Of a DNA stretch of 64,000 bases, positions 1 through 64,000 are shown piece after piece. The stretch lies in contig JAHJSA010000023.1 of the NCBI GenBank assembly GCA_018830645.1, positions 7,482-71,481 of the forward strand. The letters are read 5' to 3'. A program made the position numbers and the translations under genes. How positions within the stretch are numbered: the first letter of the stretch is position 1; the number at the start of each line of letters is the position of its first letter. The notes beneath the pieces were generated by a model. That model did not search any database and was not told where the DNA came from. It saw only the letters and a program-made list of their open reading frames with translations. Source of the DNA: Actinomycetota bacterium. GTDB lineage: Bacteria > Actinomycetota > Thermoleophilia > RBG-16-64-13.

Positions 1-1046
1 ACACCACCCCCTCGGTGCTGATCGCCGAGGTGGCCGAGGCCCTCTGCGAGCGGTTCCCCTTCGAGATGGTGCGCTTCACCAACTCAGGCACGGAATCCAC
101 CATGGACGCCATTCGCCTGGCCCGAGGCTACACGGGTCGTGAGAAGATCATCAAACTCGAGGGCGGCTACCACGGCCACCATGACCTCGTGATGATGTCG
201 GTGCGTCCGCCTCTTGAGGAGGCCGGCCCGGAAGACAGGCCGAACACCGTGCCCTACTACGGCGGCATCACGAAGGGCACTGCCACGGAGGTAGTGGTGA
301 TCCCGTTCAACGACCTCGCCGCCCTTGAGCAGGCCTTCGCCGAGAACGCGGGTGAGGTTGCGGCCTTCATCCTCGAGCCCGTTCCGGAGAACATGGGCAT
401 CGTCCTTCCCGATGAGGGCTACCTGGCCGCCGCCAAGGAGATCTGCCACAAGCACGGCGCGTTGATCATCTTCGACGAAGTCAAGACGGGCATCACGTCG
501 AACTGGGGCGGCGCCGCCGCCGTCTACGGCGTCGCGCCGGATCTGTCCTGCCTCGCCAAGTCCATCGGCGGCGGGGTGCCCATCGGCGCTTTCGGCGGAA
601 GCCGGGAGATCATGGGCAAGATAGCCGACTGGACCGTAGCCCACCAAGGCACGTTCAACGGCAACCCCCTCGTGACGGCGGCTTCCCTGGCCGTGCTCAC
701 GAAGATCTGCACCCCGGACGCCACCGCCGCGGCCATCGCCCGTAACGATCGTCTGATCGCGGGCTGCCAGGCCATCATCGACGACACCGGCCTTCCCGCT
801 CACACGGTGAAGCTCGGCGCCAAGGGCTGCGTCACCTATGTGCCCGAGCGCGTGCGCACCTATCGCGACTACAAGAAGACAGACTTCGAGCTGGCGTATG
901 CCCACTGGATCTACATGATGAGCCACGGCATCTTCCTGCCTCCGGGCCTGGACGAGCAGTGGTTGGTGTCCGTACTCCATTCCGAGGAAGACATCGATAG
1001 GCACCTCACTGTCTTCGAGGGCTTCGTGCGCGAGGTGACCTCCTAG
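1..1046 (+). CDS. Class-III (PLP) aminotransferase, glutamate-1-semialdehyde 2,1-aminomutase (HemL)-like; 5' end truncated by window edge; ends in TAG
   Basis: Motifs IFDEVKTG and LAKSIGGGVPIGAFGGSREIM closely resemble the HemL PLP-lysine region; the track ORF starts at a GTG at 15 but the frame is open to nt 1 and ~90 N-terminal residues typical of the family are missing. Confidence 0.6.
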   Translation, partial: TTPSVLIAEVAEALCERFPFEMVRFTNSGTESTMDAIRLARGYTGREKIIKLEGGYHGHHDLVMMSVRPPLEEAGPEDRPNTVPYYGGITKGTATEVVVIPFNDLAALEQAFAENAGEVAAFILEPVPENMGIVLPDEGYLAAAKEICHKHGALIIFDEVKTGITSNWGGAAAVYGVAPDLSCLAKSIGGGVPIGAFGGSREIMGKIADWTVAHQGTFNGNPLVTAASLAVLTKICTPDATAAAIARNDRLIAGCQAIIDDTGLPAHTVKLGAKGCVTYVPERVRTYRDYKKTDFELAYAHWIYMMSHGIFLPPGLDEQWLVSVLHSEEDIDRHLTVFEGFVREVTS

Positions 1047-1091
1047 CGAGAGCGCCCGCGCCGTCGAGCGAACCGCCTCCCGGGAGAGATC

Positions 1092-2072
1092 ATGAGCAGC
1101 GTCCAACAGCAGGGCAGTACTATCGTCGTCGTGGGCGCGGGGCTGATGGGGGTGGGAGTCGCGCAGACCTTCGCGCAAGCCGGTCACCGGGTGGTCGTCA
1201 CCGACACGGACCAGGGCCGTCGCGACGAGGTCGCCACCCGGCTCGCGGCCCAGTTGGACTTCATGGTTCTACATGACCTGATCGGCGCCGAAGCGGCCGC
1301 CGGCGCAGCCGGCCTGGTCGCCACAGCATCTTCCATCGTGGAGGCGCTCGCCCCCGCAACGCAGGGCCGGGCCCCGTACCCCCTGATGGTCGTGGAGGCG
1401 GTGAACGAAGACTTGGCTCTCAAGCAGAGGCTGTTCGCCGAACTCGACGCCTCGACGCCGCCCACGACCATCCTCTGCAGCAACACTTCGGGGCTGTCGA
1501 TCACCCAGATCGCCCGCGATACCGTATCCCCCGAGCGGGTCTGCGGAGCCCACTTCTGGAACCCCCCACACCTGATACCCCTCGTCGAGGTGGTCTACGG
1601 CGAGAGCACCAGCGATTCGACCGCCGACTTGGTCGTCTCGCTTCTCGAAGACGCAGGCAAGACACCGGTCCGGGTGCGAAGAGACGTACCCGGGTTCGTG
1701 GGCAACCGGCTCCAGCATGCGCTACAACGGGAAGCCATGGCTCTCGTAGCGGCCGGCGTGGCGACCGCCGAGGAAGTGGATCTCGTGGTGACCCAGGGGT
1801 TCGGCCGAAGGCTCGGGGTGGTGGGCCCTCTCGCCGTGTGCGACATGTGCGGCCTCGACCTGATTCTGCAGGTCGACTCCTATCTGCTCCGCAATCTCGA
1901 ATCTTCGCCGGAACCCTCACCTCTCTTGGCCGAACTGGTATCGGAGGGGGCGGTGGGCGTGCGTTCGCATCGCGGCTTCCTGGAATGGGACGAAAAGCGG
2001 GTCACCTCGATGATCGCAGCCCGCGACGCGGCGCTCATCGCGGCCCTCAAAGCTCGGGACGCGAAGGCGTAG
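1092..2072 (+). CDS. 3-hydroxyacyl-CoA / 3-hydroxybutyryl-CoA dehydrogenase (NAD-binding Rossmann N-term)
   Basis: N-terminal VVGAGLMGVGVAQTFAQAGHRVVVTD dinucleotide fold; central WNPPHLIPLVEVV and C-terminal 3HCDH-type dimerisation region; RBS GGGAGAG upstream of ATG; TAG stop. Confidence 0.8.
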   Translation: MSSVQQQGSTIVVVGAGLMGVGVAQTFAQAGHRVVVTDTDQGRRDEVATRLAAQLDFMVLHDLIGAEAAAGAAGLVATASSIVEALAPATQGRAPYPLMVVEAVNEDLALKQRLFAELDASTPPTTILCSNTSGLSITQIARDTVSPERVCGAHFWNPPHLIPLVEVVYGESTSDSTADLVVSLLEDAGKTPVRVRRDVPGFVGNRLQHALQREAMALVAAGVATAEEVDLVVTQGFGRRLGVVGPLAVCDMCGLDLILQVDSYLLRNLESSPEPSPLLAELVSEGAVGVRSHRGFLEWDEKRVTSMIAARDAALIAALKARDAKA

Positions 2073-2130
2073 GACGGAGCTGCTGGCGCCGCCTCCCCGG
2101 GAAGACTACTTCCCGGGGAGGCGCCTGTCG

Positions 2131-2848
<718 letters not shown>

Positions 2849-2856
<8 letters not shown>

Positions 2857-3577
2857 CGTACTCCTCCTCCCCGAGGTAGGCGTCGAGGACCGCCGGGTTC
2901 TTGGAGATCTCGGCCGGAGTACCCTCCGCGATCTGGGAGCCGAAGTTGAGCACCACGATGCGGTGCGAGAGGTTCATGATCACCTTCATCACGTGCTCGA
3001 CCACCAGAAAGGTCATACCTTCGCTGTTGAGCCGGCGCACGAGAGCCAGGATGTCGTCGATCTCCACGGGAGTGAGCCCGGCGGCGACCTCGTCCAGCAA
3101 CAGCAGGTCTGGTTCGGTCGCAAGCCCCTTTCCGATCTCAAGACGTTTGAGCTCCATCAGCGTGAGGTCGCGGCCGAGCACGTCGGCCTTGTGGCCTATT
3201 CCCACCACATCGAGCACCTCGCGGGCCTTCGCTTCGGCCGCTCCAGTGGAGCCGTGCCGTACAAAGGCGCCGATCATCACGTTCTCGAGCGCGGTGATGT
3301 CGGGGAACGGCTGCACCACCTGGAACGTGCGCGTAAGCCCGAGCTTGCACATCTGGTGCGACTTGCGGCCGGTGACATCCTTGCCTTTGAAAAACACCGA
3401 TCCGGAGGTGGGCCGCAGGGCCCCGGCGAGCAGGTTGAAGCAGGTGGTCTTGCCGGCGCCGTTCGGGCCGATCAGACCGACGATCTCACCGCTGTCCACG
3501 TGGAACGTGAGGTCGCCCACAGCGGTGAGGCCTCCGAACACCCGGGTGAGGTTCTTCACCTCCAGCAGCGGAGTCAC
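2849..3577 (-). CDS. livG: Branched-chain amino acid ABC transporter ATP-binding protein LivG
   Basis: Walker A GPNGAGKTT; C-terminal LivG-type extension; true start is a GTG at 3577 preceded by GGAGGTG RBS (residue 256 of the track ORF, whose N-terminal 255 aa overlap livM in another frame). Confidence 0.85.
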
Positions 3578-4584
3578 GAGGCACCTCCTTCGGGCGCCGG
3601 GGCGGAAACCGAGTCGTCCGGGGTCTTCCAGATGCGGCTCCGGACGCTCTTCACGAGTCCCACTATGCCTTTCGGCATGAACAACATGGTGAACACCAGC
3701 ACGCCGCCGTAGAGGAGCAGGTGTGCTCCCTGGAACTGCGTGCCCAGTTCTGCCCGGGCGATCTCCGCCACGGGCACGAGTATCACAGCTCCCACCAGTG
3801 GGCCCCACACCGTGCCCAAGCCGCCGATGATGGCGAAGAGCAGTATCTGCACCGACACCATCTCGCCGAACACCACGCGCGGACCCACGTAGGTGAAGTA
3901 CTGAGCGAAGAACGTGCCGCCGGCGGCCGTCATGACGGCGCTGAGCACGTTGGCGTTGATCTTCGTGCCCAGGGTGTTCACGCCCATGGCTTCGGCGGCC
4001 TCTTCGTTCTCGCGCACGGCGATGAGCCGATACCCGAAGCGACGGCGGTTGAGCCACTGCGCGGTGAGCACCGCGAGCAACGTCATGACCAGGATGATGT
4101 AGAAGTAGGGCAACTTGCCGTCGAACTGCATCATGAACGGGTTGGTTCCGAGGTACTTCACCTCGAGTCCCGCGGCCCCGCCCATGGCCTTCCAGTTGCT
4201 CACCACGTAGACGGCCGCCTCCGCAAGGGCGATGGTCACCAGGGCGAAGTAGGCACCCTTCAAACCATAGCGGAACGTCGCGTAACCCACGAACCACCCG
4301 GCCGCGGCTGCGAACGCCATCCCCACGAACATGCCCACCCACGGGGTGAGTCCGAAGTTGAGCGCCAGGTACGTCGAGGCGTACGCGCCGATGCCCATGT
4401 AGAGCCCGTGTCCCAGCGAATGCTGGCCGGCGTACCCGCCCAGGATGTTCCAGGAGGTCGCAAGGTACGCCCAGATCAGGATGAGAATACCGATGTGCAC
4501 GTAGTAGGTCTTCAGAAAGAGCGGCAAGAAACCCGCCAGCCCGAAGACCACCACTGGGATGAGGAACTCCCTGTACCTTCTCAT
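3574..4584 (-). CDS. livM: Branched-chain amino acid ABC transporter permease LivM
   Basis: Multi-TM permease with LivM-like sequence; ATG at 4584 overlaps the livH TGA stop (ATGA coupling); the track ORF has a spurious 122-aa N-terminal extension. Confidence 0.85.
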   Translation of the reverse strand: MRRYREFLIPVVVFGLAGFLPLFLKTYYVHIGILILIWAYLATSWNILGGYAGQHSLGHGLYMGIGAYASTYLALNFGLTPWVGMFVGMAFAAAAGWFVGYATFRYGLKGAYFALVTIALAEAAVYVVSNWKAMGGAAGLEVKYLGTNPFMMQFDGKLPYFYIILVMTLLAVLTAQWLNRRRFGYRLIAVRENEEAAEAMGVNTLGTKINANVLSAVMTAAGGTFFAQYFTYVGPRVVFGEMVSVQILLFAIIGGLGTVWGPLVGAVILVPVAEIARAELGTQFQGAHLLLYGGVLVFTMLFMPKGIVGLVKSVRSRIWKTPDDSVSAPAPEGGAS

Positions 4585-5459
4585 GACTGCCTCTTGCTCA
4601 GGATGCCCTGCGGGCGGAACAGCAGGAAGAGTACGAAGATGCCGAAGGTGAGCACCCGCGAAAGCGAGCCCGGCATGATGGCCGCGCCGAGGCTCTCGGT
4701 GAGTCCGATGATCAGGCCCCCGACGAACGCGCCGAGGAAGTTGCCCATGCCGCCCAGGACAACCACCACGAAGGCTATAAGGCCGAGGAACAGGCCGACA
4801 GTGGGCGACGTGTAGTAGAAGGGCAACAGCAGCGAAGCCGCGATGCCCAAGCACGCCGATCCCATGCCGAAGGCAAGCAGGTAGGTGAAGCGCACATCGA
4901 CGCCCTGGAGAATCGCAGCCGTGGGGTTCTGCGCGGCAGCCCGGATCCAACGACCGATATCGGTGGTCTTGAGGATGTAGTACAGGGCGAGAGTCGCGAT
5001 GATGGAGCCGAAGAACGCGATGAGTTCGGTGAGAGTCACCACGACCCCGCCGACGGTGTAGTTGATGCCCGTGTAGCGCGTACGCACTGACAGAACGTCA
5101 GCCTTGAAGAGCACCAGCGCCAGATTCTGGAGGATCAACGAGATACCCAATGTGAGCATGATCTGGTTCATCTGGGGATGCTTGAGGATCGGCTTGATGC
5201 TCACCTGGAATATCCCGATCCCTATGAAGAACAACGCGGGAGTCGTGATCAGGATGGTCAGGTAGGGGTCCATCCCGAACTGCGTCACCAAGAAGTAGGT
5301 GAGGTACAGCCCGATCATGAGGAATTCGCCGTGAGCGAAGTTGATGATCTTCATGACGCCCCAGATGAGTGTCAGCCCGATGGAGATGAGGGCGAACACA
5401 CCACCGATCATCAGACCGCTGGCAATAGCCTGGAGGATCACTGAGAGTGAGAAAGTCAT
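4581..5459 (-). CDS. livH: Branched-chain amino acid ABC transporter permease LivH
   Basis: 292-aa hydrophobic protein with LivH-type motifs (NFAHGEFLMIGLY...). Confidence 0.85.
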   Translation of the reverse strand: MTFSLSVILQAIASGLMIGGVFALISIGLTLIWGVMKIINFAHGEFLMIGLYLTYFLVTQFGMDPYLTILITTPALFFIGIGIFQVSIKPILKHPQMNQIMLTLGISLILQNLALVLFKADVLSVRTRYTGINYTVGGVVVTLTELIAFFGSIIATLALYYILKTTDIGRWIRAAAQNPTAAILQGVDVRFTYLLAFGMGSACLGIAASLLLPFYYTSPTVGLFLGLIAFVVVVLGGMGNFLGAFVGGLIIGLTESLGAAIMPGSLSRVLTFGIFVLFLLFRPQGILSKRQS

Positions 5460-5592
5460 ACCGCCTCCGCGGAGGTTGCACTAGCTTGACGGGACTTCCT
5501 GCCGTGAAACCGGCCGGCCCCCACAAGGAGGGCCGGCCTGGATTTCCTACACGAGTCGGACCGCCGCCTCACAGCAGAGTCCGCACTCCACG

Positions 5593-6864
5593 CTACTCCG
5601 GTATCCGGATCTCGGCGGCGGCGTACTCGGCCGGCCACACCGGGATCAGCTCGCCGTCCTGGATCTGCACCACGAACAGCGGAGCACTCAGGTTCTGACC
5701 GTCGGGCCCGAACTCAAGTACGGCCGTGGGCAGTACCATGGTCGGCCCTGAGGGCATCTTCGTTGCCGCAAGGGCCTGGCGCACGGCTTCGCGGTCGGCG
5801 GAGCCGGCACGCTCGAGAGCGTCGGCGATCAGGTAGCCCGCCTGGTACGCGTATGCACCGTTACCGGTGATGTCGCGCCCGTACGCGGCGAAGAACTTGT
5901 CGTTCAGCACCTCGGCGCCGGCCGCATACTTGGTGTACTCGATCTCCGTGAGGATGCCCTCGGCAGCCTCGGCCAGGCGGGCGACGAACTCGGGGTCGAT
6001 GGTGCCGCCGGCGGCGTCAAAGAAGAGCTGCTTCATGCCCAACTTCTCACGCGCCTGAGCGATAAGGATGGAGTCGTTCAGGTAGGTCACCGTCAGCACG
6101 ACGTCCGGGTTCGCGGCCTTGATCTTGCTTACCTCGGTGGTGAGGTCGGCCTTGGCTGCGGGATAGGCCACCTCTACCACCATCTCCATACCGGCTTCTT
6201 CCAGGTACTTCTTCTGACCGGCAGAGGTGGACTCGCCGAAGTCGGTGTCCTCATGCAGGAGGGCCACTCTCTTCACGTCGAGGCCGATCAGGTCCTTCAG
6301 GTCCTTCAGCAATTCCACCTGATCCTTCGCGTACCAGGCCGCCTTCGGGCAGATGCGGAACGTGTACATGAAGTCGCGCTCGGTGATCGTGTCGGCGACA
6401 GCCATGCTCACGATGAACGGCGTCTTCAGCTTCTCGGCCGCCTGTGTCGAGGGAATGGCCACGCTGGACTGGTACGTACCGATGATCGCCGAGACTTCCT
6501 CCTGCTGCACGAGACGCTCGACCTCGCTGATCGCGACGTCAGGCTTGCCCTGGGAGTCGGCCTCGACCAGTTCGAGCATGGCGCCGCCCATGGACTTGAT
6601 GCCGCCCGCGGCGTTGATCTCTTCGATGGCCAGCTTGAGACCTTGCACGTTCTCCTCGCCGAGCTTCGCGAGGTCGCCGGTAACCGGGTAGAGCGACGCG
6701 ATCTTGACGCTCTCCGCCGTACCGGCAGTCGTTTCTGTGGTGCCCGCCGCCGTGGTGTCGGTAGTGCCCGCCGCCGTGGTCGTGGTTGTCGTCTCACCGC
6801 ACGCGGCGGTGAAGAGAGCCACGGCCAAGACCAGCACCATGACTACTATCAAACGACCCTTCAT
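5593..6864 (-). CDS. Branched-chain amino acid ABC transporter substrate-binding lipoprotein (LivJ/LivK family) with Thr-rich linker
   Basis: Signal peptide plus lipobox (LFTAAC), Thr/Ala/Gly-rich low-complexity linker encoded by tandem DNA repeats, then a periplasmic-binding-protein type I fold; first gene of the liv operon; ends in TAG. Confidence 0.85.
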   Translation of the reverse strand: MKGRLIVVMVLVLAVALFTAACGETTTTTTAAGTTDTTAAGTTETTAGTAESVKIASLYPVTGDLAKLGEENVQGLKLAIEEINAAGGIKSMGGAMLELVEADSQGKPDVAISEVERLVQQEEVSAIIGTYQSSVAIPSTQAAEKLKTPFIVSMAVADTITERDFMYTFRICPKAAWYAKDQVELLKDLKDLIGLDVKRVALLHEDTDFGESTSAGQKKYLEEAGMEMVVEVAYPAAKADLTTEVSKIKAANPDVVLTVTYLNDSILIAQAREKLGMKQLFFDAAGGTIDPEFVARLAEAAEGILTEIEYTKYAAGAEVLNDKFFAAYGRDITGNGAYAYQAGYLIADALERAGSADREAVRQALAATKMPSGPTMVLPTAVLEFGPDGQNLSAPLFVVQIQDGELIPVWPAEYAAAEIRIPE

Positions 6865-7078
6865 GTACGTACCCCCGTCTTCGAATGGTGTTGTGGAGCC
6901 CTGATTCGTGGACAGCGCCCAACGCTCCCGTGCTTTCAGGGATCCACTGGGAGGCCCGCGACCCTCAGTGGCCGCGATCGCAGCCTCATGACCGCCCCAG
7001 TCTACTCGAACTCCGGGCGGCTGTACAGAGCATCGCTGAACGGCGGTCAGACCACCGACCGCTCGACCACTGGTTGCC

Positions 7079-9610
7079 TCAGCGCACCACCAGGTTCACC
7101 AGCTTGCCGGGCACCACGATCTCCTTCACCAGCGACATTCCGTCCAGGTGCTTGGCCACGCCGGGCACCTGCTTTGCGGCGGCAAGGACGTCCTCACGGG
7201 ATGCGGCGGCGGGCACCGTGACGCGGTCGCGCACCCTGCCGTTCACCTGCACGGCCAGTTCGACAGTCTCGTGGGCGAGGAACCGGGGATCGGCTACGGG
7301 CCACGGTTCGTCCCAGACACGCTCGCGGCCCATCATCTCCCACAGCTCCGCTCCCAGGTGGGGAGCGAACGGCTCCAACAACCGCACAAGGGTCTCCGTC
7401 GCGACCGCCAGGACAGCCGCCTCATCCTGGGTGCGGCCGAACTCCTCGTCCTCCGCCGAGCCCCGAAACGCGGTGATCTCGTTGTTCAATTCCATGATGG
7501 CCGCAAGGGCGGTGTTGAAGTGGAAACGCTCCGCGATATCCATGGTCACCTTCTCGATCACCTGGTTCGTCTTGACAACGAGTCCCCGCATGCGTGGGGT
7601 GAGGGCGGTCTCGTCGGGGAGTCTGCGCGGTGCAGTGCTCGCGAACAGACCGGCGTCGATCGCTTCGGTGACCTGCCGCCAGACCCGGGTGAGGAAGCGG
7701 AAGGTGCCCTCGATGCCCTTGTCGTTCCATTCCACGTCGCTCTCCCCCGGGCCCATGAACATGATGTAGCTGCGGAGAGAGTCGGCGCCGTAGCGGGCCA
7801 CGTGCTCGTCGGGGTTCACCACGTTGCCCTTGCTCTTGGACATCTTGGCGCCCTTGTAGTAGATCATGCCCTGCGTGAAGAGGTTCCTGAAGGGCTCCTC
7901 GAAGCCAACCAGCCCCAGGTCGTAGAGCACCTTCGTGAAGAAGCGCGAGTACATCAGATGGAGGATCGCGTGCTCCACCCCGCCTATGTACTGGTCGACG
8001 GGCAGCCAGTAGTCCACCGCCGCCCGGTCGAAGGCGACATCGTCGCGCCACGGTGAAGCGTAGCGCAGGTAGTACCAGGACGAGTCAACGAACGTGTCCA
8101 TGGTGTCGGGATCGCGCGTGGCCGCGCCGCCACACGTGGGGCAGGTCGTATTGATCCAATGCTCGGCGGCCGCGAGGGGCGACTTTCCCTTCGGGGCGTA
8201 ATCGCGTATCTCGGGGAGCAGCAGCGGGAGCTGTTCCTCAGGCACCGCGGTCTCTCCGCACGTCTCGCAGTAGACGATTGGGATGGGGCATCCCCAATAG
8301 CGCTGACGCGAGAGCAGCCAATCGCGGAGCTTGTAGTTCACCGCGAAGTCGGCCTTGCCTTGCTCCCTGAGCCACTCCGTCACCGCGCGGATGCCCTCGG
8401 TCTTCGGCAGCCCGTCGAACCGCCCACTGTTGACCAGGAGTCCGTCGCCGGCGTAGGCGGCCGTCAACTCCCCTGCATCGTCCTTGAACTCGGCGGGGCT
8501 CTCGATCACCTCGACGACCGGCAGCCCGTACTTCCGGGCGAAGGCGTAGTCACGCTCGTCGTGCCCGGGTACGGCCATGATGGCTCCGGTGCCGTAGTCC
8601 ATGAGCACGTAGTCGGCTATGTATATGGGGATCAGCGCTCCGTTCACCGGGTTCACCGCGTGACGGCCCGTGAACACCCCGGTCTTCTCCTTCTCGGTGC
8701 TGGCCCGGTCGATCGCCGACATCCCCATCGCCGCGACGACGTAGCTCCGCACCTCGGCCTCGTAGACCGAACCCTGGACCAACTCGTCGACCAACGGATG
8801 CTCCGGAGCGAGGATGAAGAAGGTCGCACCGAACAGAGTATCGGGACGGGTGGTGAACACCGTGATCTCGTGTTCGCCGACGGTGAAGACCACCTCGGCG
8901 CCTTCCGAGCGTCCGATCCAATTGCGCTGCATCGTGATGACCCGCTCAGGCCAGGATTCGAGCTTGTCGAAATCGGCGAGCAGGCGCTCGGCGTAGTCGG
9001 TGATGCGGAAGAACCACTGGCGCAGCTTCTTGGCCTCGACGGCGGAGTCGCAACGCTCGCACACGCCTTGGATCACCTGCTCGTTCGCCAGCACAGTCTG
9101 GCACGACGGGCACCAGTTCACCGGGGCTTCCTTCTTGTAGGCGAGGCCCTTGTTGTAGAACTGGATGAACAGCCACTGGGTCCACTTGTAGTAGTCGGGT
9201 CGGCACGTCGCCAGTTCCCGGCTCCAGTCGATGGCCACCCCCAGCCTGCGGAGCTGCCGGTTGATGGTGCTGATCGCCCTCTCGGTGAAGGCGGCGGGAT
9301 GCTCGCCGGTCTGGATGGCCACGTTCTCGGAGTTGAGGCCGAAGGCGTCGTAGCCCATGGGGTGGAGCACTCGCTGACCCTTATGGCGGCGGTAGCGGGC
9401 GACCACGTCACCCATGGTGTAGTTCTTCACGTGCCCCATGTGCGCGCTACCGGAAGGGTACGGGAACATCTCGAGCACGTACGTGGAGCCGGGCCCCTCG
9501 CCCGAGGCCGGCTCTTCCGCAGTGGGGTTCGGTGCGAAGAAGGTCTCTTCGCGCTCCCAGACCTCCTGCCACTTCGTCTCGATGCGTTCCGGATCGTACG
9601 TTGCCGCCAT
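7079..9610 (-). CDS. leuS: Leucyl-tRNA synthetase
   Basis: 843 aa; class I HIGH-type motif (HMGHVKNY), KMSKS motif, CP1 editing domain. Confidence 0.95.
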   Translation of the reverse strand: MAATYDPERIETKWQEVWEREETFFAPNPTAEEPASGEGPGSTYVLEMFPYPSGSAHMGHVKNYTMGDVVARYRRHKGQRVLHPMGYDAFGLNSENVAIQTGEHPAAFTERAISTINRQLRRLGVAIDWSRELATCRPDYYKWTQWLFIQFYNKGLAYKKEAPVNWCPSCQTVLANEQVIQGVCERCDSAVEAKKLRQWFFRITDYAERLLADFDKLESWPERVITMQRNWIGRSEGAEVVFTVGEHEITVFTTRPDTLFGATFFILAPEHPLVDELVQGSVYEAEVRSYVVAAMGMSAIDRASTEKEKTGVFTGRHAVNPVNGALIPIYIADYVLMDYGTGAIMAVPGHDERDYAFARKYGLPVVEVIESPAEFKDDAGELTAAYAGDGLLVNSGRFDGLPKTEGIRAVTEWLREQGKADFAVNYKLRDWLLSRQRYWGCPIPIVYCETCGETAVPEEQLPLLLPEIRDYAPKGKSPLAAAEHWINTTCPTCGGAATRDPDTMDTFVDSSWYYLRYASPWRDDVAFDRAAVDYWLPVDQYIGGVEHAILHLMYSRFFTKVLYDLGLVGFEEPFRNLFTQGMIYYKGAKMSKSKGNVVNPDEHVARYGADSLRSYIMFMGPGESDVEWNDKGIEGTFRFLTRVWRQVTEAIDAGLFASTAPRRLPDETALTPRMRGLVVKTNQVIEKVTMDIAERFHFNTALAAIMELNNEITAFRGSAEDEEFGRTQDEAAVLAVATETLVRLLEPFAPHLGAELWEMMGRERVWDEPWPVADPRFLAHETVELAVQVNGRVRDRVTVPAAASREDVLAAAKQVPGVAKHLDGMSLVKEIVVPGKLVNLVVR

Positions 9611-9761
9611 GGGGTGGAGTTCCTTTCGCCGAACCGATACCGGTCACCGCGGCGCTCGTGGATCGACGCCGCCTGCCCGGCAGTCCCACAGTCGCCCGGG
9701 CTTCGGATGACTATTCTAACCTGTGGAGGAGTCAGAGAACTCACCGAGAAGTCAGGCAGCG

Positions 9762-10265
9762 ATGCACCACCCTCACCACATCCGCCCGGCGGCGACTCTC
9801 GTCGCCTCGCTCCTCGTCGCGTGGCTCTCGCTCGCGGCGACGGTCGCCGGCTGCGCCGCCGAGTCGGTTCCCCGGGAGCGAGTGGGAGCGTCCATCGATC
9901 CCACCACGCTCGAGTTCCCCGAGGTGGACCCGATCTACGTGCGGTCGCTGCGCGAAGCCGTCGAGCGGTTCCTCACGCACAGAAGAGACGGTGAGTGGTC
10001 GCAGGCGTACGATCTCCTGGACGCCGCGAGCAAGGAACTCGAATCGCCCGACGATTACGTGGCGAGGCACGAGTCACCCTCGGTCGTCACCCTGCTCGAC
10101 TACACGGTAGAGGGGGTCACGTTCGTGCCGGGGTATGACGACCTTGGGGTGGCCAGGGTCGAACTGCGGGTTCTCAATCGGAAGTCTGAGGAGACGTGGG
10201 TGGAGCACCTGTGGCTGGTACGGGAGGGAGATGCGTGGTTCGTGAGTCCGAACCTGTTGCGATGA
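9762..10265 (+). CDS. Hypothetical lipoprotein (His-rich N-terminus, signal peptide, lipobox VAGC)
   Basis: MHHPHH..LSLAATVAGC signal/lipobox; no recognisable catalytic motif; start chosen at the internal ATG of track ORF 9723..10265. Confidence 0.45.
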   Translation: MHHPHHIRPAATLVASLLVAWLSLAATVAGCAAESVPRERVGASIDPTTLEFPEVDPIYVRSLREAVERFLTHRRDGEWSQAYDLLDAASKELESPDDYVARHESPSVVTLLDYTVEGVTFVPGYDDLGVARVELRVLNRKSEETWVEHLWLVREGDAWFVSPNLLR

Positions 10266-10289
10266 GCGACCGCGCTTCCTCGCCGGTGG

Positions 10290-12317
10290 TCAGGCTCGGC
10301 CCACCGTGCCGCCCCGCCCGGCTCTGTCACGAACCCGACGAAGCTCTCCGGCCAGCCCTTTGATCTCGTCGCGCAGGGTGGCCGCGTACTCGAAGCGCAG
10401 CTCCTCCGCCGCCAAGAACATCTCCTCCTCCAGGGACACGATGAGCCGCTCGATCTCTTCCGGAGCCAGGTCAGCGCCGCCGGCCCCCGTCCTTCTCTTC
10501 TCCTTGTAGGGCACTTCACTCAAGCCGAGAAGTTGGGTGATGTCCGAGATGCCCTTGACGATCGTCTGCGGGACAACCCCATGGATCTCGTTGAACGCCT
10601 CCTGCGCCGCCCTACGGCGGTCGGTTTCGCTCAGGGCGCGTTCCATCGCGTTCGTCATCTTGTCGGCGTACATGATCACCCGGCCATCGATGTTCCGCGC
10701 GGCCCGCCCGATCGTCTGGATCAGAGCGGTCTCGCCTCGCAGGAAGCCCTCCTTGTCGGCGTCGAGGATCGCCACCAGGGTGACCTCGGGCAGGTCGAGC
10801 CCTTCCCGCAGTAGGTTGATGCCCACGAGCACGTCGAACTCGCCGAGCCTCAGGTCGCGCACGATCTGGATGCGCTCGAGAGTGTCGATCTCCGAGTGCA
10901 TGTAGCGCACGCGGAACCCCATCTCGAGCAGGTAGTCGGTGAGGTCTTCCGACATCTTCTTGGTGAGGGTGGTCACCAGCGAACGCTCTCCACGGTCGGC
11001 GCGCGACCGCACCTCGTTCATGAGGTCGTCGATCTGGTTGCGCGTGGGTCGCACCTCTACCATCGGGTCCACCAGCCCGGTGGGACGCACCAGTTGCTCC
11101 ACTACCTGGTCCGACACCGAGATCTCATACTCCGCGGGCGTCGCGGATACGAACACCACTTGCTTGACGCGCTCCTGGAACTCCTCGAAGCGCAATGGGC
11201 GGTTGTCAAGGGCCGAAGGGAGGCGGAAGCCGTTGTCGACGAGAGCGGTCTTGCGGCTACGGTCGCCGTGATACATGCCCCGCAGCTGTGGCACCGTGTT
11301 GTGCGATTCGTCGATGAACACGAGGAAGTCGTCTGAGAAGTAGTCGAGTAGGGTGTGCGGCGGCGTGCCCGGCTCCCTGCCGTCGAGAATGCGCGAGTAG
11401 TTCTCGATGCCCGAGCAGTACCCGACCTCGCGCAGCATCTCCATATCGTAGCGAGTGCGTTGCCTCAACCTGAAGGCCTCGAGCTGCTTCCCCTTGGACT
11501 CGAGCTCGGCGATCTGCACCTCGAGTTCTTCGCCGATCTCCTGCACGGCACGTTCGACGGCGCCCTCGGCGGTCACAAAGTGAGTGGCCGGATATATGGC
11601 CACCGCCGGGAGTCGACCAATCACGTTCTGCGTGAGGGGGTCGACCCGCACGATCTCCTCGATCTCGTCGCCGAAGAGACGCACCCGCACGGCCAGATCT
11701 TCGTAGGCCGGCCAGACCTCGAAACTGTCGCCCCGAACCCGGAACTTGCCCCGGGTGAACCCCACGTCGTTTCGCTCGTATTGGATCGCGACCAGCTTGG
11801 CGAACACCTCGCTCCGGTCGACCTCAGCGCCCTCGCGCAGCAGCACCACTTGGCGGAGGTACTCCTCGGGCGACCCCAGCCCGTAGATGCACGACACGGA
11901 GGCCACGATCACCACGTCGTCGCGCATCAGAAGGTTGCTCGTGGCCGAGTGCCGCAGGCGGTCGATCTCCTCATTGATGTGGGAGTCCTTCTCGATGTAG
12001 GTGTCGGTGGCGGCGATGTAGGCTTCCGGCTGGTAGTAGTCGTAGTACGAGACGAAGTACTCCACCGCGTTCTCGGGAAGGAACTCACGGAACTCGTTGC
12101 AGAGCTGGGCCGCGAGGGTCTTGTTGTGGGCGATGACGAGCGCGGGCCGGCCGGCCTTGGCGATCACATTGGCCATGGTGAAGGTCTTGCCCGACCCAGT
12201 CACTCCGAGCAGGGTCTGGAACCGGTCGCCGCGCTCGACTCCGGCCAGGAGGCGGTCGATGGCCTCCGGCTGGTCGCCGCGGGGAACGTAGTCGGCCCTG
12301 AGGTGGAAGCCGCTCAC
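10290..12317 (-). CDS. uvrB: Excinuclease ABC subunit B
   Basis: 675 aa; helicase Walker [15 protein letters not shown]-like DESH, UvrB interaction and C-terminal UVR domains. Confidence 0.95.
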
Positions 12318-12345
12318 GTCGGGCCCGATCGAGATCGTGGGGCGG

Positions 12346-13101
12346 TCACGGTGTGCGCCCGAAGGCCTCGGGGTGAGCCTGGAGATATATCAGCCGCAGC
12401 TTCTCGACCCGCTCCACGAAGCCGCGCGTCTCCGGGAAGGGGATGTCCTTCGGGTCGAGGGACGCTCCCTCTCCCAAGACCCCGCGGGCCAGCCACTCCG
12501 CGACGGTGCCTTGGCCGGCGTTGTAGGCGGCGAGCGTCGCGCGGACATCACCCTCGAACAGCTCGAGCAAGAACGCCAGGTAGTAGGTGCCGAGTTCGAT
12601 GTTCCACTCAGGATCCGTCAGGGTGCCCACGGCGCCGGCCGCCCAGTCGTCTCTGCCCTCGATCCACTCAGCGGTCGAAGGCATCAGCTGCATCAGGCCC
12701 ACCGCTCCGGCCGCCGAAACCGCCTCTGGGTCGTACCCGCTCTCCGCCTTGACCACCGCGGCCACCAAGTACGGGTCGACCCCGTGGCGCTCCGAGGCTT
12801 CACGTATCGTCTCTCGATACTCGATCGGATAGAGGCGGCTTTGGACTATCTTCAGGTCAAAGCCGCCCGGCGTGGCTATCTGGCCGGCCAAGAACACCAG
12901 AAGGACAGTGACGATAAGCACCGTGAAGGCCAACGGAGCCCCAGGCAAGGGCACCGGGTGCGCACTGTGTCGAGCCGGCGACGCCACCGCGCGCGGAACG
13001 GCGCGTGATCGTGCCGAACGCGCCTCAGGGCGGCCGCGCCCCCGACCGAGCCCTCGGGGCCCGCGGGACCGCCGGATGCTCATGACCGACGGCTCACTCA
13101 C
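12346..13101 (-). CDS. Membrane-anchored lytic transglycosylase (SLT domain) protein
   Basis: N-terminal TM helix followed by the SLT catalytic motif ...[26 protein letters not shown]...; sits between coaE and uvrB as in other actinobacteria. Confidence 0.7.
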
Positions 13102-13783
13102 CCCCCAACACCCGCCAGAGCTCCCCCGACGCGACTCGTTTCGCAGCCTCGTACACCTCGGACACGAACTCGGCTAGATCCTCAACGGTACCGTCGTTGG
13201 TATAGGCGAAGTCGGCCCCGGCGACGCGCTCCTCCTCCCCCGCCAATCTGGCGTCCAAGAAGTCGAACGCCTCGGCACCCACCCGGCTCGATGCCCGTTC
13301 CCTCCGCACCTCCCGCGGCGCCTCGAGCGTTGCGACAAGATCGAAGTGGCTCTGGAGCCCCGATTCGAACAAGAGGGGCACCTCGCACACGCGCACGTCA
13401 CCGGGGACGCCCCCGGTGAGGAAATCCTCGATGTCCCTCGCCACACGCGGATGAACGAGCGACTCGAGTGCGAGGAGCTCCTTCTCGTTGCCCATCACCA
13501 GCCTGCCGAGAACTGCACGATCGACCTTCCCACTGGCACCTATCACCTCAGCGCCGAACCGCGCGTGCAAGGCCATTTGGATCTCCGCCCGCTCGTAGAG
13601 GCGGTGGACGATCGCGTCGGACGAGATGGTCTGGGCGCCCAAAGCGGCGAACATCTCGAGTGCGAGGCTCTTTCCCGAGGCCACACCGCCGGTGAGACCG
13701 ACGGCGGCGCGACCATCCGGCCTCAATCGCCGTTCAGCGGAGAACTGCGCACTACTTGAGATATGTGTGCTCGTAGAATCCAT
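13094..13783 (-). CDS. coaE: Dephospho-CoA kinase
   Basis: P-loop GLTGGVASGKS and CoaE fold; start set at the ATG ~27 aa upstream of the P-loop (residue 41 of the track ORF), exact start uncertain. Confidence 0.75.
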   Translation of the reverse strand: MDSTSTHISSSAQFSAERRLRPDGRAAVGLTGGVASGKSLALEMFAALGAQTISSDAIVHRLYERAEIQMALHARFGAEVIGASGKVDRAVLGRLVMGNEKELLALESLVHPRVARDIEDFLTGGVPGDVRVCEVPLLFESGLQSHFDLVATLEAPREVRRERASSRVGAEAFDFLDARLAGEEERVAGADFAYTNDGTVEDLAEFVSEVYEAAKRVASGELWRVLGGE

Positions 13784-13927
13784 GCTCCCATTGTACCGTC
13801 CGGCTCGGCGGGACGACGCACCCGCCAAGGTCCTCATGCCACGTCCGCGCCCGACGCAGGTCTCTGGGGCGAAAAGAAGGGGCGCCCTCGGGCGCCCCTT
13901 CATGGATCACGACCTCAACTGGAGATA

Positions 13928-15481
13928 CTAGCGTTCGAACACCTCGTCGGAGAGACCGAGGCTGGTCGCAGCGCCTTCCGGCTCGCTTCCTTCTGCAACT
14001 TCCGGCTCGGTCTCTTCTGCGACTTCCGGTTCACCTTCCGCAGCGCCTTCCGGCTCGCCCGGGGCGGGGGCTTCTTCATCGCCCGCGGCGGGGGCTTCCG
14101 GCTCGGCAGAGCCAGCGACGTCCGCTTCGACCGATTCCTCCGCGCTCTGCTCAGGGAGCTCCACGTCGCCCTCGGCGCCATTCACCGGGGCCTCGCCGTC
14201 GGCGTCGGCCGCGACCAGATCGGAATCAGCGGGGCCCACTTCAACGACGCCACCCTCGACGACGCCACCCTCGGCCGCGGTTTCCTCAGCTGCGCCTTCT
14301 TCCGCCGCGGTTTCCTCAGCTGCCTCTAGCTCCTGGGCCATCGCGTCCTCATGGATGCGATACTCGGGCTCGAGACGCTTGAGCGAAAGCGAGAGCCGAC
14401 GACGATCGGGGTCGATCTCGATGATCTTGACGTTCACTTCCATACCGTTGCGCAGCACCTCGGAGGGGTCCTCGACGTGATGCTGGGCAAGCTCCGAGAT
14501 GTGGATCAGGCCCTCGACGCCCTCCTCGATCTCGACGAAAGCGCCGAACGAGACGAGCTTGGTGACCTTGCCGTGTACGATCTCGTTCACCTGACGGTTC
14601 TCAAAGACCTCCTGCCACGGATCCTTCTGGGTCTGCTTGAGGCCCAGCGAGATACGCTGACGGTCACGGTCGATGTCGAGCACCTTCACGGTGACCTCCT
14701 GCGCGACCGTGAGCACCTCAGACGGGTGGTTCACGTGGCTCCAGGAGAGCTCGGAGATGTGGACGAGGCCGTCGATGCCGTTCAGATCGACGAAGGCGCC
14801 GAAGTCCACGATGTTCGAGATGGTGCCGGTGACGAAGTCTCCCACGTTCATGCGGTCAAGGATCTGCTCGCGCACCCCGCGACGCTCTTCCTCGAGCACG
14901 GCACGGCGGCTGAGGACCACGTTGTTGCGGAAGCGGTTCAACTCGATGACGCGGCATATGAGCGTCTGACCGAGGAACTCGTCGAGATCGGCAACCCGCC
15001 GAATGTCGACCAAAGAGGCGGGCAAGAAGCCGCGCACGCCGAGGTCGATGATGAGCCCACCCTTGACCACTTCGATGACCGTGCCCTCGACCGGTGTGTG
15101 CTCCTCGGCAGCCTTCTCGATGCGTTGCCACGCGCGCTCGAACCGTGCACGTTTCTTCGACAGGATGAGCCGGCCGTCGGCGTCCTCTTTGGTCAAGACA
15201 AGAGCGTCGATCACATCACCGACGGACACCTCGTCGCTCGGATCCACCGACTTCTTGATGGAGAGCTCGTTGACGGGCACGACCCCTTCACTCTTATAGC
15301 CGATATCGACAAGGACCTCATCCTTGTCGACACGGACCACCGTGCCGGTCACTATGTCACCCTCCTCGAAGGTGACCATCGTGGCATCGTAGTTGGGGAC
15401 CATCACCCCATCGACCTCGATCATGAGGTCGTAGCCGCCCTGAAGGGTCTCGGGACTGTCGTCGGTCAGTTGGTCAGACAT
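13928..15481 (-). CDS. rpsA: 30S ribosomal protein S1 with long acidic C-terminal tail
   Basis: Four S1 domains; N-terminus MSDQLTDD... (ATG at residue 14 of the track ORF); ~120-aa Glu/Ala/Pro-rich repetitive tail. Confidence 0.9.
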   Translation of the reverse strand: MSDQLTDDSPETLQGGYDLMIEVDGVMVPNYDATMVTFEEGDIVTGTVVRVDKDEVLVDIGYKSEGVVPVNELSIKKSVDPSDEVSVGDVIDALVLTKEDADGRLILSKKRARFERAWQRIEKAAEEHTPVEGTVIEVVKGGLIIDLGVRGFLPASLVDIRRVADLDEFLGQTLICRVIELNRFRNNVVLSRRAVLEEERRGVREQILDRMNVGDFVTGTISNIVDFGAFVDLNGIDGLVHISELSWSHVNHPSEVLTVAQEVTVKVLDIDRDRQRISLGLKQTQKDPWQEVFENRQVNEIVHGKVTKLVSFGAFVEIEEGVEGLIHISELAQHHVEDPSEVLRNGMEVNVKIIEIDPDRRRLSLSLKRLEPEYRIHEDAMAQELEAAEETAAEEGAAEETAAEGGVVEGGVVEVGPADSDLVAADADGEAPVNGAEGDVELPEQSAEESVEADVAGSAEPEAPAAGDEEAPAPGEPEGAAEGEPEVAEETEPEVAEGSEPEGAATSLGLSDEVFER

Positions 15482-15633
15482 CGTAGTTGTTTTCCTCCTC
15501 GCAGAAAAAAAGGCGCGCACTAACAGCCGCTTCGCGGTGCGCTAGCGGCTAGTATACCTAGGGGGAAGGCAATTGCAACAAACCACGCTTTGCGGACCGC
15601 GCGGATGCCCCTCGGCCTCGGTAGGTTTGCTGC

Positions 15634-18384
15634 CTACTTGGCCGAGAGCCAGTCTTCGCCGACGCCGATATCCACCACAAGCGGAGGGTCCATCGCGAAG
15701 GCGGCGATCATCTCGTCGACCGCGATCCGCCTCACGTCTTGGGCCTCGTCTCGCAGGCATTCGAAGATGAGTTCGTCGTGCACCTGCAGCACCAGACGGG
15801 TGTGAGGCGACTCCTGCGCAAGACGCGCGCGGCAGCGGATCATCGCCACCTTGATGATGTCGGCGGCGGTGCCCTGGATGATCGAGTTCACGGCCAGACG
15901 CTCTCCGAGTTGTCTGGTCTGATGGTCGCCGGAGCGCAGCTCCGGGATGGGACGGCGCCGGCCCATCAAGGTGGCCACGAACCCCTGCTTCGTGGCATCG
16001 ACGATGGTGGCGTCGATGAAGGCTCGCACCAGCGGCATCCGCTCGAAGTAGCGTGCGATGTAGGCGGCGGCCTCCTCACGCGCGATGCCCAGCTGCTGCG
16101 CGAGGCCGAACGGCGAGATGCCGTACATGATGCCGAAGTTGACCGCCTTCGCCCAGCGGCGGCGCGTCTGTTCCGGAACCTGGATGTCGGCTCCGAACAC
16201 CTCAGCCGCCGTACGGGCGTGGATGTCCTCCCCGCGTCGAAACGGCTCCAGCAGGGTCGGCTCGCGAGAGATGTGAGCCATGATGCGCAGCTCGATCTGA
16301 GAGTAGTCGGCCACCACGAGGACGCCTCCCTCCTCGGCGGTGAAGCACCCTCTGATCCGAGTCCCGATCTCTGTCCTGATCGGGATGTTCTGAAGATTGG
16401 GATCGCTCGACGAGAGGCGTCCGGTCGCGGCCACCGTCTGATGAAACGTCGTATGCAGCCGCCCTGTGGTGGGGTCCACCGCGCTCGGCAGTGTCAGCAG
16501 ATACGTGGAGAGGAGCTTCGTCAGCTCTCGATACGTCTCGATGAGTTCGATGATGGGGTGCTTCGCGCGAAGCCCCTCCAGCGTGCGTGCGTCCGTCGAA
16601 TACCCCGTCTTGATCTTGCGCCCTCGCGGCAACCCGAGTCTGTCAAAAAGGATCCGGGCCAGCTGTTGAGGAGAACCGAGATTGAACTCCTCCCCGGCCT
16701 CCCGGTAGATCTCATCCTCGAGCCCATCAAGCTGGTCTTCCACTTTGGCCGTGATCTCTCCAAGACGGTAGCAGTCGAGATGGATGCCGGCATTCTCCAT
16801 GTCGATGAGCACACGGGTGAGAGGCAGCTCCACGTCCCGGAACAGACCCCACATGCCCAGCGCCTTCAGTTCACTCTCCTGAAGGCGCGAGAGCTCCAGG
16901 GCCGCCAGAGCCTGAGCGGCGCCTCGGTCCGGGCCCTCCGGCAGCGGCGGGAGACCCGCATCGGCGAGGAGGTCGTCCAACCCGTACGAGCGCTTCCCGG
17001 GAGACAGCAGGTAGGCGGCCACCATCGTGTCGTGGCCGGCTCGGTCGAGAAGCGTGGTGAGCAGACGGTCGCCCTTGAGATCGTGACACGCAGGCCGGCC
17101 TCGAGCGAGAAGACCCTTCACGATTCCGGCGACGCTCTCGGGACCGTCCAGCCTCACCGCAAATGCTCCGGCCGCCGCCCCGCCCCCGCCGGCCGGCTTC
17201 TGCGCGAACCACACATGCGAAGTCCCGGGGGACGCGCCCTCCCGCACACTCGACGACACCCCGAGAGCCCTGGTCCAGTCGAGAGCCGCTTCAAGGCCGG
17301 CGGGGAGGACCGAGCGGCTCTCCAGGGAGGGAGGCTCTGCTTCGGCCGCGCCGACGTCGGGATCTGACCCCCCATCCAAGACCGCCGCCGGCAGCCGGTC
17401 GAGCAGCGATGTGAACTCGAAACGCCGGAACAGAGTCAGGAGCTTCTCGCGATCGGGAGCCTGCCTGCGCATCTCGGCTACGTGCATATCGACCGGGACC
17501 TCCCGATCGATCAACGCCAACGTCTTCGACATGCGGGCGATGTCGGCGTGCTGCCCGAGAAGCTCGCGACGCTTCGGGCCCTTCACCCGATCGATGCTCG
17601 CGAGCACTCCTTCGAGCGAGCCGAACTCCTGCAGGAGTAGAGCCGCGGTCTTCTCTCCGATGCCGGGGACGCCTGGGATGTTGTCCGAGGTATCGCCCTT
17701 CAATCCGATCAGATCTGGGATGAGCAGCGGAGGCACACCGCACTTGTCGGTGACGCCCCCCGGATCGTACACCCGCACCTCGGAGATGCCTTTGGTGTTC
17801 GCCATCACCGAGACCCTATCCGTGACCAATTGCAGGGCATCGCGGTCTCCGGTGACGATCACCACCCGGCGACCCTCGGCGTCACCCTGGCGGGCCAGCG
17901 TCCCCAGGATGTCGTCGGCCTCGTACCCGGGTACGCTCAGGTTGACGAACCCGAGCGCTTCCGCCAGTTCATACAGATGCGGCCACTGGTCGCGCAAGAG
18001 GTCGGGCATGGGCTTGCGCTGTGCCTTGTACTCCTCGAACTCCTTGTGGCGGAAGGTCTTCTCACGCGAATCCCACGCGACGATGACGGCGGAGGGCTCG
18101 AACTCCACGAGGACCTTGATCATCATGGAGCAGAAGCCATAGAGCGCGTTGGTCGGGAACCCCTCCGAAGTGGCGATGGTATCGGGCAGGGCGAAGAACG
18201 CGCGATACGCCAGGTTGTTGCCGTCGATGAGGAAGAGGGGATTCCGCACCTTCCCCCCGCTGGTGGAGTGAGGTGCCTCTGACTCGGGCGAGGCGGCGCG
18301 CGCTGGTGTGAGGTGGTCGTCCACCCCCAGATTGTATCCCCCATGGGGCGGCGGCGCGGCGCCGCCCACGAACCAGGGGCTCAC
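15634..18384 (-). CDS. polA: DNA polymerase I
   Basis: 5'-3' exonuclease domain (LFLIDGNNLAYRAFFALP), polymerase motifs A/B/C (DYSQIELR, RRxAKxxNFGxxYG, VHDE); 3'-5' exo motifs look degenerate; the true start may lie ~40 codons inside the ORF. Confidence 0.9.
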   Translation of the reverse strand: MSPWFVGGAAPPPHGGYNLGVDDHLTPARAASPESEAPHSTSGGKVRNPLFLIDGNNLAYRAFFALPDTIATSEGFPTNALYGFCSMMIKVLVEFEPSAVIVAWDSREKTFRHKEFEEYKAQRKPMPDLLRDQWPHLYELAEALGFVNLSVPGYEADDILGTLARQGDAEGRRVVIVTGDRDALQLVTDRVSVMANTKGISEVRVYDPGGVTDKCGVPPLLIPDLIGLKGDTSDNIPGVPGIGEKTAALLLQEFGSLEGVLASIDRVKGPKRRELLGQHADIARMSKTLALIDREVPVDMHVAEMRRQAPDREKLLTLFRRFEFTSLLDRLPAAVLDGGSDPDVGAAEAEPPSLESRSVLPAGLEAALDWTRALGVSSSVREGASPGTSHVWFAQKPAGGGGAAAGAFAVRLDGPESVAGIVKGLLARGRPACHDLKGDRLLTTLLDRAGHDTMVAAYLLSPGKRSYGLDDLLADAGLPPLPEGPDRGAAQALAALELSRLQESELKALGMWGLFRDVELPLTRVLIDMENAGIHLDCYRLGEITAKVEDQLDGLEDEIYREAGEEFNLGSPQQLARILFDRLGLPRGRKIKTGYSTDARTLEGLRAKHPIIELIETYRELTKLLSTYLLTLPSAVDPTTGRLHTTFHQTVAATGRLSSSDPNLQNIPIRTEIGTRIRGCFTAEEGGVLVVADYSQIELRIMAHISREPTLLEPFRRGEDIHARTAAEVFGADIQVPEQTRRRWAKAVNFGIMYGISPFGLAQQLGIAREEAAAYIARYFERMPLVRAFIDATIVDATKQGFVATLMGRRRPIPELRSGDHQTRQLGERLAVNSIIQGTAADIIKVAMIRCRARLAQESPHTRLVLQVHDELIFECLRDEAQDVRRIAVDEMIAAFAMDPPLVVDIGVGEDWLSAK

Positions 18385-18447
18385 ACCGGGTTGGAGGAGC
18401 GCGACCGCCGCCCCCGGGGTCGGCCGCGCTCTTGCTCCGGCGGTCAG

Positions 18448-20055
18448 CTAGACGCCGAGGATGGTGTCCACTTCGGCCGCGTCCAGATCCATGACGTAGG
18501 GGATGCCCGACACCGCGGATGCCTCTGGCGTCAAGCACGCAAGATCGTCCCGGGTGAGATGCTCGAGCGAGAACTTGCGCGAGCCGGCCATCAACTGGCG
18601 CAGACCTTGGGCAAGACGCTGCGTGTACCCGTACACTCCCACGGCGCCATCCGGCACCGGGCCGATGTCGGCGTACTCCTCGCTCAGCAGCAGGCTGGAG
18701 GCGAAGACGGCATCGCGCGTATGACCGTGCTTCACCACGTGCTTGGGAAGATCGGCGGCGTCGATGTGCCGGCCCACGGTGGCACCGACCATCGCCGCGG
18801 TCAGCGGAGCGCGCGCCATGCCGACGAGACCCACGAACGGGGAACCCATCGCGATGGCCTTGTACAGGTGGTCTTCGAGGGAGAATCCGCCGGCGATGGC
18901 GATGGGCGGCACATACTCTCCGGCCGCGGCGAGACGCGCCGCATACTGGTATGTGAGGGAAGCCAGATAGAAGGTCGGCACCCCCCACTCGTTCATCATG
19001 CGCCACGGGCTCATGCCGGTGCCGCCACCGGCCCCGTCGACCGTGAGCAGGTCGAGCTTCGCCTCGGAGGCGAACTTGATCGCGCGAGCGAGGTCCGCGG
19101 GGCGGTAGGCGCCGGTCTTCAGGAACACGTAGGAGGCTCCGGCGTCGCGGAGCTGACCGACGCGCTCATGGAAGCCGTCGCGGGTGACCATGCCCACCCG
19201 GCTGTGTCGCTCGAACTCCTGGAAGGCCCGCCCAAAGCCCAGCTCGGCTTCGTGGCCCGCCGGGTCGGGCAGCACGAGGTAGCCACGTTCGCGCAACATG
19301 CGCGCCTTTGTCAGATCGGCGATCTTCACCTCGCCGCCGATGTCCTTCGCGCCCTGGCCCCACTTCAACTCGACGGCACGGACACCCAGCTCCTTCACCG
19401 CGTACTCCAACACCCCAAGGCGGCTGTCTTCGACGTTCTCCTGCACCACTATGGCTCCGCCGCCCCGGGCATACTTCCGGTACAGATCCACCCGCCTTCT
19501 CAGCTCCGGCGCATCTTCGATACGTGTTCCTGAGCCGTTCTTGATGACGGCTTCCTCGTCCATGCCCACGACGTTCTCGCCGATCGTGAGCATGATCCCC
19601 GAGATGGCGCAGCCGATCGCGAGCCCCTCCCAATGCCTGCGGGCCACGTCGGTGGAACCGAGGCCGGGCACCACTATGGGCAGTTTCAGCCGGATCCCGC
19701 CATCCTGCCCCAGAGCGACCGAGAGATCGACGTTGGAGAAGATAGCCTCGTCGGAGTCGGCGGCCACGCCGTGCGCGCCGACGGCCGTGCCCATGATCGA
19801 CAGATGTGAGTAGTCAACCGGGTAGTCCTTCTGCGCGGCCGAGGTCATGTGCCCGTAGGGTTGCGGGTAGAGCATCTCAGCTCCGCGGAGAGCCGACTGA
19901 CCGACCTCGCAGTACCCAGGGCAATCGTCTTGACAAACCGCACAGAGCCCGCTCTGAGGGTTGACGTCGCTCAACCGCGAGCGGGTGCCCGTTGCGCCTG
20001 ACCGGTTTGTGTACGAAAGGTTCATGCTGCCCCCATCCTCGGATGACACCGTCAT
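18448..20055 (-). CDS. Standalone FMN-binding glutamate synthase family protein (GltB domain-2 / YerD-like)
   Basis: 535 aa; GltS FMN-domain signature including VDGAGGGTG and a preceding Fe-S cluster-binding region; no amidotransferase domain. Confidence 0.75.
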   Translation of the reverse strand: MTVSSEDGGSMNLSYTNRSGATGTRSRLSDVNPQSGLCAVCQDDCPGYCEVGQSALRGAEMLYPQPYGHMTSAAQKDYPVDYSHLSIMGTAVGAHGVAADSDEAIFSNVDLSVALGQDGGIRLKLPIVVPGLGSTDVARRHWEGLAIGCAISGIMLTIGENVVGMDEEAVIKNGSGTRIEDAPELRRRVDLYRKYARGGGAIVVQENVEDSRLGVLEYAVKELGVRAVELKWGQGAKDIGGEVKIADLTKARMLRERGYLVLPDPAGHEAELGFGRAFQEFERHSRVGMVTRDGFHERVGQLRDAGASYVFLKTGAYRPADLARAIKFASEAKLDLLTVDGAGGGTGMSPWRMMNEWGVPTFYLASLTYQYAARLAAAGEYVPPIAIAGGFSLEDHLYKAIAMGSPFVGLVGMARAPLTAAMVGATVGRHIDAADLPKHVVKHGHTRDAVFASSLLLSEEYADIGPVPDGAVGVYGYTQRLAQGLRQLMAGSRKFSLEHLTRDDLACLTPEASAVSGIPYVMDLDAAEVDTILGV

Positions 20056-20295
20056 ATCACTGAGTCCTGCAGTGCGAAGCGAGATCGGAGGCTTCTAGGA
20101 CATCGGGCCAACTCTACGTGGTCACGTGTAGCTGCCGTTTAGCCTCTTGTATGAAGTTTTCGGATGGGTTGTACGCCTTGTGTACAGGAATGCGAATGGC
20201 GCGCCCGGGAAACGACACCGAGCGCGCCATTCGACGCTCGCGCTGCGACGGCCGGCCCCGGCTGGCGAGCCCGGGGCGCGAACCGCTGCTCGGCC

Positions 20296-21627
20296 CTAAA
20301 GGACGGGCAGGTACCTATCCAACTCGTAGGGAGTCACGACCGCCTTGTATTCGTCCCACTCAGCCTGCTTGTTGCGCACCAGGTACTCGAAGACGTGATC
20401 GCCGAGAGCCTCACGCATGAGCGCGGAGCCTTTGAACTCCTGGATGGCCTCGTGCAGATCGACGGGGAGCGAGTCGATACCCGCCGCGTCCCGCTCGTCC
20501 TCGGTCATCTCGTAGATGTTGTTGGTGGACTCCGGGGACAGCTCGTAGCCCTCTTCGATGCCTTTCAAACCGGCCGCCAGCATCACCGCGAAGGCAAGAT
20601 ACGGGTTGCAGGCCGGATCGGGGTTGCGCATCTCCACCCGTGTCGCTGTTTCCTTGCCCGGCTTGTACATGGGCACCCACACCATCGCCGAGCGGTTGCG
20701 GCGAGCCCAGCAGCAGTAGATGGGAGCCTCGTAGCCGGGAACGAGACGCTTGTACGAGTTCACCCACTGGTTGGTCACCAGGCACATCTCGCGCGCATGC
20801 TTCAGGAGTCCGGCGATGTACGACTTGCCCGCGGCCGAGAGGTGGTACTCGTCGTCGGCATCGAAGAAGGCGTTCCGCGGACCGGTGAACAGCGACTGAT
20901 GAGTGTGCATGCCCGACCCGTTCTCGCCGAAGATGGGCTTGGGCATGAAGGTGGCGTACATGCCACGGGCCTGCGCGACCTCTTTCACGGTGAGGCGGTA
21001 CGTCATGACCTGGTCGGCCATGATGAGGGCTTCCCGGTAGCGCAGGTCGATCTCGTGCTGGGACGGAGCCACCTCGTGATGCGAGTACTCGACGTCGATG
21101 CCGAGGTCCTGGAGCGCGAGGACGGTATCGCGGCGAAGATCGGTAGCGACATCAAGCGGCGTGAGGTCGAAGTAGCCACCCCGATCGAGCACTTCCGTGC
21201 CTTTGCTGTCCTTGAAGTAGAAGAACTCCAGCTCGGGGCCGAGATACATGGTGTATCCGAGATCAGCCGCCTTCTTGAGGGTGCGCTGCAGGATGTGGCG
21301 CGGGTCACCCGGGAACGGGGTGCCGTCGGGACGCTGGATGTCGCAGAACATGCGGGCCGTGCCACCCGAACCGCGCCGCCAGGGCAACACGACAAAGGTG
21401 GACGGATCGGGCATGGCGACCATGTCGGATTCCTGGATGCGCGTGAAACCCTCGATCGACGATCCGTCAAAACCCATGCCCTCATCGAAAGCCGAATCGA
21501 GCTGGGACGGAGTCACCGCGAAGCTCTTCAGGATCCCGAGGACGTCGGTGAACCAGAAGCGCACGAATTTGATGTCCTGATCGCGAACCACACGTAGGAC
21601 GTCGTCCTTCGTCATATCGTTGCCCAT
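20296..21627 (-). CDS. glnA: Glutamine synthetase, type I
   Basis: 443 aa; GS beta-grasp and catalytic domains (FDGSSIEG, KPIFGENGSGMHTHQS, NPYLAFA). Confidence 0.9.
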   Translation of the reverse strand: MGNDMTKDDVLRVVRDQDIKFVRFWFTDVLGILKSFAVTPSQLDSAFDEGMGFDGSSIEGFTRIQESDMVAMPDPSTFVVLPWRRGSGGTARMFCDIQRPDGTPFPGDPRHILQRTLKKAADLGYTMYLGPELEFFYFKDSKGTEVLDRGGYFDLTPLDVATDLRRDTVLALQDLGIDVEYSHHEVAPSQHEIDLRYREALIMADQVMTYRLTVKEVAQARGMYATFMPKPIFGENGSGMHTHQSLFTGPRNAFFDADDEYHLSAAGKSYIAGLLKHAREMCLVTNQWVNSYKRLVPGYEAPIYCCWARRNRSAMVWVPMYKPGKETATRVEMRNPDPACNPYLAFAVMLAAGLKGIEEGYELSPESTNNIYEMTEDERDAAGIDSLPVDLHEAIQEFKGSALMREALGDHVFEYLVRNKQAEWDEYKAVVTPYELDRYLPVL

Positions 21628-21831
21628 GAACTGACCTTCCTGGTGAGTTGTTGGTGCTGCCTACCGGGAAGGGTACCTGCCATTGGCCATAGGAACAACA
21701 CCAAGAGGGCCAACTTTCGACCCAAATCTATTAGCCATTTGGACAAGTGGCAGCGAACGGCTGTGATCGAGCGGTGCTGAGATCGACCGGGGCTCAAGCG
21801 AGCGGCGAGGCGGCACCCACGCCCGAGGTGA

Positions 21832-22707
21832 TCAGTAGGCGTAGAGCTTGCCGTAGGGACGGTGGGTGAACGGGGCTATCTTGCCGAAGGGCTGCGAAAG
21901 CACCTCGGTCTCGTCGAATCCGTGCACTCGACAGAAGTCGGTGACAAGCTCCTCGATGCGGGCCGTGTCCTCGGGAGACGGGTCGACCACACTCACCTCT
22001 TTGCCGAGTTGGTGCCCCTGCACCGACCCGCGAACGTAGATCACACCGCCGTGCATGCCCGTGCCCACGTACGACCCCAGGAGCGGCTCGCTCGAATCGC
22101 CCAACCCGAGCAGGATCATCTCCCCCCCGGCCATGTACTCGCCGAAGAAGTCGCGGGCGCGTCCGCCGATCACGATGACCGGGTGCTGCTCCCCGTAGGC
22201 CTTCATGTGGATGCCCACCCGGTAGCCCACATCGCCGCGCACGTAGACTCGACCGCCGCGCATGCCATACCCGACTACATCCCCCGCATCGCCGCGCACC
22301 ACTACCAGTCCACGGTTCATGGTGTTGGCGATGCCGTCTTGGGCGTTATCGTCCACGATGACCGTGGGACCGTCCATGAAGGCGGCCAGGTCGTTGCCGG
22401 GCACGCCGTTGACCAAGATGGTGAGGTGGTCGGCGCTGATGCCGGCGCCGATGTAGCGTTGGCCGTTGACGTTGTCGAGCGCCACAGTCGATACGCCCGC
22501 TCCCACCAGCTCCCGGATCTGCTCGTTCAAGGTCTTGTAGTAGACGCCCCGGGCGTCGATGTGAGCCGTATCGCCGTCACGTGTCACTAGCCCGCTCTCG
22601 AGGCCGGGCTGGCCGGCCGTGATACGGGCGGGCTCGATGCCCGTGGGCCCGCGCCGAGCGGGGCCGGTGGGGACTCTGCGCACTGATTCCGACGAAGGTG
22701 TCATCAC
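21832..22707 (-). CDS. Glutamate synthase GXGXG-domain subunit (archaeal-type GltB C-terminal domain homologue)
   Basis: Repeated G-x-G-x-G beta-helix motifs (YIGAGISADH, VVVRGDAGDVVGYGMRGG, VYVRGDVGYRVG); immediately downstream of the FMN subunit. Confidence 0.75.
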   Translation of the reverse strand: MMTPSSESVRRVPTGPARRGPTGIEPARITAGQPGLESGLVTRDGDTAHIDARGVYYKTLNEQIRELVGAGVSTVALDNVNGQRYIGAGISADHLTILVNGVPGNDLAAFMDGPTVIVDDNAQDGIANTMNRGLVVVRGDAGDVVGYGMRGGRVYVRGDVGYRVGIHMKAYGEQHPVIVIGGRARDFFGEYMAGGEMILLGLGDSSEPLLGSYVGTGMHGGVIYVRGSVQGHQLGKEVSVVDPSPEDTARIEELVTDFCRVHGFDETEVLSQPFGKIAPFTHRPYGKLYAY

Positions 22708-22717
22708 TCGGCTCTCC

Positions 22718-24244
22718 TTAGTGGCCGACGCCGGCCGGCTTCACGCCGATGATGTCCATGGTCGTCTGGTCGAGTCCGAGCGCGCGCAGACGTTCTCGGC
22801 TGCCACGCAGGCTCTCGATGGCGTTCACCCCGACAGCTCCAAGCACCTCGGCGATCTCGTGACTCCACGCGCGGATCAGGTTGGACACGCGTTCGGCGCC
22901 CCACTCCGGATCCAGGCGGCGAGTGAGCTCCGGGCGCTGTGTGGTGATGCCCCACGAGCAGCAGCCCGTGTGGCACTTCTGACACACGTGGCAGCCCATA
23001 GCGACCAACAACGCGGTGCCCACCCCGCAGGCGTCGGCGCCGAGTGCGATGGCCTTGACGATGTCGGCCGAACTGCGGATCCCGCCTGCGGCGACGATCG
23101 AGGCGCGGTTGCGGATGCCCTCGTCGCGCAGACGCTGGTCGACGACCGCGATCGCGATCTCGATGGGGATACCAACGTGATCGCGGATGATGGTCGGAGC
23201 CGCCCCGGTGCCGCCCTTGAATCCGTCGAGGTAGACGATATCGGCTCCCGCCCGCACGACGCCGGACGCGATGGCGGCCACGTTGTGCACGCAGGCGATC
23301 TTCACCGAAACCGGCTTGTAGCCGGTGGCTTCCTTGATGGCGTAGATGAGCTGCCGCAGGTCTTCGATGGAGTAGATGTCGTGGTGCGGGGCAGGCGAGA
23401 GGGCGTCGGTGCCCTGGGGGATCATGCGGGTGGTCGAGACCTGTTCGTCGATCTTCTCGCCGGGCAGGTGGCCCCCGATGCCGGGCTTGGCACCCTGGCC
23501 AATCTTGATCTCCACCGCCGCGCCGGCCTGCAGGTAGTCGGCGTGCACGCCGAAGCGGCCCGAGGCGCACTGCACGATGATGTTGTCCTGGTAGGGCTCG
23601 AGATCGGCGTGTAGTCCGCCTTCGCCCGTGTTCATGAACGTGCCCGACGCCTTGGCCGCCATGGCCAGGGCCCGGTGCACGTTCAGCGACACCGACCCGA
23701 AGCTCATGCCCCCGAACACGATCGGGGTCTCCAACATCAGTTGCGGGTCGAGTTCGGTGAGGAGCTTCGGAGGCCCCCCGTCGCCGTTTCCATACCCCAC
23801 CACGATGGAGTCCGGCTTGCGGCCCAGGAACGTGCGCAGCTCCATGGGCTCACGCAGCGGGTCGATCGAGGGGTTGGTCACCTGGCACGCGTCGAGCAGA
23901 AGGTGGTCGAATATGCGCAGGTACGGCTTGTCGGTGCCCATGCCCGTGAGCAGCACCCCGCCTGTCTCGGCTTGGCGCCACACGGCCTTCCGCAGAGCTG
24001 ACGACATGCTGTCGGACTCCTTGTAGGCGAGGGGGTTCTTCTCGATGGTGATCGCGTCGGCCGGGCAGAAGGTGACGCAGCGATGGCACGCAGCGCACTT
24101 GGAATGATCGGGCATGGGGCGATCGTCGGCGTCGAGGTGGTACACACCCCAGCCGCACTGGTGCACGCAGCGCCCGCACTTGATGCACGCCTCGCGGTCG
24201 ATGCGCACTCGGAACTCAGGTCTGACGAAGGTCATCTCAGCCAT
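22718..24244 (-). CDS. Glutamate synthase FMN-binding large-subunit homologue with N-terminal 2x[4Fe-4S] ferredoxin domain (archaeal-type)
   Basis: N-terminal CIKCGRCVHQC and CAACHRCVTFCP ferredoxin motifs; FMN/TIM-barrel domain with DGFKGGTGAAP and the C-terminal Cys cluster for the 3Fe-4S centre. Confidence 0.8.
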   Translation of the reverse strand: MAEMTFVRPEFRVRIDREACIKCGRCVHQCGWGVYHLDADDRPMPDHSKCAACHRCVTFCPADAITIEKNPLAYKESDSMSSALRKAVWRQAETGGVLLTGMGTDKPYLRIFDHLLLDACQVTNPSIDPLREPMELRTFLGRKPDSIVVGYGNGDGGPPKLLTELDPQLMLETPIVFGGMSFGSVSLNVHRALAMAAKASGTFMNTGEGGLHADLEPYQDNIIVQCASGRFGVHADYLQAGAAVEIKIGQGAKPGIGGHLPGEKIDEQVSTTRMIPQGTDALSPAPHHDIYSIEDLRQLIYAIKEATGYKPVSVKIACVHNVAAIASGVVRAGADIVYLDGFKGGTGAAPTIIRDHVGIPIEIAIAVVDQRLRDEGIRNRASIVAAGGIRSSADIVKAIALGADACGVGTALLVAMGCHVCQKCHTGCCSWGITTQRPELTRRLDPEWGAERVSNLIRAWSHEIAEVLGAVGVNAIESLRGSRERLRALGLDQTTMDIIGVKPAGVGH

Positions 24245-24253
24245 GGCAGACCT

Positions 24254-25495
24254 CTACGCGACCGCGTTGTACGCGGCTGAGGTGGCAAGGTTGACGCCGT
24301 CTTCCAGCCGCGCGATAACCGGCTCACCGGCACGCGGCATCCAGGTGAGCTCGGGTTTCGGGCAGATCTCGCGGATCGCTGACTCCTCGCTGGCCACGTA
24401 CACGGTCGTGCCCATGCGAGCCGCGGCCAAGGGCCGGAGCTTGATGCGGTCGCTGAGGGCCACCATTCCCTCGCCCATGCCCAGGACGACCGCGAACGGG
24501 CCGTTGAGCAGCGCGGGCCCGTAGACCGCCCGCAGAGCGGTGTACAGCTGACGGTCGTCCTTCTCCATCAGATCGATGTCCTTCCAGAAAGGACTGGCCA
24601 GCGCCTTGCAGGCGATCTCGACCGACAGCCCATGGCGTCGCAGCAAGAGGTCGAACAGATACGTGACCACCTCGGTGTCGGTGCGCATCGAGCACTTGTA
24701 CCCGAACATCTCCAGGTAGCGCTGGTTGATGCCATACGAGCTGATCTCGCCGTTGTGAACGATGCTGTAGTCGAGCAGGCAGAAGGGGTGTGCGCCGCCC
24801 CACCATCCCGGCGTGTTCGTGGGGAAGCGACCATGGCCGGTCCAGGTCCAACCCCTGTACTCGTCGAGGCGGTAGAACTCGCCTATCTCCTCGGGAAACC
24901 CCACGCCCTTGAAAGCGCCCATGTTGCGCCCCGAAGAGGCGACGAAGGCTCCCTTGATGTGGTTGTTCACGTCCATGACCGAGTGGACCACGTAATCTTC
25001 GGCGCTCAGCTGCGTCTCGGCCAAACGCTCGTCGCTGATCTCGAGGAAGTATCGCCAGAGGATGGGCTCGTCTTCGATGCCGCGCACCGACTTCGACGGG
25101 ATCGGCTCGTGATGTAGGATCACGAAATGCCGCGCCAGGTAGTACTCGGTGTCGTCCTTGGCTACGTCGTCGTTGAAGAGCATGTGGAAGCAGAAGGCGT
25201 AGGGGAAGTCGGGATAGATGCCGTAGCCAGCGAAGCCTCCTCCCAAGCCGTTGCCACGGTCGTGCATCGAAGACATGCTGCGCAGAGCGAGCTCGCCGCT
25301 CATGCGACCGCCCGATTCGTCACACACGCCCATCAGTCCGCACCCACCCAGGATGCGTTCCTCGGCCTCGGCCGTGTAGGCCGGTCGCGGAACGAGGTCA
25401 CTCGAACGCGAACCTGGCGCGGGCAGCCCCCCGTAGGGGCGCCTGGCGCTCCGCCTGTCGGCCTCGCCGAATCGGTTGAGACCGCGCGCGCTCAA
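24254..25495 (-). CDS. Class-II (Ntn) glutamine amidotransferase subunit of archaeal-type glutamate synthase; possible N-terminal propeptide
   Basis: GATase-2 fold with nucleophile context G-C-G-L-M-G-V; the Cys is not directly preceded by a start codon; TTG at 25495 overlaps the upstream gene stop (TTGA), implying a ~46-aa propeptide if used. Confidence 0.65.
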   Translation of the reverse strand: MSARGLNRFGEADRRSARRPYGGLPAPGSRSSDLVPRPAYTAEAEERILGGCGLMGVCDESGGRMSGELALRSMSSMHDRGNGLGGGFAGYGIYPDFPYAFCFHMLFNDDVAKDDTEYYLARHFVILHHEPIPSKSVRGIEDEPILWRYFLEISDERLAETQLSAEDYVVHSVMDVNNHIKGAFVASSGRNMGAFKGVGFPEEIGEFYRLDEYRGWTWTGHGRFPTNTPGWWGGAHPFCLLDYSIVHNGEISSYGINQRYLEMFGYKCSMRTDTEVVTYLFDLLLRRHGLSVEIACKALASPFWKDIDLMEKDDRQLYTALRAVYGPALLNGPFAVVLGMGEGMVALSDRIKLRPLAAARMGTTVYVASEESAIREICPKPELTWMPRAGEPVIARLEDGVNLATSAAYNAVA

Positions 25496-26844
25496 CGCTC
25501 CGCCTTCCGCGCGGACAGCATCTTCTTGAGTTCCTCTCCCCCGGTGCGCGGCAGTGGATCCAGCCCCAGTTTGGTCCGGGCGCTCTCCCTCGGCTCGCCC
25601 AGCGATCCTGTCGACAGGAACATGTCATACGCCGAGCGCACCGCAGCCGGCACGCTGCCACGTTCCGCTGACAGCTCCTTCAGCTTGCGGAACACTTCGG
25701 CCATACCCAGCCGGCTATGGCACCGCTCGTAGCACGTGTAGCACTCGAGGCACTTCCACAGGTCGGCACGGTCGATCACCCCGTCGATGTCGCCGGACAA
25801 GATCTCGCCGATGATGCCGGTCGGGCTGAAGCCCGATCCCGCCTTCGTGACCGGACAGTCTTCCTCGCAGGCATGGCAATCGGCGCACTTCTGCAGTTCG
25901 GTCACCGCGAAGTCGCGTGCGATCTCTCGATGCTGGGCGGCTCTCTCGTTCCACTTCTCGAGGAAAGGCTCGGTGCTCACTCGGTGCATCGAGAGCCCGA
26001 TCTCGTCGGGCTCGTGGCCGAGCGTAAGCGCGAACAGCTCCGAGTAGTAGAAGACAGGGAGACCGGCCCGGGCCTCGGCTCCCCGAAGGAGTGAGGCTTG
26101 ATTCAAGTCGAACTGCTGAAGACAGGAGGGGCACACCACCACGAGCGCATCCACTCCCACTCCAGTGAGGTCATCGAGCTTGTTCCGGCAGAGATCGAGG
26201 GCACTGTCGCGCTCGCCGACGCGGTCGAGAGCGCCGCCGCAGCAGTCCATCTTGGTCTCGTAGTCAACGACGGTCGCGCCCAGGGCCCGCACCAGGTCTT
26301 CGAGTTTGGTGGGATTGGTCGAGCTATCCCAACGCACAGCCGGGCTTGGCCGCAAGAGGTGGCAGCCGTAGTGCACGGCCACGCGCATGCCCCACAGGGG
26401 CTTCTGCACCATCTTCGCGATGGCGGCCGGGCCGAGCTCCTCGTAGAGCCACTCGGCCAGGTGACTCACCGCGGGCAGCGACACCTCACGTGGGTGGCCC
26501 TCACCTTCCGAGACGATGTCGGCGACTCGGTCGGCGAGCCGCCAATCGGCCCGAAGGGTCGCCGAGACCGACTTGAACGTTGAGTAGCAGCCGTTGCAGG
26601 GGGTGACGATGGAGACACCCGCTTCGTCGGCCAGGAAGAGGTTCCGCGCGGCCGTGGCGTAGTAGGCCTCTTCATCCATGGCCTTCATCAGCGTGCCTTC
26701 AGGGCAGCACGTGTAGCCTTCCACCGCGACGGGTAGGCCACCGGCGGCGGCGATTGCGATCCTCGTGGACTTCTCTATGAACGGGAAGCGGGCTGGGATG
26801 GTGCAACCCCAGAACACCGAGAACGTCTTGGGCATCACTGTCAC
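25492..26844 (-). CDS. Iron-sulfur protein with two N-terminal CCG (Cys-rich HdrB-type) domains and a C-terminal 2x[4Fe-4S] HdrC-like domain
   Basis: CCG motifs (YTCCPEG, TPCNGCYSTF, MDCCGGALD, VVCPSCLQQF) followed by CADCHACEEDCP and CLECYTCYERC ferredoxin motifs; translationally coupled to the amidotransferase gene. Confidence 0.7.
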   Translation of the reverse strand: MTVMPKTFSVFWGCTIPARFPFIEKSTRIAIAAAGGLPVAVEGYTCCPEGTLMKAMDEEAYYATAARNLFLADEAGVSIVTPCNGCYSTFKSVSATLRADWRLADRVADIVSEGEGHPREVSLPAVSHLAEWLYEELGPAAIAKMVQKPLWGMRVAVHYGCHLLRPSPAVRWDSSTNPTKLEDLVRALGATVVDYETKMDCCGGALDRVGERDSALDLCRNKLDDLTGVGVDALVVVCPSCLQQFDLNQASLLRGAEARAGLPVFYYSELFALTLGHEPDEIGLSMHRVSTEPFLEKWNERAAQHREIARDFAVTELQKCADCHACEEDCPVTKAGSGFSPTGIIGEILSGDIDGVIDRADLWKCLECYTCYERCHSRLGMAEVFRKLKELSAERGSVPAAVRSAYDMFLSTGSLGEPRESARTKLGLDPLPRTGGEELKKMLSARKAER

Positions 26845-26905
26845 CTGCTGAGTCTTGCGCCTTTATGCCGAGCGACACGAGATTACCGAGCACCCCCGAA
26901 GTCGT

Positions 26906-28048
26906 TCATCCACTGGGGGTAAGACAGTCTACCCCCGGAGGTCGCCTCGCATTCATGTACATCTGGCGTACAGGGCCACCCGCCTTCGTGGCCACATGTA
27001 CTACGTAGCCGAGACTTCGGGCGCGCCGGAATCCCGCTGGAGGCGGAGAGTATGTCTCGAGCGGGTTGGCGGGAAGCCCCTGGCGGGGCGAGCCGTGGTT
27101 GTAGTCTCGCGGCGCCACGTCGTTCGGCGAATCCGGATAGAAGATCGAGGCAAGGGTTTGGATGTGGTCCCTCCCGGGCCCGAGCTCGAACTGCCCGCCG
27201 CCGTACATGGGGATCGACTCCGCCTGACAGAATCCGATCGCTTCGAGCAACCGAGCCAGTGAGCCGAAGCGAGAGGGTTTGATGTTGATGGCCCCAGGTC
27301 GAGAGGCCAGCGCCTGTATGTCGGCGACCGAGTGGATGGGCGCATCCCAGCTGATGCGATCCTGTGCGTCGGCGATGAGCTCGAGCGCTTCATCGCATGG
27401 CGCGGGGTCCTCGATCCACACATCGGGGAAGCTCTCGACCACCCGACGGTAGAGGGCGGGGTCGAAGTCTTGATCGACCGGAGTACCGCGATAGGCCCCC
27501 TTGAGGTCGACCACGCGCACACGGCCGGTATCGGCGAGAGCGCGGCAGAGGTCGGGGCTCCACGAACTCTGCGCGTCGAGCTTGAACTCCAGCGAGGGCT
27601 GCGCTTCTAGCCAACCCAACACCACCATCGCGTCGGGAGGGTCGCCCAGCCGCGTCGAGACGACGAAGCGTGTGGGACGTTCCCCCACCCCGAGCGCACC
27701 ACCGAGTGATAGCCCGTTCTGGCGCAGGGCCAGATCGAGCGCGGCGCTCTCGAACCCCCACCGCGAGTAGGCCTCGGTCTCCAAAGGCAGGAGCGGTTCG
27801 AGCAGGGCCGAGAAACCGGCGAGATCGCCCTCGTAGCGCAAGTCGAACCGGGAGTGCACCGGGAGCACCGCCTCGTGGGCGGCGGCATCGTAGGTGACGT
27901 CTTCACCGCGCCCCTCCTCCCCCGCTCCCCGAAGGGTCACCACGGTGGTGACCCGCGTGAACCCGCTGGACACGTCTCGGCTCAGGGACGCGAGCCCGTG
28001 CCCCTTGACCGCCAGGGAGAGACCGGCCACACGCGCGTAATCGGTCAT
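26906..28048 (-). CDS. Enolase-superfamily protein (mandelate racemase/muconate lactonising enzyme, o-succinylbenzoate synthase-like)
   Basis: Pattern of barrel residues FKLD, VVDLKG, WIEDP, ISWDAPIHSVADI, INIKPSRFGS and MYGGGQFE resembles MLE/OSBS metal-ligand and catalytic-Lys positions; C-terminus of the ORF is probably shorter than the track suggests. Confidence 0.45.
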   Translation of the reverse strand: MTDYARVAGLSLAVKGHGLASLSRDVSSGFTRVTTVVTLRGAGEEGRGEDVTYDAAAHEAVLPVHSRFDLRYEGDLAGFSALLEPLLPLETEAYSRWGFESAALDLALRQNGLSLGGALGVGERPTRFVVSTRLGDPPDAMVVLGWLEAQPSLEFKLDAQSSWSPDLCRALADTGRVRVVDLKGAYRGTPVDQDFDPALYRRVVESFPDVWIEDPAPCDEALELIADAQDRISWDAPIHSVADIQALASRPGAINIKPSRFGSLARLLEAIGFCQAESIPMYGGGQFELGPGRDHIQTLASIFYPDSPNDVAPRDYNHGSPRQGLPANPLETYSPPPAGFRRARSLGYVVHVATKAGGPVRQMYMNARRPPGVDCLTPSG

Positions 28049-28064
28049 GCCTGCTCCTTCTGCG

Positions 28065-28943
28065 TTAGAGAGCCCGCCACGATTCGGGACGCATCACACC
28101 TGTGTCCGGGGCGTCGAGGAACGTGTCGAGCGCGCTAAGCATGCTCTCCTTGTCGGCCGGCAACCTGCCACCCACGGAGACGTAGTTGGAGGCGTGGTTC
28201 GAACGGAACAGCGCGTCAGATACGTTCGTGTGCGCGAGGATCGTGCGGAGCTCACTCAGCATTGACAGAGGATCGGGCACCACGAACTCCCCATTCGCCA
28301 CCCGGCGAGCGAGGGGTGTGCCCTCTACCACCATCAGACTGAGTACGCCGATGAACTGTGGGTCGGTGGCCGAGAGGGCGCGCCCGGTAGCGACGGCGTG
28401 CACCTGCGAGCGTTCCACGCCCGCGAGGCCGAGGATGGCGGTGATGGACATGCTCATGCCGGCGTTGACGGCGCGACGAGAGGCCTCGACCTGCTCCGCG
28501 ACCGTGACGCGCTTGTTGCAGGCTTCGAGGGTGGCGTCATCGCCGGATTCGAGGCCCAAGAAGAGCAGGGTCAGGCCGGCGGCCGCCAACCGGGTCAATT
28601 GCTCCGGGCTCTTCCGCAGCAGCGACTGAGCGGTGGCGTAGGAGCTCACCCGCTCAAGGTGCGGGAGCTCGTCGTGTAGGAGTGAGAGCAGCTCGAGCAG
28701 ACGGCTCTGGGGGAGCATGAGCGCGTCTCCATCGGCTAGGAACACGCGTCGCGCGTGTCGCTTGACCGCCAAGGGAAGACCCCGTACGTCCTCCACGACC
28801 TCCGAGAACGGCCGCACACGAAAGGGCTTCTCCAGGTACGTGGCGCAGAAGGTGCAGCCGTTGTTCGAGCACCCGTAGGTGACTTGAAGGATGAGGCTAT
28901 CTGCTTCACTGGGCGGCCGGATGACGGCGCCTTGGTAGCGCAT
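28065..28943 (-). CDS. Radical SAM domain protein
   Basis: CxxxCxxC motif in LQVTYGCSNNGCTFC; ~292 aa from ATG at 28943 (residue 109 of the track ORF, whose N-terminal extension is unlikely to be real). Confidence 0.7.
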   Translation of the reverse strand: MRYQGAVIRPPSEADSLILQVTYGCSNNGCTFCATYLEKPFRVRPFSEVVEDVRGLPLAVKRHARRVFLADGDALMLPQSRLLELLSLLHDELPHLERVSSYATAQSLLRKSPEQLTRLAAAGLTLLFLGLESGDDATLEACNKRVTVAEQVEASRRAVNAGMSMSITAILGLAGVERSQVHAVATGRALSATDPQFIGVLSLMVVEGTPLARRVANGEFVVPDPLSMLSELRTILAHTNVSDALFRSNHASNYVSVGGRLPADKESMLSALDTFLDAPDTGVMRPESWRAL

Positions 28944-29197
28944 GCGCTGAACGATAGCACAGGGTCGCAGGACATGGTCGCGGGGCAGGTTCGCAGAACA
29001 CAGTCGCAGAAGAGGTTCACCGCTCGGGGGCGATGGCGTTCGGTCGACCGTTCCGCACGCTCCGGCGCGAGGGCGGGAGGCATGCGTCTCCGCGCATGCT
29101 AGGTCGGGCGGGTTCAGTGACGGGGTCATTACATTTGTCCGGCTCCGGTAGGGTAAACTCTGGTAGCAACGATCGAGCTGATCTGGAGTGCGCCGCA

Positions 29198-30265
29198 ATG
29201 GGAGACACATCGTCGATGGACGAGACGGGAGCCGAGCAGGCCGTCGCCACTGAAGCCGACACGGCATGCGCGCTGCCGGGCAACCTTCCGGCGAGTTCGC
29301 CGGCGCCAGGCGCCGGGTCCGCGGGCCGGGACATGGTCGCCACGTACCAGGTGTTCCAGCGGGTGCAGGAGGGCGTGGTCGGCCGGAGCCGCGAGGTACG
29401 CGAGATCTTCGCGGCCATCCTCAGCCGCAAGCACATACTGCTCGAAGGGCCCCCAGGCACCAGTAAGTCGACCATCGTGCGATCGATCGCACGCTCGATG
29501 AACGTGCCCTTCTACTTCATCGAGGGCTCCATCGACCTCACACCCTCGAAGCTCCTCGGCTACTTCAACCCCGGCAAGGTGTTGCAGGACAGTTACCAGC
29601 GCGAGTACTTCGAGATGGGCCCCCTCACTCAGGCCATGGAAGAGGGTGGTGTGCTCTACTTGGAGGAGTTCAATCGCATGAGCTCCGAATCGGCCAACCT
29701 CCTGATCACGCCGATGGAAGAGGGCGTCATCAACATTCCGCGCTACGGCCAGGTCACGGCCCTCGACGGCTTCACCATCATCTGTTCGCAGAACCCCTAC
29801 GACGATGTCGGAACTCTGCAGGTGAGCCGCGCTTTCCTCGATCGGGTGGTGCGCATCCGCATGGACTACCAGTCGGAGGAAGAGGAGATCGAGATCGTCA
29901 AGTTGCGGTCCTGCAACTACGACGACGGGCTGGCCAAGACCGCCGTCCGAGTGACGCGCCTCACCCGCGACACACCTGAGATCAAGCTGGGCGCCTCGGT
30001 CCGCGCGGCCATCGACATCGTGACGATCGTGCAGAACCTCACCCTCCTCTCCGACGACGAGTTGCGTGCCGAAGACCTGGCGGATGCCTGCAAGATGGCC
30101 CTCACGAGCAAGATCTGGCTCTTGGAGACCATCAACGTGACCCCCGAAGAGGTGGTCGACCGCGTGATCGCCCGCGCCCGTCGCGAGCTCGGCGCCGACT
30201 TCTACCTCGGCGCCGACCAGGATAAAAAAAAAGTTTCGCAGAACTCCTGGAGGAGTCGGGGATAG
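29198..30265 (+). CDS. MoxR-family AAA+ ATPase
   Basis: Walker A GPPGTSKST, Walker B LYLEEFNR, sensor residues; start at ATG 29198 (residue 56 of the track ORF); the reading frame continues into the VWA gene if one A is added to the A9 run at 30224..30232. Confidence 0.8.
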   Translation: MGDTSSMDETGAEQAVATEADTACALPGNLPASSPAPGAGSAGRDMVATYQVFQRVQEGVVGRSREVREIFAAILSRKHILLEGPPGTSKSTIVRSIARSMNVPFYFIEGSIDLTPSKLLGYFNPGKVLQDSYQREYFEMGPLTQAMEEGGVLYLEEFNRMSSESANLLITPMEEGVINIPRYGQVTALDGFTIICSQNPYDDVGTLQVSRAFLDRVVRIRMDYQSEEEEIEIVKLRSCNYDDGLAKTAVRVTRLTRDTPEIKLGASVRAAIDIVTIVQNLTLLSDDELRAEDLADACKMALTSKIWLLETINVTPEEVVDRVIARARRELGADFYLGADQDKKKVSQNSWRSRG

Positions 30266-30312
30266 AGCTGCTCAAGCGTCGATTCGACACCGGTGAGATC
30301 ACCGCGTTCGAG

Positions 30313-31119
30313 ATGGCAGAGGCCATCAACCTCGACCCTCAGATGCAGCAGCAGTTCCTCGACGACGAGGAGTTCATAAAGTACTTCGCAAAACTGAACC
30401 ACCTTCTTCGCTCTCGCCTGCGCGAGAAGGCGTTCGTCCTCGCAAAGAGACTGATCTTGAAGGTGGCAAGCCAACTGGTGGGAACCGGAGTGCGCAAGGG
30501 CACCCTTCACCTTCGCCAAGGGACCTTCACCGACGAGATCGACATCGACGCGACCCTCGAGAACCTGGTCACGAACCCACTCGGAGATCTTGAGGAGAAC
30601 CTCGCGATCTGGGACCGCAAGCGAGAGGAGATCGGGTTTGTCATGATGTTCGACCACAGCTACTCCATGCGTGGGCCGAAGATCGTGCTCGCAGCGCTCT
30701 GCATAGCCGCCATCGCAATCTACTTCAAGAAGAACTACGGCGTGGTGGCGTTCAGCACCGATGTGGAGACGGTGAAGACCATCACCGACAAGATACACCA
30801 CGAGACGCTGCTTGATCGCGTCTTCGATCTGCCTATCGAAGGGCTCACCAACATATCGGGCGCCCTTGCCACCGGCCTCGGTCAACTCAAGAGCTACAAC
30901 AAGAAGTTCGGTCTCCTGCTCACCGACGGGGGTTGGACCACCGGCGAAGACCCCATGGCCGTCGCTTCACGGTTCGATCGCCTGAACGTGATCGCCTTTC
31001 CCCCCGCGAATCCCGACAAGGTGCGCCTCATCGCGGAGGCCGGACGTGGTACGTTCCAATTCGTGGACAACGAGGAGGCGATCACCGGCGCGATCGTGAG
31101 AGCCTTGCAGGCGCATTGA
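30313..31119 (+). CDS. von Willebrand factor type A (VWA) domain protein, MoxR partner
   Basis: MIDAS motif DHSYSMRG plus downstream T and D ligands; open frame extends upstream to 30226 with no start codon, suggesting a fusion or frameshift with the MoxR gene. Confidence 0.75.
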   Translation: MAEAINLDPQMQQQFLDDEEFIKYFAKLNHLLRSRLREKAFVLAKRLILKVASQLVGTGVRKGTLHLRQGTFTDEIDIDATLENLVTNPLGDLEENLAIWDRKREEIGFVMMFDHSYSMRGPKIVLAALCIAAIAIYFKKNYGVVAFSTDVETVKTITDKIHHETLLDRVFDLPIEGLTNISGALATGLGQLKSYNKKFGLLLTDGGWTTGEDPMAVASRFDRLNVIAFPPANPDKVRLIAEAGRGTFQFVDNEEAITGAIVRALQAH

Positions 31120-31214
31120 CACGAACGGCGAGCGGCGCCGCCACGGTGATGCATGACGCCGCGTTGGCGCGCACGAGGCCGCAGAGGCGCTGCCCGCGCG
31201 ACGCCACAGCGGCC

Positions 31215-32708
31215 CTATGCCGGCACGCCGGCCCCAGCGATCTCTTTGAGCGCCTCGGCCACCGCAGGCTCCAGCGGGATCGGCGCGTGCGTATCGGCCA
31301 CCTCCCAGGCACGGGCGCGGGCACGGGCCACAGGGTCATCGGTGCCCGGGTCCATCCGTGCCCGCGAAAGCAGCTGAGGCCGCCACATGAGGCGCGCGTG
31401 CCGCATCGAATGCTTGGTGGCGAGGAAGTGCCCTCGGGGACCCACCTGCGCAATCGTTTCGAGCGCCAAGGTATCGTCGTCGACTTGAATGGGGCGCGCC
31501 GTGAAGGTGAGGGCGTTCCACAACTCCACGCCCAGAAGTAGCTCCGCCGGATCGCACACCGTCGCATTCTCGAGGAGACCCGGCCCCACCATCGCGTCGG
31601 GCCTCGCGAGCAGTATCATCGTCCCGGTAAGAGCGTCTTCGAAGGCCGACTGCCAGCCCACCCGAGTCGAGCCGCAGGCCATGCCGCCCATGAGAGATGG
31701 CAGCTTGTAGAAGCGGGCCATAGCAGTGGCGGCATTGGTGACCATGGCTTCCTCCGGTGCTCCACCGGCCATGCGGCCGGTCAACGGGTCGAGGACGCTG
31801 GTCATGCAGCTGTAGAAAGCCCTGGCTCCGGGACAAACCAGCCCCAGCGTCGCCAGGGTGCCGATGATCTCCGCGTTCACGATCACCAGATTCCCGGCGG
31901 GACTCGCCGGAGCAGTTCCACAGGCGAGTGGCATCGACACGATGCCCACGGGCACGCCCGCCTCAGCGAACACGAACGCCGCCTCCAAGGCCTCACCCTC
32001 GTTGGCAAGTGGGCTGATGGAACACTGGAAGTTGGACATCACGGGGCGGCGGCGAAGCTCGTCGGCGCCGCCGGCCACGAGCCGCGCCATCTCCACGGCC
32101 GCGCGCGCCTGGTGGGGCTTGGTGACGGTCATGCACTGCACGTGCTTCCCCGTGTTGGCGAAGGTGGCCTCGAGCTCCCAGAGCGGCTGCCTCTCCACCG
32201 GCCGGTCCAGGGCGCTCACCATCTGCCACGCGAAGGCGATCTCTGGGAGGGCGTCGCAGATGCGGGTCAGAGCCGCCAGATCATCGTAGGTGGAATCCCG
32301 CCACTCCCCCGTGAACCGATCCACCATCAGCATGCCGCACCCGCTCGGGCCAAGGTAGGTGGTACAACCGTCCAGTGCCAAGTCGAAGCGCTCGTCGCGG
32401 GCAGCGAAGACGCAGTCTCGCGACAGGAACGAAAGCCCCTTCTCCACGAGCTCGGCGGACATGCGCACCCGGGTGCCTTCGACGCTCGCCCCGTGTTCAG
32501 CGAGCACCCCCAAGCCCCGCTCCCACGGGATGTCGAGCCCCACAGACCCAAGAACGTCCAAGGTGGCCTGGTGCACGCGGTGCACACCATCTTCGCCGAG
32601 CAGATCCAGCCGCGGCAGGTCGGTCGGCGGCAGGAACGCTCCTGGCTGGGAGCCGCCGGCTGCGCCTGCCGGCGCGGTCGACGGCGGCGGTCGGTAGTCG
32701 TTGCTCAC
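31215..32708 (-). CDS. MttB-superfamily methyltransferase without pyrrolysine (uninterrupted ORF; candidate quaternary-amine/methylated-amine:corrinoid methyltransferase)
   Basis: 497 aa, full-length homologue of the trimethylamine methyltransferase family, but no in-frame TAG at the position where the two neighbouring mttB genes carry it. Confidence 0.8.
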   Translation of the reverse strand: MSNDYRPPPSTAPAGAAGGSQPGAFLPPTDLPRLDLLGEDGVHRVHQATLDVLGSVGLDIPWERGLGVLAEHGASVEGTRVRMSAELVEKGLSFLSRDCVFAARDERFDLALDGCTTYLGPSGCGMLMVDRFTGEWRDSTYDDLAALTRICDALPEIAFAWQMVSALDRPVERQPLWELEATFANTGKHVQCMTVTKPHQARAAVEMARLVAGGADELRRRPVMSNFQCSISPLANEGEALEAAFVFAEAGVPVGIVSMPLACGTAPASPAGNLVIVNAEIIGTLATLGLVCPGARAFYSCMTSVLDPLTGRMAGGAPEEAMVTNAATAMARFYKLPSLMGGMACGSTRVGWQSAFEDALTGTMILLARPDAMVGPGLLENATVCDPAELLLGVELWNALTFTARPIQVDDDTLALETIAQVGPRGHFLATKHSMRHARLMWRPQLLSRARMDPGTDDPVARARARAWEVADTHAPIPLEPAVAEALKEIAGAGVPA

Positions 32709-32751
32709 GCCGTATGTCCTCCTTCGAGTGTGGGGCGATCAGGCCGTTGCA

Positions 32752-34158
32752 CTACAGCTCCGCATTGAGCTTCTTTCGGAGGGTTTCGACGGAGGCTATC
32801 TCCACCCCCAACAGCCTCCCGATGCGCGCCTTGGCCGCCAGGCCTCGGGCGGCGCCCGGCATCGCCGTCACCACGCCGATATCGAGCTCCTCACGCAGTT
32901 CTCGCATGACCACCTCGTCGGAGAGGTCGCTGACGCCGACTCCGAGCTTGCCGGCCACGAACGCTTTCGCCTCTGAGATCCGCATCTTGCGATGGAGTTG
33001 CATCCTGGCGACCAGATCTCCGGCCGCGCGGATGCCCCCCATCCCGGAGGCGAGCACGTGTGCCATGGGCATCCCTACGGGATCGCCCACGCCCACCTAT
33101 AACCCGTCCACGCGCCCGATCTCCACCATGGCCACGCTCGCTCGGGTCACGGCGTCCACCGGCGGGGTCTCGCACATGGGCACTCCCCCCACTCCCATGC
33201 CCACATTCGCGTGTATAGGGATGGAAGCGGCCTCGGAACAGGCCTTGACGAAGGTAACCGCCCGGGCGACGTTCCACGCACACGACCTGCGGGTGTTGGT
33301 GTTGACGACAGGGCCGAACACGGCGGCGCCCGCCTTCTCGACCAACTTCACCTGCTGGTGCGGATAGAGACCGGCCAGCCGCTCTCCCTTGTACGTGACC
33401 TCGCCGTGCATGCCGAGTACGAACTCGGCGGCCATACCCACCTGGATCGACAGGTGCGTGTTCGCGGAGAGCTCCTCGACCGCCAGAAGAGTGGCCAGGA
33501 ACTCGGCATCGCCCGCCGAGGCGGTGGTGTCGAAGTCCAGACCGTCTGCTCCGGCGTCTGCCATCTTCCTACCCACGTACACCATGTCGCGGGTGCAGGC
33601 CTCGGCCGCTGCCAGCTGCGCCGCTCGGGCCTCCTCGATCTTGCCCTCAGGGAGCAGATCAGAGGGGTTGCCGAACGGGCCGTCGGGCCGGGCGTAGGTG
33701 GCCAGGTTCGGCATCGCCCCGTAATACACGGGGATGATGGTGCCGAGTAGCACGCTCTCCATGCATTGCTGCTCGTTGGCGACGATGGGCTTCACGGGTT
33801 TGTACGAGTAGTCCGGGTGGCCGAGTTCGATGGTGTCGAAGCCGAAGGCGCGCTCGAAGAGACGGATGGCCTGTTCTCGCGACACCGGCACCCCGACGCC
33901 GCTGTCTCCCTGCTCGGCGTACAACGAACCCGCCACGCCGTCGTCGCTGAGCACGACCTCACGGCCGGGCTCCACTCCCACGATGCGCCCGGGATAGGCG
34001 AAGAGGTCGAATAGGTGGTCGCGCTCCTGCTCGGTGATGGTAGGGATACGCCCGCGGTCGGCCGCGTCTTCCGTGCCGGCCAGGATGTCGGCACGGACCT
34101 TGTCCGAGGACATCGCCTCAACGCGCCCATCGCCCATGCGCATGCGGTGGCTCGGCAT
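32752..34158 (-). CDS. mtbB: Dimethylamine:corrinoid methyltransferase MtbB, pyrrolysine-containing (in-frame UAG at 33097..33099)
   Basis: Two adjacent in-frame track ORFs (33097..34158 and 32752..33096) separated only by TAG; junction ...[33 protein letters not shown] matches the MtbB Pyl site; N-terminus MRMGDG..GDSGVG is also MtbB-like; ~468 aa in total. Confidence 0.9.
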
Positions 34159-35639
34159 CAGTTTCCTCCTTGGTTCCGGGCCGGACGGCCCAGGTGTTTC
34201 GCGATGACCGCCTCAGCTTCCGGGGGCAACGGCGCTACAGAGTGCTTGGCGAGGATCCTTCGGGCAACGGCGAGCGCCCGAGCGTGGGCGTCCTCACCCC
34301 CGCGCTTCTCCCAGGCGCCCCGCATGCGACGGTCGATCACCTGAGCCTCCGACTGCTCGCGACGAGCCAGTTCCCGGGTATGCCTCTCGCGCAGGAAGTT
34401 GCCATCGGACCCTACTCTCAGAATGGATTCGAGACCGATGGAGGCGACATCGCTGCGGATGCCTTCGAGCACCCGCCGGTTCATGCGTGCGATCTCGTCA
34501 TCCATCACCATCTGACCGAAGTCGAAGGTCAGGCCTAATTCGAGCATCCCCATGCCATAGATCAGGTTGGCCCCTGCCAACGCTGGTAACAGACTGGTGA
34601 GGGTCTTCTCGTGGCCCGCCTGCACGTCGGGTAGTTTGCTGTCTGCCTAACCGCCGGCCACCCAGCAGGGCAGGTAGTAGAACTCACTCATCTCGGCGAC
34701 GGCGGCGGAGATGAGGGCGAGTTCGGGAGCTCCGACGGGCGCAGTGGCGTGGCGCAGGTCGAAGGTGGTGGTGCTGCTGCCGTAGATGACCGGAGCCCCG
34801 GGGCGGGTGAGTTGAGCGAGCGTAAGCGCCGAGAGCACCTCCGCGTTGTGGGTGACCATGGTGCCGGACAGGCTGATCGGACCGGTCGCCCCGGCCATGG
34901 CCATGGAGATGACGTTCGAGGCGATCCCGTGGCGCGCGCACCCCATCATGATCTCCGGGGTGGGCGAGTAGAGGGCCAGGGGACTCGTGGGGCAGGTGTC
35001 GATGGAGAATATGGGGCGCTCGCGCAAGGCTTCAGCCCCGCCGACCACCGCTGCCCCGATCTCGGCGAGTTCATCGATCTGCTCTCCGGTCTCGACGCCC
35101 GCGTGCACGTGCTTCGTGGTATTGCGGAGCGCCGCGACGAAGCCCTCCAGGTAGGCGCTCTCGGAGGGCACGTCGGTGGGCGTCACCGCCATCTCGAAGG
35201 TATCGCACATCTCGAGGGCGTCGCAGAGCCGAGCTATGCGGGCGAGATCGTCCAGGGTGGAGTCCCGGTGCTCCCCCGTCTCGAGATCGTAGACTTTGGT
35301 GCCCTCACCGAAGTTGGTGTAGCCCACCGAACGGCCGCCCATGAGGTAGTCGCGCTCGCCATCCCGCGAGGCCAGGAGGATCGTGCCCGGAGCCGACTCC
35401 AGTGCCTCTTCAACCACGTTCCGGGGGAAGCGGACAATCCGCGTGTGGGTGTCCACGACGCACCCTGCCCCGTCGAGGACATCGAGCGCCTCGTCCACCG
35501 GCACCTTCACACCGGCCGTCTCGAGAACGACCAGGGTGGCCTCATGGATCGCTTCCCGACCCGCGGCGCCCAACACATCGAAGCTGAGCCGCGGTACGCC
35601 CGCTCGCTCCTCATCCCTCAGCTTCTCTCTCCACCCCAT
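34158..35639 (-). CDS. mttB: Trimethylamine:corrinoid methyltransferase MttB, pyrrolysine-containing (in-frame UAG at 34647..34649)
   Basis: Track ORFs 34647..35687 and 34158..34625 share a frame across a single TAG: ...[51 protein letters not shown]; ~493 aa from ATG 35639 (RBS AAGGAAGG), Pyl at ~331 as in MttB. Confidence 0.9.
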
Positions 35640-35644
35640 ATGCC

Positions 35645-36169
35645 TCAGGCCTTCCTTTCCAGAGCGGGATCTTCGGGGACTTCCCACATATAGCTGAACT
35701 TCTCGTTCCCCAGGATGGTGAACACCTCGGTTGAGAGAATGCTCCCGCCCGGCGCGAGCGGGCCGCCGAGGAACTCAAGGAGCTCCTCGCTTCCTCGGAA
35801 CACGGCTTCCACCAGGAGGTTATAACGACCGGTGCAGTACCCCACCCAGCACACCCGGTTGAGTGCGGCGAAGGCGCGGGCGACCTCCCGCAGATCGCCT
35901 GCGACAACATTCACGCCGATCATGACGTTGATGGGATAGCCGGTGGCCGCAGGGTCCAGCAAACCCACGATCTGCATCACTCCGGTTTCGTGCAACCGTT
36001 CGATGCGTTTGCGCACCGTGGGCACGGACACGCCGGTGGCCCGCGCGATCTCCGCGTTCGGCAGGCGTCCGTCGCTCTGCAGGAGGGCGAGGATCTTGCG
36101 GTCCAGTGAATCAAGGTGCTCCGGACGCGGCTCGCTCCTCCGATGCTCGTCCACCAGACCCCCAGTCAA
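35645..36169 (-). CDS. Lrp/AsnC family transcriptional regulator
   Basis: N-terminal HTH (LDRKILALLQSDGRLPNAEIARATGVSVPTVRKRIERL) and C-terminal RAM ligand-binding domain; directly upstream of mttB. Confidence 0.8.
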   Translation of the reverse strand: MTGGLVDEHRRSEPRPEHLDSLDRKILALLQSDGRLPNAEIARATGVSVPTVRKRIERLHETGVMQIVGLLDPAATGYPINVMIGVNVVAGDLREVARAFAALNRVCWVGYCTGRYNLLVEAVFRGSEELLEFLGGPLAPGGSILSTEVFTILGNEKFSYMWEVPEDPALERKA

Positions 36170-36293
36170 GTGAGCAATGACTTCGCCAACGTATCGTTAT
36201 CGCTTCGATAAGTCAATCTCAACATTGATTACCGTTTCGATAAGTACGTCGCCGGAAGGAGCTTCGTATGCCCGCGCGGCGCGGGCATCGGAA

Positions 36294-39497
<3,204 letters not shown>

Positions 39498-39527
39498 GTT
39501 GGGCTCCTCATGGCGGTGTGTGGGATG

Positions 39528-39560
39528 ACTCGGGCTCGGGCTCGGGCTCGGGCTCGGCCG
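39528..39560. repeat. Hexanucleotide microsatellite (CTCGGG/GGGCTC)x~5 in the carB upstream intergenic region
   Basis: gactcgggctcgggctcgggctcgggctcggccgg read directly; it lies in the shadow-ORF Ser-Pro repeat region upstream of the carB start. Confidence 0.7.
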
Positions 39561-39585
39561 GCCCCGGCCGGCCGCTCCGGGCATT

Positions 39586-40833
39586 CTATCGCCTGAGCGA
39601 CGTCCGGCGGAGAGGCCACTGCACCCCGCCGCATCGGTGCGCACTACCCACCCCCGACTGGATCGCCTGGCGCAGACGCCCCGCGTCCTGCCGCGATCCG
39701 ATTACCACCGCCCCGACGACCCGCCCGTCGTGGAACCAGAGCGTACGACCGCGACCCAAGGCGGGGCATCCGATCACCCTCTGCTCCACACCCTCACCCA
39801 AGGATCGCAAAGCCTCTGAGCTCGTGCAGCCCATGAAGGCAACCCGCCGTTCAAACACCGGCAATACGTTGAACGGGATCTCACCCGAGAGCCTCGCATC
39901 GGCGCCCGCCATGTTGGCTCCTGCCACCGCTCCCTGAGCACACGCACTCGGCCAGGTGGCGAAGGCCTCCACCTGCCCGGTGACGGCGTGGCGCGTGAGC
40001 GCCGCGTCGCCGGCGGCGAAGACATTGGGGATCCCCGTGCGCATACCCGCGTCAACCGCCAAGCCCCGGTCGGCGCGGACACCGACGGGGGCGGCCCAGG
40101 CGGTGTTCGGCGCAGCTCCCTTGGCCGCGACACACAGATCGGCCGGTACGGCGTCGCCCCGGGTAGTCGTCAAGAATCGCCGCCTCCCGGCGTCCTCGAA
40201 GGCGGACGCACCGCGGCCAAGCAGGAAACGGATGCCTGCTTCCTCGAGCCACCCCTGCACTATCGTCGCTTCGCCGACCTCGGCATTCCGGCAGAGGATC
40301 TGATCGGACCGAGCAAGTACGGTCACCTGTTTCCCGAGCTTCCGCACCGCCATGGCGATCTCGAGCCCGGCGAGACCGGCCCCGAGAACGGCCACGCTCT
40401 CGGCTTCCTCCAGACGCCCCTGCAGGATCCGGGCGTCGGCCAAAGTGCGCAGAGTCAGGGGACCGTCGGCGCCGGTCGCTCCGGGCACCTCTTCTCCCCG
40501 GGCCGCCGCCCCCGTAGCGATCAGCAGCGTGGTGTACTTGATCGCCCCTCCCTGCTCCACCAAGACAGCGAGCCTCTCGAAGTCGACTCCGACCACCCGG
40601 GTGCCCGACACGAGCACGGCCTGGTGAGCGTCGTAGAAGCGCTGGTCGGCCAGGGCGAGGCCCTTCTCCTCGACCGTGCCCGCCAGCAGATAGGGCAGCA
40701 GAGCCGGGGAGTACGCCGGGCAGCACTCGGCCGTGACCACGATGATACGGCCCGCCTCGTCCCGACGGCGGATGGCCCGTACCGCGGCCAGACCTGCCGC
40801 GCCGGCGCCCAAGACCACGTAGGTCTCGCTCAC
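39586..40833 (-). CDS. FAD-dependent pyridine nucleotide-disulfide oxidoreductase (NADH oxidase / CoA-disulfide reductase family)
   Basis: N-terminal VVLGAGAAGLAAV FAD fold, second GAGLAGLE NAD(P) fold, and the CPAY-type motif (AECCPAYSP); GTG start at 40833 (residue 102 of the track ORF). Confidence 0.7.
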   Translation of the reverse strand: MSETYVVLGAGAAGLAAVRAIRRRDEAGRIIVVTAECCPAYSPALLPYLLAGTVEEKGLALADQRFYDAHQAVLVSGTRVVGVDFERLAVLVEQGGAIKYTTLLIATGAAARGEEVPGATGADGPLTLRTLADARILQGRLEEAESVAVLGAGLAGLEIAMAVRKLGKQVTVLARSDQILCRNAEVGEATIVQGWLEEAGIRFLLGRGASAFEDAGRRRFLTTTRGDAVPADLCVAAKGAAPNTAWAAPVGVRADRGLAVDAGMRTGIPNVFAAGDAALTRHAVTGQVEAFATWPSACAQGAVAGANMAGADARLSGEIPFNVLPVFERRVAFMGCTSSEALRSLGEGVEQRVIGCPALGRGRTLWFHDGRVVGAVVIGSRQDAGRLRQAIQSGVGSAHRCGGVQWPLRRTSLRR

Positions 40834-40873
40834 GTGCACGCACCTGTCGGCGCGTCTCCCCGAGGGGCGCGGG

Positions 40874-42727
40874 TCACCGCGTCGCCCCTTCCAGGTCGAG
40901 GGCGGCCAGCTTGGCCTCGGTGGGCCGTCCGTGCGTGTCCCAGCCTCGAGCCTCGTAGTACTGGGGCAGGAGGATATCCAGGCGCGGCAGATTGCCCTTG
41001 CTCGCGCCCGCGGTGAAGGGGGTCTCGAGCATCCGCTTCGGGAGGGTGTCGTCGGCGGCGGTGAGTCCGGCGCCCAGGTTGAAGAGGCGTTCCTGGTTGA
41101 AGATGCGCTCACCGGCCGCCAGGAAGCCCGCTTCACCCCCGAACGAGAGGCCGGTGGCCTTCTCCATCAGGTCGATGAAGACGCGGACGTCGGGCATCCC
41201 GATCACGATGAAGTTACAGATGCCCGAGGAGTCGATCATGCAGTAGAAGTCCTGGATCTTCTTGGCTACCTCAGCCTTCCCCTCCACAGCGAAGCGGTCG
41301 AGGTTCTCGCCGGTCTCGACAATGCCCAGGAGCGAGATGCCGAAGAACTCCACGCAGTGTACCTCTTGGCGGATGTGGCACGCGCCCCGGTTGGACGTGG
41401 CATACCCGAGGGCGAAGCCCTGCCCCCCGCGTGGGTCGTAGTTCGGGAACTCCTGCTTCTTGACGGTCATGCTGAGCTCGGGGTGCCCGTAGCGCTCGGC
41501 CAGGCGATACGAGCCCTCTGCCAGACTGTCGCCGAAGCCTTCCCGGCGGGCGATCTTCTCCAGGAGCTCCACCACGGCCGCACCATCACCGAAACCGAGG
41601 GGCCCACCGCTGTCGGACTCGGGGACAAGCCCCCGCTCGCTCAACTCCATGGCGCAGGCGATGGTCACGCCCGCTGAGATGGTGTCGAGGCCCATTTCGT
41701 TGCAGATGTAGTTGCTCTTCATGATCGCTTCGACATCATCGACGCCACAGACGGCCCCAAGGGAACCCAGGGTCTCGTACTCGGGACCTTCACCTCGTCC
41801 TTTGAACGGCCCGCTCTTGACCTGCGTCACCCGGCCACAGGCCAAGGGGCAGCCGAAGCAGGCTTTGGTCTTACCGACGCCCTTCAGGTTGTAGCGGGAG
41901 ACGGCGGTGCCCCCGATGGCGGCCGCGCCCTCGAATGTGCCCTGTTGGAAGTTGCGGGTGGGCAGGAGGCCCACCTCGTCGGCAAATTCGACCACGTCTG
42001 AGGTGCCGTACTCACCAACAGTGATTGACATGAAGGGGTCCTTGAACTCCTCGCGGGCGGCCCGCACCGCCGCCTGGAAGCCGGCCGGATCGGCCACCCT
42101 CACGCCGCCGCTGCCCCGCACAACGATGGCCTTCAGTCTCTTGGAACCCATGACGGCCCCCACACCTGAGCGCCCGGCTGCCCGGCCGCCGTCGTTCATG
42201 ACGGCCGCGAAGCGCACAAGGTTCTCGCCGGCCGGTCCGATGCAGGCCACCTTGGCCTCCTCGTCGGTCTCGGCTAGGAGCAGCTCGGTAGTATCGCTCA
42301 CCGCCCGACCCCAGAGGTCGCCCGCATCTCGGATCTCCACCCGGTCGTCGTCGATCCACAGGTAGACCGGTCTCGGCGAGGTGTTCTCGACGATGATCGC
42401 GTCGTAGCCCGCGAACTTGAGCTCCGCGCCGAAGTAGCCACCCGAGTTGGAGTTGGCGATGCCACCGGTGAGCGGCGACTTAGTGACCAGGGTGTATCGA
42501 CTCGAGGCCGGGGCCGACGTAGCCGTCAAGGGGCCGGTCGCGAACACCAGCTTGTTGTGGGGACCCAGCGGGTCGACCGTCGGGTCGACCTCGCTGAGAA
42601 GGTAGTGGATGCCGAGCCCGCGCCCCCCGATGGCCCGTTCGAGTACGGCGGTGTCTATGGACTCCGTGCGGGTGGTGCCCGCAGCCAGGTCGACCCGAAG
42701 TAGGCGTCCGATCCAGCCTGCCATCAT
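40874..42727 (-). CDS. Aldehyde:ferredoxin oxidoreductase (tungsten/molybdopterin AOR family)
   Basis: ~617 aa; AOR N-terminal domain (MAGWIGRLLRVDLAAGT...) and C-terminal pterin/4Fe-4S domains; ATG overlaps the stop of the upstream ferredoxin gene. Confidence 0.85.
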   Translation of the reverse strand: MMAGWIGRLLRVDLAAGTTRTESIDTAVLERAIGGRGLGIHYLLSEVDPTVDPLGPHNKLVFATGPLTATSAPASSRYTLVTKSPLTGGIANSNSGGYFGAELKFAGYDAIIVENTSPRPVYLWIDDDRVEIRDAGDLWGRAVSDTTELLLAETDEEAKVACIGPAGENLVRFAAVMNDGGRAAGRSGVGAVMGSKRLKAIVVRGSGGVRVADPAGFQAAVRAAREEFKDPFMSITVGEYGTSDVVEFADEVGLLPTRNFQQGTFEGAAAIGGTAVSRYNLKGVGKTKACFGCPLACGRVTQVKSGPFKGRGEGPEYETLGSLGAVCGVDDVEAIMKSNYICNEMGLDTISAGVTIACAMELSERGLVPESDSGGPLGFGDGAAVVELLEKIARREGFGDSLAEGSYRLAERYGHPELSMTVKKQEFPNYDPRGGQGFALGYATSNRGACHIRQEVHCVEFFGISLLGIVETGENLDRFAVEGKAEVAKKIQDFYCMIDSSGICNFIVIGMPDVRVFIDLMEKATGLSFGGEAGFLAAGERIFNQERLFNLGAGLTAADDTLPKRMLETPFTAGASKGNLPRLDILLPQYYEARGWDTHGRPTEAKLAALDLEGATR

Positions 42728-43203
42728 CGGTTCCCCCCTTCGAGGCGCATCTTGTCGGCCATTGCCCTGCGCTTGGCCCGCGGCGAGGAGTCCACAGCCG
42801 CGAAGTCGAGGGCTTTGGTAGCACACGCTTCGACACAGGCCGGGTGGCCGCCGCAAAGATCACACTTCCGCACACACCCCCGGCCGTCGTCCTCCACCGC
42901 GCCGAAGGGACAGGCGAGCGTGCACATGTGGCAGCCCACACAACGATCCCGGTTGAGGGAGACCACGTAGCTGCCATCGATCTCGGCGGCATGCATGGCT
43001 CCCGAGGGACAGACGGCCGCACAGGCCGGCTCGGCGCACTGCAGGCACACCTGCGGCAGAAAGAAGGCATCCTCGGTGAAGATGCTCACCCTCACCGCAG
43101 ACTTGCGCGGGTTGAACTCCTCGTAGTGGGCGAAGGAACACGCCGTCTCGCAGGAGCGACACCCCGTGCACCTGTCGACATCGATCACCAGCTGGTTCCC
43201 CAT
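42724..43203 (-). CDS. 4Fe-4S ferredoxin-type protein (multi-cluster; probable AOR electron-transfer subunit)
   Basis: Four Cys-x2-Cys-x2-Cys-x3-Cys-Pro-like motifs (CTGCRSCETAC, CLQCAEPACAAVCP, CVGCHMCTLACP, CDLCGGHPACVEAC). Confidence 0.7.
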   Translation of the reverse strand: MGNQLVIDVDRCTGCRSCETACSFAHYEEFNPRKSAVRVSIFTEDAFFLPQVCLQCAEPACAAVCPSGAMHAAEIDGSYVVSLNRDRCVGCHMCTLACPFGAVEDDGRGCVRKCDLCGGHPACVEACATKALDFAAVDSSPRAKRRAMADKMRLEGGNR

Positions 43204-43269
43204 CTCGAACCCCCTCCTCGCGGCATTATGATGAGATCGCACCGGCGCGCCGGCCGCGCATCATGTTGA

Positions 43270-43563
43270 CTAACCTCCCGAAAGCGGCATGAAGAGCCTG
43301 ATGCGATCACCCTCCCGCACCGAGTCGGCCGGCAGCGAATTCCGCCCATTGACGGTGACGAGCACCCTCATTCCGGCGGGTAGCCCACAGACGTCGGTAA
43401 GCACCGCAGCCACCGTACTCCCTGCGGGCACGCTCACCGCGACGGCACGACCGGTCTCGATCCGCGGACGGAACCGTTCGAGACCGAGGTGCAATTGCAC
43501 GGTCACGGCGATCGGCGAAACGGTGCGGTCGGCGCCCGCGCCACGTTCTCCACCTACTTCCAT
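43270..43563 (-). CDS. MoaD/ThiS-like ubiquitin-fold sulfur-carrier protein
   Basis: ~98 aa ending in the diglycine ...RLFMPLSGG; position next to AOR and ferredoxin is typical for cofactor-maturation partners. Confidence 0.45.
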   Translation of the reverse strand: MEVGGERGAGADRTVSPIAVTVQLHLGLERFRPRIETGRAVAVSVPAGSTVAAVLTDVCGLPAGMRVLVTVNGRNSLPADSVREGDRIRLFMPLSGG

Positions 43564-43741
43564 CCGAAGACCTTCTGTCCGTGACGACGTCTGCGTCTGA
43601 TGTTGTTGTCGTCGACCCACATGCTGACCTCATCGTCGATGAGCACCGCATCGAACGCGACCCCAATCCCGATTCGCGTCTTGTTCCCGCGATTATCCGC
43701 ACGGGTAAGAACGAGTGCATCGTATCGAAATTTATACTCCG

Positions 43742-43750
43742 GGGGGGGGT
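43742..43750. repeat. G9 homopolymer in the intergenic region upstream of the TetR regulator gene
   Basis: ctccgggggggggtcgag read directly; a lone 9-G run in otherwise non-repetitive sequence. Confidence 0.6.
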
Positions 43751-43833
43751 CGAGGAGTACTACAGCGCATTCCGACCGCCGGACATGATCTCTCGGCCGG
43801 GTACGCCATCGGCAGAACAGGAGTCGTGAAGAA

Positions 43834-44499
43834 GTGGAACTCGGCCTCGATCAGGACACCAGAGTTCCCCGTCGCGGCCGGCAGCGTCTTCCACGCGTAC
43901 CCTCCCGCAGTCCCGCGAGCTCCTTGCCCCCGACGGCGCGCAAGATCCTCATCGCCGCCAAGCACCTGCTCACGACCCGGGGCCTAAGCGCCCTCACCCT
44001 AGAGACCGTGACCAACAGAGCAGGCGTCAACAAGGCTCTGGTGCGCTACTACTTCGGGAGCAAAGCTGGATTGATCGAAGCCGTGGTCGACGAGATCGTT
44101 CTGGACGAGTGCGCGTCCATGGCGAACGACCTCTCAGCCAACACGACCGTGGCCGAACGCGTGCGGAGTTTCGTGGCGAGTGTCCGCCGAATGGCTACGA
44201 ACGTCGACGGCTACCGGGCCTTCTTCGACGTACTCCCTCACGGCGCCCGCGATCGCGGCCTCCGCCGAAGGCTCACGTACCTCTACGACCTCTGGTACGA
44301 GTGGAACCTGGAGTGGCTCGGCCTCGACGACGCGACCGCGGATGACGAACGCGCCGCTGGATTGCGGGCGATGGGCGCCTTCACCGCCGCCGTCATCGAC
44401 GGTATCGCCGTGCAGGCCTTGATCCACGGCGCCGAGTACGACGTCGAGCCGACGCTCGACATCCTGGAGCGCTGCCTGCTCCGCATGCTGGAGGAGTAG
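43834..44499 (+). CDS. TetR/AcrR family transcriptional regulator
   Basis: HTH region KILIAAKHLLTTRGLSALTLETVTNRAGVNKALVRYYFGSKAGL; divergent from the methylamine island. Confidence 0.75.
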   Translation: MELGLDQDTRVPRRGRQRLPRVPSRSPASSLPPTARKILIAAKHLLTTRGLSALTLETVTNRAGVNKALVRYYFGSKAGLIEAVVDEIVLDECASMANDLSANTTVAERVRSFVASVRRMATNVDGYRAFFDVLPHGARDRGLRRRLTYLYDLWYEWNLEWLGLDDATADDERAAGLRAMGAFTAAVIDGIAVQALIHGAEYDVEPTLDILERCLLRMLEE

Positions 44500-44602
44500 C
44501 CGCAGGGCGATCGAAACGACGGAAGCCGGTCCGCCCCCGAAGGGACGGACCGGCCTCGTTCAAGCCACCAACGCAGTGGCTCGCGCCCGCTCTGGGTTCC
44601 GC

Positions 44603-46063
44603 CTACTCCTCCGCCGAGACGATGATCTTCTTCATCGCCTCGTGGACCGCGGGATCGAGCGGCATCGCCTCGTGGGTCTTCAGCAGATCGGCGGCCATAG
44701 CCTCGGCACGCGTCGCCACGTCGGTCCCACCTTTCTTCGTCCATGCTCCCCGCGTACGCCTGTCGAAGAGCTTCACCTTCGACTGCTCCGAGGGCATGTA
44801 CTTCAGCGTGTGCTTCTCCTTCAGGAAGTTCTTGCCCGAACCGATCTTGTGGATCACCTCGGTGCCGATGGTGTCGTTGTCCACGGGTGAACCGCGCACC
44901 ACGCGCTTGACCATCGAGGCGATCTCGTTGTCGATCAGGAGCTGTCCGTAGGAGAACGTGACACCCAGTTCGAGCATCCCCATACCGTATATCAGGTTGG
45001 ACCCTGCCAACGCTGGTAGCAGACTGGTGATGGTTTTCTCGTGCCCGGCCTGAGCGTCGATCACTTTGCTATCCGCCTAACCACCGGCAACGTAGCTCGG
45101 CAGATTGTAGTAGTTGGACAGTTCGGCCACCGCCGCGGAGATCATGCCCAGCTCTGGCGCCCCTACGGGGGCCGTGGCGTAGGTCATGTCGAACATGGTG
45201 GTGGAGCTTCCGTACATGGCGGGAGCGCCCTTGCTGGTGAGCTGCGCCAGCGTGAGGCCGGCCAGCACCTCTGCGTTGTGGGTGACCAGCGTGCCCGATA
45301 CCGACACCGGGCTCGATGCGCCCGACATGGCCATGCTGAGCACGTTGATGGGGCATCCCCAGCGCGCGCTCTCCATGATGACCTCGCAGGTCACCGTGTG
45401 GAGCATCAGGGGGCTGGTGGGGCACACCAGGGTGGAGACCAGCGGCCTCTCCCGGAGCTCCCTGTCGCCGCCCGCGATGAGCGCGGCCATCTCGAACATC
45501 TTGCGGGCGTTGGCACCCGAAGAGACGTCGATGTGATGCACGTGCTTACTCGTGTTCAGGAACGCGGCTTCGAGCATGTGCAGGTCGTATGAGGCGTCGG
45601 GCATGTCGCGAGCGACGACGGCCGTCGAGTACACGTCGACGTTCTCCATCGCGTCGCAGGCGAGCGCCGTCCTTCCCATGTCTTCCTTTGTGGTCTCGTT
45701 CACTTCGCCCGTCTCGGGATCGGTGACCATGATCCCGCAGCCGAAGTTGGTGTAGCCCACGTGCTTGCCGCCCATCCAGTAGTCGTACCTGGGATCGCGC
45801 GCCGCGAGCAGGATGCTGCTCGGGCACGACGCCAGGGCTTCCTCGACCACGTAGGCCGGGAACTTCACGATCTTGGTGGCACGATCGACGATGCAGCCGC
45901 CCTCTTCGAGAACGTCCACTGCTTCCTCGAGATGAACCTCGACCCCGGTCAGCCGGAGGACTTCCAGCGTGGCGTCGTGGATGGCGTCGAGCTGACTGCT
46001 CGAGTACATCCTGAGACCCCAGCCTTGGTATTCCTCCGTACTGGCTCTCGGTCCTCGGATCAT
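44603..46063 (-). CDS. mttB: Trimethylamine:corrinoid methyltransferase MttB (second copy), pyrrolysine-containing (in-frame UAG at 45077..45079)
   Basis: Track ORFs 45077..46165 and 44603..45064 are in frame across one TAG: ...[54 protein letters not shown]; paralogous to the 34158..35639 copy. Confidence 0.9.
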
Positions 46064-46106
46064 GTGCGCACCTCCTTTCTCTCGCTCGTAGTGACAGGCC
46101 GTCTCA

Positions 46107-46772
46107 CTAGGAGACGGCTTCCTTGGCCTTCGCCACCGTCTCGGTGGCGCTCTCGGCGTAGACATCCGCGCCGATCTTGTCGGCCCAGTGCTGGGTGGCG
46201 GCGGCGCCGCCCACCATCGTCTTCACATTCCCCCTGATGCCCGCCTCGGTGAGGGCCGCCTCCAACTTGGCCTGATTCACCATGGTGGTGGTCATGAGGG
46301 CCGAGCTACCCACCAGATCGGCGTTGGTCTCCTGCGCCATGCGGACGAATTCGCCGATGGCCACGTCGCGGCCAAGGTCATGCACCTCGAACCCGGACAC
46401 GCCGAGAAGCGTGCCCACGATCGTCTTTCCGATGTCGTGCACGTCACCTTCGATCGTGCCGATGACCACCGTGCCGAGCTTCTCGACCGCCGATGCTTCG
46501 GGCAGGGCCTCTTCCAGTATTGCAAGCGCGGCCGTCATGCAGTCCGCGGCGATGATCATCTCGGGAAGGCTCATCTCTTCCGCCTCGAACATCTCCCCGG
46601 CCCGGCGCATGCCCACCGTGAACCCTTCCTGCAGGAGCCGGACTGGATCTAGACCGCTCTCCAACGCATCCTTGGCCAGCTGTACCGCACCGTCCTCATC
46701 GATGTCGAGGACGAGCTCCTGCGCCTTCTGGATGGCTTCCTCCATGCTAAGTGTCGCCATGTACCGGTTCAC
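46107..46772 (-). CDS. mttC: Corrinoid (cobalamin-binding) protein, MttC-like
   Basis: B12-binding domain with DxHxxG (GDVHDIGK) and SxL / GG motifs; N-terminal corrinoid cap helix; immediately upstream of mttB. Confidence 0.85.
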   Translation of the reverse strand: MNRYMATLSMEEAIQKAQELVLDIDEDGAVQLAKDALESGLDPVRLLQEGFTVGMRRAGEMFEAEEMSLPEMIIAADCMTAALAILEEALPEASAVEKLGTVVIGTIEGDVHDIGKTIVGTLLGVSGFEVHDLGRDVAIGEFVRMAQETNADLVGSSALMTTTMVNQAKLEAALTEAGIRGNVKTMVGGAAATQHWADKIGADVYAESATETVAKAKEAVS

Positions 46773-46874
46773 CTCCTCTCATCCGTCTTCGTCACTGTCT
46801 TCCCTCGATCACTCCTCGCGCCGAACAACAGAGTTCGACCCCACGGAGCACGTCAACCGCCCGTTGCGCGCACG

Positions 46875-46991
46875 TCAGAGCTTCTTGACGAACGTACGAG
46901 CTTGATAGAGCGCCAGAGCCGGCAGAGTCACGAACAGGATGATCGCAACCGCCGGACCCGCTCCGAAAGCCCAGAACTCACTCACGTTCAC
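46875..46991 (-). CDS. Small hydrophobic peptide (38 aa, single predicted TM)
   Basis: GTG start 6 nt after a GGAGGTGG RBS that directly follows the upstream gene's TAA; translation (V/M)NVSEFWAFGAGPAVAIILFVTLPALALYQARTFVKKL; below the length cutoff of the ORF track. Confidence 0.4.
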   Translation of the reverse strand: MNVSEFWAFGAGPAVAIILFVTLPALALYQARTFVKKL

Positions 46992-47005
46992 GTAAGACCA
47001 CCTCC

Positions 47006-47284
47006 TTAGACCAGGAGCCCAGTATCGCTCATGCGCTGACGGCCGAACTCGGTAAGGCTGTACTTGAGCAGTATCTTCTCCTTCCCGAAGCTCTTGCTCG
47101 GATCAATGGTCTCCTCGATGGCATCGATGAGCCCCCCCGAGTAGAGGTCCGCAAGGGTGACCCGGTTGTTGCCGTACCAGTACTCGCCCTCGAGACCGCC
47201 GTACTCGGCGTTCAGTAACTCAGCGAGTTCGTAGTCCCACTTGGCTCCCTCGGTCTGCAGGATCTGCAGCAGGCGCCCTTTCAT
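47006..47284 (-). CDS. Hypothetical small soluble protein (~92 aa)
   Basis: ORF from the internal ATG (MKGRLLQILQTEGAKWDYELAELL...); no recognisable motif; lies between the membrane protein gene and the small peptide. Confidence 0.4.
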   Translation of the reverse strand: MKGRLLQILQTEGAKWDYELAELLNAEYGGLEGEYWYGNNRVTLADLYSGGLIDAIEETIDPSKSFGKEKILLKYSLTEFGRQRMSDTGLLV

Positions 47285-47315
47285 GTGTAGCTTCGCCACG
47301 TATCCCCCTCTCAGC

Positions 47316-48395
47316 TTAGCTGCCCGCAGTGTCCGAGTTCTCCGATGAGCCCCCAAGATGCGAGACCGATCGGATGACCTCAAGAACATCGCGGCGCTCG
47401 GTGTACATGATCACTCCACCGGCGATGACGATCAGGCCGCCGATCAGGAAGTTCAGGTCAGGCATGGTCAAGGTGAAGATGCCCAGGAAGATTATGGCGA
47501 ACACCCCGTAGAAATCGGCGATCGCCTGCCCGCGACCCACACCGATGAGCGGGAACGACTTATACCACGATACGTAGCAGAAGCCGAATGTCAGCCCGGC
47601 CAACAGCAACCACACGAGGTTCGTGAAGTGAAGCGCATCGACGAGCATCGTGATCGCATCGCCGCCGGTGAGGATCGCCGTGACCGGCAAGATGAGAACT
47701 ACCCAATAGAGAACCTCGGCCGTGAAGCGGATCGTGAGCCCCACGTCTGGGTCTACTACATCGAGCGCCCGACCGGCGAACGCGCCTTCGATACCCCAGC
47801 CCGTCGCAGCCATGATCCCGCCCACGTAGCCGAGCCACGAGCCGGTGCCCGTACCGGTCATCTCAGCGAGGATCCCCGGTGCGTAGACGACCAGACCTCC
47901 GCCAACGATCACCAGGATGCCGAGTGCCGCCCGGGTGGTTATCTTCTCTGCATACCAGACCCGGGCCAAGCCGGCGCCCACAATCGGATAGAGCAGGGCG
48001 GCAACAGCCGCGAAGACACCGCCAACGTAGCCGATGGCAAGAAAGCTACCGAAGATCGCCATGGGACCGCCGAAGACCGCTCCTGCGAAGAACCACTTCG
48101 AGACCTTGCGCATCTGCCGAATAGTCCTACCGTATTCCCGCATCTTGCCCAACACCGCAACCCAGACGTACATCGCGAGCAGCACAGCGATGGCGTTGAG
48201 CGCGGTGATAACCGCTGCCGCCATCAGGAAGTCCCTGGTTGTATCGGCGATGGCGTTGAACGGCGCTTCGTACCAGATCGCGGTGCCGGGCACGTACCAG
48301 GCACCCCACAGCACAGCGCACCACAGCGCCCACACGAACCCCCACCGCACCGACCGCTCGGTGTGATCCCTTCGTGCCTTCGTCAGATCCGACAT
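47316..48395 (-). CDS. Integral membrane protein (~10 TM), putative permease, possibly a methylamine permease analogue
   Basis: 359 aa, highly hydrophobic with repeated Gly-rich TM segments; inserted between pylC and the mttC-mttB pair; family not assignable from sequence alone. Confidence 0.55.
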   Translation of the reverse strand: MSDLTKARRDHTERSVRWGFVWALWCAVLWGAWYVPGTAIWYEAPFNAIADTTRDFLMAAAVITALNAIAVLLAMYVWVAVLGKMREYGRTIRQMRKVSKWFFAGAVFGGPMAIFGSFLAIGYVGGVFAAVAALLYPIVGAGLARVWYAEKITTRAALGILVIVGGGLVVYAPGILAEMTGTGTGSWLGYVGGIMAATGWGIEGAFAGRALDVVDPDVGLTIRFTAEVLYWVVLILPVTAILTGGDAITMLVDALHFTNLVWLLLAGLTFGFCYVSWYKSFPLIGVGRGQAIADFYGVFAIIFLGIFTLTMPDLNFLIGGLIVIAGGVIMYTERRDVLEVIRSVSHLGGSSENSDTAGS

Positions 48396-48412
48396 CTATC
48401 GACCCCCTTTCG

Positions 48413-48434
48413 TGCGATGCCTAGCAGCATCGCA
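48413..48434 (-). terminator. Perfect 8-bp GC-rich hairpin (TGCGATGC-n6-GCATCGCA) ~18 nt upstream of the membrane-protein start and downstream of pylC
   Basis: Inverted repeat read directly; no U-tract, so a terminator or RNA-stability/attenuator role cannot be distinguished. Confidence 0.3.
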
Positions 48435-48716
48435 GCCTCTAGAAACCCACCGACTCCAGATCCTCAGTGCCGATCCCCCCTCTCTTCGAGCCTCGGTGTA
48501 CTTGTATGGACAGGTACGCGAGAATGTCCGCGCCCCGGACGACCGCCTCATGATACCTGGACGCACCAACAATACGCAACAGACTCGCACCCATCCTGAA
48601 AGCCGCAGTGACCCCTGTCTCGTGCCTAGACAGGCTTGAGACACCACGGCCGCGACCCCCTGAGCAATCCGCTCGTGTGGGTGGCGCACCGAGCGCGGCA
48701 ACAGCCCGGGGGTGGG

Positions 48717-49904
48717 TCAACGAGCACCTCCCCCTATCGACCCAGTCCGTACGCTCACCGGGTCAGGCGTCGCCGACAACCCGGAGTCGCGCGCGAGCCG
48801 GCGAACGGCCTCCTCCGCGCGGGCACGTGCGTCTACCGCGTCGACGCCTACGCAGATCATGGTGGCCGACCAGGTCTCTCGCCCCTCGGCACGGTCCGTG
48901 AGCACCTCGTCCGCGCCGAAGGCGTCTTCCAGGAGCCGCAGCGGCCCCGCCGTGCTCATCACGTGTTCCCCGAGAACCTCCAGGCTGCCCATGGAGGCGT
49001 GCACGTGTTGGTAGCAGACTCCACGACCGCCCGGGGGCAGTGAGCCGGGGAGACCGGCGCCACGTGCGATATCCGCGACCAACGCCACCACATTGAGTCC
49101 CGTGGAGTGCAGTACCGCGGTGGGCGTCTGGCTGGGTAGCCGCGCGTCGATCTCGATCAGCCGCGGAACGTCGCCGTCCAACATGACCTCGACGTCCATG
49201 AGACCCACGAGCCCCATGCGTTCGGCAAGACGCACCCCGGCAGCGGACATGGCCTCGAGAGACCCTCCGGCCGCGGTCACCGGAGCGACCACGCGCTTGC
49301 AGTCGTACACGTGGTCGAACTCGAGCAACGTGGGCACCAGAGGCAGCGCCCCATCCGGCGTCCCGATCACCTCCAACGACAGCGAAGGCCCGTCGACGTA
49401 CTGCTGCACGACGACTTCATGACCCGCGGTCTCGAGCCTCTCTCGAGCCGCTTCGAGGTCGCTCTCGGTCCAGACGACGCTCACCCCCTCGCTGCCGCTC
49501 GACCCGCTCGGCTTGACCACCGCGGGGAAGCCGCACTCGGGCCACGGTAGGGGCCGCGGAACATCCAGTTCGGCGAAGAGACGGTCGGAACGAAGCTTCG
49601 AGCAGGAGAGCTCGTAGGAAGGAAGGTGGAAGGCCAGAGGTACACCCCAGGACGGCACGACTTCGCTCAGCCACCGCAGGGTCTTCAGGTCTTCGCAGGC
49701 GGGCAGGATCACGTCGCACGCTCCGAGCACCACCCGCGCTCGTTTCACGTCGGCCGTGACGTCGAACACGTGGCTCTCTGTTGCCAATCCCGAGGCGGGC
49801 GTGGCGGGCGCCCTATCGACGAGGACAACCTCGAATCCAGCCTTGATGCCCAAATAGACCGCCTCGGTCCCTTGTAGACGTCCTCCCACGACGCCCAGGC
49901 GCAT
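48717..49904 (-). CDS. pylC: Pyrrolysine biosynthesis ATP-grasp ligase PylC (3-methylornithine--L-lysine ligase)
   Basis: Start VVGGRLQGTEAVYLGIKAGFEVVLVDR... and the IEIDARLPSQTPT motif match PylC; ATG overlaps the pylB TGA. Confidence 0.9.
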   Translation of the reverse strand: MRLGVVGGRLQGTEAVYLGIKAGFEVVLVDRAPATPASGLATESHVFDVTADVKRARVVLGACDVILPACEDLKTLRWLSEVVPSWGVPLAFHLPSYELSCSKLRSDRLFAELDVPRPLPWPECGFPAVVKPSGSSGSEGVSVVWTESDLEAARERLETAGHEVVVQQYVDGPSLSLEVIGTPDGALPLVPTLLEFDHVYDCKRVVAPVTAAGGSLEAMSAAGVRLAERMGLVGLMDVEVMLDGDVPRLIEIDARLPSQTPTAVLHSTGLNVVALVADIARGAGLPGSLPPGGRGVCYQHVHASMGSLEVLGEHVMSTAGPLRLLEDAFGADEVLTDRAEGRETWSATMICVGVDAVDARARAEEAVRRLARDSGLSATPDPVSVRTGSIGGGAR

Positions 49905-51001
49905 CACCACTGGGCCTGCGCCCTCAACCCCGGAGCCTGCGTCCCGGCGAGCCAGCCTTCGTACTCCGGCAAGGAGGCCACCTTCAACCCGAGGGGAGCG
50001 AGATGCCGCTCCACTCCGGCCACGGTACGGAAGCCCTCATCGATGTCGAGCGTTGACTGTGAGACTCCGGCCAGCCCGCTTGCGGGAGGGATGATGGATG
50101 TGACGACGTTGGCGCCCGCACGCAGGCGGGCCTCCAGACCCCGAAGGCCGTCGATGTCGAGAGAGGCTGGGATCAGGCGATCGGGCATGGTGAGCCGCAT
50201 GGTGGCTAAGGTGACCATCTCGGCCAGCAGGGTGGGCGTGTCGAGGCCGCCCATAGGAGTGCCCTTCTGGGGGACGAAGCCCATCACCCGCACCTGCTGC
50301 ACACCCTGCGCCCTCATGGTGACGAGGGAGCGCGCCCGGTCGGCGGCCGTCTCGCCCACACCCAGAAGGATGCCGTCTTCAGCGTGTAGTCCAGCGCCCA
50401 GGGCCCGGCTCCTCGCGCCGACACGCGCCGCGAAATCCTGCCCCGGCCGAAGCTTGCGGAACAACTGCGGTGAGTGGGTCTCCTGGTAGCAGGCATACCA
50501 GTCGGCCCCCGCCTCGGCGAGCTGCCGCAGCACGGCATCCGGCACCACGCCCGGAGACACCATCACCGGCACCCCTGCCGCTCCTCGGACGTCCGCCACG
50601 AGTTCCACCAGATGGTCGAACCGGCCGGCGTCGTGGATCTCCGGGTCCTCCCCCAGGGTCAGATCCACGAGGTGCACGCCCGAGCCGGCCAAGCCGCAGG
50701 CTATCTCGACCACCTCAGCCGCGGTCTTGCGGTACCGGGGACTCGCGTCGTTGCCCTTGCGGTAGAAGCAGAACGTACAGCGATTGCGGCAATACGTCGA
50801 GAAGTAGACGAAACCGTATAGAAAGATCTTGCGCCCGAAGTAGCGCTCCCTCAGTCTCTGCGCGGTGTCGAAGATGAGAGCGGCCTCATCCGGCTCCTGC
50901 ACTTCGAGCAGCGTCTCGATCTCGGGCACCCGGAGGCGTTCCCCCGCGAGCGCGCGCTCGACGATCGCTTCCACTTCCCGGCGTCGTGGCCGTCCGGTCA
51001 C
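49904..51001 (-). CDS. pylB: Pyrrolysine biosynthesis radical SAM enzyme PylB (3-methylornithine synthase)
   Basis: FVYFSTYCRNRCTFCFY radical SAM cluster motif; RLIPASLDIDGL...AGANVVTSIIPP matches PylB; GTG start at 51001 (residue 179 of the track ORF) preceded by a G-rich RBS. Confidence 0.9.
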   Translation of the reverse strand: MTGRPRRREVEAIVERALAGERLRVPEIETLLEVQEPDEAALIFDTAQRLRERYFGRKIFLYGFVYFSTYCRNRCTFCFYRKGNDASPRYRKTAAEVVEIACGLAGSGVHLVDLTLGEDPEIHDAGRFDHLVELVADVRGAAGVPVMVSPGVVPDAVLRQLAEAGADWYACYQETHSPQLFRKLRPGQDFAARVGARSRALGAGLHAEDGILLGVGETAADRARSLVTMRAQGVQQVRVMGFVPQKGTPMGGLDTPTLLAEMVTLATMRLTMPDRLIPASLDIDGLRGLEARLRAGANVVTSIIPPASGLAGVSQSTLDIDEGFRTVAGVERHLAPLGLKVASLPEYEGWLAGTQAPGLRAQAQW

Positions 51002-51012
51002 CTGCGAACCCC

Positions 51013-51900
51013 CTATTCCTCCGCGACCGGATGCGATCCCGGCCGGGTGCCTTGTACGTTGAGGCGCGCCCCGTCGAGGTACACGAGACTCCTCCCTACC
51101 GGGTGGATACGAGACCCACCCGTCTGCATCATGGCTAGACGCTCGAGGCCGAACCCCCACCCGGCCCACGGACCGTTGACGCCCCACTGCTCGTCGAGTG
51201 GGTGCGGTCCGACGACGCCTGAGGCCACCTCGATGCCGCGCACCTCCACATCGAACGTCGCGCCATATACGCCGGAATCGGTCTCGACGATCTTGTATTG
51301 CAGGCCCAGGGGCCTCATGGCGACATCGGCCAGCATCCGCAGGCGATCGGCGGGGTCGCCGCTCGGCTCGAACTCCACAAGGTTGAGCATGGTGAACTCC
51401 GAGAGGTGGTTCGAGCCCTTCGACTCCTTGCGGAAACAGGGTCCCACTTCGAAGATGCTCACGGGGGGCGGCCATAGCCGTTGGAGGTGACTGAGCAGGT
51501 AGTAGAGGTTCGGTGCCAGCATCGGGCGCAGGCATCGGTCGGTGTCGACCCAGTACACCTGGCGCCAGAGCGGGTGTACTTCACCGATCCCCATCTTCGC
51601 CAGGGCGCCCTTGCTCATCATGAGCGGCGTGGCCACCTCGACGAAACCATCCGCCACCAGCGCCGCGACCAAGACCGACTCCACCGTGCGCAGCACCGGG
51701 CGTCGCCTCTCGGTGCGCAGAGAGTCGAGCCGATCGACGTTCGCCTGGCTGAGTTCCCGATGGTTCCCCTCGTAGCGGGCGTCGCGCTCCTCAGCCGAGT
51801 CGAACGTGTCGGCCAGCGCGGCATCGTCAAGCCCGATCTCGGCTAAGCGCTGCCTCTGCTGCGGCGAGAATCCGAGTGCGATGTCTCCCTGGCCTATCAC
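51013..51900 (-). CDS. pylS: Pyrrolysyl-tRNA synthetase, C-terminal catalytic subunit (PylSc)
   Basis: Class II aaRS motifs conserved with PylS: CLRPMLAPNLY, FEVGPCFRKES, EFTMLNL, GPHPLDEQWG, GFGLERL; GTG start overlaps the pylSn TGA (GTGA). Confidence 0.9.
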   Translation of the reverse strand: MIGQGDIALGFSPQQRQRLAEIGLDDAALADTFDSAEERDARYEGNHRELSQANVDRLDSLRTERRRPVLRTVESVLVAALVADGFVEVATPLMMSKGALAKMGIGEVHPLWRQVYWVDTDRCLRPMLAPNLYYLLSHLQRLWPPPVSIFEVGPCFRKESKGSNHLSEFTMLNLVEFEPSGDPADRLRMLADVAMRPLGLQYKIVETDSGVYGATFDVEVRGIEVASGVVGPHPLDEQWGVNGPWAGWGFGLERLAMMQTGGSRIHPVGRSLVYLDGARLNVQGTRPGSHPVAEE

Positions 51901-52262
51901 ACGAACGAGGTGCTCTCGAACTTCTCGAGCTTCCAGGATGGTATACGGCACCGCGGACACGGCTCGTCGTAGATCTTGTTGCGCAGATGACGGGCGACCC
52001 GACTGTTCCGGGAGTTCCGCATGCGGATGTCATGCCCGCAGTGCGTCTGCAACTCCACGAACCCGCCCCTGAGCTTCACCGAACGGACGCCATGCAACAG
52101 GCCGGTCTTCGACGGCCACAGCTTCACCTTCTCGATCACCCCGTAGGGGGCGGCATGCCGCCGCACCGTGCGCTTCTTCGCGCCGGGGATAGGAGCCAAG
52201 ACCCAGTCGGGCAGCTTCCCGCCTGTCCCAACGTCTCCGTTCGTGGAGCCGACCACGTCCAC
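51897..52262 (-). CDS. pylSn: Pyrrolysyl-tRNA synthetase N-terminal tRNA-binding domain protein (PylSn)
   Basis: 121 aa; LQTHCGHDIRMRNSRNSRVARHLRNKIYDEPCPRCRI closely parallels the Zn-binding region of the Methanosarcina PylS N-terminal domain; GTG start 45 nt downstream of pylT. Confidence 0.85.
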   Translation of the reverse strand: MDVVGSTNGDVGTGGKLPDWVLAPIPGAKKRTVRRHAAPYGVIEKVKLWPSKTGLLHGVRSVKLRGGFVELQTHCGHDIRMRNSRNSRVARHLRNKIYDEPCPRCRIPSWKLEKFESTSFV

Positions 52263-52307
52263 CTACCGCCCGCCCTTCCTCTCACCACTCTCTTCTGCAT
52301 GATGGTG

Positions 52308-52379
52308 TGGAGGAGAGTCCGGGAGTCCAACCCGGCTACGAAGATTTAGAGTCTCCGCGGTCATGCCGACCAACCCTCC
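52308..52379 (-). tRNA. pylT: tRNA-Pyl (CUA anticodon) gene pylT
   Basis: Minus-strand 72-nt sequence GGAGGGTTGGTCGGCATGACCGCGGAGACTCTAAATCTTCGTAGCCGGGTTGGACTCCCGGACTCTCCTCCA folds with a 7-bp acceptor stem, single U8, a 4-bp D stem with 5-nt D loop, a 6-bp anticodon stem, loop CU-CUA-AA, a 3-nt variable loop and a 5-bp T stem. These are the hallmark atypical features of tRNA-Pyl. Confidence 0.85.
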
Positions 52380-52457
52380 TTGTTGCCGGCCGCCGGGCGG
52401 CCGGCTCGGGGTGCACCGCCCGTCTGTGGGGCGGTGCACCACTACTCGTAGGCGGTC

Positions 52458-53486
52458 TTAGACCGCCGCCTCTTCCGCGGCCTCCACCATGGCCCTCAGG
52501 TTCTCGGTCTCCGCCGAAGGCGGCACCGAGCAGCCGGGAGCGATCATGTCGTAGCCATCGGCCAGAGCCTTACGCACGTCGTTCTTCACGTCCTCGGGCG
52601 TGCCGGAGAAGAGCGTCACCACCGCGTCCACACCGCCGATCAGGGCGATGTGCCGGGGGAACCCGCGCAGCACCTCTTTGGCGGCGACGGCATCCACCGA
52701 CGGCTCCACGCTGATCGCGGTCACACCGGTCTCGGCGACCTCCGCCATGATCGGGTTGAGCTTCCCGCAGATGTGCATGATCGTGAGAACGCCGGGGAGG
52801 TTGGCGATCTGCTTCGCCTCATACGGCTGAGCGAGGTTGCGGAAGATGGGCGGGCTGATCACGTCGATCGAGGCCATCATGTCTTCGATGACGATGATGT
52901 CCGCACCCGCGTCCACAAGGGCTTTGCCCAGCATGGTGCCGGCCTGCTCGGCCACTTCCATGAGGGGCACCAGGCTCTCCGGCTTCTTGAAACTCGCCTT
53001 GAGTGCGTCGGTGATGCCGATCAGATTGGCCACGATCGAGAAGGGGCCGACGATGTTGCCCATCACCGCGACATCGTCGCCAACGGCTTCCTTCATCAGC
53101 CGCACGGCCTCGATCAATTCAGGCACGCGTCCGCGGGTGAGGAAGTCGTCGGGAAGAGCGATCTCGTCCCCGGCGTGGAAGGCGTGCACGTCGATACGCG
53201 GGATACCCTCGCGCCCGGCGTACTTGACGGTGCAGCCCAGAGCCTCGCTCTCGACGGTCTGGCAGTACGGGGCACGCACAGCGTCGAAGCCGAGTACGGA
53301 GTGGGCCGCCAGAGCCAGTTTGGCCATCGACTCGGCCTTCTGGTGGGCCTCCGGCCATTCCGCTCCACACGCGTCCATCTGCGCATAGGTCGCCGTCTGG
53401 TTGGCCGAGAAGACCGGTGGACGGTCCACGGGCAAACCGGCAAGCGCTGCTAGTACACGTTCCTTCGAAGTCATCACACCTCTCAC
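52458..53486 (-). CDS. Uroporphyrinogen decarboxylase (URO-D) family methylcorrinoid methyltransferase (MtbA/MtaA/MtqA-like)
   Basis: 342 aa URO-D fold typical of the methylcobamide:CoM / methylcorrinoid:tetrahydrofolate methyltransferases that partner with corrinoid proteins; lies between pylT and mtbB. Confidence 0.8.
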   Translation of the reverse strand: MRGVMTSKERVLAALAGLPVDRPPVFSANQTATYAQMDACGAEWPEAHQKAESMAKLALAAHSVLGFDAVRAPYCQTVESEALGCTVKYAGREGIPRIDVHAFHAGDEIALPDDFLTRGRVPELIEAVRLMKEAVGDDVAVMGNIVGPFSIVANLIGITDALKASFKKPESLVPLMEVAEQAGTMLGKALVDAGADIIVIEDMMASIDVISPPIFRNLAQPYEAKQIANLPGVLTIMHICGKLNPIMAEVAETGVTAISVEPSVDAVAAKEVLRGFPRHIALIGGVDAVVTLFSGTPEDVKNDVRKALADGYDMIAPGCSVPPSAETENLRAMVEAAEEAAV

Positions 53487-54887
53487 CTATCCCATCTTCG
53501 CTTTCAGTCTGTCCACACTGTTGATACTGATACCGAGCAATTCTGCGATACGGATCTTAGCCTCTATCCCCTTGGCGCATCCGGGCACTGAGGTGATCAC
53601 ACCTATGTCGAGGTCTTCGCGCATCTCCCGCATCACCGTGACCTCGGAGAGGTCGGCGACGCTGATCTTCAGCTTGTCGGCCACGTAGGCTTTGGCTTCC
53701 GGTAGGCGCATCCTGCGCGCGAGCTGCATCCGAGCGACCAGGTCTCCGGCCGTACGGATGCCGCCCATACCAGCGGCCACCCCGTGGGCGATGGGCATCC
53801 CGTAGGGATCGCCCACACCCACCTATAATCCGTCGACGCGGGCGATCTCGACCATCGCGACCGAGGCCCGCGAGACACTGTCGATAGGCGGGGTCTCGAA
53901 CACCGGGGAGCCACCCACCCCCATGCCCATGTTCACGTGCACCGGGATGTTGGCCACCGCGGTGACCGCCTTGACGAAGGTGACGGCGCGGGCAAGGTTC
54001 CAGGCCATCGACTTGCTGGTGTTGGTGTTCACGACAGGTCCGAAGATGTCGCCTCCGGCCTTCTCGACGAGACCAACTTGGTGGTGCGGGTAGAGCCCGG
54101 CGAGACGCGTGCCGTCGTACTCGAGCTCGCCGTGGATACCGAGTACGAACTCCCCGGCCATGCCAACCTGGATCGCAAGATTCGGGTGTTTGGCCTTCAG
54201 CTGCTCGACTGCCTGAAGCGAGGCTTTGAAGTCCGCGTCGCCCGCCGCGCCCGTCGTATCGAAGTTCACGCCGTCGGCGCCCACCTCGGCCAGCTTGCCG
54301 CAGATGTAGACGATGTCGCGGGTCGCGTGCTCGACCGCCAGTTCCTGGGCCTCACGCGCCTCCTTGATCTTGCCCATCGGCAGGAGGTCGGAGGGGTTGC
54401 CGAACGGGCCGTCGGGCGCGTAGTAGGTGCCGAGGTTCGGCATGGCTCCGTAGAAGATGGGCACGATGGTGCTGAGCAGGATGTTCTCGAGCGCCTGCTG
54501 CTCCTGGGCGATGATCGGCTTGACCGGCTTCCAGGAGTAGTCCACATGCCCGAGTTCCATGGTATCGGCCGCGAAGGCCCGCTCGTGCACCTGCACGCCC
54601 TGCAACCGGCTCAGCGGGATACCGACCCCGCTGTTGCCTTGGTCGCCGTCGAGGCGCAACGTGCCGATGTCGTGCGTGAGTACGACCTCGTTCCCCGAGT
54701 CGACGCCCACTACGCGCGCATTGCTCTTGAAGAGGTCGAGCAGGAAGTCGATCTCGTCGTCTTTGAGGGGTGGGATGCGGCCGCGATCGGCTGCGTCTGC
54801 GGAGCCGGCGATCAGATCGGCCTTCAGCTCGTCAGCCGTCATATCGATCACGTGCCCGTCCCCCATCCGGGTCGGGTACTTCGTCAT
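53487..54887 (-). CDS. mtbB: Dimethylamine:corrinoid methyltransferase MtbB (second copy), pyrrolysine-containing (in-frame UAG at 53823..53825)
   Basis: Track ORFs 53823..54887 and 53487..53822 abut in frame across TAG: ...[33 protein letters not shown]; N-terminus [24 protein letters not shown] is MtbB-like. Confidence 0.9.
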
Positions 54888-54942
54888 GCGAGCACTCTCC
54901 TCATTCGTCTAGCGACCACTCATTCGTCTGGCGACCACTCCG

Positions 54943-55590
54943 CTACCCCTGCACCAACTCGAGGGCCTTCTGCACGGCCTCCTGGGCGTTCTCGGCGTAG
55001 GCGTCGGCGCCGATCTTGTCGGCCCAATACTGAGTGACGACCGCCCCGCCCACCATGGTCTTCACCTGGTCGCGGATGCCCGCCTCCTTCAGCATCTTCT
55101 CCAAGGCCTTCTGCCCGACCATCGTCGTGGTCATGAGGGCCGAGGTACCCACGATCGCGGCCCCCGTCTCCTTGACCTTCTCGACGAACGTGTCCAGGGG
55201 GACGTCGCGGCCGAGGTCCACCACATCGAAGCCGTACACCCGCATCAGGGTCGCCACGATGCCTTTGCCGATGTCGTGCACGTCGCCCTCGATCGTGCCG
55301 ATGACGGCCGTGCCGGCCTTCTTCTCTCTCTGATCCTCGGGAAGCGACGCCTCTAGAATAGCGACGGCCGCAACCATGGCCTCAGAAGCAAGGATCACCT
55401 CCGGCAGGAACATGGTGCCCCGTTCGAAGAGGTCGCCCACGTCGCGCATGCCCGGAGTGAATCCCTCGTTGATCACCTTGAGGGGGTCGAGGCCCAGCTT
55501 CACCGCCTCAGTCGCAATCGCCTTCGCCTCGTCCTCATCGGCCGACACCACAGCCTTGGCTGCGGCTTCGAGCAATTCTTGTTCTGTCAT
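54943..55590 (-). CDS. mtbC: Corrinoid (cobalamin-binding) protein, MtbC-like
   Basis: B12-binding domain with GDVHDIGK (DxHxxG) and the corrinoid cap; upstream of mtbB. Confidence 0.85.
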   Translation of the reverse strand: MTEQELLEAAAKAVVSADEDEAKAIATEAVKLGLDPLKVINEGFTPGMRDVGDLFERGTMFLPEVILASEAMVAAVAILEASLPEDQREKKAGTAVIGTIEGDVHDIGKGIVATLMRVYGFDVVDLGRDVPLDTFVEKVKETGAAIVGTSALMTTTMVGQKALEKMLKEAGIRDQVKTMVGGAVVTQYWADKIGADAYAENAQEAVQKALELVQG

Positions 55591-55759
55591 CTCGCCCTCC
55601 CGCTTGTAGTCGTGGGGCTCGATGGCCCCCCAGAAGCACCTCTATGGAGACCGCTGCCCAAGAGAGACCGCTCTCCACTACGAAAGCACACTACCCACAT
55701 CGACCGGTCGAGACACCGCGGCGACAGTGTCTCGACCGGGTTGAACACAGCGCCAGACG

Positions 55760-57370
55760 TTAGAGCCAGAAGATGGCGTAGGCGGTGAATACCACCGCCA
55801 CACCTGCAGCCAGAGTCACATAGGGCAACACTCCGGCCTTGCGGGGACCGAGTTCAGTCTCGCCCGCGGGCAACAGGTCCGCCCACATGTGGTCGGGGAA
55901 CTTGCCCTTGTCGGTGATGTAGTGCCTCACGGCGAACACTGGGATGACGAGAGCGGCAGATACGAAGCCCGTGGCCAGTGTCCCGGGACCCCACACGTTG
56001 GCCCCCGCGCCCAGAAGGAACGCGTTCACGAACGCCAGTACTACACCTGCGCCCAAGAGGAAGTTGGGGGCGCGCCACGGCCGAGGTACGTGCTTGTTGT
56101 CGATGCGGTGGATCCACCCGGCGTTCAGGTTGAGGAAGTTGAAGATCAAGTAGTTCACGTTCGACACGGCAAGCACGAACAAGTAGTCCGACATCAGCAG
56201 GAGGATCAGGTTGAACGTGAGGTCGGTCCACATGGCGCGGGTGGGCGCCCCGTGAGGGTTCACGTGATCCAGGTACTTGGGCAGCCATCCGTCGACGCCA
56301 CCCTGGTAGAGGGTGCGCGAAGAACCGGCCATCGAGGTCATCACGGCCAGCAGGAGGGTGAACACGAGCATGACCACCAGGACGTTGGTGACGACAGCGC
56401 CGCCGCCGACCATACCGGCCAGGGCTTCGCCGACGCCCGCTCCGCTGGCGATACCCGGTTCGAGCATGCCCTCTGTTCCCAAGACGCCCTGGAAGGCCAC
56501 CGGCACCACGACGTACACGGCGATGCACAGGAGGCCGGAGTAGAGGATGGCGCGAGGGGTATCGCGGCCCGGGTTCTTGAACTCACTTGTGTAGCAGATG
56601 GCGGTCTCGAACGCGTAGGCCGACCAGGCCGCGATGAACAGACCGCCCATGAAGAGCGTCCACCCACCCAGATCCCACGAACCCGCGATGACGTTGCCGG
56701 CATCATCCAAGGCGAGCGGGGTGAACGGCGAGAAGTTGCTGAGTGAGACATCGCCGGTGAGCAACGGCACGACGCTCACGACGAGCAGCGGCATGAGCGC
56801 ACCCACGGCAAGTACTGTCTGGATCCGGGCGGTGCGCAGGATGCCGTGGTGCTGCATGGCGAACACCGCGAGGAGCATGGCTGCACCGATGAAGAAGGTG
56901 GCGTTCACACGGATCGACAGGTCATCCTTGAGGAAGTCGAGCGGTATCAGCGTCACCTGCCACGTGTTGATCGCGGCGTCAGGCGCAAAGAAGATCGAAA
57001 GAAGGTAGCCCGCGCCGAGACCGCAGCCGATGGCCAGCACCGGGGTCCAGGCGAGCCAGTTGCACCAGAGCGAGACCGGCGCCAAGAGCTTGCTGTAGCG
57101 CACCCAGGCCGTGGCGCCATACACAGAAGCCCCTCCCGACTTGCTGGGGAAGAGGCCGGCGATCTCGGCGTAGGTGAACGCTTGGATGAAGCCGAACAGA
57201 ACGGAGATGGTCCACACGAGCCAGGCCGGCGCCCCCACGGTCGCCGAGATGCCCCCCATGGAGAAGAGCACCAGCGCGGGCACGCCGATCGCGACCCAGA
57301 AGGCCCCCTTCCAGTCGATATCGCGCTTCAGAACACCGGCCTCGTGCGACACGTACGTTTCCGATGACAT
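55760..57370 (-). CDS. APC-superfamily permease (amino acid/polyamine/organocation), candidate methylamine transporter
   Basis: 536 aa, ~12 TM, APC-type Gly-rich helices; located between the mtbC and mtmB genes. Confidence 0.75.
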   Translation of the reverse strand: MSSETYVSHEAGVLKRDIDWKGAFWVAIGVPALVLFSMGGISATVGAPAWLVWTISVLFGFIQAFTYAEIAGLFPSKSGGASVYGATAWVRYSKLLAPVSLWCNWLAWTPVLAIGCGLGAGYLLSIFFAPDAAINTWQVTLIPLDFLKDDLSIRVNATFFIGAAMLLAVFAMQHHGILRTARIQTVLAVGALMPLLVVSVVPLLTGDVSLSNFSPFTPLALDDAGNVIAGSWDLGGWTLFMGGLFIAAWSAYAFETAICYTSEFKNPGRDTPRAILYSGLLCIAVYVVVPVAFQGVLGTEGMLEPGIASGAGVGEALAGMVGGGAVVTNVLVVMLVFTLLLAVMTSMAGSSRTLYQGGVDGWLPKYLDHVNPHGAPTRAMWTDLTFNLILLLMSDYLFVLAVSNVNYLIFNFLNLNAGWIHRIDNKHVPRPWRAPNFLLGAGVVLAFVNAFLLGAGANVWGPGTLATGFVSAALVIPVFAVRHYITDKGKFPDHMWADLLPAGETELGPRKAGVLPYVTLAAGVAVVFTAYAIFWL

Positions 57371-57453
57371 CTATCCCCCCAATCTAGGTCTGACGGGTGT
57401 GGATCCGGGGTGGGGCGGCGCACGCCGCCCCACCCCGGATCCCCGGGCGTCTT

Positions 57454-58878
57454 CTACCAGTGCTTGTAGTTGACGCCGAGATCCTGCATCGCTTTCACGG
57501 CTTCGTCGTACACGGCCAAATACTCGGCGGTGGGAACGACCTTGATCGGGTCGTAGCACTCGTCGAACGGCTGACCCGCCGGCGCCGTCTTGTAGTCTTT
57601 CTCGTAGCTGCCCACCAGAGCGTCGAGGATACGGTTGGCCTCTTCGAGCGGCATCCCGGCCACCGCGTGGGCGACCTCGCCCATGAAGCGGGCCTCGAGC
57701 CCCGTGGTCTTGTTCGTGGCCACGCCTTTGGCCGAGGCAACTCCGGAGAGTATCTCGCGACCGCTGACGGTGTCGGTGATGGACTGAGCCGCAGTCTCGA
57801 GCAGGCACATCTTCGTGCCGGGCCCCGCGACTGTGTAGTACTGGTTGCCCAACATCAGGTTCGTGTGCTCCTCGATGGCCCGTGCGCAGTGCCCGGCTAC
57901 CGCCAGCGGCTCCCTGGCCGTGGTGATGCCCCACCGCACGTGGATGGGCCCGTCGAGATGCCACGTCGCCTGCGTCATCACGAACGCGTTCAACGTGGTG
58001 GCCACGTCGACGATGGTGGTCTCTTCGAGTCCACCCGCGTACCCTCCGAAGATGGGCATCTGCTCGCACATGATGATGTTCCCGGCTAGTACGTAATGAG
58101 CGGTGAAGGTCAACGCACCTACGTCGATCTTCAGCTCATTGAGCTGGGACACTTCATGGCTGTCAGACTGCCGCATCCCCCCGGGGAAGTCGGCTGCGAT
58201 GACTCCACCGGGAGACAGGGACGTCTCATTGCCCTATAACCCCATCCCGGGCCTGCCGGCCCTTGCCTGAGCCAGGCGGACCTGGTAGGCCTCTTGCCTC
58301 ACGGCAGCAATCTCCCACGGGCTGTTCGGTGTGGGGTCGTAGCCGTTGATCGTCTGCATCACCCCGTCCACGATGGTGTCTACGATGCTTTCCTTCGCGT
58401 AGGATTCGTGGATCGGCAGGAAGAGCGGCTCGGAGCATGGAGCCCCGGTAGGCCCTCCTTGGATCACCGGCGGCCTGGTGTCCTTGTGACTGCGAGGGCT
58501 CAGGAGCCGCGAATCACGCCCCTCCCCCAGCACGCAGGACTTGGGCGCCGCTGCAATACTGGCCCACACCTCTTCTTCCGTGTACTTGATCACGCGCCCG
58601 GTATCCATGCAGTAGATACCGCACTCCACCAGCATCTCCATGCCGGCTTTGAAGAGGTTGGCTACCAGTGCGGGGTCCGTGGGGACCATGACCTTCTTGT
58701 CCATCTGGATGCCGTGCTTCTCTTTCAAACGCGAGGCCGTCTTGGGGATGATCTCGTAGTCCCACGCGTTCTCATCCACACGCTGGCCGGTCTTCGCACG
58801 GTTGAAGGCTTCGAAGACGGTGACCTTCTGCGCTAGCGCCACGTTGGCTTCCCCCCTTTCTCTCGATCGGATGTGCAT
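57454..58878 (-). CDS. mtmB: Monomethylamine:corrinoid methyltransferase MtmB, pyrrolysine-containing (in-frame UAG at 58234..58236)
   Basis: Track ORFs 58234..58878 and 57454..58176 are in frame across TAG: ...ARAGRPGMGL-TAG-GNETSLSPGGVIAADFPGGMRQSDSHEVSQLNELKID, colinear with the MtmB Pyl-202 region (AGRPGMGV-O-GPETSLS...TDSHEVSQLNELKID); ~474 aa. Confidence 0.9.
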
Positions 58879-58891
58879 TGAGTCGGCCGGT

Positions 58892-59542
58892 TCATCCGCT
58901 GACCAGTTCGATGGCCACCTTCACTGCGTCCGCGGCATTGTCGGCGTAGCCGTCGGCGCCTATCTTGTCCACCCACTCTTGGGAGACGGGGGCACCGCCG
59001 AACAGGCACTTGACGTTGTCGCGGATGCCGATCTCGATGAGGCCGTTCACGATCTCGCGCTGGGCGGGCATCGTGGTGGTCATCAAGGCCGAGCCCGTGA
59101 CGATATCGACGTTCTCCGCCTTGGCCTTCGCCACGACGTCGTCTACGGGGACATCGCGGCCCATGTCGATGACTTCGAAGCCGTTGGCGGCGAACATCGT
59201 CTTCACGATGTTCTTCCCGACGTCATGGATATCGCCCTGCACCGTGTGGCAGATCACCTTGCCTCGGCTCATGGCGCCCCGCTCGTCGGCGGTCATCCCC
59301 TCCGTCAGAATTTCCACAGCCCCTTGAAAGGCTTCCGCCGCGATAATGATCTGCGGAACGAACATCTCGCCCTCATCGAACAGGTCGCTGATGATGTTCA
59401 TGCCCTTCGAGAGTCCCTCCTGGATAGCATCCACAACCGTGATCCCGGCCGCCTTCGCCTCGTGCGCCGCCTCTGCGGCCACCTCGGGCTCGAGTTCCGA
59501 TACCCCCGAGGCCAGTTTCGCTAGGATCTCTTCTCGATTCAC
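58892..59542 (-). CDS. mtmC: Corrinoid (cobalamin-binding) protein, MtmC-like
   Basis: B12-binding domain with GDIHDVGK; first gene of the mtmCB-type unit. Confidence 0.85.
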   Translation of the reverse strand: MNREEILAKLASGVSELEPEVAAEAAHEAKAAGITVVDAIQEGLSKGMNIISDLFDEGEMFVPQIIIAAEAFQGAVEILTEGMTADERGAMSRGKVICHTVQGDIHDVGKNIVKTMFAANGFEVIDMGRDVPVDDVVAKAKAENVDIVTGSALMTTTMPAQREIVNGLIEIGIRDNVKCLFGGAPVSQEWVDKIGADGYADNAADAVKVAIELVSG

Positions 59543-60139
59543 CTACTCACCCCCTCGCTCCTAGGTCCGTTTGCCGAATACACGTTGCCGGCGACACATG
59601 ATCACTGCCGTGCACCCGACCCCGTATAGGGAGATCCCTGTCGCCGCAGGCCGACTACTGCATGCTGCGTCTCCCCCAACACACGCCCGGCGGGCCCTCT
59701 GCCACAACCCATCTAGACAGGTGCGCGCCGGGCCAAGCAGAGCTACTTTACGTACCGCGAAAGCATATGTCAAACCCCTCTGGACGAGTTCGACTGTACG
59801 GTCATACAGGGCTGGAGGCCGCCCAGACCTCGGTGCCATCCTCGCGAAGCCCCCGTCTAGACCGCTTGACAGGAATCCGCGTAGTGACTAATGTTGCGAG
59901 CGTTGAGTTGAAACCGCCGGGGGGCGGATGAGGGCGGACGCTCAGGGGGGCTCCGAAGAAGGATTCCGGCAGGGCCTGCGTATGCTCGGGGTCAAGCGGG
60001 AGCACTTCAGACCTCTCGACCGACCTCCCGTGGCAGCCAGGAGCGTGCAACTCCGGAAAGGGGGCCGACTTCGTACACCCGCGTCTCACGCGTGTACCGC
60101 TAGAACCAATACCGTAGCCACATCGAGAAAGGGGGGAAC
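59543..60139. promoter_or_regulatory. ~600-bp lower-GC divergent intergenic region between the mtmC operon start and the small-membrane-protein operon
   Basis: Longest non-coding stretch in the window and lower GC than the flanks; no ORF with coding character; must carry promoters for both divergent units. Confidence 0.4.
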
Positions 60140-60499
60140 ATGAGCGCACCGGGCGTGGACGAGGTCGTCGCCGCGGCATTGGCACAGGAAGACACGGCGC
60201 ACAAGCACGATCCGCGTATCGACAAGATGTACAAGAACGACGTGATCACGATTTACGCGTTCGTGATCGCATTGTGGATAGTCCTCTGGAGCGTATTCTT
60301 CTTCGCAGCCAATCCGTACATCGAAGATAACCTTCTCAGAGTCGTCTTGATCGTACTCGGCCTTTCCGCTTCGATCTTCAACACAGTCGGAATGGTGCAG
60401 AACACCCGCAGACTGGCGACGGAGCGGGTCCGCTTCTACTCGCAAGACCTCTATTGGCAAGATCAGAAACGGGCCCTAAAAGCGTCCTCCAGGGGGTGA
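60140..60499 (+). CDS. Small integral membrane protein (119 aa, 2-3 TM)
   Basis: Hydrophobic segments; the TGA stop overlaps the next gene's ATG (ATGA). Confidence 0.45.
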   Translation: MSAPGVDEVVAAALAQEDTAHKHDPRIDKMYKNDVITIYAFVIALWIVLWSVFFFAANPYIEDNLLRVVLIVLGLSASIFNTVGMVQNTRRLATERVRFYSQDLYWQDQKRALKASSRG

Positions 60500-60660
60500 T
60501 GACCGTGGCTAAACACGAAGAGTGGATACCGTACAAAGACTACAAGGAACCGAAACAGAGCATCTTCATGCAGGTCTTCGACGTATTGTTCATACTGGTC
60601 CTCTGCTACATCTTCTTGCTCGTTCCGATCATGCTCACTGGAAAGGTCTTGGTGGGCTAG
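60498..60660 (+). CDS. Small membrane protein (53 aa, 1 TM)
   Basis: MTVAKHEEWIPYKDYKEPKQSIFMQVFDVLFILVLCYIFLLVPIMLTG; overlapping start/stop with the upstream ORF. Confidence 0.4.
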
Positions 60661-60662
60661 TC

Positions 60663-60977
60663 ATGGGCGCATTGATAGATCCTCGAGCTGCGACCTTCCG
60701 CAAGATCGCCGCCGTCTGCCTGCTGTGTGTGATCCTGATGCTGAGCTTTTCCGGCTCCGCTTGGGCTGAAGAAGGCACCACCACCACCGACGAGGCGGCG
60801 GCCGTTGAGGAGACCCCCGCACTCGACTACTCGTTCACGTGGCCTACGTTCATCCTATGCCTCGGCCTGGTGGTCGGCTACTACATCTTTGTCCTGAGAA
60901 TCTCGGAGAAAGAGTTCAAGGGCGTCGTGGCTGAGAGGTTCGGCCCCAAGCGGCTGGAAGAGGAGGGGAACAGTTGA
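60663..60977 (+). CDS. Small secreted/membrane protein with signal peptide and acidic Thr-rich segment (~105 aa)
   Basis: MGALIDPRAATFRKIAAVCLLCVILMLSFSGSAWA signal sequence plus a C-terminal TM; ATG at residue 48 of track ORF 60522..60977. Confidence 0.45.
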   Translation: MGALIDPRAATFRKIAAVCLLCVILMLSFSGSAWAEEGTTTTDEAAAVEETPALDYSFTWPTFILCLGLVVGYYIFVLRISEKEFKGVVAERFGPKRLEEEGNS

Positions 60978-61165
60978 GCGACGGCACCGCACAACTCATC
61001 AACTACGTGGTGTGGGCCATCTCGATCGGGATCTTTGGCTGGCTCATCATCGACGCGCTGCGAATCGAGACCACCTACGACCGCGACCTGCTCGTGAGCT
61101 CACGAGAGGGCGAGATCGAAAAGGAGATCCAAGCCGAGCACCACGACACACCGCAGGGGGTCTGA
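60974..61165 (+). CDS. Small membrane protein (63 aa, 1 TM)
   Basis: TTG start overlapping the upstream TGA; hydrophobic helix VVWAISIGIFGWLIIDAL. Confidence 0.35.
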   Translation: MSDGTAQLINYVVWAISIGIFGWLIIDALRIETTYDRDLLVSSREGEIEKEIQAEHHDTPQGV

Positions 61166-61169
61166 GGCC

Positions 61170-62552
61170 ATGGTAGAACAAGCACGTCTCAGTCTGCTTC
61201 GCGTACTCGGACCGCTCCACGTGTGGGCACTCGGCGTGGGCATCGTGCTCGTGGGCGAGTTCATGGGATGGAACTTCACCGTCGCGAAGGGTGGTGTGTT
61301 CGGAGCGCTCGTGGCCTGTTGGTTCGCGGGTATCCTCTACTCATGCGTGGCCATGATCGACTCCGAGGTCTCGTCCACGGTGGCCTCCGCCGGCGGACAG
61401 TACGCGCAGGCGAAGCATATCCTGGGTCCGCTCGCGGCCTTCAACCTCGGGCTGTTCCTGATATTCGAATACAGCATGCTGGAAGCCGCCGACGCCATCG
61501 TGATCGGCGCCATCGTGCAGCAGCTGCACCCGGCGCTCAGTCCCACCGCGTTCGTGGTGCTCACCATCGCGTTCCTCACCTGGCTCAACTACCGTGGGGT
61601 CCATACCTCTCTCACCTTCAACGCCGTGATCACCGGCGTGGCATTCCTGACGATCATCGCCCTCTTGTTCGGATCTGAGTTCTGGAATCCAGGCAAGATC
61701 ATCAAGACAGAGGAGCTCTTCACGCAACTCCCCGGTCATGCCGATCCCAAGTCACCTTATGGCTGGCTCGGGTTCCTTGCCGCTCTGCAGTTCGGCATCT
61801 GGTACTACCTCGGCATCGAAGGGACCTGCCAGACGGCAGAGGAATGCCGTTCAGCGCCCAGAGCCCTGCCGATCGGCACCATGTCGGGCTTGATCACGCT
61901 GCTCATCGCAGCGACCATCACCTGGTACGTCGGCACGGGCCTGGTCGATTGGGTGACGCTGGGCTCCTCGGCCTATCCGCTGTATGACGCGGCGCTCGCC
62001 ACGGGCAAGCAGTGGGTGATCGTGCTTCTCTTCATCGGCACGATACTCTCCTGCCTCGCCTCCGCGAACGGGTGTATCAACGACGCGTCTCGGGCTTGGT
62101 TCGCGATGGGTCGCGACCAATTCATCCCGAAGTTCTTCGGTGGCGTCCATCCTAAGTACAAGACCCCGTACCGCGCCATCCTGTTCCTCGTGCCGATCGC
62201 CATCGCCTTCGGCTACACCGGTCTGCTCGACCAGGTGATCACCTTCTCGATCATGTCGGGGCTGTTGATGTACGCGATCATGCCCATCAACATGATCCGT
62301 TTCAGGCGTCTCTACCCGATGGGCTCGATCAAACGAGGCTACGTCTATCCGTTCCACCCCTTCCCGTCGTATGTGCTGTTGCTGTTTGCGGCCGCGACGT
62401 TCGTGGCCATATACTTCGGGTATTGGAGGAACATGGTCGCCGCCCTGCTGTTCTACCTCTTTGCTTCCATCTGGTTCGTGTACCACAGGTACAAGATGGT
62501 CGACAGGTCCAGGCTCTACACGATGCCGTGGCCACGACCGAAGGGATACTGA
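61170..62552 (+). CDS. APC-superfamily permease (ethanolamine/amino-acid permease-like)
   Basis: 460 aa, 12 predicted TM, APC-family sequence features. Confidence 0.8.
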   Translation: MVEQARLSLLRVLGPLHVWALGVGIVLVGEFMGWNFTVAKGGVFGALVACWFAGILYSCVAMIDSEVSSTVASAGGQYAQAKHILGPLAAFNLGLFLIFEYSMLEAADAIVIGAIVQQLHPALSPTAFVVLTIAFLTWLNYRGVHTSLTFNAVITGVAFLTIIALLFGSEFWNPGKIIKTEELFTQLPGHADPKSPYGWLGFLAALQFGIWYYLGIEGTCQTAEECRSAPRALPIGTMSGLITLLIAATITWYVGTGLVDWVTLGSSAYPLYDAALATGKQWVIVLLFIGTILSCLASANGCINDASRAWFAMGRDQFIPKFFGGVHPKYKTPYRAILFLVPIAIAFGYTGLLDQVITFSIMSGLLMYAIMPINMIRFRRLYPMGSIKRGYVYPFHPFPSYVLLLFAAATFVAIYFGYWRNMVAALLFYLFASIWFVYHRYKMVDRSRLYTMPWPRPKGY

Positions 62553-62707
62553 TCCCGTAGCAGGCGGAGTCGACGCAAGGCGCCGTGGGCCGGACACTGT
62601 CCGGCCCACGGACTGCCTGCAGAGACCAGTTTCGGAGCGAGGGCCGCGGATGCGGAACATGAAGGAGGCCCCAAGTCGACATTTCGTTCGCGCTCAAGAT
62701 CGTACTC

Positions 62708-63400
62708 TTGGTCCCGGTCGCTCTTCTCCTCTGGTGGCGCATCAAGCACGCCTACCGCGATGAGCACGTCGGTCGAGAGGGTCTACTCGACGCATTCGTC
62801 GCGGCGCTCCCCGACGCGACCGTCGACAAAGGACCCCAGGGTCTTCCCCGGCTGCGCGGGCGGCTGGACGGAGCTGCACTCCTGGTGAGCCTCCACGCCG
62901 ACACACTCGCCTTGCGTACCTTGCCGACCTTGCGGTTGGAGGCCCGATGGGACCGCCCGCACAATGCGGTGGTCGACGTGATGCTGGATCCGAGTGGCAC
63001 GGAGTACTTCGCCGAAGGCCTCGGCCTCGGGGGGCGTGCAGCCCCCCCCGAAGGCTGGCCGGACACCACGATAGTGCAAGTCTCGGGCATCGAGGCCGTC
63101 CCGATCGTCGAGCGCCTGTCGGCAGTCGATCCCCGCGCCTTCCCTGCACTCAAGCACATCCTGGTTAGCCGGGATGAACTCAGGCTCACGATGAATTGCG
63201 CCCGAGCCGACCGGCAGACCTACCGCGTGTTACGCTCAGCCACGTTCAAACCCGACGCCGTCGGGCCCGTCATCGTGAAGCAGACGATAGATGCCCTCCG
63301 CACGTTGGAAGTGGCGGCCTCAGGCGCGCCCGCCGCCGGCCCGGAGGAGAGCACTGTCACGGCCGCGCCCGCCGCGAACCCGAACGAGAAGGACTTCTAG
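62708..63400 (+). CDS. Hypothetical protein with N-terminal TM segment
   Basis: ORF with coding-like composition; TTG start, no RBS; function unknown. Confidence 0.4.
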   Translation: MVPVALLLWWRIKHAYRDEHVGREGLLDAFVAALPDATVDKGPQGLPRLRGRLDGAALLVSLHADTLALRTLPTLRLEARWDRPHNAVVDVMLDPSGTEYFAEGLGLGGRAAPPEGWPDTTIVQVSGIEAVPIVERLSAVDPRAFPALKHILVSRDELRLTMNCARADRQTYRVLRSATFKPDAVGPVIVKQTIDALRTLEVAASGAPAAGPEESTVTAAPAANPNEKDF

Positions 63401-63769
63401 ATGCTCAAACGCACGCGCCCGCCGGCTGCGAACCAGCCGCCCAAGAAGCCGTATTCAGTGACCCTCGTGACGGTGGCGGCGATGCTGCTACCCGGCTCCG
63501 GTCAGGTGCTCAACGGCCACCCCGTACGCGGTATCACCATGCAGTTCTTCATGATGCTGATGGCGTTCATCACATATCAGGTGACCGACCCGGATATCTC
63601 CTTCGTGGGCAGGATCGCCGGCGGGATCCTCGTGTACCTCGTCTCCGTGCTGGACGCCCGAGGCATGGCGGTGCGGCGGATGCGGGCCTGGGAGCGGGCC
63701 ACGAGCCCCGAGACAGCGGGCGCAGACCCCGAGACCGCAGGATCCGAGAGCGCCGAACCTAGCCCCTGA
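63401..63769 (+). CDS. Hypothetical small membrane protein (122 aa, 2 TM)
   Basis: Hydrophobic helices, Pro/Glu-rich C-terminus; ATG directly follows the upstream stop. Confidence 0.4.
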   Translation: MLKRTRPPAANQPPKKPYSVTLVTVAAMLLPGSGQVLNGHPVRGITMQFFMMLMAFITYQVTDPDISFVGRIAGGILVYLVSVLDARGMAVRRMRAWERATSPETAGADPETAGSESAEPSP

Positions 63770-64000
63770 TCACGAGCACCGGACAGTGGGCGGCATGGAG
63801 CACCTGGGTGCTCACCGAACCCAACAGGAGGCTCGCGAGACCCCCGTGACCCCGGCTGCCCACCACGATCAGGCTGCACGTACCGTCTTCGTGGGCAGCA
63901 TCCACGATGCCGGCCGCGGGCGACCTGTCTTCGATCAGGAGCGAATCCACGACTACATCTCCACCCGAGGCCGCAGCTCGGATACGCTCCTCCGACTCAG
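63759..64000 (-). CDS. Universal stress protein (UspA family) C-terminal part; gene continues beyond the window end
   Basis: ...SLIVVGSRGHGGLASLLLGSVSTQVLHAAHCPVLVIRG is the conserved UspA ATP-binding C-terminus; the frame is open to the window edge. Confidence 0.6.
   Translation of the reverse strand, partial: ESEERIRAAASGGDVVVDSLLIEDRSPAAGIVDAAHEDGTCSLIVVGSRGHGGLASLLLGSVSTQVLHAAHCPVLVIRG

Follow-up and report, generated by a model that had tools for sequence, protein, structure and literature searches.

The 64-kb window (the whole stretch of DNA analysed, in which every feature placed below lies on the minus strand) carries at 36243..31215 what is, judging by gene spacing, a four-gene operon: lrp-mttB-mtbB-(non-Pyl mttB homologue). 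Its first gene, lrp (35645..36154), has a GTG start and encodes a regulator of the Lrp/AsnC family with 169 aa, as assigned from Pfam, the contig gene call, the starts of its orthologues and an AF2 model. It is followed by copy 1 of mttB (34158..35639; Pfam, NCBIfam and PDB matches), for a trimethylamine:corrinoid methyltransferase of 493 residues including Pyl331; by copy 1 of mtbB (32752..34158; Pfam Dimeth_Pyl 1.8e-152, Rfam PYLIS_2 91.4 bits), a dimethylamine methyltransferase gene with a TAG of its own at 33097-33099 (codon 354); and by a TAG-less gene of the MttB superfamily encoding 497 aa (31215..32708). The operon assignment is based on the 5-nt gap (ggcat) between the lrp TGA (35647-35645) and the mttB ATG, on the 1-base overlap of the mttB TGA with the mtbB ATG (TGATG), and on the gap of 43 nt between mtbB and the last gene. 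The preliminary description of this DNA had given the downstream order mttB-mtbB-mttB-like, which is correct, and had placed an Lrp/AsnC gene directly upstream of mttB; the gene is there (ORF 36154/36169..35645), at a distance of 5 nt rather than the 3 nt then proposed. A Shine-Dalgarno-like sequence for mttB, GGAAAGGAAGG, can be read within the 3' end of lrp (35650..35660), with its end 10 nt short of the mttB ATG (35639). The fourth gene of the operon scores 349.6 bits on TIGR02369, below the cut-off of 525, has Ala at the pyrrolysine position, and finds its best solved relatives in the glycine betaine methyltransferases 9yce/2qne.

The in-frame TAG of mttB

A single frame spans 35687..34158, with the TAG at 34647-34649 as its sole internal stop and a terminal TGA at 34160-34158. 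Translation thus bears out the earlier proposal that 34158-35639 consists of two ORFs in one frame joined by a single TAG, and the predicted MttB of ~493 aa with Pyl near residue 331 proved exact: the protein has 493 residues and the TAG is codon 331. The halves on either side of the TAG form one continuous match to Pfam MTTB, PF06253 (E 1.3e-88, profile positions 30-491 of 500), the protein reaches 629 bits on TIGR02369, the NCBIfam equivalog for Pyl-type MttB (cut-off 525), and residues 29-474 of the 493 align with PDB 7xcl/7xcm (E 9e-112). In the alignment to Methanosarcina barkeri MttB, which had been suggested as a check, the TAG stands in the exact column of X334 (Pyl334) of 7xcl, within the segment VAGSXSDAKVPDDQAGHEKT, an observation far beyond chance. 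Gly110, Met249 and Tyr364 have been described as key residues of MttB, the first and last of them reported to be 100% conserved (PMC9842639); all three are kept here, as G111, M246 and Y361, while Thr111 of the M. barkeri enzyme is replaced by Glu. The TAG is retained in five related loci (L001, L004, L005, L006 and L015), where neighbouring codons differ synonymously, and across these loci the part of the protein after the TAG is conserved to the same degree as the part before it. The dN/dS values are low on both sides (0.10-0.12 before the TAG, 0.16-0.22 after it). Reading codon 331 (34647..34649) as pyrrolysine on the strength of the Pyl334 alignment, the conservation of the TAG and the dN/dS values, we conclude that mttB copy 1 is, as far as sequence can tell, a genuine trimethylamine methyltransferase gene in which UAG codes for pyrrolysine.

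A match to Rfam PYLIS_3 (mttB) begins at the TAG (34550..34649; 85.4 bits against a gathering score of 38). We rejected PYLIS (Rfam RF02510) as an RNA structure at this site in spite of the score, since the minimum free energy of 34540-34660, which covers the sequence 3' of the UAG, is not better than that of shuffled sequences (z +0.76); the match on mttB probably reflects conservation of the coding sequence.

Pyrrolysine machinery, UAG usage and corrinoid partners

Besides mttB copy 1, the window contains four other Pyl genes, together with much of the apparatus that would decode and make the residue. ARAGORN identifies pylT (52308..52379), a tRNA-Pyl with anticodon CUA. The synthetase is split, with the separate N-terminal subunit of bacterial type encoded by pylSn (51897..52262; TIGR03912, 101.5 bits against a cut-off of 51) and the catalytic subunit of pyrrolysyl-tRNA synthetase by pylSc (51013..51960; TIGR02367, 283.6 against 178). 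Then come pylB, at about 51040..49904 within 48717..51040 (its start is approximate; TIGR03910, 439.9 bits against 348), and pylC (49910..48717; TIGR03909, 311.7 against 248). An NCBIfam scan of the window, its unannotated ORFs included, and a search of the ~16 kb to its right found no pylD, so that the pathway is accounted for only in part. An EamA-type transporter gene stands after pylC, where pylD was looked for. TAG is also the commonest stop codon in the window, ending 20 of the 44 confident genes, and hence UAG has to work efficiently as a terminator too.

Three corrinoid protein genes and one gene of the MtaA/CmuA family lie in the window, none of them in the lrp operon. Because the operon itself lacks a corrinoid gene, the mttC-like gene adjoining mttB copy 2 (46107..46772; Pfam B12-binding and B12-binding_2) likely encodes the partner of its MttB.

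The Lrp/AsnC regulator and its relatives

The N-terminus of the lrp product matches the Pfam HTH_AsnC-type domain PF13404 (65 bits against 27) and forms three helices in the AF2 model (residues 16-56), and its C-terminus matches AsnC_trans_reg PF01037 (RAM), marginally by score (26.4 bits against 25) and with the order beta-alpha-beta-beta-alpha-beta in the model (residues 75-147). Foldseek searches with the model return full-length Lrp/AsnC structures (E 1e-14 to 1e-8), and the profile search against the PDB gives E 3e-33. The length of 169 aa is that of the source-contig gene call, whose start aligns with the ATG or GTG of the orthologues.

The relatives of the protein were sampled as the best 80 of 182 confirmed matches. 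Every orthologue whose neighbourhood was read (77-99% identical) is followed at 4-10 nt by an mttB with its TAG, while the gene upstream of lrp varies among loci and may be carB, a Pyr_redox gene, a glycoside hydrolase gene or mttC. More distant relatives adjoin Pyl-mtmB, Pyl-mtbB, other Pyl-mttB genes, or DUF2284/MttB-family genes. A scan of a genome collection returned a single relative, the Thermoleophilia MAG at L001; in this nearest genome with a relative of mttB copy 1 there is no lrp at the locus, and a PucR-type regulator is found instead. Together with a G+C content of 65% and the gene order polA-rpsA-coaE-uvrB in the window, which is typical of Actinomycetota, this match makes the host probably an uncultured high-GC member of that phylum.

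Candidate operator boxes and putative promoter

Two conserved 15-bp palindromes of the form TTAYCGAANCGRTAA, with centres 32 bp apart, precede lrp. Box 1, TTATCGAAACGGTAA (36229..36243), is a 6-3-6 palindrome upstream of the putative -35 hexamer TTGACT (36211..36216), and box 2, TTATCGAAGCGATAA (36197..36211), is a perfect 6-3-6 palindrome that fills the spacer between this hexamer and a putative -10 hexamer TACGTT (TAnnnT; 36188..36193) lying 17 nt after it. Both boxes are conserved in orthologous promoters. Of the five distinct orthologous promoters, four match TTAYCGAANCGRTAA at box 1 without mismatch and the fifth, L015, has one mismatch; L004/5, L006, L007/8 and L015 all retain the 32-bp spacing. 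The aligned upstream regions read TTGAC, TTGAG or TTGGA at the -35 position and TACGTT, TACGCT, TAGGCT or TACGAT in the matching -10 column, the boxes, TTGAC and TAnnnT being conserved amid otherwise divergent DNA. A scan with promoter and terminator consensus models found no sigma-70-type promoter and no relevant terminator, and the -35/-10 assignment is consequently drawn from cross-locus conservation alone.

Within the window the exact TTAYCGAANCGRTAA pattern occurs at the lrp promoter only. With up to 3 mismatches allowed, no convincing site was found upstream of mttC/mttB2, mtbC, mtmC, pylT/pylS or the TetR gene, and a search of the 16 kb to the right of the window and of 476 kb from other loci yielded, besides the promoter of the L015 orthologue, a single chance match. 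A wider regulon was set aside for lack of convincing operator copies upstream of other methylamine or pyl genes, and any regulon thus seems limited to the lrp operon. The DUF2284-linked and mtmB-linked Lrp relatives lack the TTAYCGAANCGRTAA box and have TTACAT-type repeats in its place. It had been proposed that Lrp-box-like palindromes be sought both at 35640..35700 and upstream of lrp. The first of these stretches was rejected: it lies within the coding sequence, at the 3' end of lrp, where an operator is not to be expected, and it contains no inverted repeat. The second yielded the conserved pair at 36197-36243.

The suggestion that Lrp is a candidate regulator of the mttB-mtbB-mttB-like operon has therefore fared well: it is supported by the conserved lrp-mttB linkage, by the conserved candidate operator and promoter, and by the presence of relatives beside other Pyl-methyltransferase genes.

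Discussion

We put at roughly 80% the probability that the locus contains a genuine Pyl-MttB (UAG331) in an lrp-mttB-mtbB-mttB-like operon, under an Lrp predicted to bind the palindromes of its own promoter. UAG331 would be decoded as pyrrolysine by tRNA-Pyl and the split PylSn/PylSc synthetase, both encoded at a distance of 16 kb. Together with Gly111, Met246 and Tyr361, Pyl331 would make up the site at which trimethylamine is activated before its methyl group passes to a corrinoid protein, and this acceptor would be encoded elsewhere in the window, given that corrinoid genes are absent from the lrp operon. The two 15-bp palindromes, three helical turns apart, would be bound by Lrp, which would thereby control its own gene and the three methyltransferase genes according to a small-molecule ligand, possibly a methylamine or another nitrogen compound related to it. 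As to the sign of this regulation, autorepression relieved by the ligand is favoured because box 2 occupies the -35/-10 spacer. More tentatively, and with the odds against it, lrp may represent a new branch of the Lrp/AsnC family that is dedicated to Pyl-dependent operons, with mttB, mtbB and mtmB falling to different sub-branches, and senses methylamine or a related ligand other than an amino acid.

What the regulator senses is the point at which an alternative survives best. Lrp could act generally, as a feast/famine or nitrogen-status regulator responding to an amino acid and not to methylamines; its place before mttB would then mean that methylamine use is controlled by nitrogen or amino acids, or that the regulon is wider. 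Its closest solved relatives, PH0140 (with Ile), FL11 and AldR, are indeed amino-acid-binding regulators, the window also includes glnA and glutamate synthase genes, and among the relatives with 37-46% identity most show no methyltransferase gene next to them in the available DNA. However, we consider this explanation unlikely, for four reasons: (i) in every close orthologue read, lrp stays linked to mttB(TAG) whatever gene lies upstream; (ii) the exact candidate operator is found only at the lrp promoter; (iii) separate sub-clusters of relatives stand beside Pyl-mtmB, Pyl-mtbB and Pyl-mttB; and (iv) the ligand-loop motif TGxxD of the solved relatives is TGRYN in the lrp orthologue group, with Asn in place of Asp.

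Far less probable is that the TAG is a true stop, in which case mttB copy 1 would be a pseudogene or would give two polypeptides (330 aa, and 155 aa from a GTG at 34625). Gene callers do report separate ORFs of 330 and 155 aa, TAG is the commonest stop in the window, and pylD was located neither there nor in the ~16 kb to its right. Against this, the TAG occupies the exact Pyl column and is conserved across loci whose proteins are 64-88% identical, the seven codons from the TAG to the GTG (ADSKLPD) are conserved and fall within the active-site segment, dN/dS stays at 0.16-0.22 after the TAG, pylT, pylS, pylB and pylC are all present, and Actinobacteriota MAGs have been reported to express Pyl-type mttB and mtbB (PMC10805028). 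Least credible of all is that lrp belongs functionally with carB (arginine/pyrimidine) and adjoins mttB by accident: carB does lie on the same strand 139 nt upstream, but a strong GC-rich hairpin (36263..36293; 15-nt arms, 87% complementary, -25.9 kcal/mol, z -2.6, no U tract) stands just 3' of the carB stop, between carB and the lrp promoter, and in orthologous loci unrelated genes replace carB while lrp and mttB stay together.

Returning to the Lrp-headed Pyl-MttB operon, the enzyme resembles M. barkeri MttB (7xcl/7xcm) and the members of TIGR02369 in its UAG column, in its key residues and in its equivalog score, and in that corrinoid proteins, MtbB, MtmB and pyl genes accompany the gene in the genome. 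It differs from the M. barkeri case in its bacterial host, with 65% G+C and TAG as a very common stop codon, in the Glu that replaces Thr111, in having no adjacent mttC, and in an operon headed by lrp and common to mtbB and a non-Pyl homologue. Also akin to it are the Actinobacteriota MAGs from Stordalen Mire, which encode and express Pyl-type mttB/mtbB (PMC10805028). These, and the Thermoleophilia MAG FR_37 (L001), have the mttB(TAG)-mtbB(TAG) pair found here, the L001 proteins being 64-76% identical; FR_37 differs in the corrinoid gene between mttB and mtbB, in the PucR-type regulator nearby and in the absence of lrp. Regulators are not discussed in that study (PMC10805028). The lrp product itself shares the HTH and RAM architecture of FL11 (2e1c, Pyrococcus horikoshii), PH0140, AldR (4pcq, Mycobacterium tuberculosis) and Escherichia coli AsnC/Lrp; like Lrp/AsnC regulators it has a candidate palindromic operator within their 13-15 bp range, with two sites whole helical turns apart at its own promoter, the classical layout of autoregulation. 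Unlike the solved members, with which identity is only 23-33%, it has the altered loop noted above and may have a ligand that is not an amino acid, and unlike the known ones it is the promoter-proximal gene of a catabolic methyltransferase operon.

Few bacteria use pyrrolysine; in a survey from 2022, 81 bacterial genomes had PylRS and just two of these were actinobacterial (PMC9630628). Pyl-mttB in Actinobacteriota has already been published, and the modestly new part is the conserved Lrp/AsnC gene that, with its own candidate operator, heads the operon. The locus bears on when bacteria synthesize Pyl proteins, a question that matters especially where UAG is often a stop, and supplies a concrete candidate regulator, a 15-bp operator pair and a putative promoter. 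Comparative data suggest that this type of regulator turns up next to Pyl methyltransferase genes of all three classes in environmental bacteria that may compete with methanogens for methylamines. If the dedicated-branch reading is true, lrp would encode the first transcription factor identified as a controller of genes for bacterial Pyl proteins, and would help to confine the cost of an ambiguous codon, which ends nearly half of the genes here, to times when methylamine is present. Substrate-dependent control of pyrrolysine use has reportedly been described in one bacterium, Acetohalobium arabaticum, which is likewise said to keep UAG as a frequent stop and to need pyrrolysine only for methylamine methyltransferases, a situation in which control of expression is to be expected. 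We know of no regulator identified in that organism, whereas the present locus offers a candidate regulator and operator, for the methyltransferase operon and not for the pyl genes.

An mttB gene with a probable pyrrolysine UAG

The minus-strand frame that contains mttB copy 1 opens at 35687, closes with a TGA at 34160-34158 and has a single internal stop, the TAG at 34647-34649, in a window of 65% G+C throughout. Starting from the ATG at 35639, which is preceded by GGAAAGGAAGG and is also the gene caller's start in the source contig, the gene (35639..34158) encodes a product of 493 residues in which the TAG is codon 331; the location, the length and the position of the putative pyrrolysine (Pyl) proposed in the preliminary description were therefore all correct. 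The joined product gave one unbroken match to Pfam MTTB (profile positions 30-491 of 500, E 1.3e-88), scored 629 bits (cut-off 525) with TIGR02369, NCBIfam's equivalog model of the Pyl-type trimethylamine methyltransferases, and had M. barkeri MttB (7xcl/7xcm, E 9e-112) as its top match among solved structures. When it was aligned with this protein, as had been suggested, the TAG residue fell exactly on X334, the pyrrolysine of the M. barkeri enzyme. Moreover, Gly110 and Tyr364, fully conserved in Pyl-MttBs, and the gate residue Met249 (PMC9842639) are retained as G111, Y361 and M246. Pyl-type MttB is a well-characterised family, and mttB copy 1 joins this known kind.

A TAG at the same codon is present in five related loci, namely four metagenomic orthologues (proteins 86-89% identical) and one Thermoleophilia MAG (64-68%), with flanking codons that differ synonymously. 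Could the gene be a pseudogene, or encode two polypeptides separated by a genuine stop? The sequence downstream of the TAG is as conserved as that upstream, and dN/dS, at 0.10-0.12 on its 5' side and 0.16-0.22 on its 3' side, indicates purifying selection in both parts; both readings are therefore very unlikely. The Rfam PYLIS_3 model matches mttB from the TAG onward (85.4 bits); since shuffled controls fold at least as well as this stretch (z +0.76), we rejected it as a recoding structure and take the match as coding conservation. Our preferred reading is that Pyl-tRNA would decode UAG331 in competition with termination.

The pyrrolysine machinery and UAG usage

The window carries its own pyl genes. 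Directly downstream of tRNA-Pyl (52308-52379, minus strand), and on the same strand, lie separate pylSn, pylSc, pylB and pylC genes, all scoring above curated cut-offs, so that the cluster (47316-52379) has the order pylT-pylSn-pylSc-pylB-pylC, with pylSn in front; PylS divided in this way is the bacterial form (PMC9630628). pylD is absent from its expected place after pylC, which is followed by an EamA-type transporter gene (48395..47316) and a 127-aa ORF without family matches, and neither the window nor the adjoining ~16 kb on the right yielded a copy. Four further Pyl genes are present, mtbB copy 1 (34158..32752, minus strand), mttB copy 2, mtbB copy 2 and mtmB, each with a TAG on the family's Pyl column and a match to an Rfam PYLIS family; these TAGs are found, in order of position, at 33097-33099, 45077-45079, 53823-53825 and 58234-58236. 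Just past the right edge of the window (L095 14784-16247) there are a third Pyl-mttB and another non-Pyl MttB gene.

UAG is also the commonest stop codon here: among 44 confidently identified genes in the window, TAG ends 20, TGA 19 and TAA 5, and several Pyl genes, as well as pylSc, terminate in TAG. In this host, UAG thus has a strongly ambiguous meaning. mtbB copy 2 ends in a TAG (53489-53487), and from there (53474-53489) the frame runs on without another stop into the downstream MtaA/CmuA-family methyltransferase gene (52458-53486; methylcobamide:CoM methyltransferase-like, 323 bits versus 244), a member of a subfamily carried here by an apparent bacterium; its methyl acceptor may be tetrahydrofolate, CoM or another molecule. 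Read-through by Pyl-tRNA would fuse both proteins; the arrangement could be chance, with odds of 1 in 3 for the frame.

A conserved Lrp-type regulator heads the operon

mttB copy 1 is the second gene of a tightly packed minus-strand operon: (i) lrp (36154..35645), encoding 169 aa; (ii) mttB copy 1, 5 nt later (TGA 35647-35645 to ATG 35639), not 3 nt as initially described; (iii) mtbB copy 1, overlapping mttB by 1 nt; and (iv) after 43 nt, a gene for a 497-aa non-Pyl MttB homologue (32708..31215), beyond which the next gene is convergent. This homologue fails to reach the MttB equivalog cut-off and carries Ala in the Pyl column; its closest relatives of solved structure are glycine betaine methyltransferases, which makes a quaternary amine its probable substrate. 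The operon includes no corrinoid protein gene; three are found in the window, and the corrinoid protein methylated by MttB would be encoded elsewhere in the window.

The Lrp protein has an AsnC-type HTH (65 bits, Pfam) and an AsnC_trans_reg/RAM domain whose match is marginal but genuine (26.4 versus 25 bits). Its AlphaFold model (mean pLDDT 69) comprises three helices followed by beta-alpha-beta-beta-alpha-beta, the top Foldseek matches of this model are exclusively full-length Lrp/AsnC regulators, and a profile search retrieved PH0140, FL11 and AldR. A database search returned eight orthologues at 77-99% identity: mttB(TAG) lies 4-10 nt after lrp in every one with readable context, and mtbB(TAG) comes next wherever the contig extends. 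The gene upstream of lrp, by contrast, varies between loci (carB here, elsewhere a pyridine-nucleotide oxidoreductase, a glycoside hydrolase, small ORFs or mttC), which rules out a functional tie to carB; a strong hairpin also lies 3' of carB.

The RAM-loop motif TGxxD (Lrp residues 108-112), present in solved Lrp/AsnC relatives and in other Lrp clusters, reads TGRYN, or in one case TGRHN, throughout the mttB-linked orthologues, a change that we regard as a lead only. In the Thermoleophilia MAG (L001 1698-3476), the corresponding mttB-mttC-mtbB cluster is accompanied by a divergent PucR-family regulator gene in place of lrp; one regulator has thus been exchanged for another between lineages.

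A candidate operator in the predicted lrp promoter

The suggested search for Lrp-box-like palindromes upstream of lrp was productive. The 139-nt carB-lrp spacer contains two 15-bp 6-3-6 palindromes on the minus strand, box 1 (TTATCGAAACGGTAA, 36243-36229) and box 2 (TTATCGAAGCGATAA, 36211-36197), with centres 32 bp apart, and both are conserved, with the same offset, in the orthologous promoters. Of the five distinct orthologous promoters, four have a box 1 that fits TTAYCGAANCGRTAA without mismatch, and the fifth (L015) has one mismatch. No other exact match to the pattern is present in the window and, with up to two mismatches allowed, 476 kb of other loci yielded only the L015 promoter and one chance match. 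Apart from the boxes, little is conserved in the aligned upstream DNA except two promoter-like hexamers, a GGGGG ribosome-binding site and the lrp start codon.

The alignment shows a TTGAC-like hexamer running into the start of box 2 and, 17 nt farther, a TAnnnT hexamer; we infer these to be the -35 and -10 elements, which a consensus promoter scanner did not call. From these conserved positions, box 2 would thus fill the predicted -35/-10 spacer, with box 1 one protein-dimer step upstream, an arrangement of predicted sites that matches the usual geometry of Lrp-type autoregulation. Lrp would bind both boxes and control a single lrp-mttB-mtbB-mttBlike transcript. Because box 2 fills the promoter spacer, we favour ligand-relieved repression, activation via box 1 being the alternative; candidate ligands are methylamines, related nitrogen compounds and amino acids.

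Related regulators beside other Pyl methyltransferases

We scanned metagenome contigs with the Lrp-homologue alignment, searched the flanks by tblastn and clustered the Lrp sequences. One cluster comprises the mttB-linked orthologues, and the adjacent one (51-54% identity) has Pyl-mtmB and a corrinoid gene as neighbours. A sister cluster (42-53%; L009-L011, L013, L018, L020, L022, L023 and L026) nearly always has a DUF2284 gene after it (exception, L021), often with MttB-family, aldehyde:ferredoxin oxidoreductase, Fe-ADH or EamA genes around it, and its upstream DNA has TTACAT-type repeats and lacks the TTAYCGAANCGRTAA box. A larger cluster (37-46%) includes several members that have Pyl-mtbB, or a Pyl-mttB of another lineage, next to them; a further three clusters had no Pyl-methyltransferase-type neighbours in the available DNA. 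As many contigs are short, these neighbour counts are minimum values, taken without a formal background rate. That the linkage extends, in separate sub-branches, to all three classes of Pyl methyltransferase makes coincidence a less likely explanation than a dedicated role of this Lrp branch. Upstream of the mtmB-linked Lrp gene, L016 (12-240) and L019 (3258-3487) retain the 3' end of another Lrp-like gene, so the Lrp paralogues stand in tandem.

Bacterial PylRS is known from ~81 genomes, two of them Actinobacteria (PMC9630628), and Actinobacteriota MAGs from Stordalen Mire have been described as expressing Pyl-type mttB and mtbB (PMC10805028). Our literature search found no paper tying Lrp/AsnC regulators to mttB or pyrrolysine. 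What is added here is a concrete, conserved candidate regulator-operator pair, together with the predominance of UAG among the window's stop codons.

Chromosomal surroundings

The remaining window is ordinary chromosome, with leuS, uvrB, coaE, rpsA, polA, glnA, a split glutamate synthase and carB; the polA-rpsA-coaE-uvrB order is typical of Actinomycetota. The window belongs to a metagenomic contig of 218 kb whose sole relative in the species-representative genome collection is one Thermoleophilia MAG. Together with the G+C content and this gene order, that relative makes an actinobacterial host probable. The glutamate synthase (18448-25495) is split in archaeal style into GATase_2, Glu_synthase and GXGXG genes, beside glnA and an extra Glu_synthase-like gene. 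The lrp operon is preceded (39586-43260) by genes for a tungsten-type aldehyde:ferredoxin oxidoreductase, a 4Fe-4S protein and a PadH-like pyridine-nucleotide oxidoreductase, a group that recurs by the orthologous operon in L004 (1-7500) and L005, where the aldehyde:ferredoxin oxidoreductase is 91% identical.

Follow-up and report, generated by a model that had tools for sequence, protein, structure and literature searches.

The window, a 64-kb stretch of DNA, carries on its minus strand a 486-codon coding sequence (mttB copy 2, hereafter mttB2; 44603..46063) predicted to encode a [trimethylamine--corrinoid protein] Co-methyltransferase and containing one internal UAG. Translation gave 487 codons including the terminal stop, a TAG at 44603..44605, and one internal stop, the TAG of codon 329 (45077..45079, minus strand), which is the predicted pyrrolysine (Pyl) codon and lies where the first-pass annotation had placed its in-frame UAG. 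A Shine-Dalgarno motif, GGAGG (46071..46075, minus strand), can be read from the sequence 7 nt 5' of the mttB2 ATG. Further frame-disrupting mutations, which had been named beforehand as the sign of a pseudogene, were absent: apart from the internal TAG, no disruption was found in the full frame. The internal TAG is not an assembly error: L001 (ENA) and L002 (Logan), assembled independently from one population, agree on it, and five other MAGs conserve it. Public gene calls split mttB2 in two, with ORFs of 328 aa and 153 aa.

At the family level, mttB2 matched the Pyl-type equivalog model TIGR02369 ('trimeth_pyl') over model positions 1-469 of 469 with 708.3 bits (cutoff 525), Pfam MTTB (PF06253) with 306 bits and Methanosarcina barkeri MttB (PDB 7XCL) with 446 bits over residues 13-484. 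Alignment placed the UAG column at the residue given as X (Pyl334) in 7XCL and as K in the 7XCM mutant, and of the 120 database homologs nearest to mttB2, 84 end exactly at this column. Residue roles for the MttB catalytic set were taken from PMC9842639, according to which the Pyl-activating residues Gly110 and Tyr364 of the M. barkeri enzyme are 100% conserved. Gly110, Met249 and Tyr364 align with G108, M244 and Y359 of mttB2, and Thr111 is replaced by Cys109.

Separated from mttB2 by a gap of 43 nt, and upstream of it, lies mttC copy 2 (mttC2; 46107..46760, minus strand), the gene for the cognate corrinoid protein. MttC2 has B12-binding and B12-binding_2 domains with a DxHxxG motif (GDVHDIGK) and scored 236 bits against TIGR02370 (cutoff 215); its gene ends in the tandem stops TAG-TGA. 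The ORF had earlier been given as 46107..46772, and its assignment as mttC stands, but its 5' end probably does not. Although the longest ORF begins at GTG 46772, the start is most likely ATG 46760, 12 nt later, which gives a protein of 217 aa. This ATG is preceded by GAGGAGGTG, and orthologs and public calls likewise begin MATL... No exact database match was found to MttC2 from the GTG start, because public calls begin at the ATG. In all five ortholog loci described below (L003-L007), mttC adjoins mttB, with MttC identities of 76-96%. Directly upstream of mttC2, on the same strand, are a 38-aa ORF (46875..46991), a 97-aa ORF (47006..47299) and the gene for an EamA-like permease (47316..48395; EamA 32 bits). 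The permease and the 97-aa and 38-aa ORFs also stand beside mttC-mttB in an unrelated locus, L017 (63%, 45% and 50% identity, respectively), and the trio (46875..48395) may form an uptake module that is transcribed together with mttC2.

Downstream of mttB2, a gene for a TetR-family regulator, whose C-terminal domain may be of the BetI type (43834..44499, plus strand), lies 103 nt from the mttB2 stop. The distance of about 100 nt reported by the first-pass annotation was thus correct, but the divergent orientation was not: the two genes are convergent, with their 3' ends facing, and the TetR gene is instead divergent from ThiS-like, 4Fe-4S and AOR genes. The TetR protein scored 43.5 bits against TetR_N (cutoff 24) and 26.2 against TetR_C_6 (cutoff 27). 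Its scores against the BetI models, 52.9 (cutoff 201) and 47 (cutoff 118), are both below cutoff, so that only TetR-family membership, and not a BetI assignment, can be given. The gene also lies beside mttB2 in L003 (86%) and beside a Trp-codon variant in L015 (72%). The gap between mttB2 and the TetR gene contains a 16-bp GC-rich hairpin (44522..44557), probably a bidirectional terminator; the 111-nt intergenic region folded at -63 kcal/mol (z = -3.4), and none of 200 shuffles folded as well. No convincing palindrome that could serve as a common TetR operator was found when the regions upstream of the TetR gene and of mttC2 were compared with the gap between pylC and the EamA gene, and scans for sigma-70 and terminator consensus sequences were at chance level.

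The genes of a Pyl system lie 2-6 kb upstream of mttB2/mttC2, all on the minus strand. ARAGORN identified pylT (52308..52379), encoding tRNA-Pyl with anticodon CUA, which is found at the corresponding position in L003, L004 and L007 and has a single compensatory pair in its T stem. It is followed by pylSn, for the small subunit of pyrrolysyl-tRNA synthetase (51897..52256; TIGR03912 101.5 bits, cutoff 51; dN/dS 0.09), pylSc, for the catalytic subunit (51013..51900; TIGR02367 283.6 bits, cutoff 178; dN/dS 0.20), pylB, for methylornithine synthase (49904..51001; TIGR03910 438 bits, cutoff 348; dN/dS 0.11), and pylC, for 3-methylornithine--lysine ligase (48717..49904; TIGR03909 312 bits, cutoff 248; dN/dS 0.16), each dN/dS value (0.09-0.20) being calculated against L003. 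The last step of Pyl synthesis requires pylD. A tblastn search with PylD of L004 and L007 (E<=1) found nothing in the 64-kb window, and no window ORF matched TIGR03911 (PylD). Next to pylC, pylD is absent in the window, in the closest relative L003 and in L005; it adjoins pylC in the more distant relatives L004 and L007 (210 bits). A PylD database search gave 54 matches, none of which could be traced to this MAG, the five candidate contigs all coming from other samples, and none falls in the NCBI accession block of this MAG. We infer that pylD lies elsewhere in the genome.

The window holds four further methylamine methyltransferase genes with TAG at canonical Pyl positions, and matches to Rfam PYLIS_1, PYLIS_2 and PYLIS_3 start at each of the five window TAGs. 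The set comprises mtmB, mtbB and mttB, with five UAG genes together with pylT, pylSn, pylSc, pylB and pylC within ~28 kb. mttB copy 1 has the junction EFYYLPCWVAGG-UAG, with its TAG at 34647..34649, in the alignment column that the TAG of copy 2 occupies; the junction quoted in the first-pass annotation is present in copy 2, and that of copy 1 matches it. Copy 1 scored 629 bits against TIGR02369, above the cutoff of 525, and both copies have the Pyl/Tyr/Gly catalytic set. The two had been proposed to be paralogs, with their identity suggested as a measure of how recent the duplication was. At 55.5% identity and with a separate ortholog clade for each, they are indeed paralogs, of ancient rather than recent origin. 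Also present are a non-Pyl member of the MttB superfamily (31215..32708), which has Ala at the Pyl column and scored 349 bits, below the TIGR02369 cutoff, and an MtaA/MtbA-family methyltransferase (52458..53474).

Five ortholog loci, L003-L007, were compared, from Thermoleophilia, Gaiellales or Actinomycetota MAGs (LH_M24, SKS1.bin6, SRP136066_co1_96, FR_37 and Soudan_30). Their mttB2 orthologs are 86-95% identical to mttB2, and all five have TAG at codon 329. Like the window, the five loci have the mttC-mttB pair, and L003, L004 and L007 share its mtbB-mtbA-pylT-pylSn-pylSc-pylB-pylC neighbourhood. In contrast to the window, L004 and L007 have pylD after pylC, other permeases stand between pylC and mttC, and the terminal stop of mttB varies (TAA, TGA or TAG). 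Pairwise dS among the mttB2 orthologs reaches 1.5, and for codons 330-486 dN/dS was 0.11-0.29 in all 15 ortholog pairs, which indicates that the segment after the TAG is translated. A sister clade (P0001, P0002, P0004; loci L015 and L016), full length and 63-68% identical to mttB2, also has an adjoining corrinoid protein gene, and L015 shares the convergent TetR gene followed by 4Fe-4S and AOR genes. Unlike mttB2, however, this clade has a genuine TGG (Trp) codon at the Pyl position, and its gene order is mttB then mttC, with an ABC transporter upstream.

These comparisons bear on whether the internal UAG is a lesion. If mttB2 were a former mttB with a nonsense mutation, only a 328-residue fragment would be made; public pipelines do call the 328-aa and 153-aa ORFs apart, TAG is an ordinary terminator of 43% of window genes, and pylD was not found in the 64-kb window. 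Against this, the TAG sits exactly at the catalytic Pyl position of a solved enzyme and has been kept in six genomes despite saturated synonymous divergence, the 157 codons downstream are in frame and under the constraint described above, no other lesion was found, and five window genes share the pattern. A decayed gene is therefore hardly credible. Alternatively, residues 1-328 might assemble, without pyrrolysine, with a 153-residue protein started at GTG 45064, an in-frame codon 5 codons past the TAG that gene callers use. Yet between TAG and GTG lie four codons whose protein sequence is conserved all the way from this lineage (ADSK) to Methanosarcina (SDAK), the GTG has no Shine-Dalgarno sequence, and the catalytic residue would be missing (PMC9842639), making a two-part enzyme just as implausible. 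Because of the conservation evidence, we rejected both.

Two other explanations accept that the UAG is read through. The residue inserted might not be authentic Pyl, if a precursor or analogue were used, Pyl were scavenged or an unrelated dehydrogenase carried out the last step. The absence of pylD after pylC in the window, L003 and L005, set against its presence there in L004 and L007, would fit such a scheme, as would the lack of a PylD match within the NCBI accession block of this MAG. However, the search spanned 64 kb of a multi-megabase genome, and the homolog search was limited by its word index. In addition, pyl gene order is fluid in the group, L006 having no pyl genes within 10 kb upstream of mttC-mttB, the interval that holds them in L003, L004 and L007, and pylB and pylC are under purifying selection, which makes sense only if the Pyl pathway is completed. 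We regard such a departure from authentic Pyl as improbable. It is also very unlikely that the two Pyl-MttB paralogs have been sub-functionalised for different methylated amines, so that mttB2 acts on a substrate other than trimethylamine. In favour of such a split are their 55.5% identity, the old ortholog clade of each, the Thr111-to-Cys replacement and the many substrate specificities among non-Pyl members of the MttB superfamily, but both copies exceed the cutoff of the trimethylamine-enzyme equivalog (708 and 629 bits) and both have the Pyl/Tyr/Gly set. Trimethylamine is, to our knowledge, the substrate of every Pyl-containing MttB characterised so far.

Overall, mttB2 is real and intact, and its type of gene is already well known. 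We consider it highly probable, judging from sequence, that it is a functional gene encoding a Pyl-containing trimethylamine:corrinoid methyltransferase of an uncultured high-GC, Thermoleophilia-like actinomycetote. The Pyl-dependent trimethylamine methyltransferase proposed in the first-pass annotation is accordingly supported at this level by the HMM matches, the Pyl334 position, the catalytic residues, the orthologs, the mttC gene and the pyl genes.

TAG terminates 22 of the 51 window genes (43%), including mttB2, mttC2 and pylSc. As it ends ~40% of genes, UAG cannot simply be reassigned, and because TAG is such a common terminator here, Pyl decoding must be conditional or compete with termination. 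The UAG and the 97 nt that follow it (44980..45079, minus strand) matched Rfam RF02510, PYLIS_3 ('pyrrolysine insertion sequence mttB'), with 77.8 bits (gathering score 38). Within this match, codons 334-355 of mttB2 combine low GC3 with synonymous sites conserved to an unusual degree: of 17 invariant-residue codons, 13 are codon-identical, compared with 29% gene-wide (P=6.6e-5). The conserved synonymous sites 5-26 codons after the UAG are shared among the six orthologs and between the two old paralogs, but not with the Trp-codon sister clade, where they are lost. As a control, we scored Trp-codon homologs against the PYLIS_3 model; these passed as well (56-58 bits), which means that the match stems largely from conservation of the coding sequence. 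Two distant Pyl-type genes, also used as a control, do not have the conserved nucleotides of mttB2, and given both controls the PYLIS_3 hit is no independent evidence of a signal. The Rfam model has few base pairs, several of them non-canonical in the mttB2 match, and the PYLIS source paper (PMC3639795) states that no structure is common to the mttB region. A 136-nt stretch spanning the UAG, with 6 nt on its 5' side and 127 nt on its 3' side, folded no better than shuffles (z = 0.17). In the six-ortholog alignment fold, covariation was seen at 1 of 39 predicted pairs, a count explained by how little the region varies. Synonymous-constraint scans gave a weak signal for mtbB (P=0.04) and P=1.6e-3 for mtmB, the latter from two sequences only. 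It is doubtful that the conserved low-GC3 sites after the mttB UAG are a real lineage-specific recoding or pausing signal favouring Pyl insertion over termination. If they were, these Thermoleophilia, with that signal and a cluster without pylD, would be a natural system in which to study how context governs Pyl decoding in bacteria.

Taken together, the genes of the island suggest the following model. mttC2 and mttB2 are probably co-transcribed. The ribosome would decode the UAG of codon 329 with Pyl-tRNA(CUA), supplied by the neighbouring pylT and charged by the split synthetase PylSn + PylSc, to yield a 486-residue protein, with partial termination at this UAG expected as a by-product. Pyl329, with Tyr359 and the Gly108 carbonyl, would bind and activate what is predicted to be trimethylamine, and one methyl group would pass to the Co(I) corrinoid of MttC2. 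From there the MtaA/MtbA-family protein (52458..53474) most likely moves the methyl group to a carrier, presumably folate, since the host is a bacterium. Dimethylamine and monomethylamine would be handled by mtbB and mtmB of the same island. The uncultured Thermoleophilia-like actinobacterium would possess a complete kit for demethylating mono-, di- and trimethylamine. In the deposited annotation of this MAG and most of its relatives these genes are cut short at the TAG, which makes methylamine use by the group invisible to standard pipelines.

Earlier reports had placed PylRS in two Actinobacteria, and Thermoleophilia MAGs at NCBI already include proteins named PylD. Hosts of this expansion of the genetic code are usually Firmicutes, Deltaproteobacteria and methanogens; the locus is a well-supported case from outside these groups, although nothing new in kind, and adds another bacterium in which TAG appears both as a frequent terminator and as a sense codon, which bears on the balance between Pyl insertion and termination. 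Among known systems, M. barkeri MttB (PDB 7XCL/7XCM/7XCN) is ~46% identical to mttB2 over the N-terminal 327 columns and likewise has a DxHxxG corrinoid protein as its partner. In contrast to M. barkeri, PylRS is split into PylSn and PylSc in the window, TAG is not depleted as a terminator, and coenzyme M is not expected to be the methyl acceptor because the host is a bacterium. The non-Pyl branch of the superfamily is represented by Desulfitobacterium hafniense MtgB (PDB 2QNE/9YCE), which belongs to the same fold family (224 bits); its members have no UAG or Pyl and use quaternary-amine substrates, and mttB2 is not one of them. A further group comprises the bacterial Pyl-type mttB genes of Bilophila wadsworthia (PMC7593587) and of Acetohalobium arabaticum and Desulfitobacterium (PMC7593587, PMC9630628), which share with mttB2 the in-frame TAG at the conserved site, the split pylSn/pylSc and a public annotation truncated at the TAG. 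The window differs from these loci in its actinomycetote host, in the direct linkage of pyl genes to methyltransferase genes, in a pylSn that directly precedes and overlaps pylSc, and in a cluster without pylD. Whereas Bilophila has mttB only, the window has the full mtmB/mtbB/mttB set, with five UAG genes.

The mttB gene under study, mttB2 (copy 2), translates as a single frame of 487 codons on the minus strand, from 46063 to 44603, with a GGAGG Shine-Dalgarno sequence 7 nt ahead of its start ATG. One internal stop, a TAG at 45077..45079 (codon 329), interrupts this frame and another TAG (44603..44605) terminates it; the full frame contained no frameshift, no further stop and thus none of the extra disruptions that would point to a pseudogene. 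GC3 is 0.84 both before and after the internal TAG, a value typical of real genes in this 65% GC window. The UAG junction described in the first-pass annotation was exact, and a nearly identical one is present in copy 1 (mttB1, 34158..35687, TAG 34647..34649). The mttC gene placed beside mttB2 (mttC2, 46107..46760) indeed lies upstream, 43 nt away. Its longest open reading frame reaches a GTG at 46772, the start initially assigned; the ATG at 46760, which carries a Shine-Dalgarno sequence and agrees with ortholog starts and public gene calls, is the more likely start. A TetR-family gene (43834..44499) is located 103 nt past the mttB2 stop, in line with the annotated spacing of 100 nt; as it lies on the plus strand beyond that stop, the pair is convergent, not divergent, and is separated by a 16-bp GC-rich hairpin (44522..44557, z = -3.4). 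The source is an environmental MAG labelled 'Actinobacteria bacterium' by NCBI (protein records MBU2601199, MBU2601208), whose contig is also present in ENA ERZ27247117 and Logan SRR6514730, and the housekeeping genes of the window are bacterial (leuS_bact, uvrB, polA, actinobacterial-type rpsA).

With the TAG masked, the mttB2 protein scored 708 bits against TIGR02369, the NCBI equivalog model for the Pyl-type [trimethylamine--corrinoid protein] Co-methyltransferase (cutoff 525), covering the full model, and 306 bits against Pfam MTTB. Residues 13-484 align to Methanosarcina barkeri MttB (7XCL, 446 bits), in which the UAG column is X (Pyl334); in the 7XCM variant it is K. Gly110 and Tyr364 of the M. 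barkeri enzyme are fully conserved and Pyl-activating, and Met249 is a gate (PMC9842639); their counterparts are kept in mttB2 (G108, Y359 and M244), whereas Thr111 is matched by Cys109. MttC2 has both B12-binding domains and a GDVHDIGK motif, and scored 236 bits against TIGR02370 (cutoff 215). These matches support the proposed Pyl-dependent trimethylamine methyltransferase with its cognate MttC. The observation is confirmed with two small corrections, the mttC2 start and the TetR orientation.

Is the UAG read, or does it mark a decayed gene or the border between two separate genes? A single scan of species-representative genomes returned five ortholog loci, 86-95% identical, whose record titles name Actinomycetes, Gaiellales, Thermoleophilia and Actinomycetota MAGs. 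In all five, codon 329 is TAG and the frame stays open beyond it to about equal length (486 codons in four, 491 in Soudan_30). Across all 15 pairs, dN/dS of the post-TAG segment (codons 330-486) was 0.11-0.29, with dS up to 1.5; the N-terminal part gave 0.05-0.16. In public databases, 84 of the 120 nearest homologs stop exactly at the UAG column, having been cut by gene callers at the same TAG; the other 36 have a sense residue there (A, V, W, L, Q, T, H, I or P), one being an alignment gap. The kept TAG, the continuing frame, the low post-TAG dN/dS and the homolog ends together rule out both the pseudogene and the two-gene reading.

The two mttB copies are paralogous, as annotated, and old. 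They share 55.5% identity over 454 residues (53% across the N-terminal 327 columns), and copy 1 is farther from copy 2 than are 89 of 122 other sequences (the 120 homologs retrieved from databases, M. barkeri MttB and the non-Pyl paralog of the window). A neighbour-joining tree groups copy 2 with some 15 close relatives in a clade whose sister group is the Trp variants, and puts copy 1 on a separate long branch. A search with copy 1 returned its own orthologs at 80-90% identity and a second tier at 62-66%, all cut at the TAG; one of them shares a 466-kb LH_M24 contig with a copy 2 ortholog. The low identity, separate ortholog sets and tree exclude the recent duplication that the proposed identity comparison was to tell from independent acquisition. 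The copies are old paralogs or separate acquisitions predating the divergence of these genomes; ancient duplication and transfer are not separable by these data.

In the sister clade of mttB2 (P0001, P0002, P0004; L015 6001..7509, L016 469..1926; 63-68% identity), the Pyl position is occupied by a genuine TGG (Trp) codon. There mttB is followed by the corrinoid protein gene, whereas mttC comes first at mttB2. L015, like the window, has a convergent TetR gene and then 4Fe-4S and aldehyde:ferredoxin oxidoreductase genes, and adds an upstream ABC transporter.

Across six orthologs, the strongest synonymous-site conservation of the whole mttB2 gene begins 5 codons past the TAG: all six use the same codon at 13 of 17 invariant-residue positions, versus 29% gene-wide (P = 6.6e-5; runner-up stretch, P = 0.02). 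The constrained stretch, 5-26 codons after the UAG, is common to both paralogs and the six orthologs (44995..45061 and 34565..34631, minus strand). GC3 there drops to roughly 0.66 and rare codons occur (AGT, CTG, CTA, CCA, GCG, TTG and GCA), and copy 1 has almost the same nucleotides (third-position identity 0.80-0.85 vs 0.3-0.5 elsewhere). The Trp-codon sister genes encode the same peptide with different, GC-rich codons. The stretch falls within a match to Rfam RF02510 (77.8 bits). Nevertheless, its nucleotides are not shared by two distant Pyl-type mttB genes, the fold after the UAG is no better than chance with essentially no covariation, Trp variants also pass the model (56-58 bits), and the paper behind the family describes this mttB region as lacking a common structure (PMC3639795). 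We therefore take the match as confirming the gene type rather than as evidence for an insertion signal, and regard the synonymous constraint only as a lead.

Decoding genes lie on one strand of the window (minus): tRNA-Pyl (CUA; ARAGORN, 52308..52379), then pylSn (51897..52256), pylSc (51013..51900), pylB (49904..51001) and pylC (48717..49904), all four above curated cutoffs. The tRNA is kept in LH_M24, SKS1.bin6 and Soudan_30, and its T stem shows a single compensatory change. In most bacteria, the pyl cluster carries pylSn at its far end. Here it immediately precedes pylSc with a 4-nt overlap, the arrangement described for archaeal split PylRS (PMC9630628). Relatives show the order mtbB-mtbA-pylT-pylSn-pylSc-pylB-pylC-(pylD)-permease-mttC-mttB, with pylD after pylC in Soudan_30 (TIGR03911, 210 bits) and SKS1.bin6. 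It is absent from the 64-kb window, and absent after pylC in SRP136066_co1_96 and in the closest relative, LH_M24, which has a solute symporter instead; no PylD match in databases was assignable to this MAG. The regions compared after pylC are window 48396..48716 and 46875..48395, LH_M24 7470..9218, SKS1.bin6 6266..7270 and Soudan_30 6564..7412; differing permeases hold the slot. As dN/dS of pylSn, pylSc, pylB and pylC is 0.09-0.20 between the window and LH_M24, the Pyl pathway is evidently still in use, from which we infer that pylD most likely sits elsewhere in the genome.

Four further UAG-interrupted methylamine methyltransferase genes are present in the window: mttB1, mtbB1 (32752..34158, TAG 33097..33099), mtbB2 (53487..54887, TAG 53823..53825; TIGR02368, 662 bits) and mtmB (57454..58878, TAG 58234..58236; Pfam MtmB, 719 bits), the latter three on the minus strand. 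Each of these three is close to a corrinoid protein gene and has, beginning at its TAG, a match to Rfam PYLIS_2 or PYLIS_1. Between them, the three PYLIS families of Rfam have matches at all five TAGs. The window also encodes three corrinoid proteins besides MttC2, an MtaA/MtbA-family methyltransferase and a permease scoring 873 bits with a TMAO-permease model. A non-Pyl MttB-superfamily paralog (31215..32708, minus strand; 349 bits, under the TIGR02369 cutoff) has Ala at the Pyl column and lies immediately downstream of mtbB1 and mttB1. Despite Pyl decoding, TAG is not depleted as terminator: the 51 predicted genes end in TGA (23), TAG (22) or TAA (6), and mttB2, mttC2 (tandem TAG-TGA), pylSc, mtbB2, mtbC and the TetR gene are TAG-terminated. 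No stop separates the terminal TAG of mtbB2 from the MtaA/MtbA-like gene that follows downstream in the same frame (53474..53489, minus strand), so read-through would give an MtbB-MtbA fusion; the mtbB2 TAG is likewise in frame in LH_M24 (2671..2690), and SKS1.bin6 has TGA there.

An EamA-like permease, a 97-aa ORF and a 38-aa ORF with a single transmembrane segment form a module (46875..48395, minus strand) that recurs beside mttC-mttB in an unrelated 56% GC genome (L017, 4881..6381; 63%, 45% and 50% identity); it is a candidate for methylamine uptake. A possible operator, the perfect 8-nt inverted repeat TGCGATGC-N6-GCATCGCA (48413..48434), is located a short way upstream of the permease gene; it had no match near the TetR gene. 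Adjoining the TetR gene and mttB2 is an aldehyde:ferredoxin oxidoreductase, 4Fe-4S and ThiS-like trio (40874..43620, minus strand), and other contigs that bear PylD (L008, the Thermoleophilia MAG L009 and the contig of P0155) have a similar trio immediately upstream of pylB-pylC-pylD. Beside glnA, a minus-strand run (21832..26844) encodes a fused HdrB/HdrC-like protein, a glutamine-amidotransferase and glutamate-synthase-domain pair and an FwdC-like protein.

Pyl-type mttB genes of methanogens are textbook knowledge. Firmicutes and Deltaproteobacteria are known to have them too, again cut short in public annotation (PMC7593587), and a 2022 survey placed PylRS in 'two Actinobacteria' (PMC9630628). 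Proteins of Thermoleophilia MAGs already carry the name PylD at NCBI, and a literature search found no paper describing methylamine and Pyl genes in Thermoleophilia. Overall, mttB2 is a known type of gene; what stands out locally is the complete five-gene UAG set, a pyl cluster lacking pylD, the heavy TAG termination and the Trp-variant sister clade.

Follow-up and report, generated by a model that had tools for sequence, protein, structure and literature searches.

The methylamine:CoM system of Methanosarcina comprises mtmCB, mtbCB and mttCB together with permeases, mtbA, ramA and pylTSBCD. Bacterial pyl cassettes are represented by those of Desulfitobacterium hafniense (pylTScBCDSn) and Acetohalobium arabaticum (pylSnScBCD with mttBC and mtmB), and two gene orders are common in bacteria, one of them being pylSn-pylSc-pylB-pylC(D) (PMC3941956). 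Pyl-type mttB and mtbB are expressed by Actinobacteriota known from Stordalen Mire metagenome-assembled genomes (MAGs) (PMC10805028), and two Actinobacteria are included in a PylRS survey (PMC9630628).

The window analysed here, a stretch of 64,000 nucleotides in total, comes from a high-GC soil-type actinobacterium related to Thermoleophilia, and shares its phylum and gene families with the MAGs of these two studies. As in Methanosarcina, each of the three Pyl-dependent methyltransferases is accompanied by its corrinoid protein, mtmCB is followed by a permease gene, the pyl genes adjoin the methyltransferase genes, and a candidate MT2 of the MtaA/MtbA family has conserved HxC...C positions. 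The differences from Methanosarcina are the bacterial host (Actinomycetota), a PylRS divided between PylSn and PylSc, the lack of both pylD and ramA in the cluster, the absence of methanogenesis and the frequent use of TAG as an ordinary stop. The split pylSn/pylSc, the linkage to methylamine methyltransferase genes and the undepleted TAG stops are shared with the bacterial cassettes; the differences from these are the deletion of pylD, which left a remnant, the full monomethylamine, dimethylamine and trimethylamine set, in which mtbB is present twice and Pyl-type mttB at least twice, and an MT2 of the archaeal MtaA/MtbA type instead of the pterin-binding MtgA/MetH-like type.

Two related loci, fen_672 (L009) and palsa_647 (L031), carry isolate names that appear to match Stordalen Mire; both hold pylBCD-pylT, with pylSc on the opposite strand and pylD present. 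The window represents a second layout class, MT2-pylT-pylSn-pylSc-pylB-pylC. The same order, continuing to transporter-mttC-mttB, is found in a sister Thermoleophilia cluster (L086, GCA_054640715.1), whose proteins are 65-88% identical to those of the window. This cluster differs in keeping pylD and in having an SSF symporter in the slot occupied by EamA in the window; its mttB is followed by cobW, RamA, a CobT-like gene and MoxR.

The cluster occupies positions 44603-59542, entirely on the minus strand, in the order mtmCB, APC permease, mtbCB, MtaA/MtbA-type methyltransferase, tRNA-Pyl, pylSn, pylSc, pylB, pylC, DMT transporter, small protein and mttCB:

58892-59542, minus strand: mtmC, monomethylamine cognate corrinoid protein (PF02310 and PF02607; TIGR02370, 237 bits, cutoff 215)
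57454-58842, minus strand: mtmB, monomethylamine methyltransferase (PF05369, 719 bits, full length across the TAG); in-frame TAG (Pyl) at 58234-58236, Rfam PYLIS_1 match 58137-58236
57392-57451, minus strand: hairpin located after the mtmB stop and before the permease start (inverted repeat)
55760-57370, minus strand: APC-family permease (PF13520, 248 bits; NCBIfam NF053774 TMAO-permease equivalog, 873 bits, cutoff 690)
54943-55590, minus strand: mtbC, dimethylamine cognate corrinoid protein (TIGR02370, 259 bits; PF02310/PF02607)
53487-54887, minus strand: mtbB, dimethylamine methyltransferase (TIGR02368 equivalog, 665 bits, cutoff 369); in-frame TAG at 53823-53825, Rfam PYLIS_2 match 53726-53825
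52458-53474, minus strand: MtaA/MtbA-family (URO-D fold) methylcobamide:acceptor methyltransferase (PF01208, 244 bits; TIGR01463, 287 bits, cutoff 235)
52308-52379, minus strand: pylT, tRNA-Pyl with anticodon CUA (ARAGORN)
51897-52256, minus strand: pylSn, PylRS tRNA-binding subunit (TIGR03912, 101.5 bits, cutoff 51)
51013-51900, minus strand: pylSc, PylRS catalytic subunit (TIGR02367, 284 bits, cutoff 178)
49904-51001, minus strand: pylB, methylornithine synthase, radical SAM (TIGR03910, 440 bits, cutoff 348, full length)
48717-49904, minus strand: pylC, 3-methylornithine--lysine ligase (TIGR03909, 312 bits, cutoff 248, full length)
48623-48677, minus strand: pylD 3'-end remnant (HERIAQGVAAVVSQACLG), 55 nt, the rest of pylD being deleted
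47316-48395, minus strand: EamA/DMT-superfamily transporter, a membrane protein (PF00892)
47006-47299, minus strand: 97-aa protein (gene call)
46875-46991, minus strand: doubtful 38-aa ORF (gene call)
46107-46760, minus strand: mttC, trimethylamine cognate corrinoid protein (TIGR02370, 236 bits)
44603-46063, minus strand: mttB, trimethylamine methyltransferase (TIGR02369 equivalog, 710 bits, cutoff 525); in-frame TAG at 45077-45079, Rfam PYLIS_3 match 44980-45079

Pfam/NCBIfam and ARAGORN thus bear out every gene named in the original prediction from mtmC to mttB, and the profile matches support its functional identification of the methylamine methyltransferases and the pyl cassette. The junctions are short or overlapping, as it had described (-4 to 169 nt), except for the gap of 321 nt between pylC and EamA.

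Gene content indicates that the region serves to demethylate mono-, di- and trimethylamine by means of pyrrolysine, the rare 22nd amino acid. Three substrate-specific methyltransferases (MtmB, MtbB and MttB) are each paired with a cognate corrinoid protein (MtmC, MtbC and MttC), the DxHxxG motif of MtmC being GDIHDVGK. The PYLIS_1, PYLIS_2 and PYLIS_3 matches fall exactly at the in-frame TAGs, which are at the canonical pyrrolysine positions. TAG also serves as the ordinary stop of 21 of the 52 window genes, including rpsA, polA and carB; the mtbB stop (53487-53489) is a TAG in the same frame as the next gene, forming a read-through frame. The genes pylSn and pylSc overlap by 4 nt (GTGA), and tRNA-Pyl homologues are present in ten related loci.

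The APC permease at 55760-57370 is probably a methylated-amine importer, to judge from its profile matches. The hairpin preceding it is very stable (19-bp stem, dG -56.8 kcal/mol, z -6.25), and a hairpin of other sequence stands at the equivalent mtmB/permease site of a congeneric MAG (L004). The best PDB match of the EamA transporter is the choline transporter LicB (7B0K, E 9e-6); the transporter slot that it fills, after the pyl genes and before mttCB, is taken by an SSF symporter in L004, L093 and L086. The 97-aa protein has no match in Pfam or NCBIfam and is missing from L004, L005, L007 and L086.

The MtaA/MtbA-family gene, located directly upstream of pylT also in L004, L005, L007 and L086, is a candidate MT2, scoring below the cutoffs of both the MtaA and the MtbA equivalog models. 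Among PDB structures it is best matched by Methanosarcina mazei MtaA (4AY7, E 5e-75), and the alignment pairs the HxC and PGC positions of the two proteins. The conserved His-x-Cys...Cys positions are presumably the zinc ligands of MtaA. The reported absence of RamA from the window extends to 74 kb of the contig, where no homologue was found, and the Pfam-annotated ORFs include no methylcorrinoid:THF methyltransferase.

By analogy with Methanosarcina and with Desulfitobacterium and Acetohalobium, each MtxB would bind its own methylamine through pyrrolysine and methylate Co(I) of the cognate corrinoid protein. From there the MtaA-like enzyme would, on the same analogy, transfer the methyl group to a small acceptor molecule, most probably a thiol. 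The reductive activase RamA would have to be encoded elsewhere.

The surroundings of the cluster include two regulators and further methylamine genes:

60140-62552, plus strand: four small membrane ORFs (119, 53, 104 and 63 aa) and a second APC permease (gene calls; permease PF00324/PF13520)
43834-44499, plus strand: TetR/BetI-like regulator, convergent with mttB (PF00440; weak BetI match)
31215-36169, minus strand: second Pyl-type methyltransferase cluster (Pfam, frame analysis), with the four genes below
35645-36169, minus strand: AsnC regulator (Pfam)
34158-35687, minus strand: mttB2, TAG at 34647-34649 (PYLIS_3 match 34550-34649)
32752-34158, minus strand: mtbB2, TAG at 33097-33099 (PYLIS_2 match 33000-33099)
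31215-32708, minus strand: non-Pyl MTTB-family gene (350 bits, below the TIGR02369 cutoff of 525)

The TetR gene is where it had been placed. The other flank is not a lower-GC intergenic region: the true spacer (59543-60139) has a GC of 0.631, and the low-GC stretch at 60140-61169 (0.572) encodes the four small membrane ORFs. These ORFs and the permease, divergent from mtmC, keep their order in L004 and L005 and form a conserved left neighbourhood. Further MTTB genes occur immediately past the window end. Since methylamine genes are thus present on both sides of 44603-59542, the proposed 15-kb bounds do not delimit them. The pyl genes lie within methylamine operons near the TetR and AsnC regulators, an arrangement that may limit UAG suppression to methylamine use, with co-transcription and regulation deduced from gene order only. 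The frequent use of TAG as an ordinary stop, with no depletion, implies conditional pyl expression.

An intact pylD was not found by profile and homology search in 74 kb of the contig; its absence had gone unmentioned in the original prediction. In nine actinobacterial relatives' loci (L005, L007, L008, L009, L010, L014, L031, L086 and L089) pylC is followed by pylD, which is absent in the window, L001, L084, L004 and L093/L094. The 55-nt remnant is identical to the 3' end of L086 pylD at 39 of 55 nt, ungapped, in frame and where the end of pylD would be expected (binomial p about 5e-10, for a fixed register), and the PylD HMM matches this segment at profile positions 251-272. At the site of the remnant L093 retains VAKSCLGIW, and the pylC-EamA junction is identical in an independent assembly (L096). 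pylD has been deleted in three species of the host genus; the deletion dates to the genus ancestor.

The remaining genes are maintained. In a single pairwise comparison of the window with L004, dN/dS was 0.107 for pylSn, 0.21 for pylSc, 0.125 for pylB and 0.18 for pylC, and, downstream of the TAG, 0.044 for mtmB, 0.072 for mtbB and 0.157 for mttB, the post-TAG values of 0.04-0.16 being obtained at dS 0.13-0.43. The TAG codons, including that of mtmB, are conserved in L004. Purifying selection on the pyl genes and on the codons following the TAGs means that pyrrolysine decoding is still in use; with pylD deleted, the final pyrrolysine-forming step is therefore supplied from outside the cluster. 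Most likely it comes from a copy of pylD at another place in the genome.

Supply of pyrrolysine without PylD, by a non-homologous dehydrogenase or oxidase or by uptake from neighbouring organisms of pyrrolysine itself or of a precursor, is an unlikely though serious alternative. It is consistent with a genus-wide deletion under which selection on pylB, pylC, pylS and the Pyl-dependent enzymes persists, and with the absence of PylD-like sequence from the 74 kb of contig and from the 43 kb examined of L004; JGI metagenome contigs scanned with the PylD profile likewise yielded nothing from the host genus. However, the searchable sequence amounted to a small fraction of each genome, the protein search for PylD was incomplete (85 matches against at least 1200 for PylC), pyl genes are split among loci in other organisms (PMC3941956) and the cluster contains no evident replacement enzyme. 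That pylB and pylC have been kept speaks for de novo synthesis over salvage.

It is highly improbable that pyrrolysine ceased to be made after the loss of pylD and that the TAG methyltransferases and remaining pyl genes are becoming pseudogenes. The deletion in three species, the lack of ramA nearby and the faster evolution of pylC and pylSc relative to the methyltransferases would fit such decay, but the pyl genes all span their models in full and have dN/dS of 0.11-0.21, all five Pyl-type genes in the window are intact, the TAG codons themselves are conserved, and the post-TAG segments, which would go untranslated without suppression, are nevertheless constrained.

The cluster is also an inherited one. 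As originally stated, it is chromosomal, with polA, rpsA, uvrB, leuS and carB confirmed on the contig. The composition of the block is native (GC 0.644 versus 0.649 in the core; GC3 0.80-0.87 versus 0.77-0.88; synonymous-codon likelihood -0.950 versus -0.942 in core genes), and its flanks carry neither att-like direct repeats nor mobility genes. In L004 (about 86% nt identity) the block is colinear and occupies the same locus, its distance from uvrB being 32.4 kb versus 31.5 kb in the window; in L005, a more distant Thermoleophilia MAG, a rearranged cluster lies about 19 kb from the equivalent GluS-polA-rpsA-coaE-SLT-uvrB block. A block of native composition shared with close relatives at one locus is what the original prediction had itself named as evidence against acquisition. 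Divergence of the block proteins tracks that of UvrB (92-98% and 95% identity, respectively, in L004; 76-83% and 83% in L005). TetR, 86% identical in L004 at the amino acid level, is the last colinear gene, colinearity with L004 stopping at window position 43835; the block is the conserved part and the immediate right flank beyond TetR the variable one. The patchy distribution of Pyl systems, and the fact that the closest PylB found by the search outside Actinomycetota (about 50-55% identity) belong to Bacillota MAGs, other bacterial phyla and archaea, make an ancient transfer into the lineage plausible. The idea of a discrete 15-kb island that horizontal transfer recently inserted into conserved core synteny, for which the break of L004 colinearity just past TetR might also speak, is highly improbable, given the core-like composition and codon usage, the lack of repeats and mobility genes, the equal distance from uvrB in L004 and the shared neighbourhood in L005, divergence in step with UvrB, and the methylamine genes on either side. 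The cluster was inherited vertically, with no recent import.

Overall, the locus is very likely a vertically inherited cluster for the demethylation of mono-, di- and trimethylamine, in which pylD was deleted in the genus ancestor and the final step of pyrrolysine synthesis comes from outside the cluster. Pyl-encoding mttB and mtbB in Actinobacteriota have already been published; the single real oddity of this cluster is the deletion of pylD, while the genes that depend on it stay under selection.

All credible genes between positions 44603 and 59542 of the window (GC ~65%) are located on the minus strand, and the gene order from mtmC to mttB listed in the original prediction is confirmed by Pfam, NCBIfam, ARAGORN and Rfam searches. 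The methylamine and pyrrolysine (Pyl) genes of the window are as follows:

58892–59542, minus strand, corrinoid protein gene mtmC
57454–58842, minus strand, mtmB, in-frame TAG at 58234–58236 (PF05369, 719 bits)
55760–57370, minus strand, APC permease matching the NCBI TMAO-permease equivalog
54943–55590, minus strand, corrinoid protein gene mtbC
53487–54887, minus strand, mtbB, in-frame TAG at 53823–53825 (TIGR02368, 665 bits, cutoff 369)
52458–53474, minus strand, MT2, URO-D-fold methyltransferase of the MtaA/CmuA family
52308–52379, minus strand, tRNA-Pyl (pylT) with a CUA anticodon (ARAGORN)
51897–52256, minus strand, pylSn (TIGR03912, 101.5 bits, cutoff 51), overlapping pylSc by 4 nt
51013–51900, minus strand, pylSc (TIGR02367, 284 bits, cutoff 178)
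49904–51001, minus strand, pylB, full length (TIGR03910, 440 bits, cutoff 348)
48717–49904, minus strand, pylC, full length (TIGR03909, 312 bits, cutoff 248)
47316–48395, minus strand, EamA/DMT transporter
between the EamA/DMT gene and mttC, minus strand, a 97-aa protein and a doubtful 38-aa ORF
46107–46760, minus strand, corrinoid protein gene mttC
44603–46063, minus strand, mttB, in-frame TAG at 45077–45079 (TIGR02369, 710 bits, cutoff 525)
31215–36169, minus strand, second cluster of an AsnC regulator, mttB2 (TAG at 34647–34649), mtbB2 (TAG at 33097–33099) and a non-Pyl MTTB paralogue, without a corrinoid gene of its own

MtmB, MtbB and MttB are full-length matches to their families, with TIGR02368 and TIGR02369 scores exceeding the curated cutoffs. 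A TAG at the canonical site is present in five genes, all of them predicted Pyl targets, and the Rfam PYLIS models match exactly at each in-frame TAG. The three corrinoid proteins MtmC, MtbC and MttC score 237, 259 and 236 bits with TIGR02370 (cutoff 215), and each carries the DxHxxG corrinoid motif in the form GD[VI]HD[IV]GK. Homologues of the tRNA-Pyl gene are kept in ten related loci. Bacterial pyl genes are usually arranged in one of two ways, and pylSn-pylSc-pylB-pylC(-pylD) is among them (PMC3941956).

Two intergenic elements were observed within the block. A GC-rich hairpin with a 19-bp perfect stem and no U-tract (57392–57451; dG -56.8 kcal/mol, z -6.25) separates mtmB from the permease gene. 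A hairpin of another sequence occupies the same position in L004, a congeneric MAG (LH_M24), which points to a structural element that is conserved and might act as a terminator, an attenuator or a transcript stabiliser. The mtbC-mtbB spacer (54900–54937) contains a tandem 19-nt repeat (CTCATTCGTCTAGCGACCA / CTCATTCGTCTGGCGACCA, plus strand) extending into the ribosome-binding region of mtbB.

The original prediction had taken the block for an acquired island, and named close relatives with the same block at the same locus and native composition as the evidence that would speak for ancestry instead. Both features were found, and the acquired-island reading is refuted. GC content is 0.644 for the block versus 0.649 for the window, GC3 is 0.80–0.87 versus 0.77–0.88 in core genes, and synonymous codon choice, scored under a core-gene model, has a mean log-likelihood of -0.950 in the block versus -0.942 in core genes. 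No att-like direct repeats were found at the block ends and no mobility domains among the annotated ORFs; as to a tRNA insertion site, by which the island reading could be judged, the only tRNA is pylT, inside the block. The L004 contig is colinear with window positions 61048–48777 and 46779–43835 at 86–90% nucleotide identity, and also with positions 1052–22157; the distance from uvrB to the TetR gene is 32.4 kb in L004 versus 31.5 kb in the window. The more distant Thermoleophilia bacterium FR_37 (L005) has a cluster of a second APC permease with small ORFs, mtmCB, MT2, pylT-Sn-Sc-B-C-D, a second mtmCB, a permease and mtbCB, located ~19 kb from the same GluS-polA-rpsA-coaE-SLT-uvrB block as in the window, and in the same orientation. 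In L005 the two near-identical mtmCB copies (4664–6760 and 14008–16105) flank the pyl genes, and one of them appears frameshifted or split in tblastn.

The window corresponds to bases 7482–71481 of a 218-kb metagenome contig (ENA ERZ27247117, k141_60652). In a PylB-based scan with one genome per species, the nearest relatives are Actinomycetota MAGs, namely L004 ("Actinomycetes bacterium LH_M24", 92%) and L005 ("Thermoleophilia bacterium FR_37", 76%), followed by a Gaiellales MAG (74%) and others (58–73%). The UvrB ranking agrees, with 95% for the L004 contig, 83% for the L005 contig and many matches named Thermoleophilia, and the divergence of the block proteins keeps step with UvrB. What varies is the pylC–mttC slot and the region on the far side of TetR. 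The cassette is likely to have entered the lineage by an ancient transfer, long before the genus arose.

The flanks were described correctly in part. The TetR gene (43834–44499, plus strand) is convergent with mttB, and polA, rpsA, uvrB, leuS and carB, as well as coaE, share the contig. The supposed lower-GC intergenic region on the other side is mostly coding: the true spacer (59543–60139) has a GC content of 0.631, and the following stretch (60140–61169, GC 0.572), kept in relatives, contains four small membrane ORFs leading to the second APC permease. This set (60140–62552), divergent from mtmC, consists of small predicted membrane proteins of 119, 53, 104 and 63 aa without family matches and an ethanolamine-permease-like APC transporter. 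It is conserved whole in L004 and L005, and so may represent an uptake system of several subunits that is associated with the methylamine genes.

Nor do the 15-kb bounds confine the methylamine genes, as a second cluster lies at 31.2–36.2 kb and further genes lie past the window end. Between the second cluster and the main block lie carB, a pyridine-nucleotide oxidoreductase gene and an AOR-type operon. Some 0.3–3.4 kb past the window end, the parent contig (L001, 2127–5253) encodes another Pyl-split mttB (330 + 123 aa) and a 495-aa non-Pyl MTTB, adjoined by a Usp gene and an ABC ATPase gene.

Other genes recur around these clusters. The AOR-type operon beside TetR (39586–43563) comprises genes for a ThiS-like protein, a ferredoxin, AFOR and an FAD oxidoreductase. 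The AFOR at the matching position of L004 (17914–19836) is only 31% identical to that of the window, and AFOR genes closely precede pylB in loci of the other actinobacterial layout class, with pylBCD-pylT order (L008, L009, L014 and L031); a connection with C1 or aldehyde oxidation can be envisaged. Glutamine synthetase and a split archaeal-type glutamate synthase set (18448–25495; GATase_2, Fer4+Glu_synthase, GXGXG and an extra Glu_synthase-like gene) separate the core block from the methylamine genes and are kept in L004 and L005. This set is consistent with assimilation of ammonium released from methylamines or, alternatively, possibly with an N-methylglutamate-type route.

TAG terminates 21 of the 52 window genes, including rpsA, polA, carB and glutamine synthetase, with read-through extensions of 0–122 codons, and TAG is not avoided in this Pyl-decoding organism. 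TAG stops are not enriched among the methylamine and pyl genes (8 of 17 versus 13 of 35 others; Fisher p = 0.56), TAG being generally frequent as a stop here. The mtbB gene itself ends with TAG, and MT2 starts 12 nt further on in the same frame (53474–53489), so that UAG read-through would give an MtbB-MT2 fusion with 342 extra codons. As a designed feature this fusion was rejected: the in-frame arrangement in the window and L004 is a single observation by shared descent, with a 1-in-3 probability of arising by chance, and the frame differs in the related locus L007. UAG suppression probably has to be conditional, by analogy with the precedent of Acetohalobium (summarised in PMC3941956). The embedding of the pyl genes between methyltransferase operons, with TetR and AsnC genes at the edges, would be consistent with conditional suppression.

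A point missed in the original prediction is the absence of pylD. This gene directly follows pylC in seven actinobacterial loci of the genome scan (L005, L007, L008, L009, L010, L014 and L031) and in the Thermoleophilia contigs L086 (GCA_054640715.1, a sister cluster) and L089. By tblastn and the PylD HMM, it was found neither in the window, L001 or L084, nor in 13 kb of flanking contig or in L004. The absence is not an assembly artefact, because the identical pylC-EamA junction recurs in L096, in which the window organism was assembled independently. In a third species of the genus (L093/L094, ~88% nucleotide identity to the window), assembled independently from two runs, pylC is likewise followed by a transporter gene, without pylD.

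Just downstream of pylC, a 55-nt remnant of the pylD 3' end is present at 48623–48677. Of its 55 positions, 39 agree with the 3' end of L086 pylD, in frame and without gaps (HERIAQGVAAVVSQACLG in the window versus HEPLALGVAAMVVQSCLG in L086; binomial p ~5e-10 for that register). The remnant was detected via a protein motif followed by manual in-frame comparison; when the spacer after pylC was compared with pylD 3' ends by nucleotide blast at default sensitivity, no match appeared. At this position L093 has VAKSCLGIW, and L004 lacks even that. The slot between pylC and mttC is occupied by an SSF symporter gene in L086, L004 and L093 (92–94% identical). Judging from these sequences, the simplest history would be that the ancestor of the genus lost codons 1 to ~250 of pylD in a single deletion, after which the window lineage would have exchanged the SSF symporter for the EamA/DMT transporter and the 97-aa gene.

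The remaining pyl genes are under purifying selection, with Nei-Gojobori dN/dS between the window and L004 of 0.107 for pylSn, 0.212 for pylSc, 0.125 for pylB and 0.177 for pylC; the values are 0.016–0.115 for methyltransferases, corrinoid proteins and the permease, and dS is 0.2–0.7. The three in-frame TAGs of the block occupy identical codons in both genomes. The segments downstream of a TAG would stay untranslated without suppression; their dN/dS is 0.044 in mtmB, 0.072 in mtbB and 0.157 in mttB, and UAG read-through has therefore been selected since the window and L004 species split. By parsimony this split came after the loss of pylD. The final oxidation and cyclisation step of pyrrolysine synthesis must therefore come from outside the cluster.

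Its source is probably a pylD copy elsewhere in the genome. The contexts of the PylD matches P0039, P0043, P0052 and P0009, considered for such a relocation, all belong to other organisms or samples; where the upstream genes are intact (L086, L089 and L091), pylD is preceded by pylC, and the P0052 locus (L090) is fragmented, with no recognisable pylC. A PylD-profile scan of JGI metagenome contigs yielded 65 loci, none from this genus. The lack of a relocated match is weak evidence, because the PylD protein profile search is evidently incomplete (85 clusters versus more than 1200 for PylC). A PylD-independent supply of pyrrolysine is, by our estimate, unlikely. It is similarly doubtful that the genus lost pylD altogether yet still uses pyrrolysine encoded by UAG in at least five methyltransferase genes, with synthesis ending with a non-homologous enzyme or drawing on external pyrrolysine or a precursor; if true, the genus would be the first lineage to decode Pyl naturally without PylD. 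Decay of the Pyl system is highly improbable in view of the conserved TAGs and the purifying selection downstream of them.

By analogy with Methanosarcina and bacterial systems, each MtxB would methylate its own corrinoid protein, which an MtaA-like MT2 would then demethylate. MT2 is strongly similar to M. mazei MtaA (4AY7, E 5e-75). It scores below the equivalog cutoffs (NF041608 MtbA, 247 versus 600; NF040654 MtaA, 321 versus 400) and passes the broader models (TIGR01463, 287 versus 235; PRK06252, 323 versus 244). In the alignment with 4AY7, MHICG of MT2 corresponds to LHICG, and APGC to APGC. The His-x-Cys ... Cys positions of MtaA are what we take to be the zinc ligands used for thiol activation. 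Since the HxC motif and the C-terminal Cys are kept, the predicted methyl acceptor of MT2 is more likely a thiol than tetrahydrofolate. Wherever this region was read in loci of this layout class (the window, L004, L005, L007 and L086), the gene immediately upstream of pylT is MT2. This adjacency makes the archaeal-type MT2 gene a concrete candidate for the enzyme that acts as second methyltransferase in methylamine systems of bacteria, which in bacterial TMA systems is described as uncharacterised by Kivenson et al. (PMC8318568).

The lack of a RamA-type activase gene in the window was predicted correctly: in tblastn with L086 RamA against the window, L001, L084, L004 and L097, the best match (E 0.012) is a ferredoxin motif. 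Neither RamA nor CobW nor a pterin-type methyltransferase was found in 74 kb of the contig. In the sister cluster L086 (11521–17145), mttB is directly followed by cobW and RamA, and then by genes for a CobT-like protein and MoxR. A block of genes for VWA, MoxR (AAA_5), a radical SAM protein, a 380-aa unknown and an HdrB/HdrC-like fusion occurs in the window (25492–31119) and in L007 (10402–14862). Its VWA-MoxR-radical-SAM part directly follows mttB in L007 and lies 13 kb from mttB in the window (26.6–31.1 kb). The recurrent association of VWA/MoxR or cobW/RamA genes with mttB may relate to corrinoid loading or reactivation.

Two Actinobacteria are among the PylRS-encoding bacteria (PMC9630628), and Actinobacteriota MAGs from Stordalen Mire express Pyl-encoding mttB and mtbB (PMC10805028). 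Pyl-type mttB and mtbB in Actinobacteriota are thus already known; the features of interest here are the genus-wide pylD loss and the conserved MtaA-type MT2 beside pylT. With mtmB, two mtbB, at least two Pyl-type mttB and non-Pyl MTTB paralogues, the locus is a large, clean example of Pyl-dependent methylamine catabolism in high-GC Actinomycetota. It supports the view that methanogens face competition for methylamines from actinobacteria of soils and sediments. Selection on the rest of the system has continued although pylD is deleted throughout the genus, a natural experiment on whether the gene can be supplied in trans or substituted.

Follow-up and report, generated by a model that had tools for sequence, protein, structure and literature searches.

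The analysed stretch of DNA, here called the window, is 64 kb long with a GC content of 64.9% and corresponds to positions 7482–71481 of ENA ERZ27247117 k141_60652. On its minus strand it carries a gene cluster for pyrrolysine (Pyl), the 22nd amino acid, in the order tRNA-Pyl, pylSn, pylSc, pylB and pylC, followed by a 321-bp spacer and a gene for a membrane protein (Table 1). All five components of the Pyl system other than PylD are present, the four proteins passing their NCBIfam cut-offs and the tRNA being recognised by ARAGORN. The cassette thus includes tRNA-Pyl, PylSn and PylSc, PylB and PylC, together with UAG-containing client genes, and what is absent from the cluster is PylD, the final enzyme of the biosynthesis. 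The tRNA-Pyl gene is placed identically in three of the loci compared below (L001, L095 and L177), and pylSn is a called gene in locus L081. The C-terminal tail of PylC in the window is alignable with those that occur naturally in other PylC proteins.

Table 1. Positions of the pyl cluster, the spacer and the neighbouring genes in the window.
Feature	Position	Strand	Evidence or remark
tRNA-Pyl, anticodon CUA	52308..52379	−	ARAGORN; first gene of the pyl cluster
pylSn, pyrrolysyl-tRNA synthetase small subunit	51897..52256	−	TIGR03912, 101.5 bits (cut-off 51.15)
pylSc, pyrrolysyl-tRNA synthetase catalytic subunit	51013..51900	−	TIGR02367, 283.6 bits (cut-off 178); stop = TAG
pylB, methylornithine synthase (radical SAM)	49904..51001	−	TIGR03910, 440 bits (cut-off 348)
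pylC, 3-methylornithine--L-lysine ligase	48717..49904	−	TIGR03909, 311.7 bits (cut-off 248.3); TGA stop at 48717–48719
Segment of ~2.0 kb without counterpart in the compared relatives	46779..48777	−	blastn break points; pylC tail, gap, EamA-like gene, orf97, orf38
Non-coding spacer, 321 bp, pylC to EamA-like gene	48396..48716		Usual position of pylD; no PylD signal, flat positional GC
Peptide VRHPHERIAQGVAAVVSQA, same frame as pylC, past its stop codon	48633..48689	−	Weakly like the PylD C-terminus RHIHEPLAIGVAVMA
Inverted repeat, perfect 8-bp stem, 6-nt loop	48413..48434	−	18–39 nt 5′ of the EamA-like start codon
EamA-like (DMT superfamily) membrane protein, 359 aa	47316..48395	−	Pfam EamA, E = 1.4e-7
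orf97, small conserved protein	47006..47299	−	Coding-type GC pattern, 0.60/0.35/0.83
mttC, corrinoid protein, trimethylamine methyltransferase system	46107..46760	−	B12-binding domains; 96% identical to L001
mttB, trimethylamine methyltransferase	44603..46063	−	PF06253; in-frame TAG at 45077–45079; 94–96% identical to L001

The pyl cluster is surrounded by genes for corrinoid proteins, an MtbA-type methyltransferase and permeases, and by five methylamine methyltransferase genes of the mtmB, mtbB and mttB types that are interrupted by an in-frame TAG (at 45077, 53823, 58234, 33097 and 34647). The methylamine island spans more than 45 kb, taking in positions 31215–35774 and 44603–59542 of the window and positions 10890–14016 of locus L088. 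It contains two mtbB genes, at least three Pyl-type mttB genes and one mtmB gene, along with four corrinoid proteins, several permeases and a 495-aa, uninterrupted gene of the MttB family. TAG is also the true stop codon of mttB (44603), mtbB (53487), mtmB (57454) and pylSc (51013), all on the minus strand. Such a dual use of TAG, as Pyl codon and as terminal stop, would imply either read-through that extends the C-termini or termination that depends on context. Adjoining the pyl/methylamine genes (40874–43620) is a set of genes for an aldehyde:ferredoxin oxidoreductase, a 4Fe-4S protein and a ThiS-like protein, and the same set is found directly 5′ of pylB in a distant palsa_647-type actinobacterial lineage (L085, 5071–7667; L086, 530–3076). 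This suggests a conserved association.

The initial annotation of the locus started from the premise that pylD follows pylC in bacterial pyl operons. The premise is correct: among the 129 pylC loci surveyed that have at least 600 nt of sequence downstream, pylD comes directly after pylC in 120. The annotation's central observation, that pylD is not beside pylC here, is confirmed, as are the end of pylC at 48717 and the next minus-strand gene at 48395, and neither the window, gap included, nor its right flank contains a PylD. None of 30 candidate ORFs of the window was assigned to PylD by NCBIfam. Profile HMMs of our own, made from 74 PylD sequences (taken from the loci gathered for the analysis) and from 73, detected no PylD in six-frame translations of the window, whether stop codons were respected or ignored, nor did a profile restricted to Actinomycetota. 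Their sole match in the window, at 1047–2072, is to the Rossmann motif of a 3-hydroxyacyl-CoA dehydrogenase. As a positive control, the scan that ignores stop codons does detect PylD in L177. Along the parent contig of 218,470 bp, no PylD was found in record positions 7482–81250 (~74 kb). That no frame within the spacer is PylD-like, as the annotation also held, is upheld by the PylD profiles and by the flat positional GC of the ORFs in the gap (0.59/0.65/0.63), in a genomic setting where real genes have a GC3 of about 0.8.

The gap itself had been described as lower in GC and as containing a strong hairpin. Its GC of 0.632 is lower relative to pylC (0.679), but it is barely below the mean of the window and above that of the downstream gene (0.621). 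The perfect 8-bp stem of the hairpin is real, but unexceptional, as the window holds 41 such hairpins, nested ones counted, versus about 13 expected. On the minus strand the hairpin has a folding energy of −14.5 kcal/mol (z = −2.7), and it is located just 5′ of AAGGGGG, the ribosome-binding site of the EamA-like gene. The fold of the gap as a whole is no more stable than that of shuffled sequence (z = −0.01). A second, small stem-loop in the gap (48598–48642, minus strand, in the CCUGUCU...AGACAGG region; −15.8 kcal/mol, z = −1.8) is indistinguishable from chance. An intrinsic terminator was considered and rejected, as no T-run follows the hairpin and a terminator scan of the gap finds none; the hairpin is not a canonical terminator because it has no U-tract. 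No consensus promoter was found in the gap, no Rfam covariance model matches positions 46700–49000 at E ≤ 1, and the window contains no second good copy of the palindrome, of the kind that an operator might have. The palindrome may be a putative 5′-UTR stem-loop or a protein operator, and the gap as a whole probably contains the promoter or leader for the transporter genes. Since it shows neither a promoter consensus nor a terminator nor a known RNA family, we infer this regulatory role from its position alone.

The membrane protein encoded downstream of the gap was initially considered to be unrelated to the Pyl system, a view that does not survive comparison with other loci. At least 14 other loci (L019, L027, L028, L059, L035, L060, L041, L079, L039, L033, L042, L049, L112 and L110), mostly from Methanomassiliicoccales and some from bacteria, have a full-length homologue with 39–48% identity no more than 10 kb away from pylC. 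In five of these loci (L112, L041, L039, L060 and L049), a homologue of orf97 is located directly 3′ of the EamA homologue. EamA-like and orf97 constitute a recurrent two-gene module of pyl/methylamine neighbourhoods. The EamA-like protein probably acts as a substrate transporter associated with pyl/methylamine clusters, with orf97 as its small partner, and the module may consist of a methylamine-related transporter and a partner protein; neither protein is functionally annotated. A search of orf97 against Pfam and the PDB gave no match, and a single-sequence AlphaFold model of it is unusable (pLDDT 48). A kinship of orf97 to the C-terminus of MttB was rejected as too weak (E = 0.006 over 24 residues). 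The module is not a substitute for PylD, since in the Methanomassiliicoccales it co-occurs with complete pylBCD clusters.

The loci that break the pylC–pylD order include every available close PylC relative of the window. The closest genome in GTDB by PylC is the MAG LH_M24 (JAGXFW01, “Actinomycetes bacterium”; locus L001), with 82% identity in PylC, and identities are 63% for L095 and 58% for L100 and L101. In a neighbour-joining tree of PylC, a single tree calculated without support values, the window groups together with L001, L095, L096, L102 and L100. All members of this group with enough downstream sequence are without an adjacent pylD, whereas the other clades of Actinomycetota all have one; L096 and L102 are too short 3′ of pylC to show its presence or absence. 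The absence of pylD after pylC thus defines a clade of uncultured Actinomycetota, made up of the window together with MAG LH_M24 and with three or four metagenome lineages, at PylC identities of 58–82%. In five members of the clade (the window with its right flank, L001, L095, L100 and L101), no PylD was found in the 9–74 kb of sequence per genome.

Comparison of the region between pylC and mttC is informative. L001 is syntenic with the window over its whole length and has a gene for an SSS symporter in this slot, while in L095 and L100, pylC runs directly into mttC-mttB, leaving the slot essentially empty. Locus L177, a Logan contig from SRR22387810 that represents a more distant actinobacterial relative with conserved synteny, has the order MtbB-Usp-MtbA-tRNAPyl-PylSn-PylSc-PylB-PylC-PylD-3xAsnC-SSS-MttC. 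It resembles the window in gene order on either side of this slot, with identities of 85% for MtbB, 76% for MtbA, 75% for PylB and 75% for MttC. However, its slot keeps pylD (298 aa), three AsnC-type regulators and the symporter, while that of the window contains the EamA-like gene, orf97 and orf38. Since L177 has pylD between pylC and mttC, pylD probably belonged to the ancestral content of the slot. Nucleotide homology between the window and L001, L095, L100 and L177, as determined by blastn, stops at 48777 and resumes at 46779, just upstream of mttC, where synteny with the relatives is also re-established. The gap, the EamA-like gene, orf97 and orf38 are thus part of a 2-kb segment that is unique among the compared relatives. 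The pylC–mttC stretch is a variable slot that repeatedly swaps transporter and regulator genes.

Other departures from the usual gene order occur outside this clade. In L124, pylD is inverted and located 2.6 kb downstream of pylC, and in L136, it is upstream of pylC; unlike in the window, it is still within 3 kb in both. Desulfosporosinus sp. UBA8487 (L023/L142), L123 and L120 resemble the window in having a pylC that is not followed by pylD. All of these loci with missing or relocated pylD, however, belong to unrelated lineages and have other architectures, such as AraC-pylC-pylSc-mttC-mttB. The Desulfosporosinus locus (L023, 8643–14271; also L142) encodes a PocR/AraC regulator, pylC, pylSc, mttC and mttB, and represents a scattered pyl system; neither pylB nor pylD was found in the ~10 kb on each side of pylC in L023.

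The remaining pyl genes are under selection. Between the window and L001, dN/dS is 0.12 for PylB, 0.165 for PylC, 0.18 for PylSc and 0.11 for PylSn, values comparable to those of MttB (0.105) and MtbA (0.09). PylB, PylC and PylS are under purifying selection. PylB and PylC yield an intermediate whose conversion to pyrrolysine calls for the chemistry of PylD (PMC11467909). The purifying selection on PylB, PylC and PylS, combined with the five TAG-bearing methyltransferase genes, therefore argues that the PylD step must still occur. The retention of pylB and pylC across a clade that has diverged to 58% identity in PylC likewise indicates that the step continues to be carried out.

A profile search of 5.8 billion proteins, combined with an exhaustive search of representatives, yielded several hundred PylD sequences. 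Six of them (P0014, P0133, P0125, P0131, P0169 and P0263) were considered as candidates for the PylD of this organism and set aside, being encoded in canonical clusters or on contigs of less than 2 kb. P0169 and P0263 are divergent PylD proteins encoded on L175 (100–1509) and L176 (2–1807), where pylD is followed by a gene for an SSS symporter that is 77% identical to that of L001. Their identity to any other PylD among the matches returned does not exceed 49%, and examination of the gene upstream of pylD in L175 yielded no identification. A word-based search of a protein database with P0169 gave no match above 56% identity among the matches listed. This database includes assemblies that contain the organism, and the proteins of the L001 MAG are apparently absent from it. 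The result is mild evidence against a close PylD orthologue in this organism. A search for symporter homologues led to L177 and to L178, the latter without pyl genes.

How, then, is the missing gene to be explained? One idea, put forward in the initial annotation, is that the 321-bp gap represents the decayed remains of pylD after a recent deletion at this exact spot. L177 shows that pylD was formerly located between pylC and mttC, and a tBLASTn comparison of PylD with the gap, run with short words and a tiny database, gave weak matches (E = 3e-4 to 7e-3). These run from the end of the pylC frame across the stop codon to the C-terminus of PylD, where they include the 19-residue peptide listed in Table 1. 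However, the upstream half of each alignment is genuine PylC tail. The peptide itself scores only 3.0–5.8 bits with the PylD HMMs (E = 5e-4 if the peptide alone is taken as the search space) and ranks fifth among the loci of the window, others of which, unrelated to PylD, do as well or better. The nearest PylD sequences, P0169 and P0263, match nothing in the gap. We judge the likeness of the peptide to the PylD C-terminus to be due to chance. Moreover, the gap is inside the segment that is private to the window, there is no remnant of pylD between pylC and the symporter gene of L001, and relatives with 58% PylC identity are already without pylD while having almost no spacer, making it unlikely that a remnant would persist in a single lineage. 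With pylD missing after pylC throughout the clade, any deletion would have been old and would not be the origin of this gap, so that a recent scar is quite improbable. The idea that the junction is an artefact of sequencing or assembly that hides pylD is scarcely credible, and no points were found in its support. The Logan assembly of SRR6514730 reproduces the pylC–EamA junction with 100% identity, and in the ENA assembly of ERR2191546, a single base out of 1535 differs; three independent assemblies therefore share it at 99.9–100% identity, and the related species are likewise without an adjacent pylD.

The initial annotation also raised the possibility that the organism depends on exogenous Pyl or on another dehydrogenase. 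An organism that is unable to make Pyl might scavenge it from its neighbours or be in the process of losing the trait, and it could be argued that pylD is unseen and that its place is occupied by a transporter gene in both the window and L001. This fits poorly with the data. Without Pyl synthesis, pylB and pylC would be useless, yet both are intact, with dN/dS values of 0.12–0.17 across the split between the window and L001, and both are kept in lineages with 58–63% PylC identity. The methyltransferases of the window and of L001 share 92–98% identity, and the copies in the window retain their in-frame TAG codons. The EamA-like gene that takes the place of pylD in the window is also found beside complete pylBCD clusters in the Methanomassiliicoccales. 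Scavenging is thus very improbable. It is easier to imagine, although still unlikely, that the clade has no PylD homologue at all and that a non-homologous enzyme makes Pyl, or a functional analogue of it, from the product of PylB and PylC. Candidate types would be an aminotransferase or another dehydrogenase that oxidises and ring-closes 3-methylornithyl-N6-lysine. This would be consistent with the lack of PylD in the sequence of the five clade members and of a close relative of P0169 among the matches listed, and with the purifying selection on pylB and pylC, whose product is still used. However, no candidate for a replacement gene is conserved beside the clusters of the window, L001, L095 and L100, the sequence covered is just 9–74 kb per genome, and Pyl synthesis independent of PylD is without precedent in two accounts of the system (PMC11467909, PMC3941956). 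Furthermore, pylD has been relocated in other genomes, which makes a simpler explanation available than loss of PylD.

The explanation that we consider rather probable is that pylD is present at another locus of the genome, as the initial annotation had also proposed, resulting in a split pyl cluster, and that the gap is ordinary leader DNA. With pylB and pylC kept intact and pyrrolysine still required by the organism, a working pylD most likely resides elsewhere. That the whole clade is without pylD after pylC points the same way, and to the gap not being a scar. In this scenario, the ancestor of the actinobacterial clade would have lost pylD from the slot between pylC and mttC, with a functional copy residing elsewhere in the genome. 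The 2-kb segment with the EamA-like transporter and the two small ORFs would have been acquired later into the slot, with the 321-bp gap as its non-coding 5′ portion.

The genes pylBCD are seen as a self-contained unit for the biosynthesis of Pyl, and it is common for surveys to ask for all three together (PMC9723677). Such surveys would classify a clade with pylSn, pylSc, pylB and pylC but no adjacent pylD as incomplete, so that Pyl users among the Actinomycetota would be under-counted. Should pylD simply be encoded elsewhere, the finding is a modest one on the plasticity of the cluster. If pylD is truly absent, there would have to be an alternative enzyme for the last step, and thereby a second, undescribed route to Pyl, which would matter both for biochemistry and for the engineering of the genetic code. 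The literature yielded no account of a Pyl system without pylD.

The canonical bacterial pyl cluster has the order pylSn-pylSc-pylB-pylC-pylD or pylT-Sc-B-C-D-Sn, as in Desulfitobacterium hafniense (PMC3941956, PMC11467909). The window resembles it in having a tRNA-Pyl(CUA), a split PylS and the gene order pylSnScBC, set among TAG-bearing mtmB, mtbB and mttB genes. It differs in that pylC is not followed by pylD, and there is none in at least 74 kb around. Sun et al. noted that PylB, PylC and PylD had until then been reported only in close proximity (PMC9723677). Split clusters have nevertheless been documented (PMC3941956, PMC9499178): in Ca. Methanomethylophilus alvus, pylB is ~0.7 Mb away from pylTSCD, and in Methanohalobium evestigatum and the Sifarchaeia, pylTS is separate from pylBCD. 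The cluster described here is similar to these in that its Pyl genes are not all contiguous and the system is presumed to be functional. In the documented cases, it is pylB or pylTS that is detached, whereas here, it would be pylD, and the host clade is actinobacterial.
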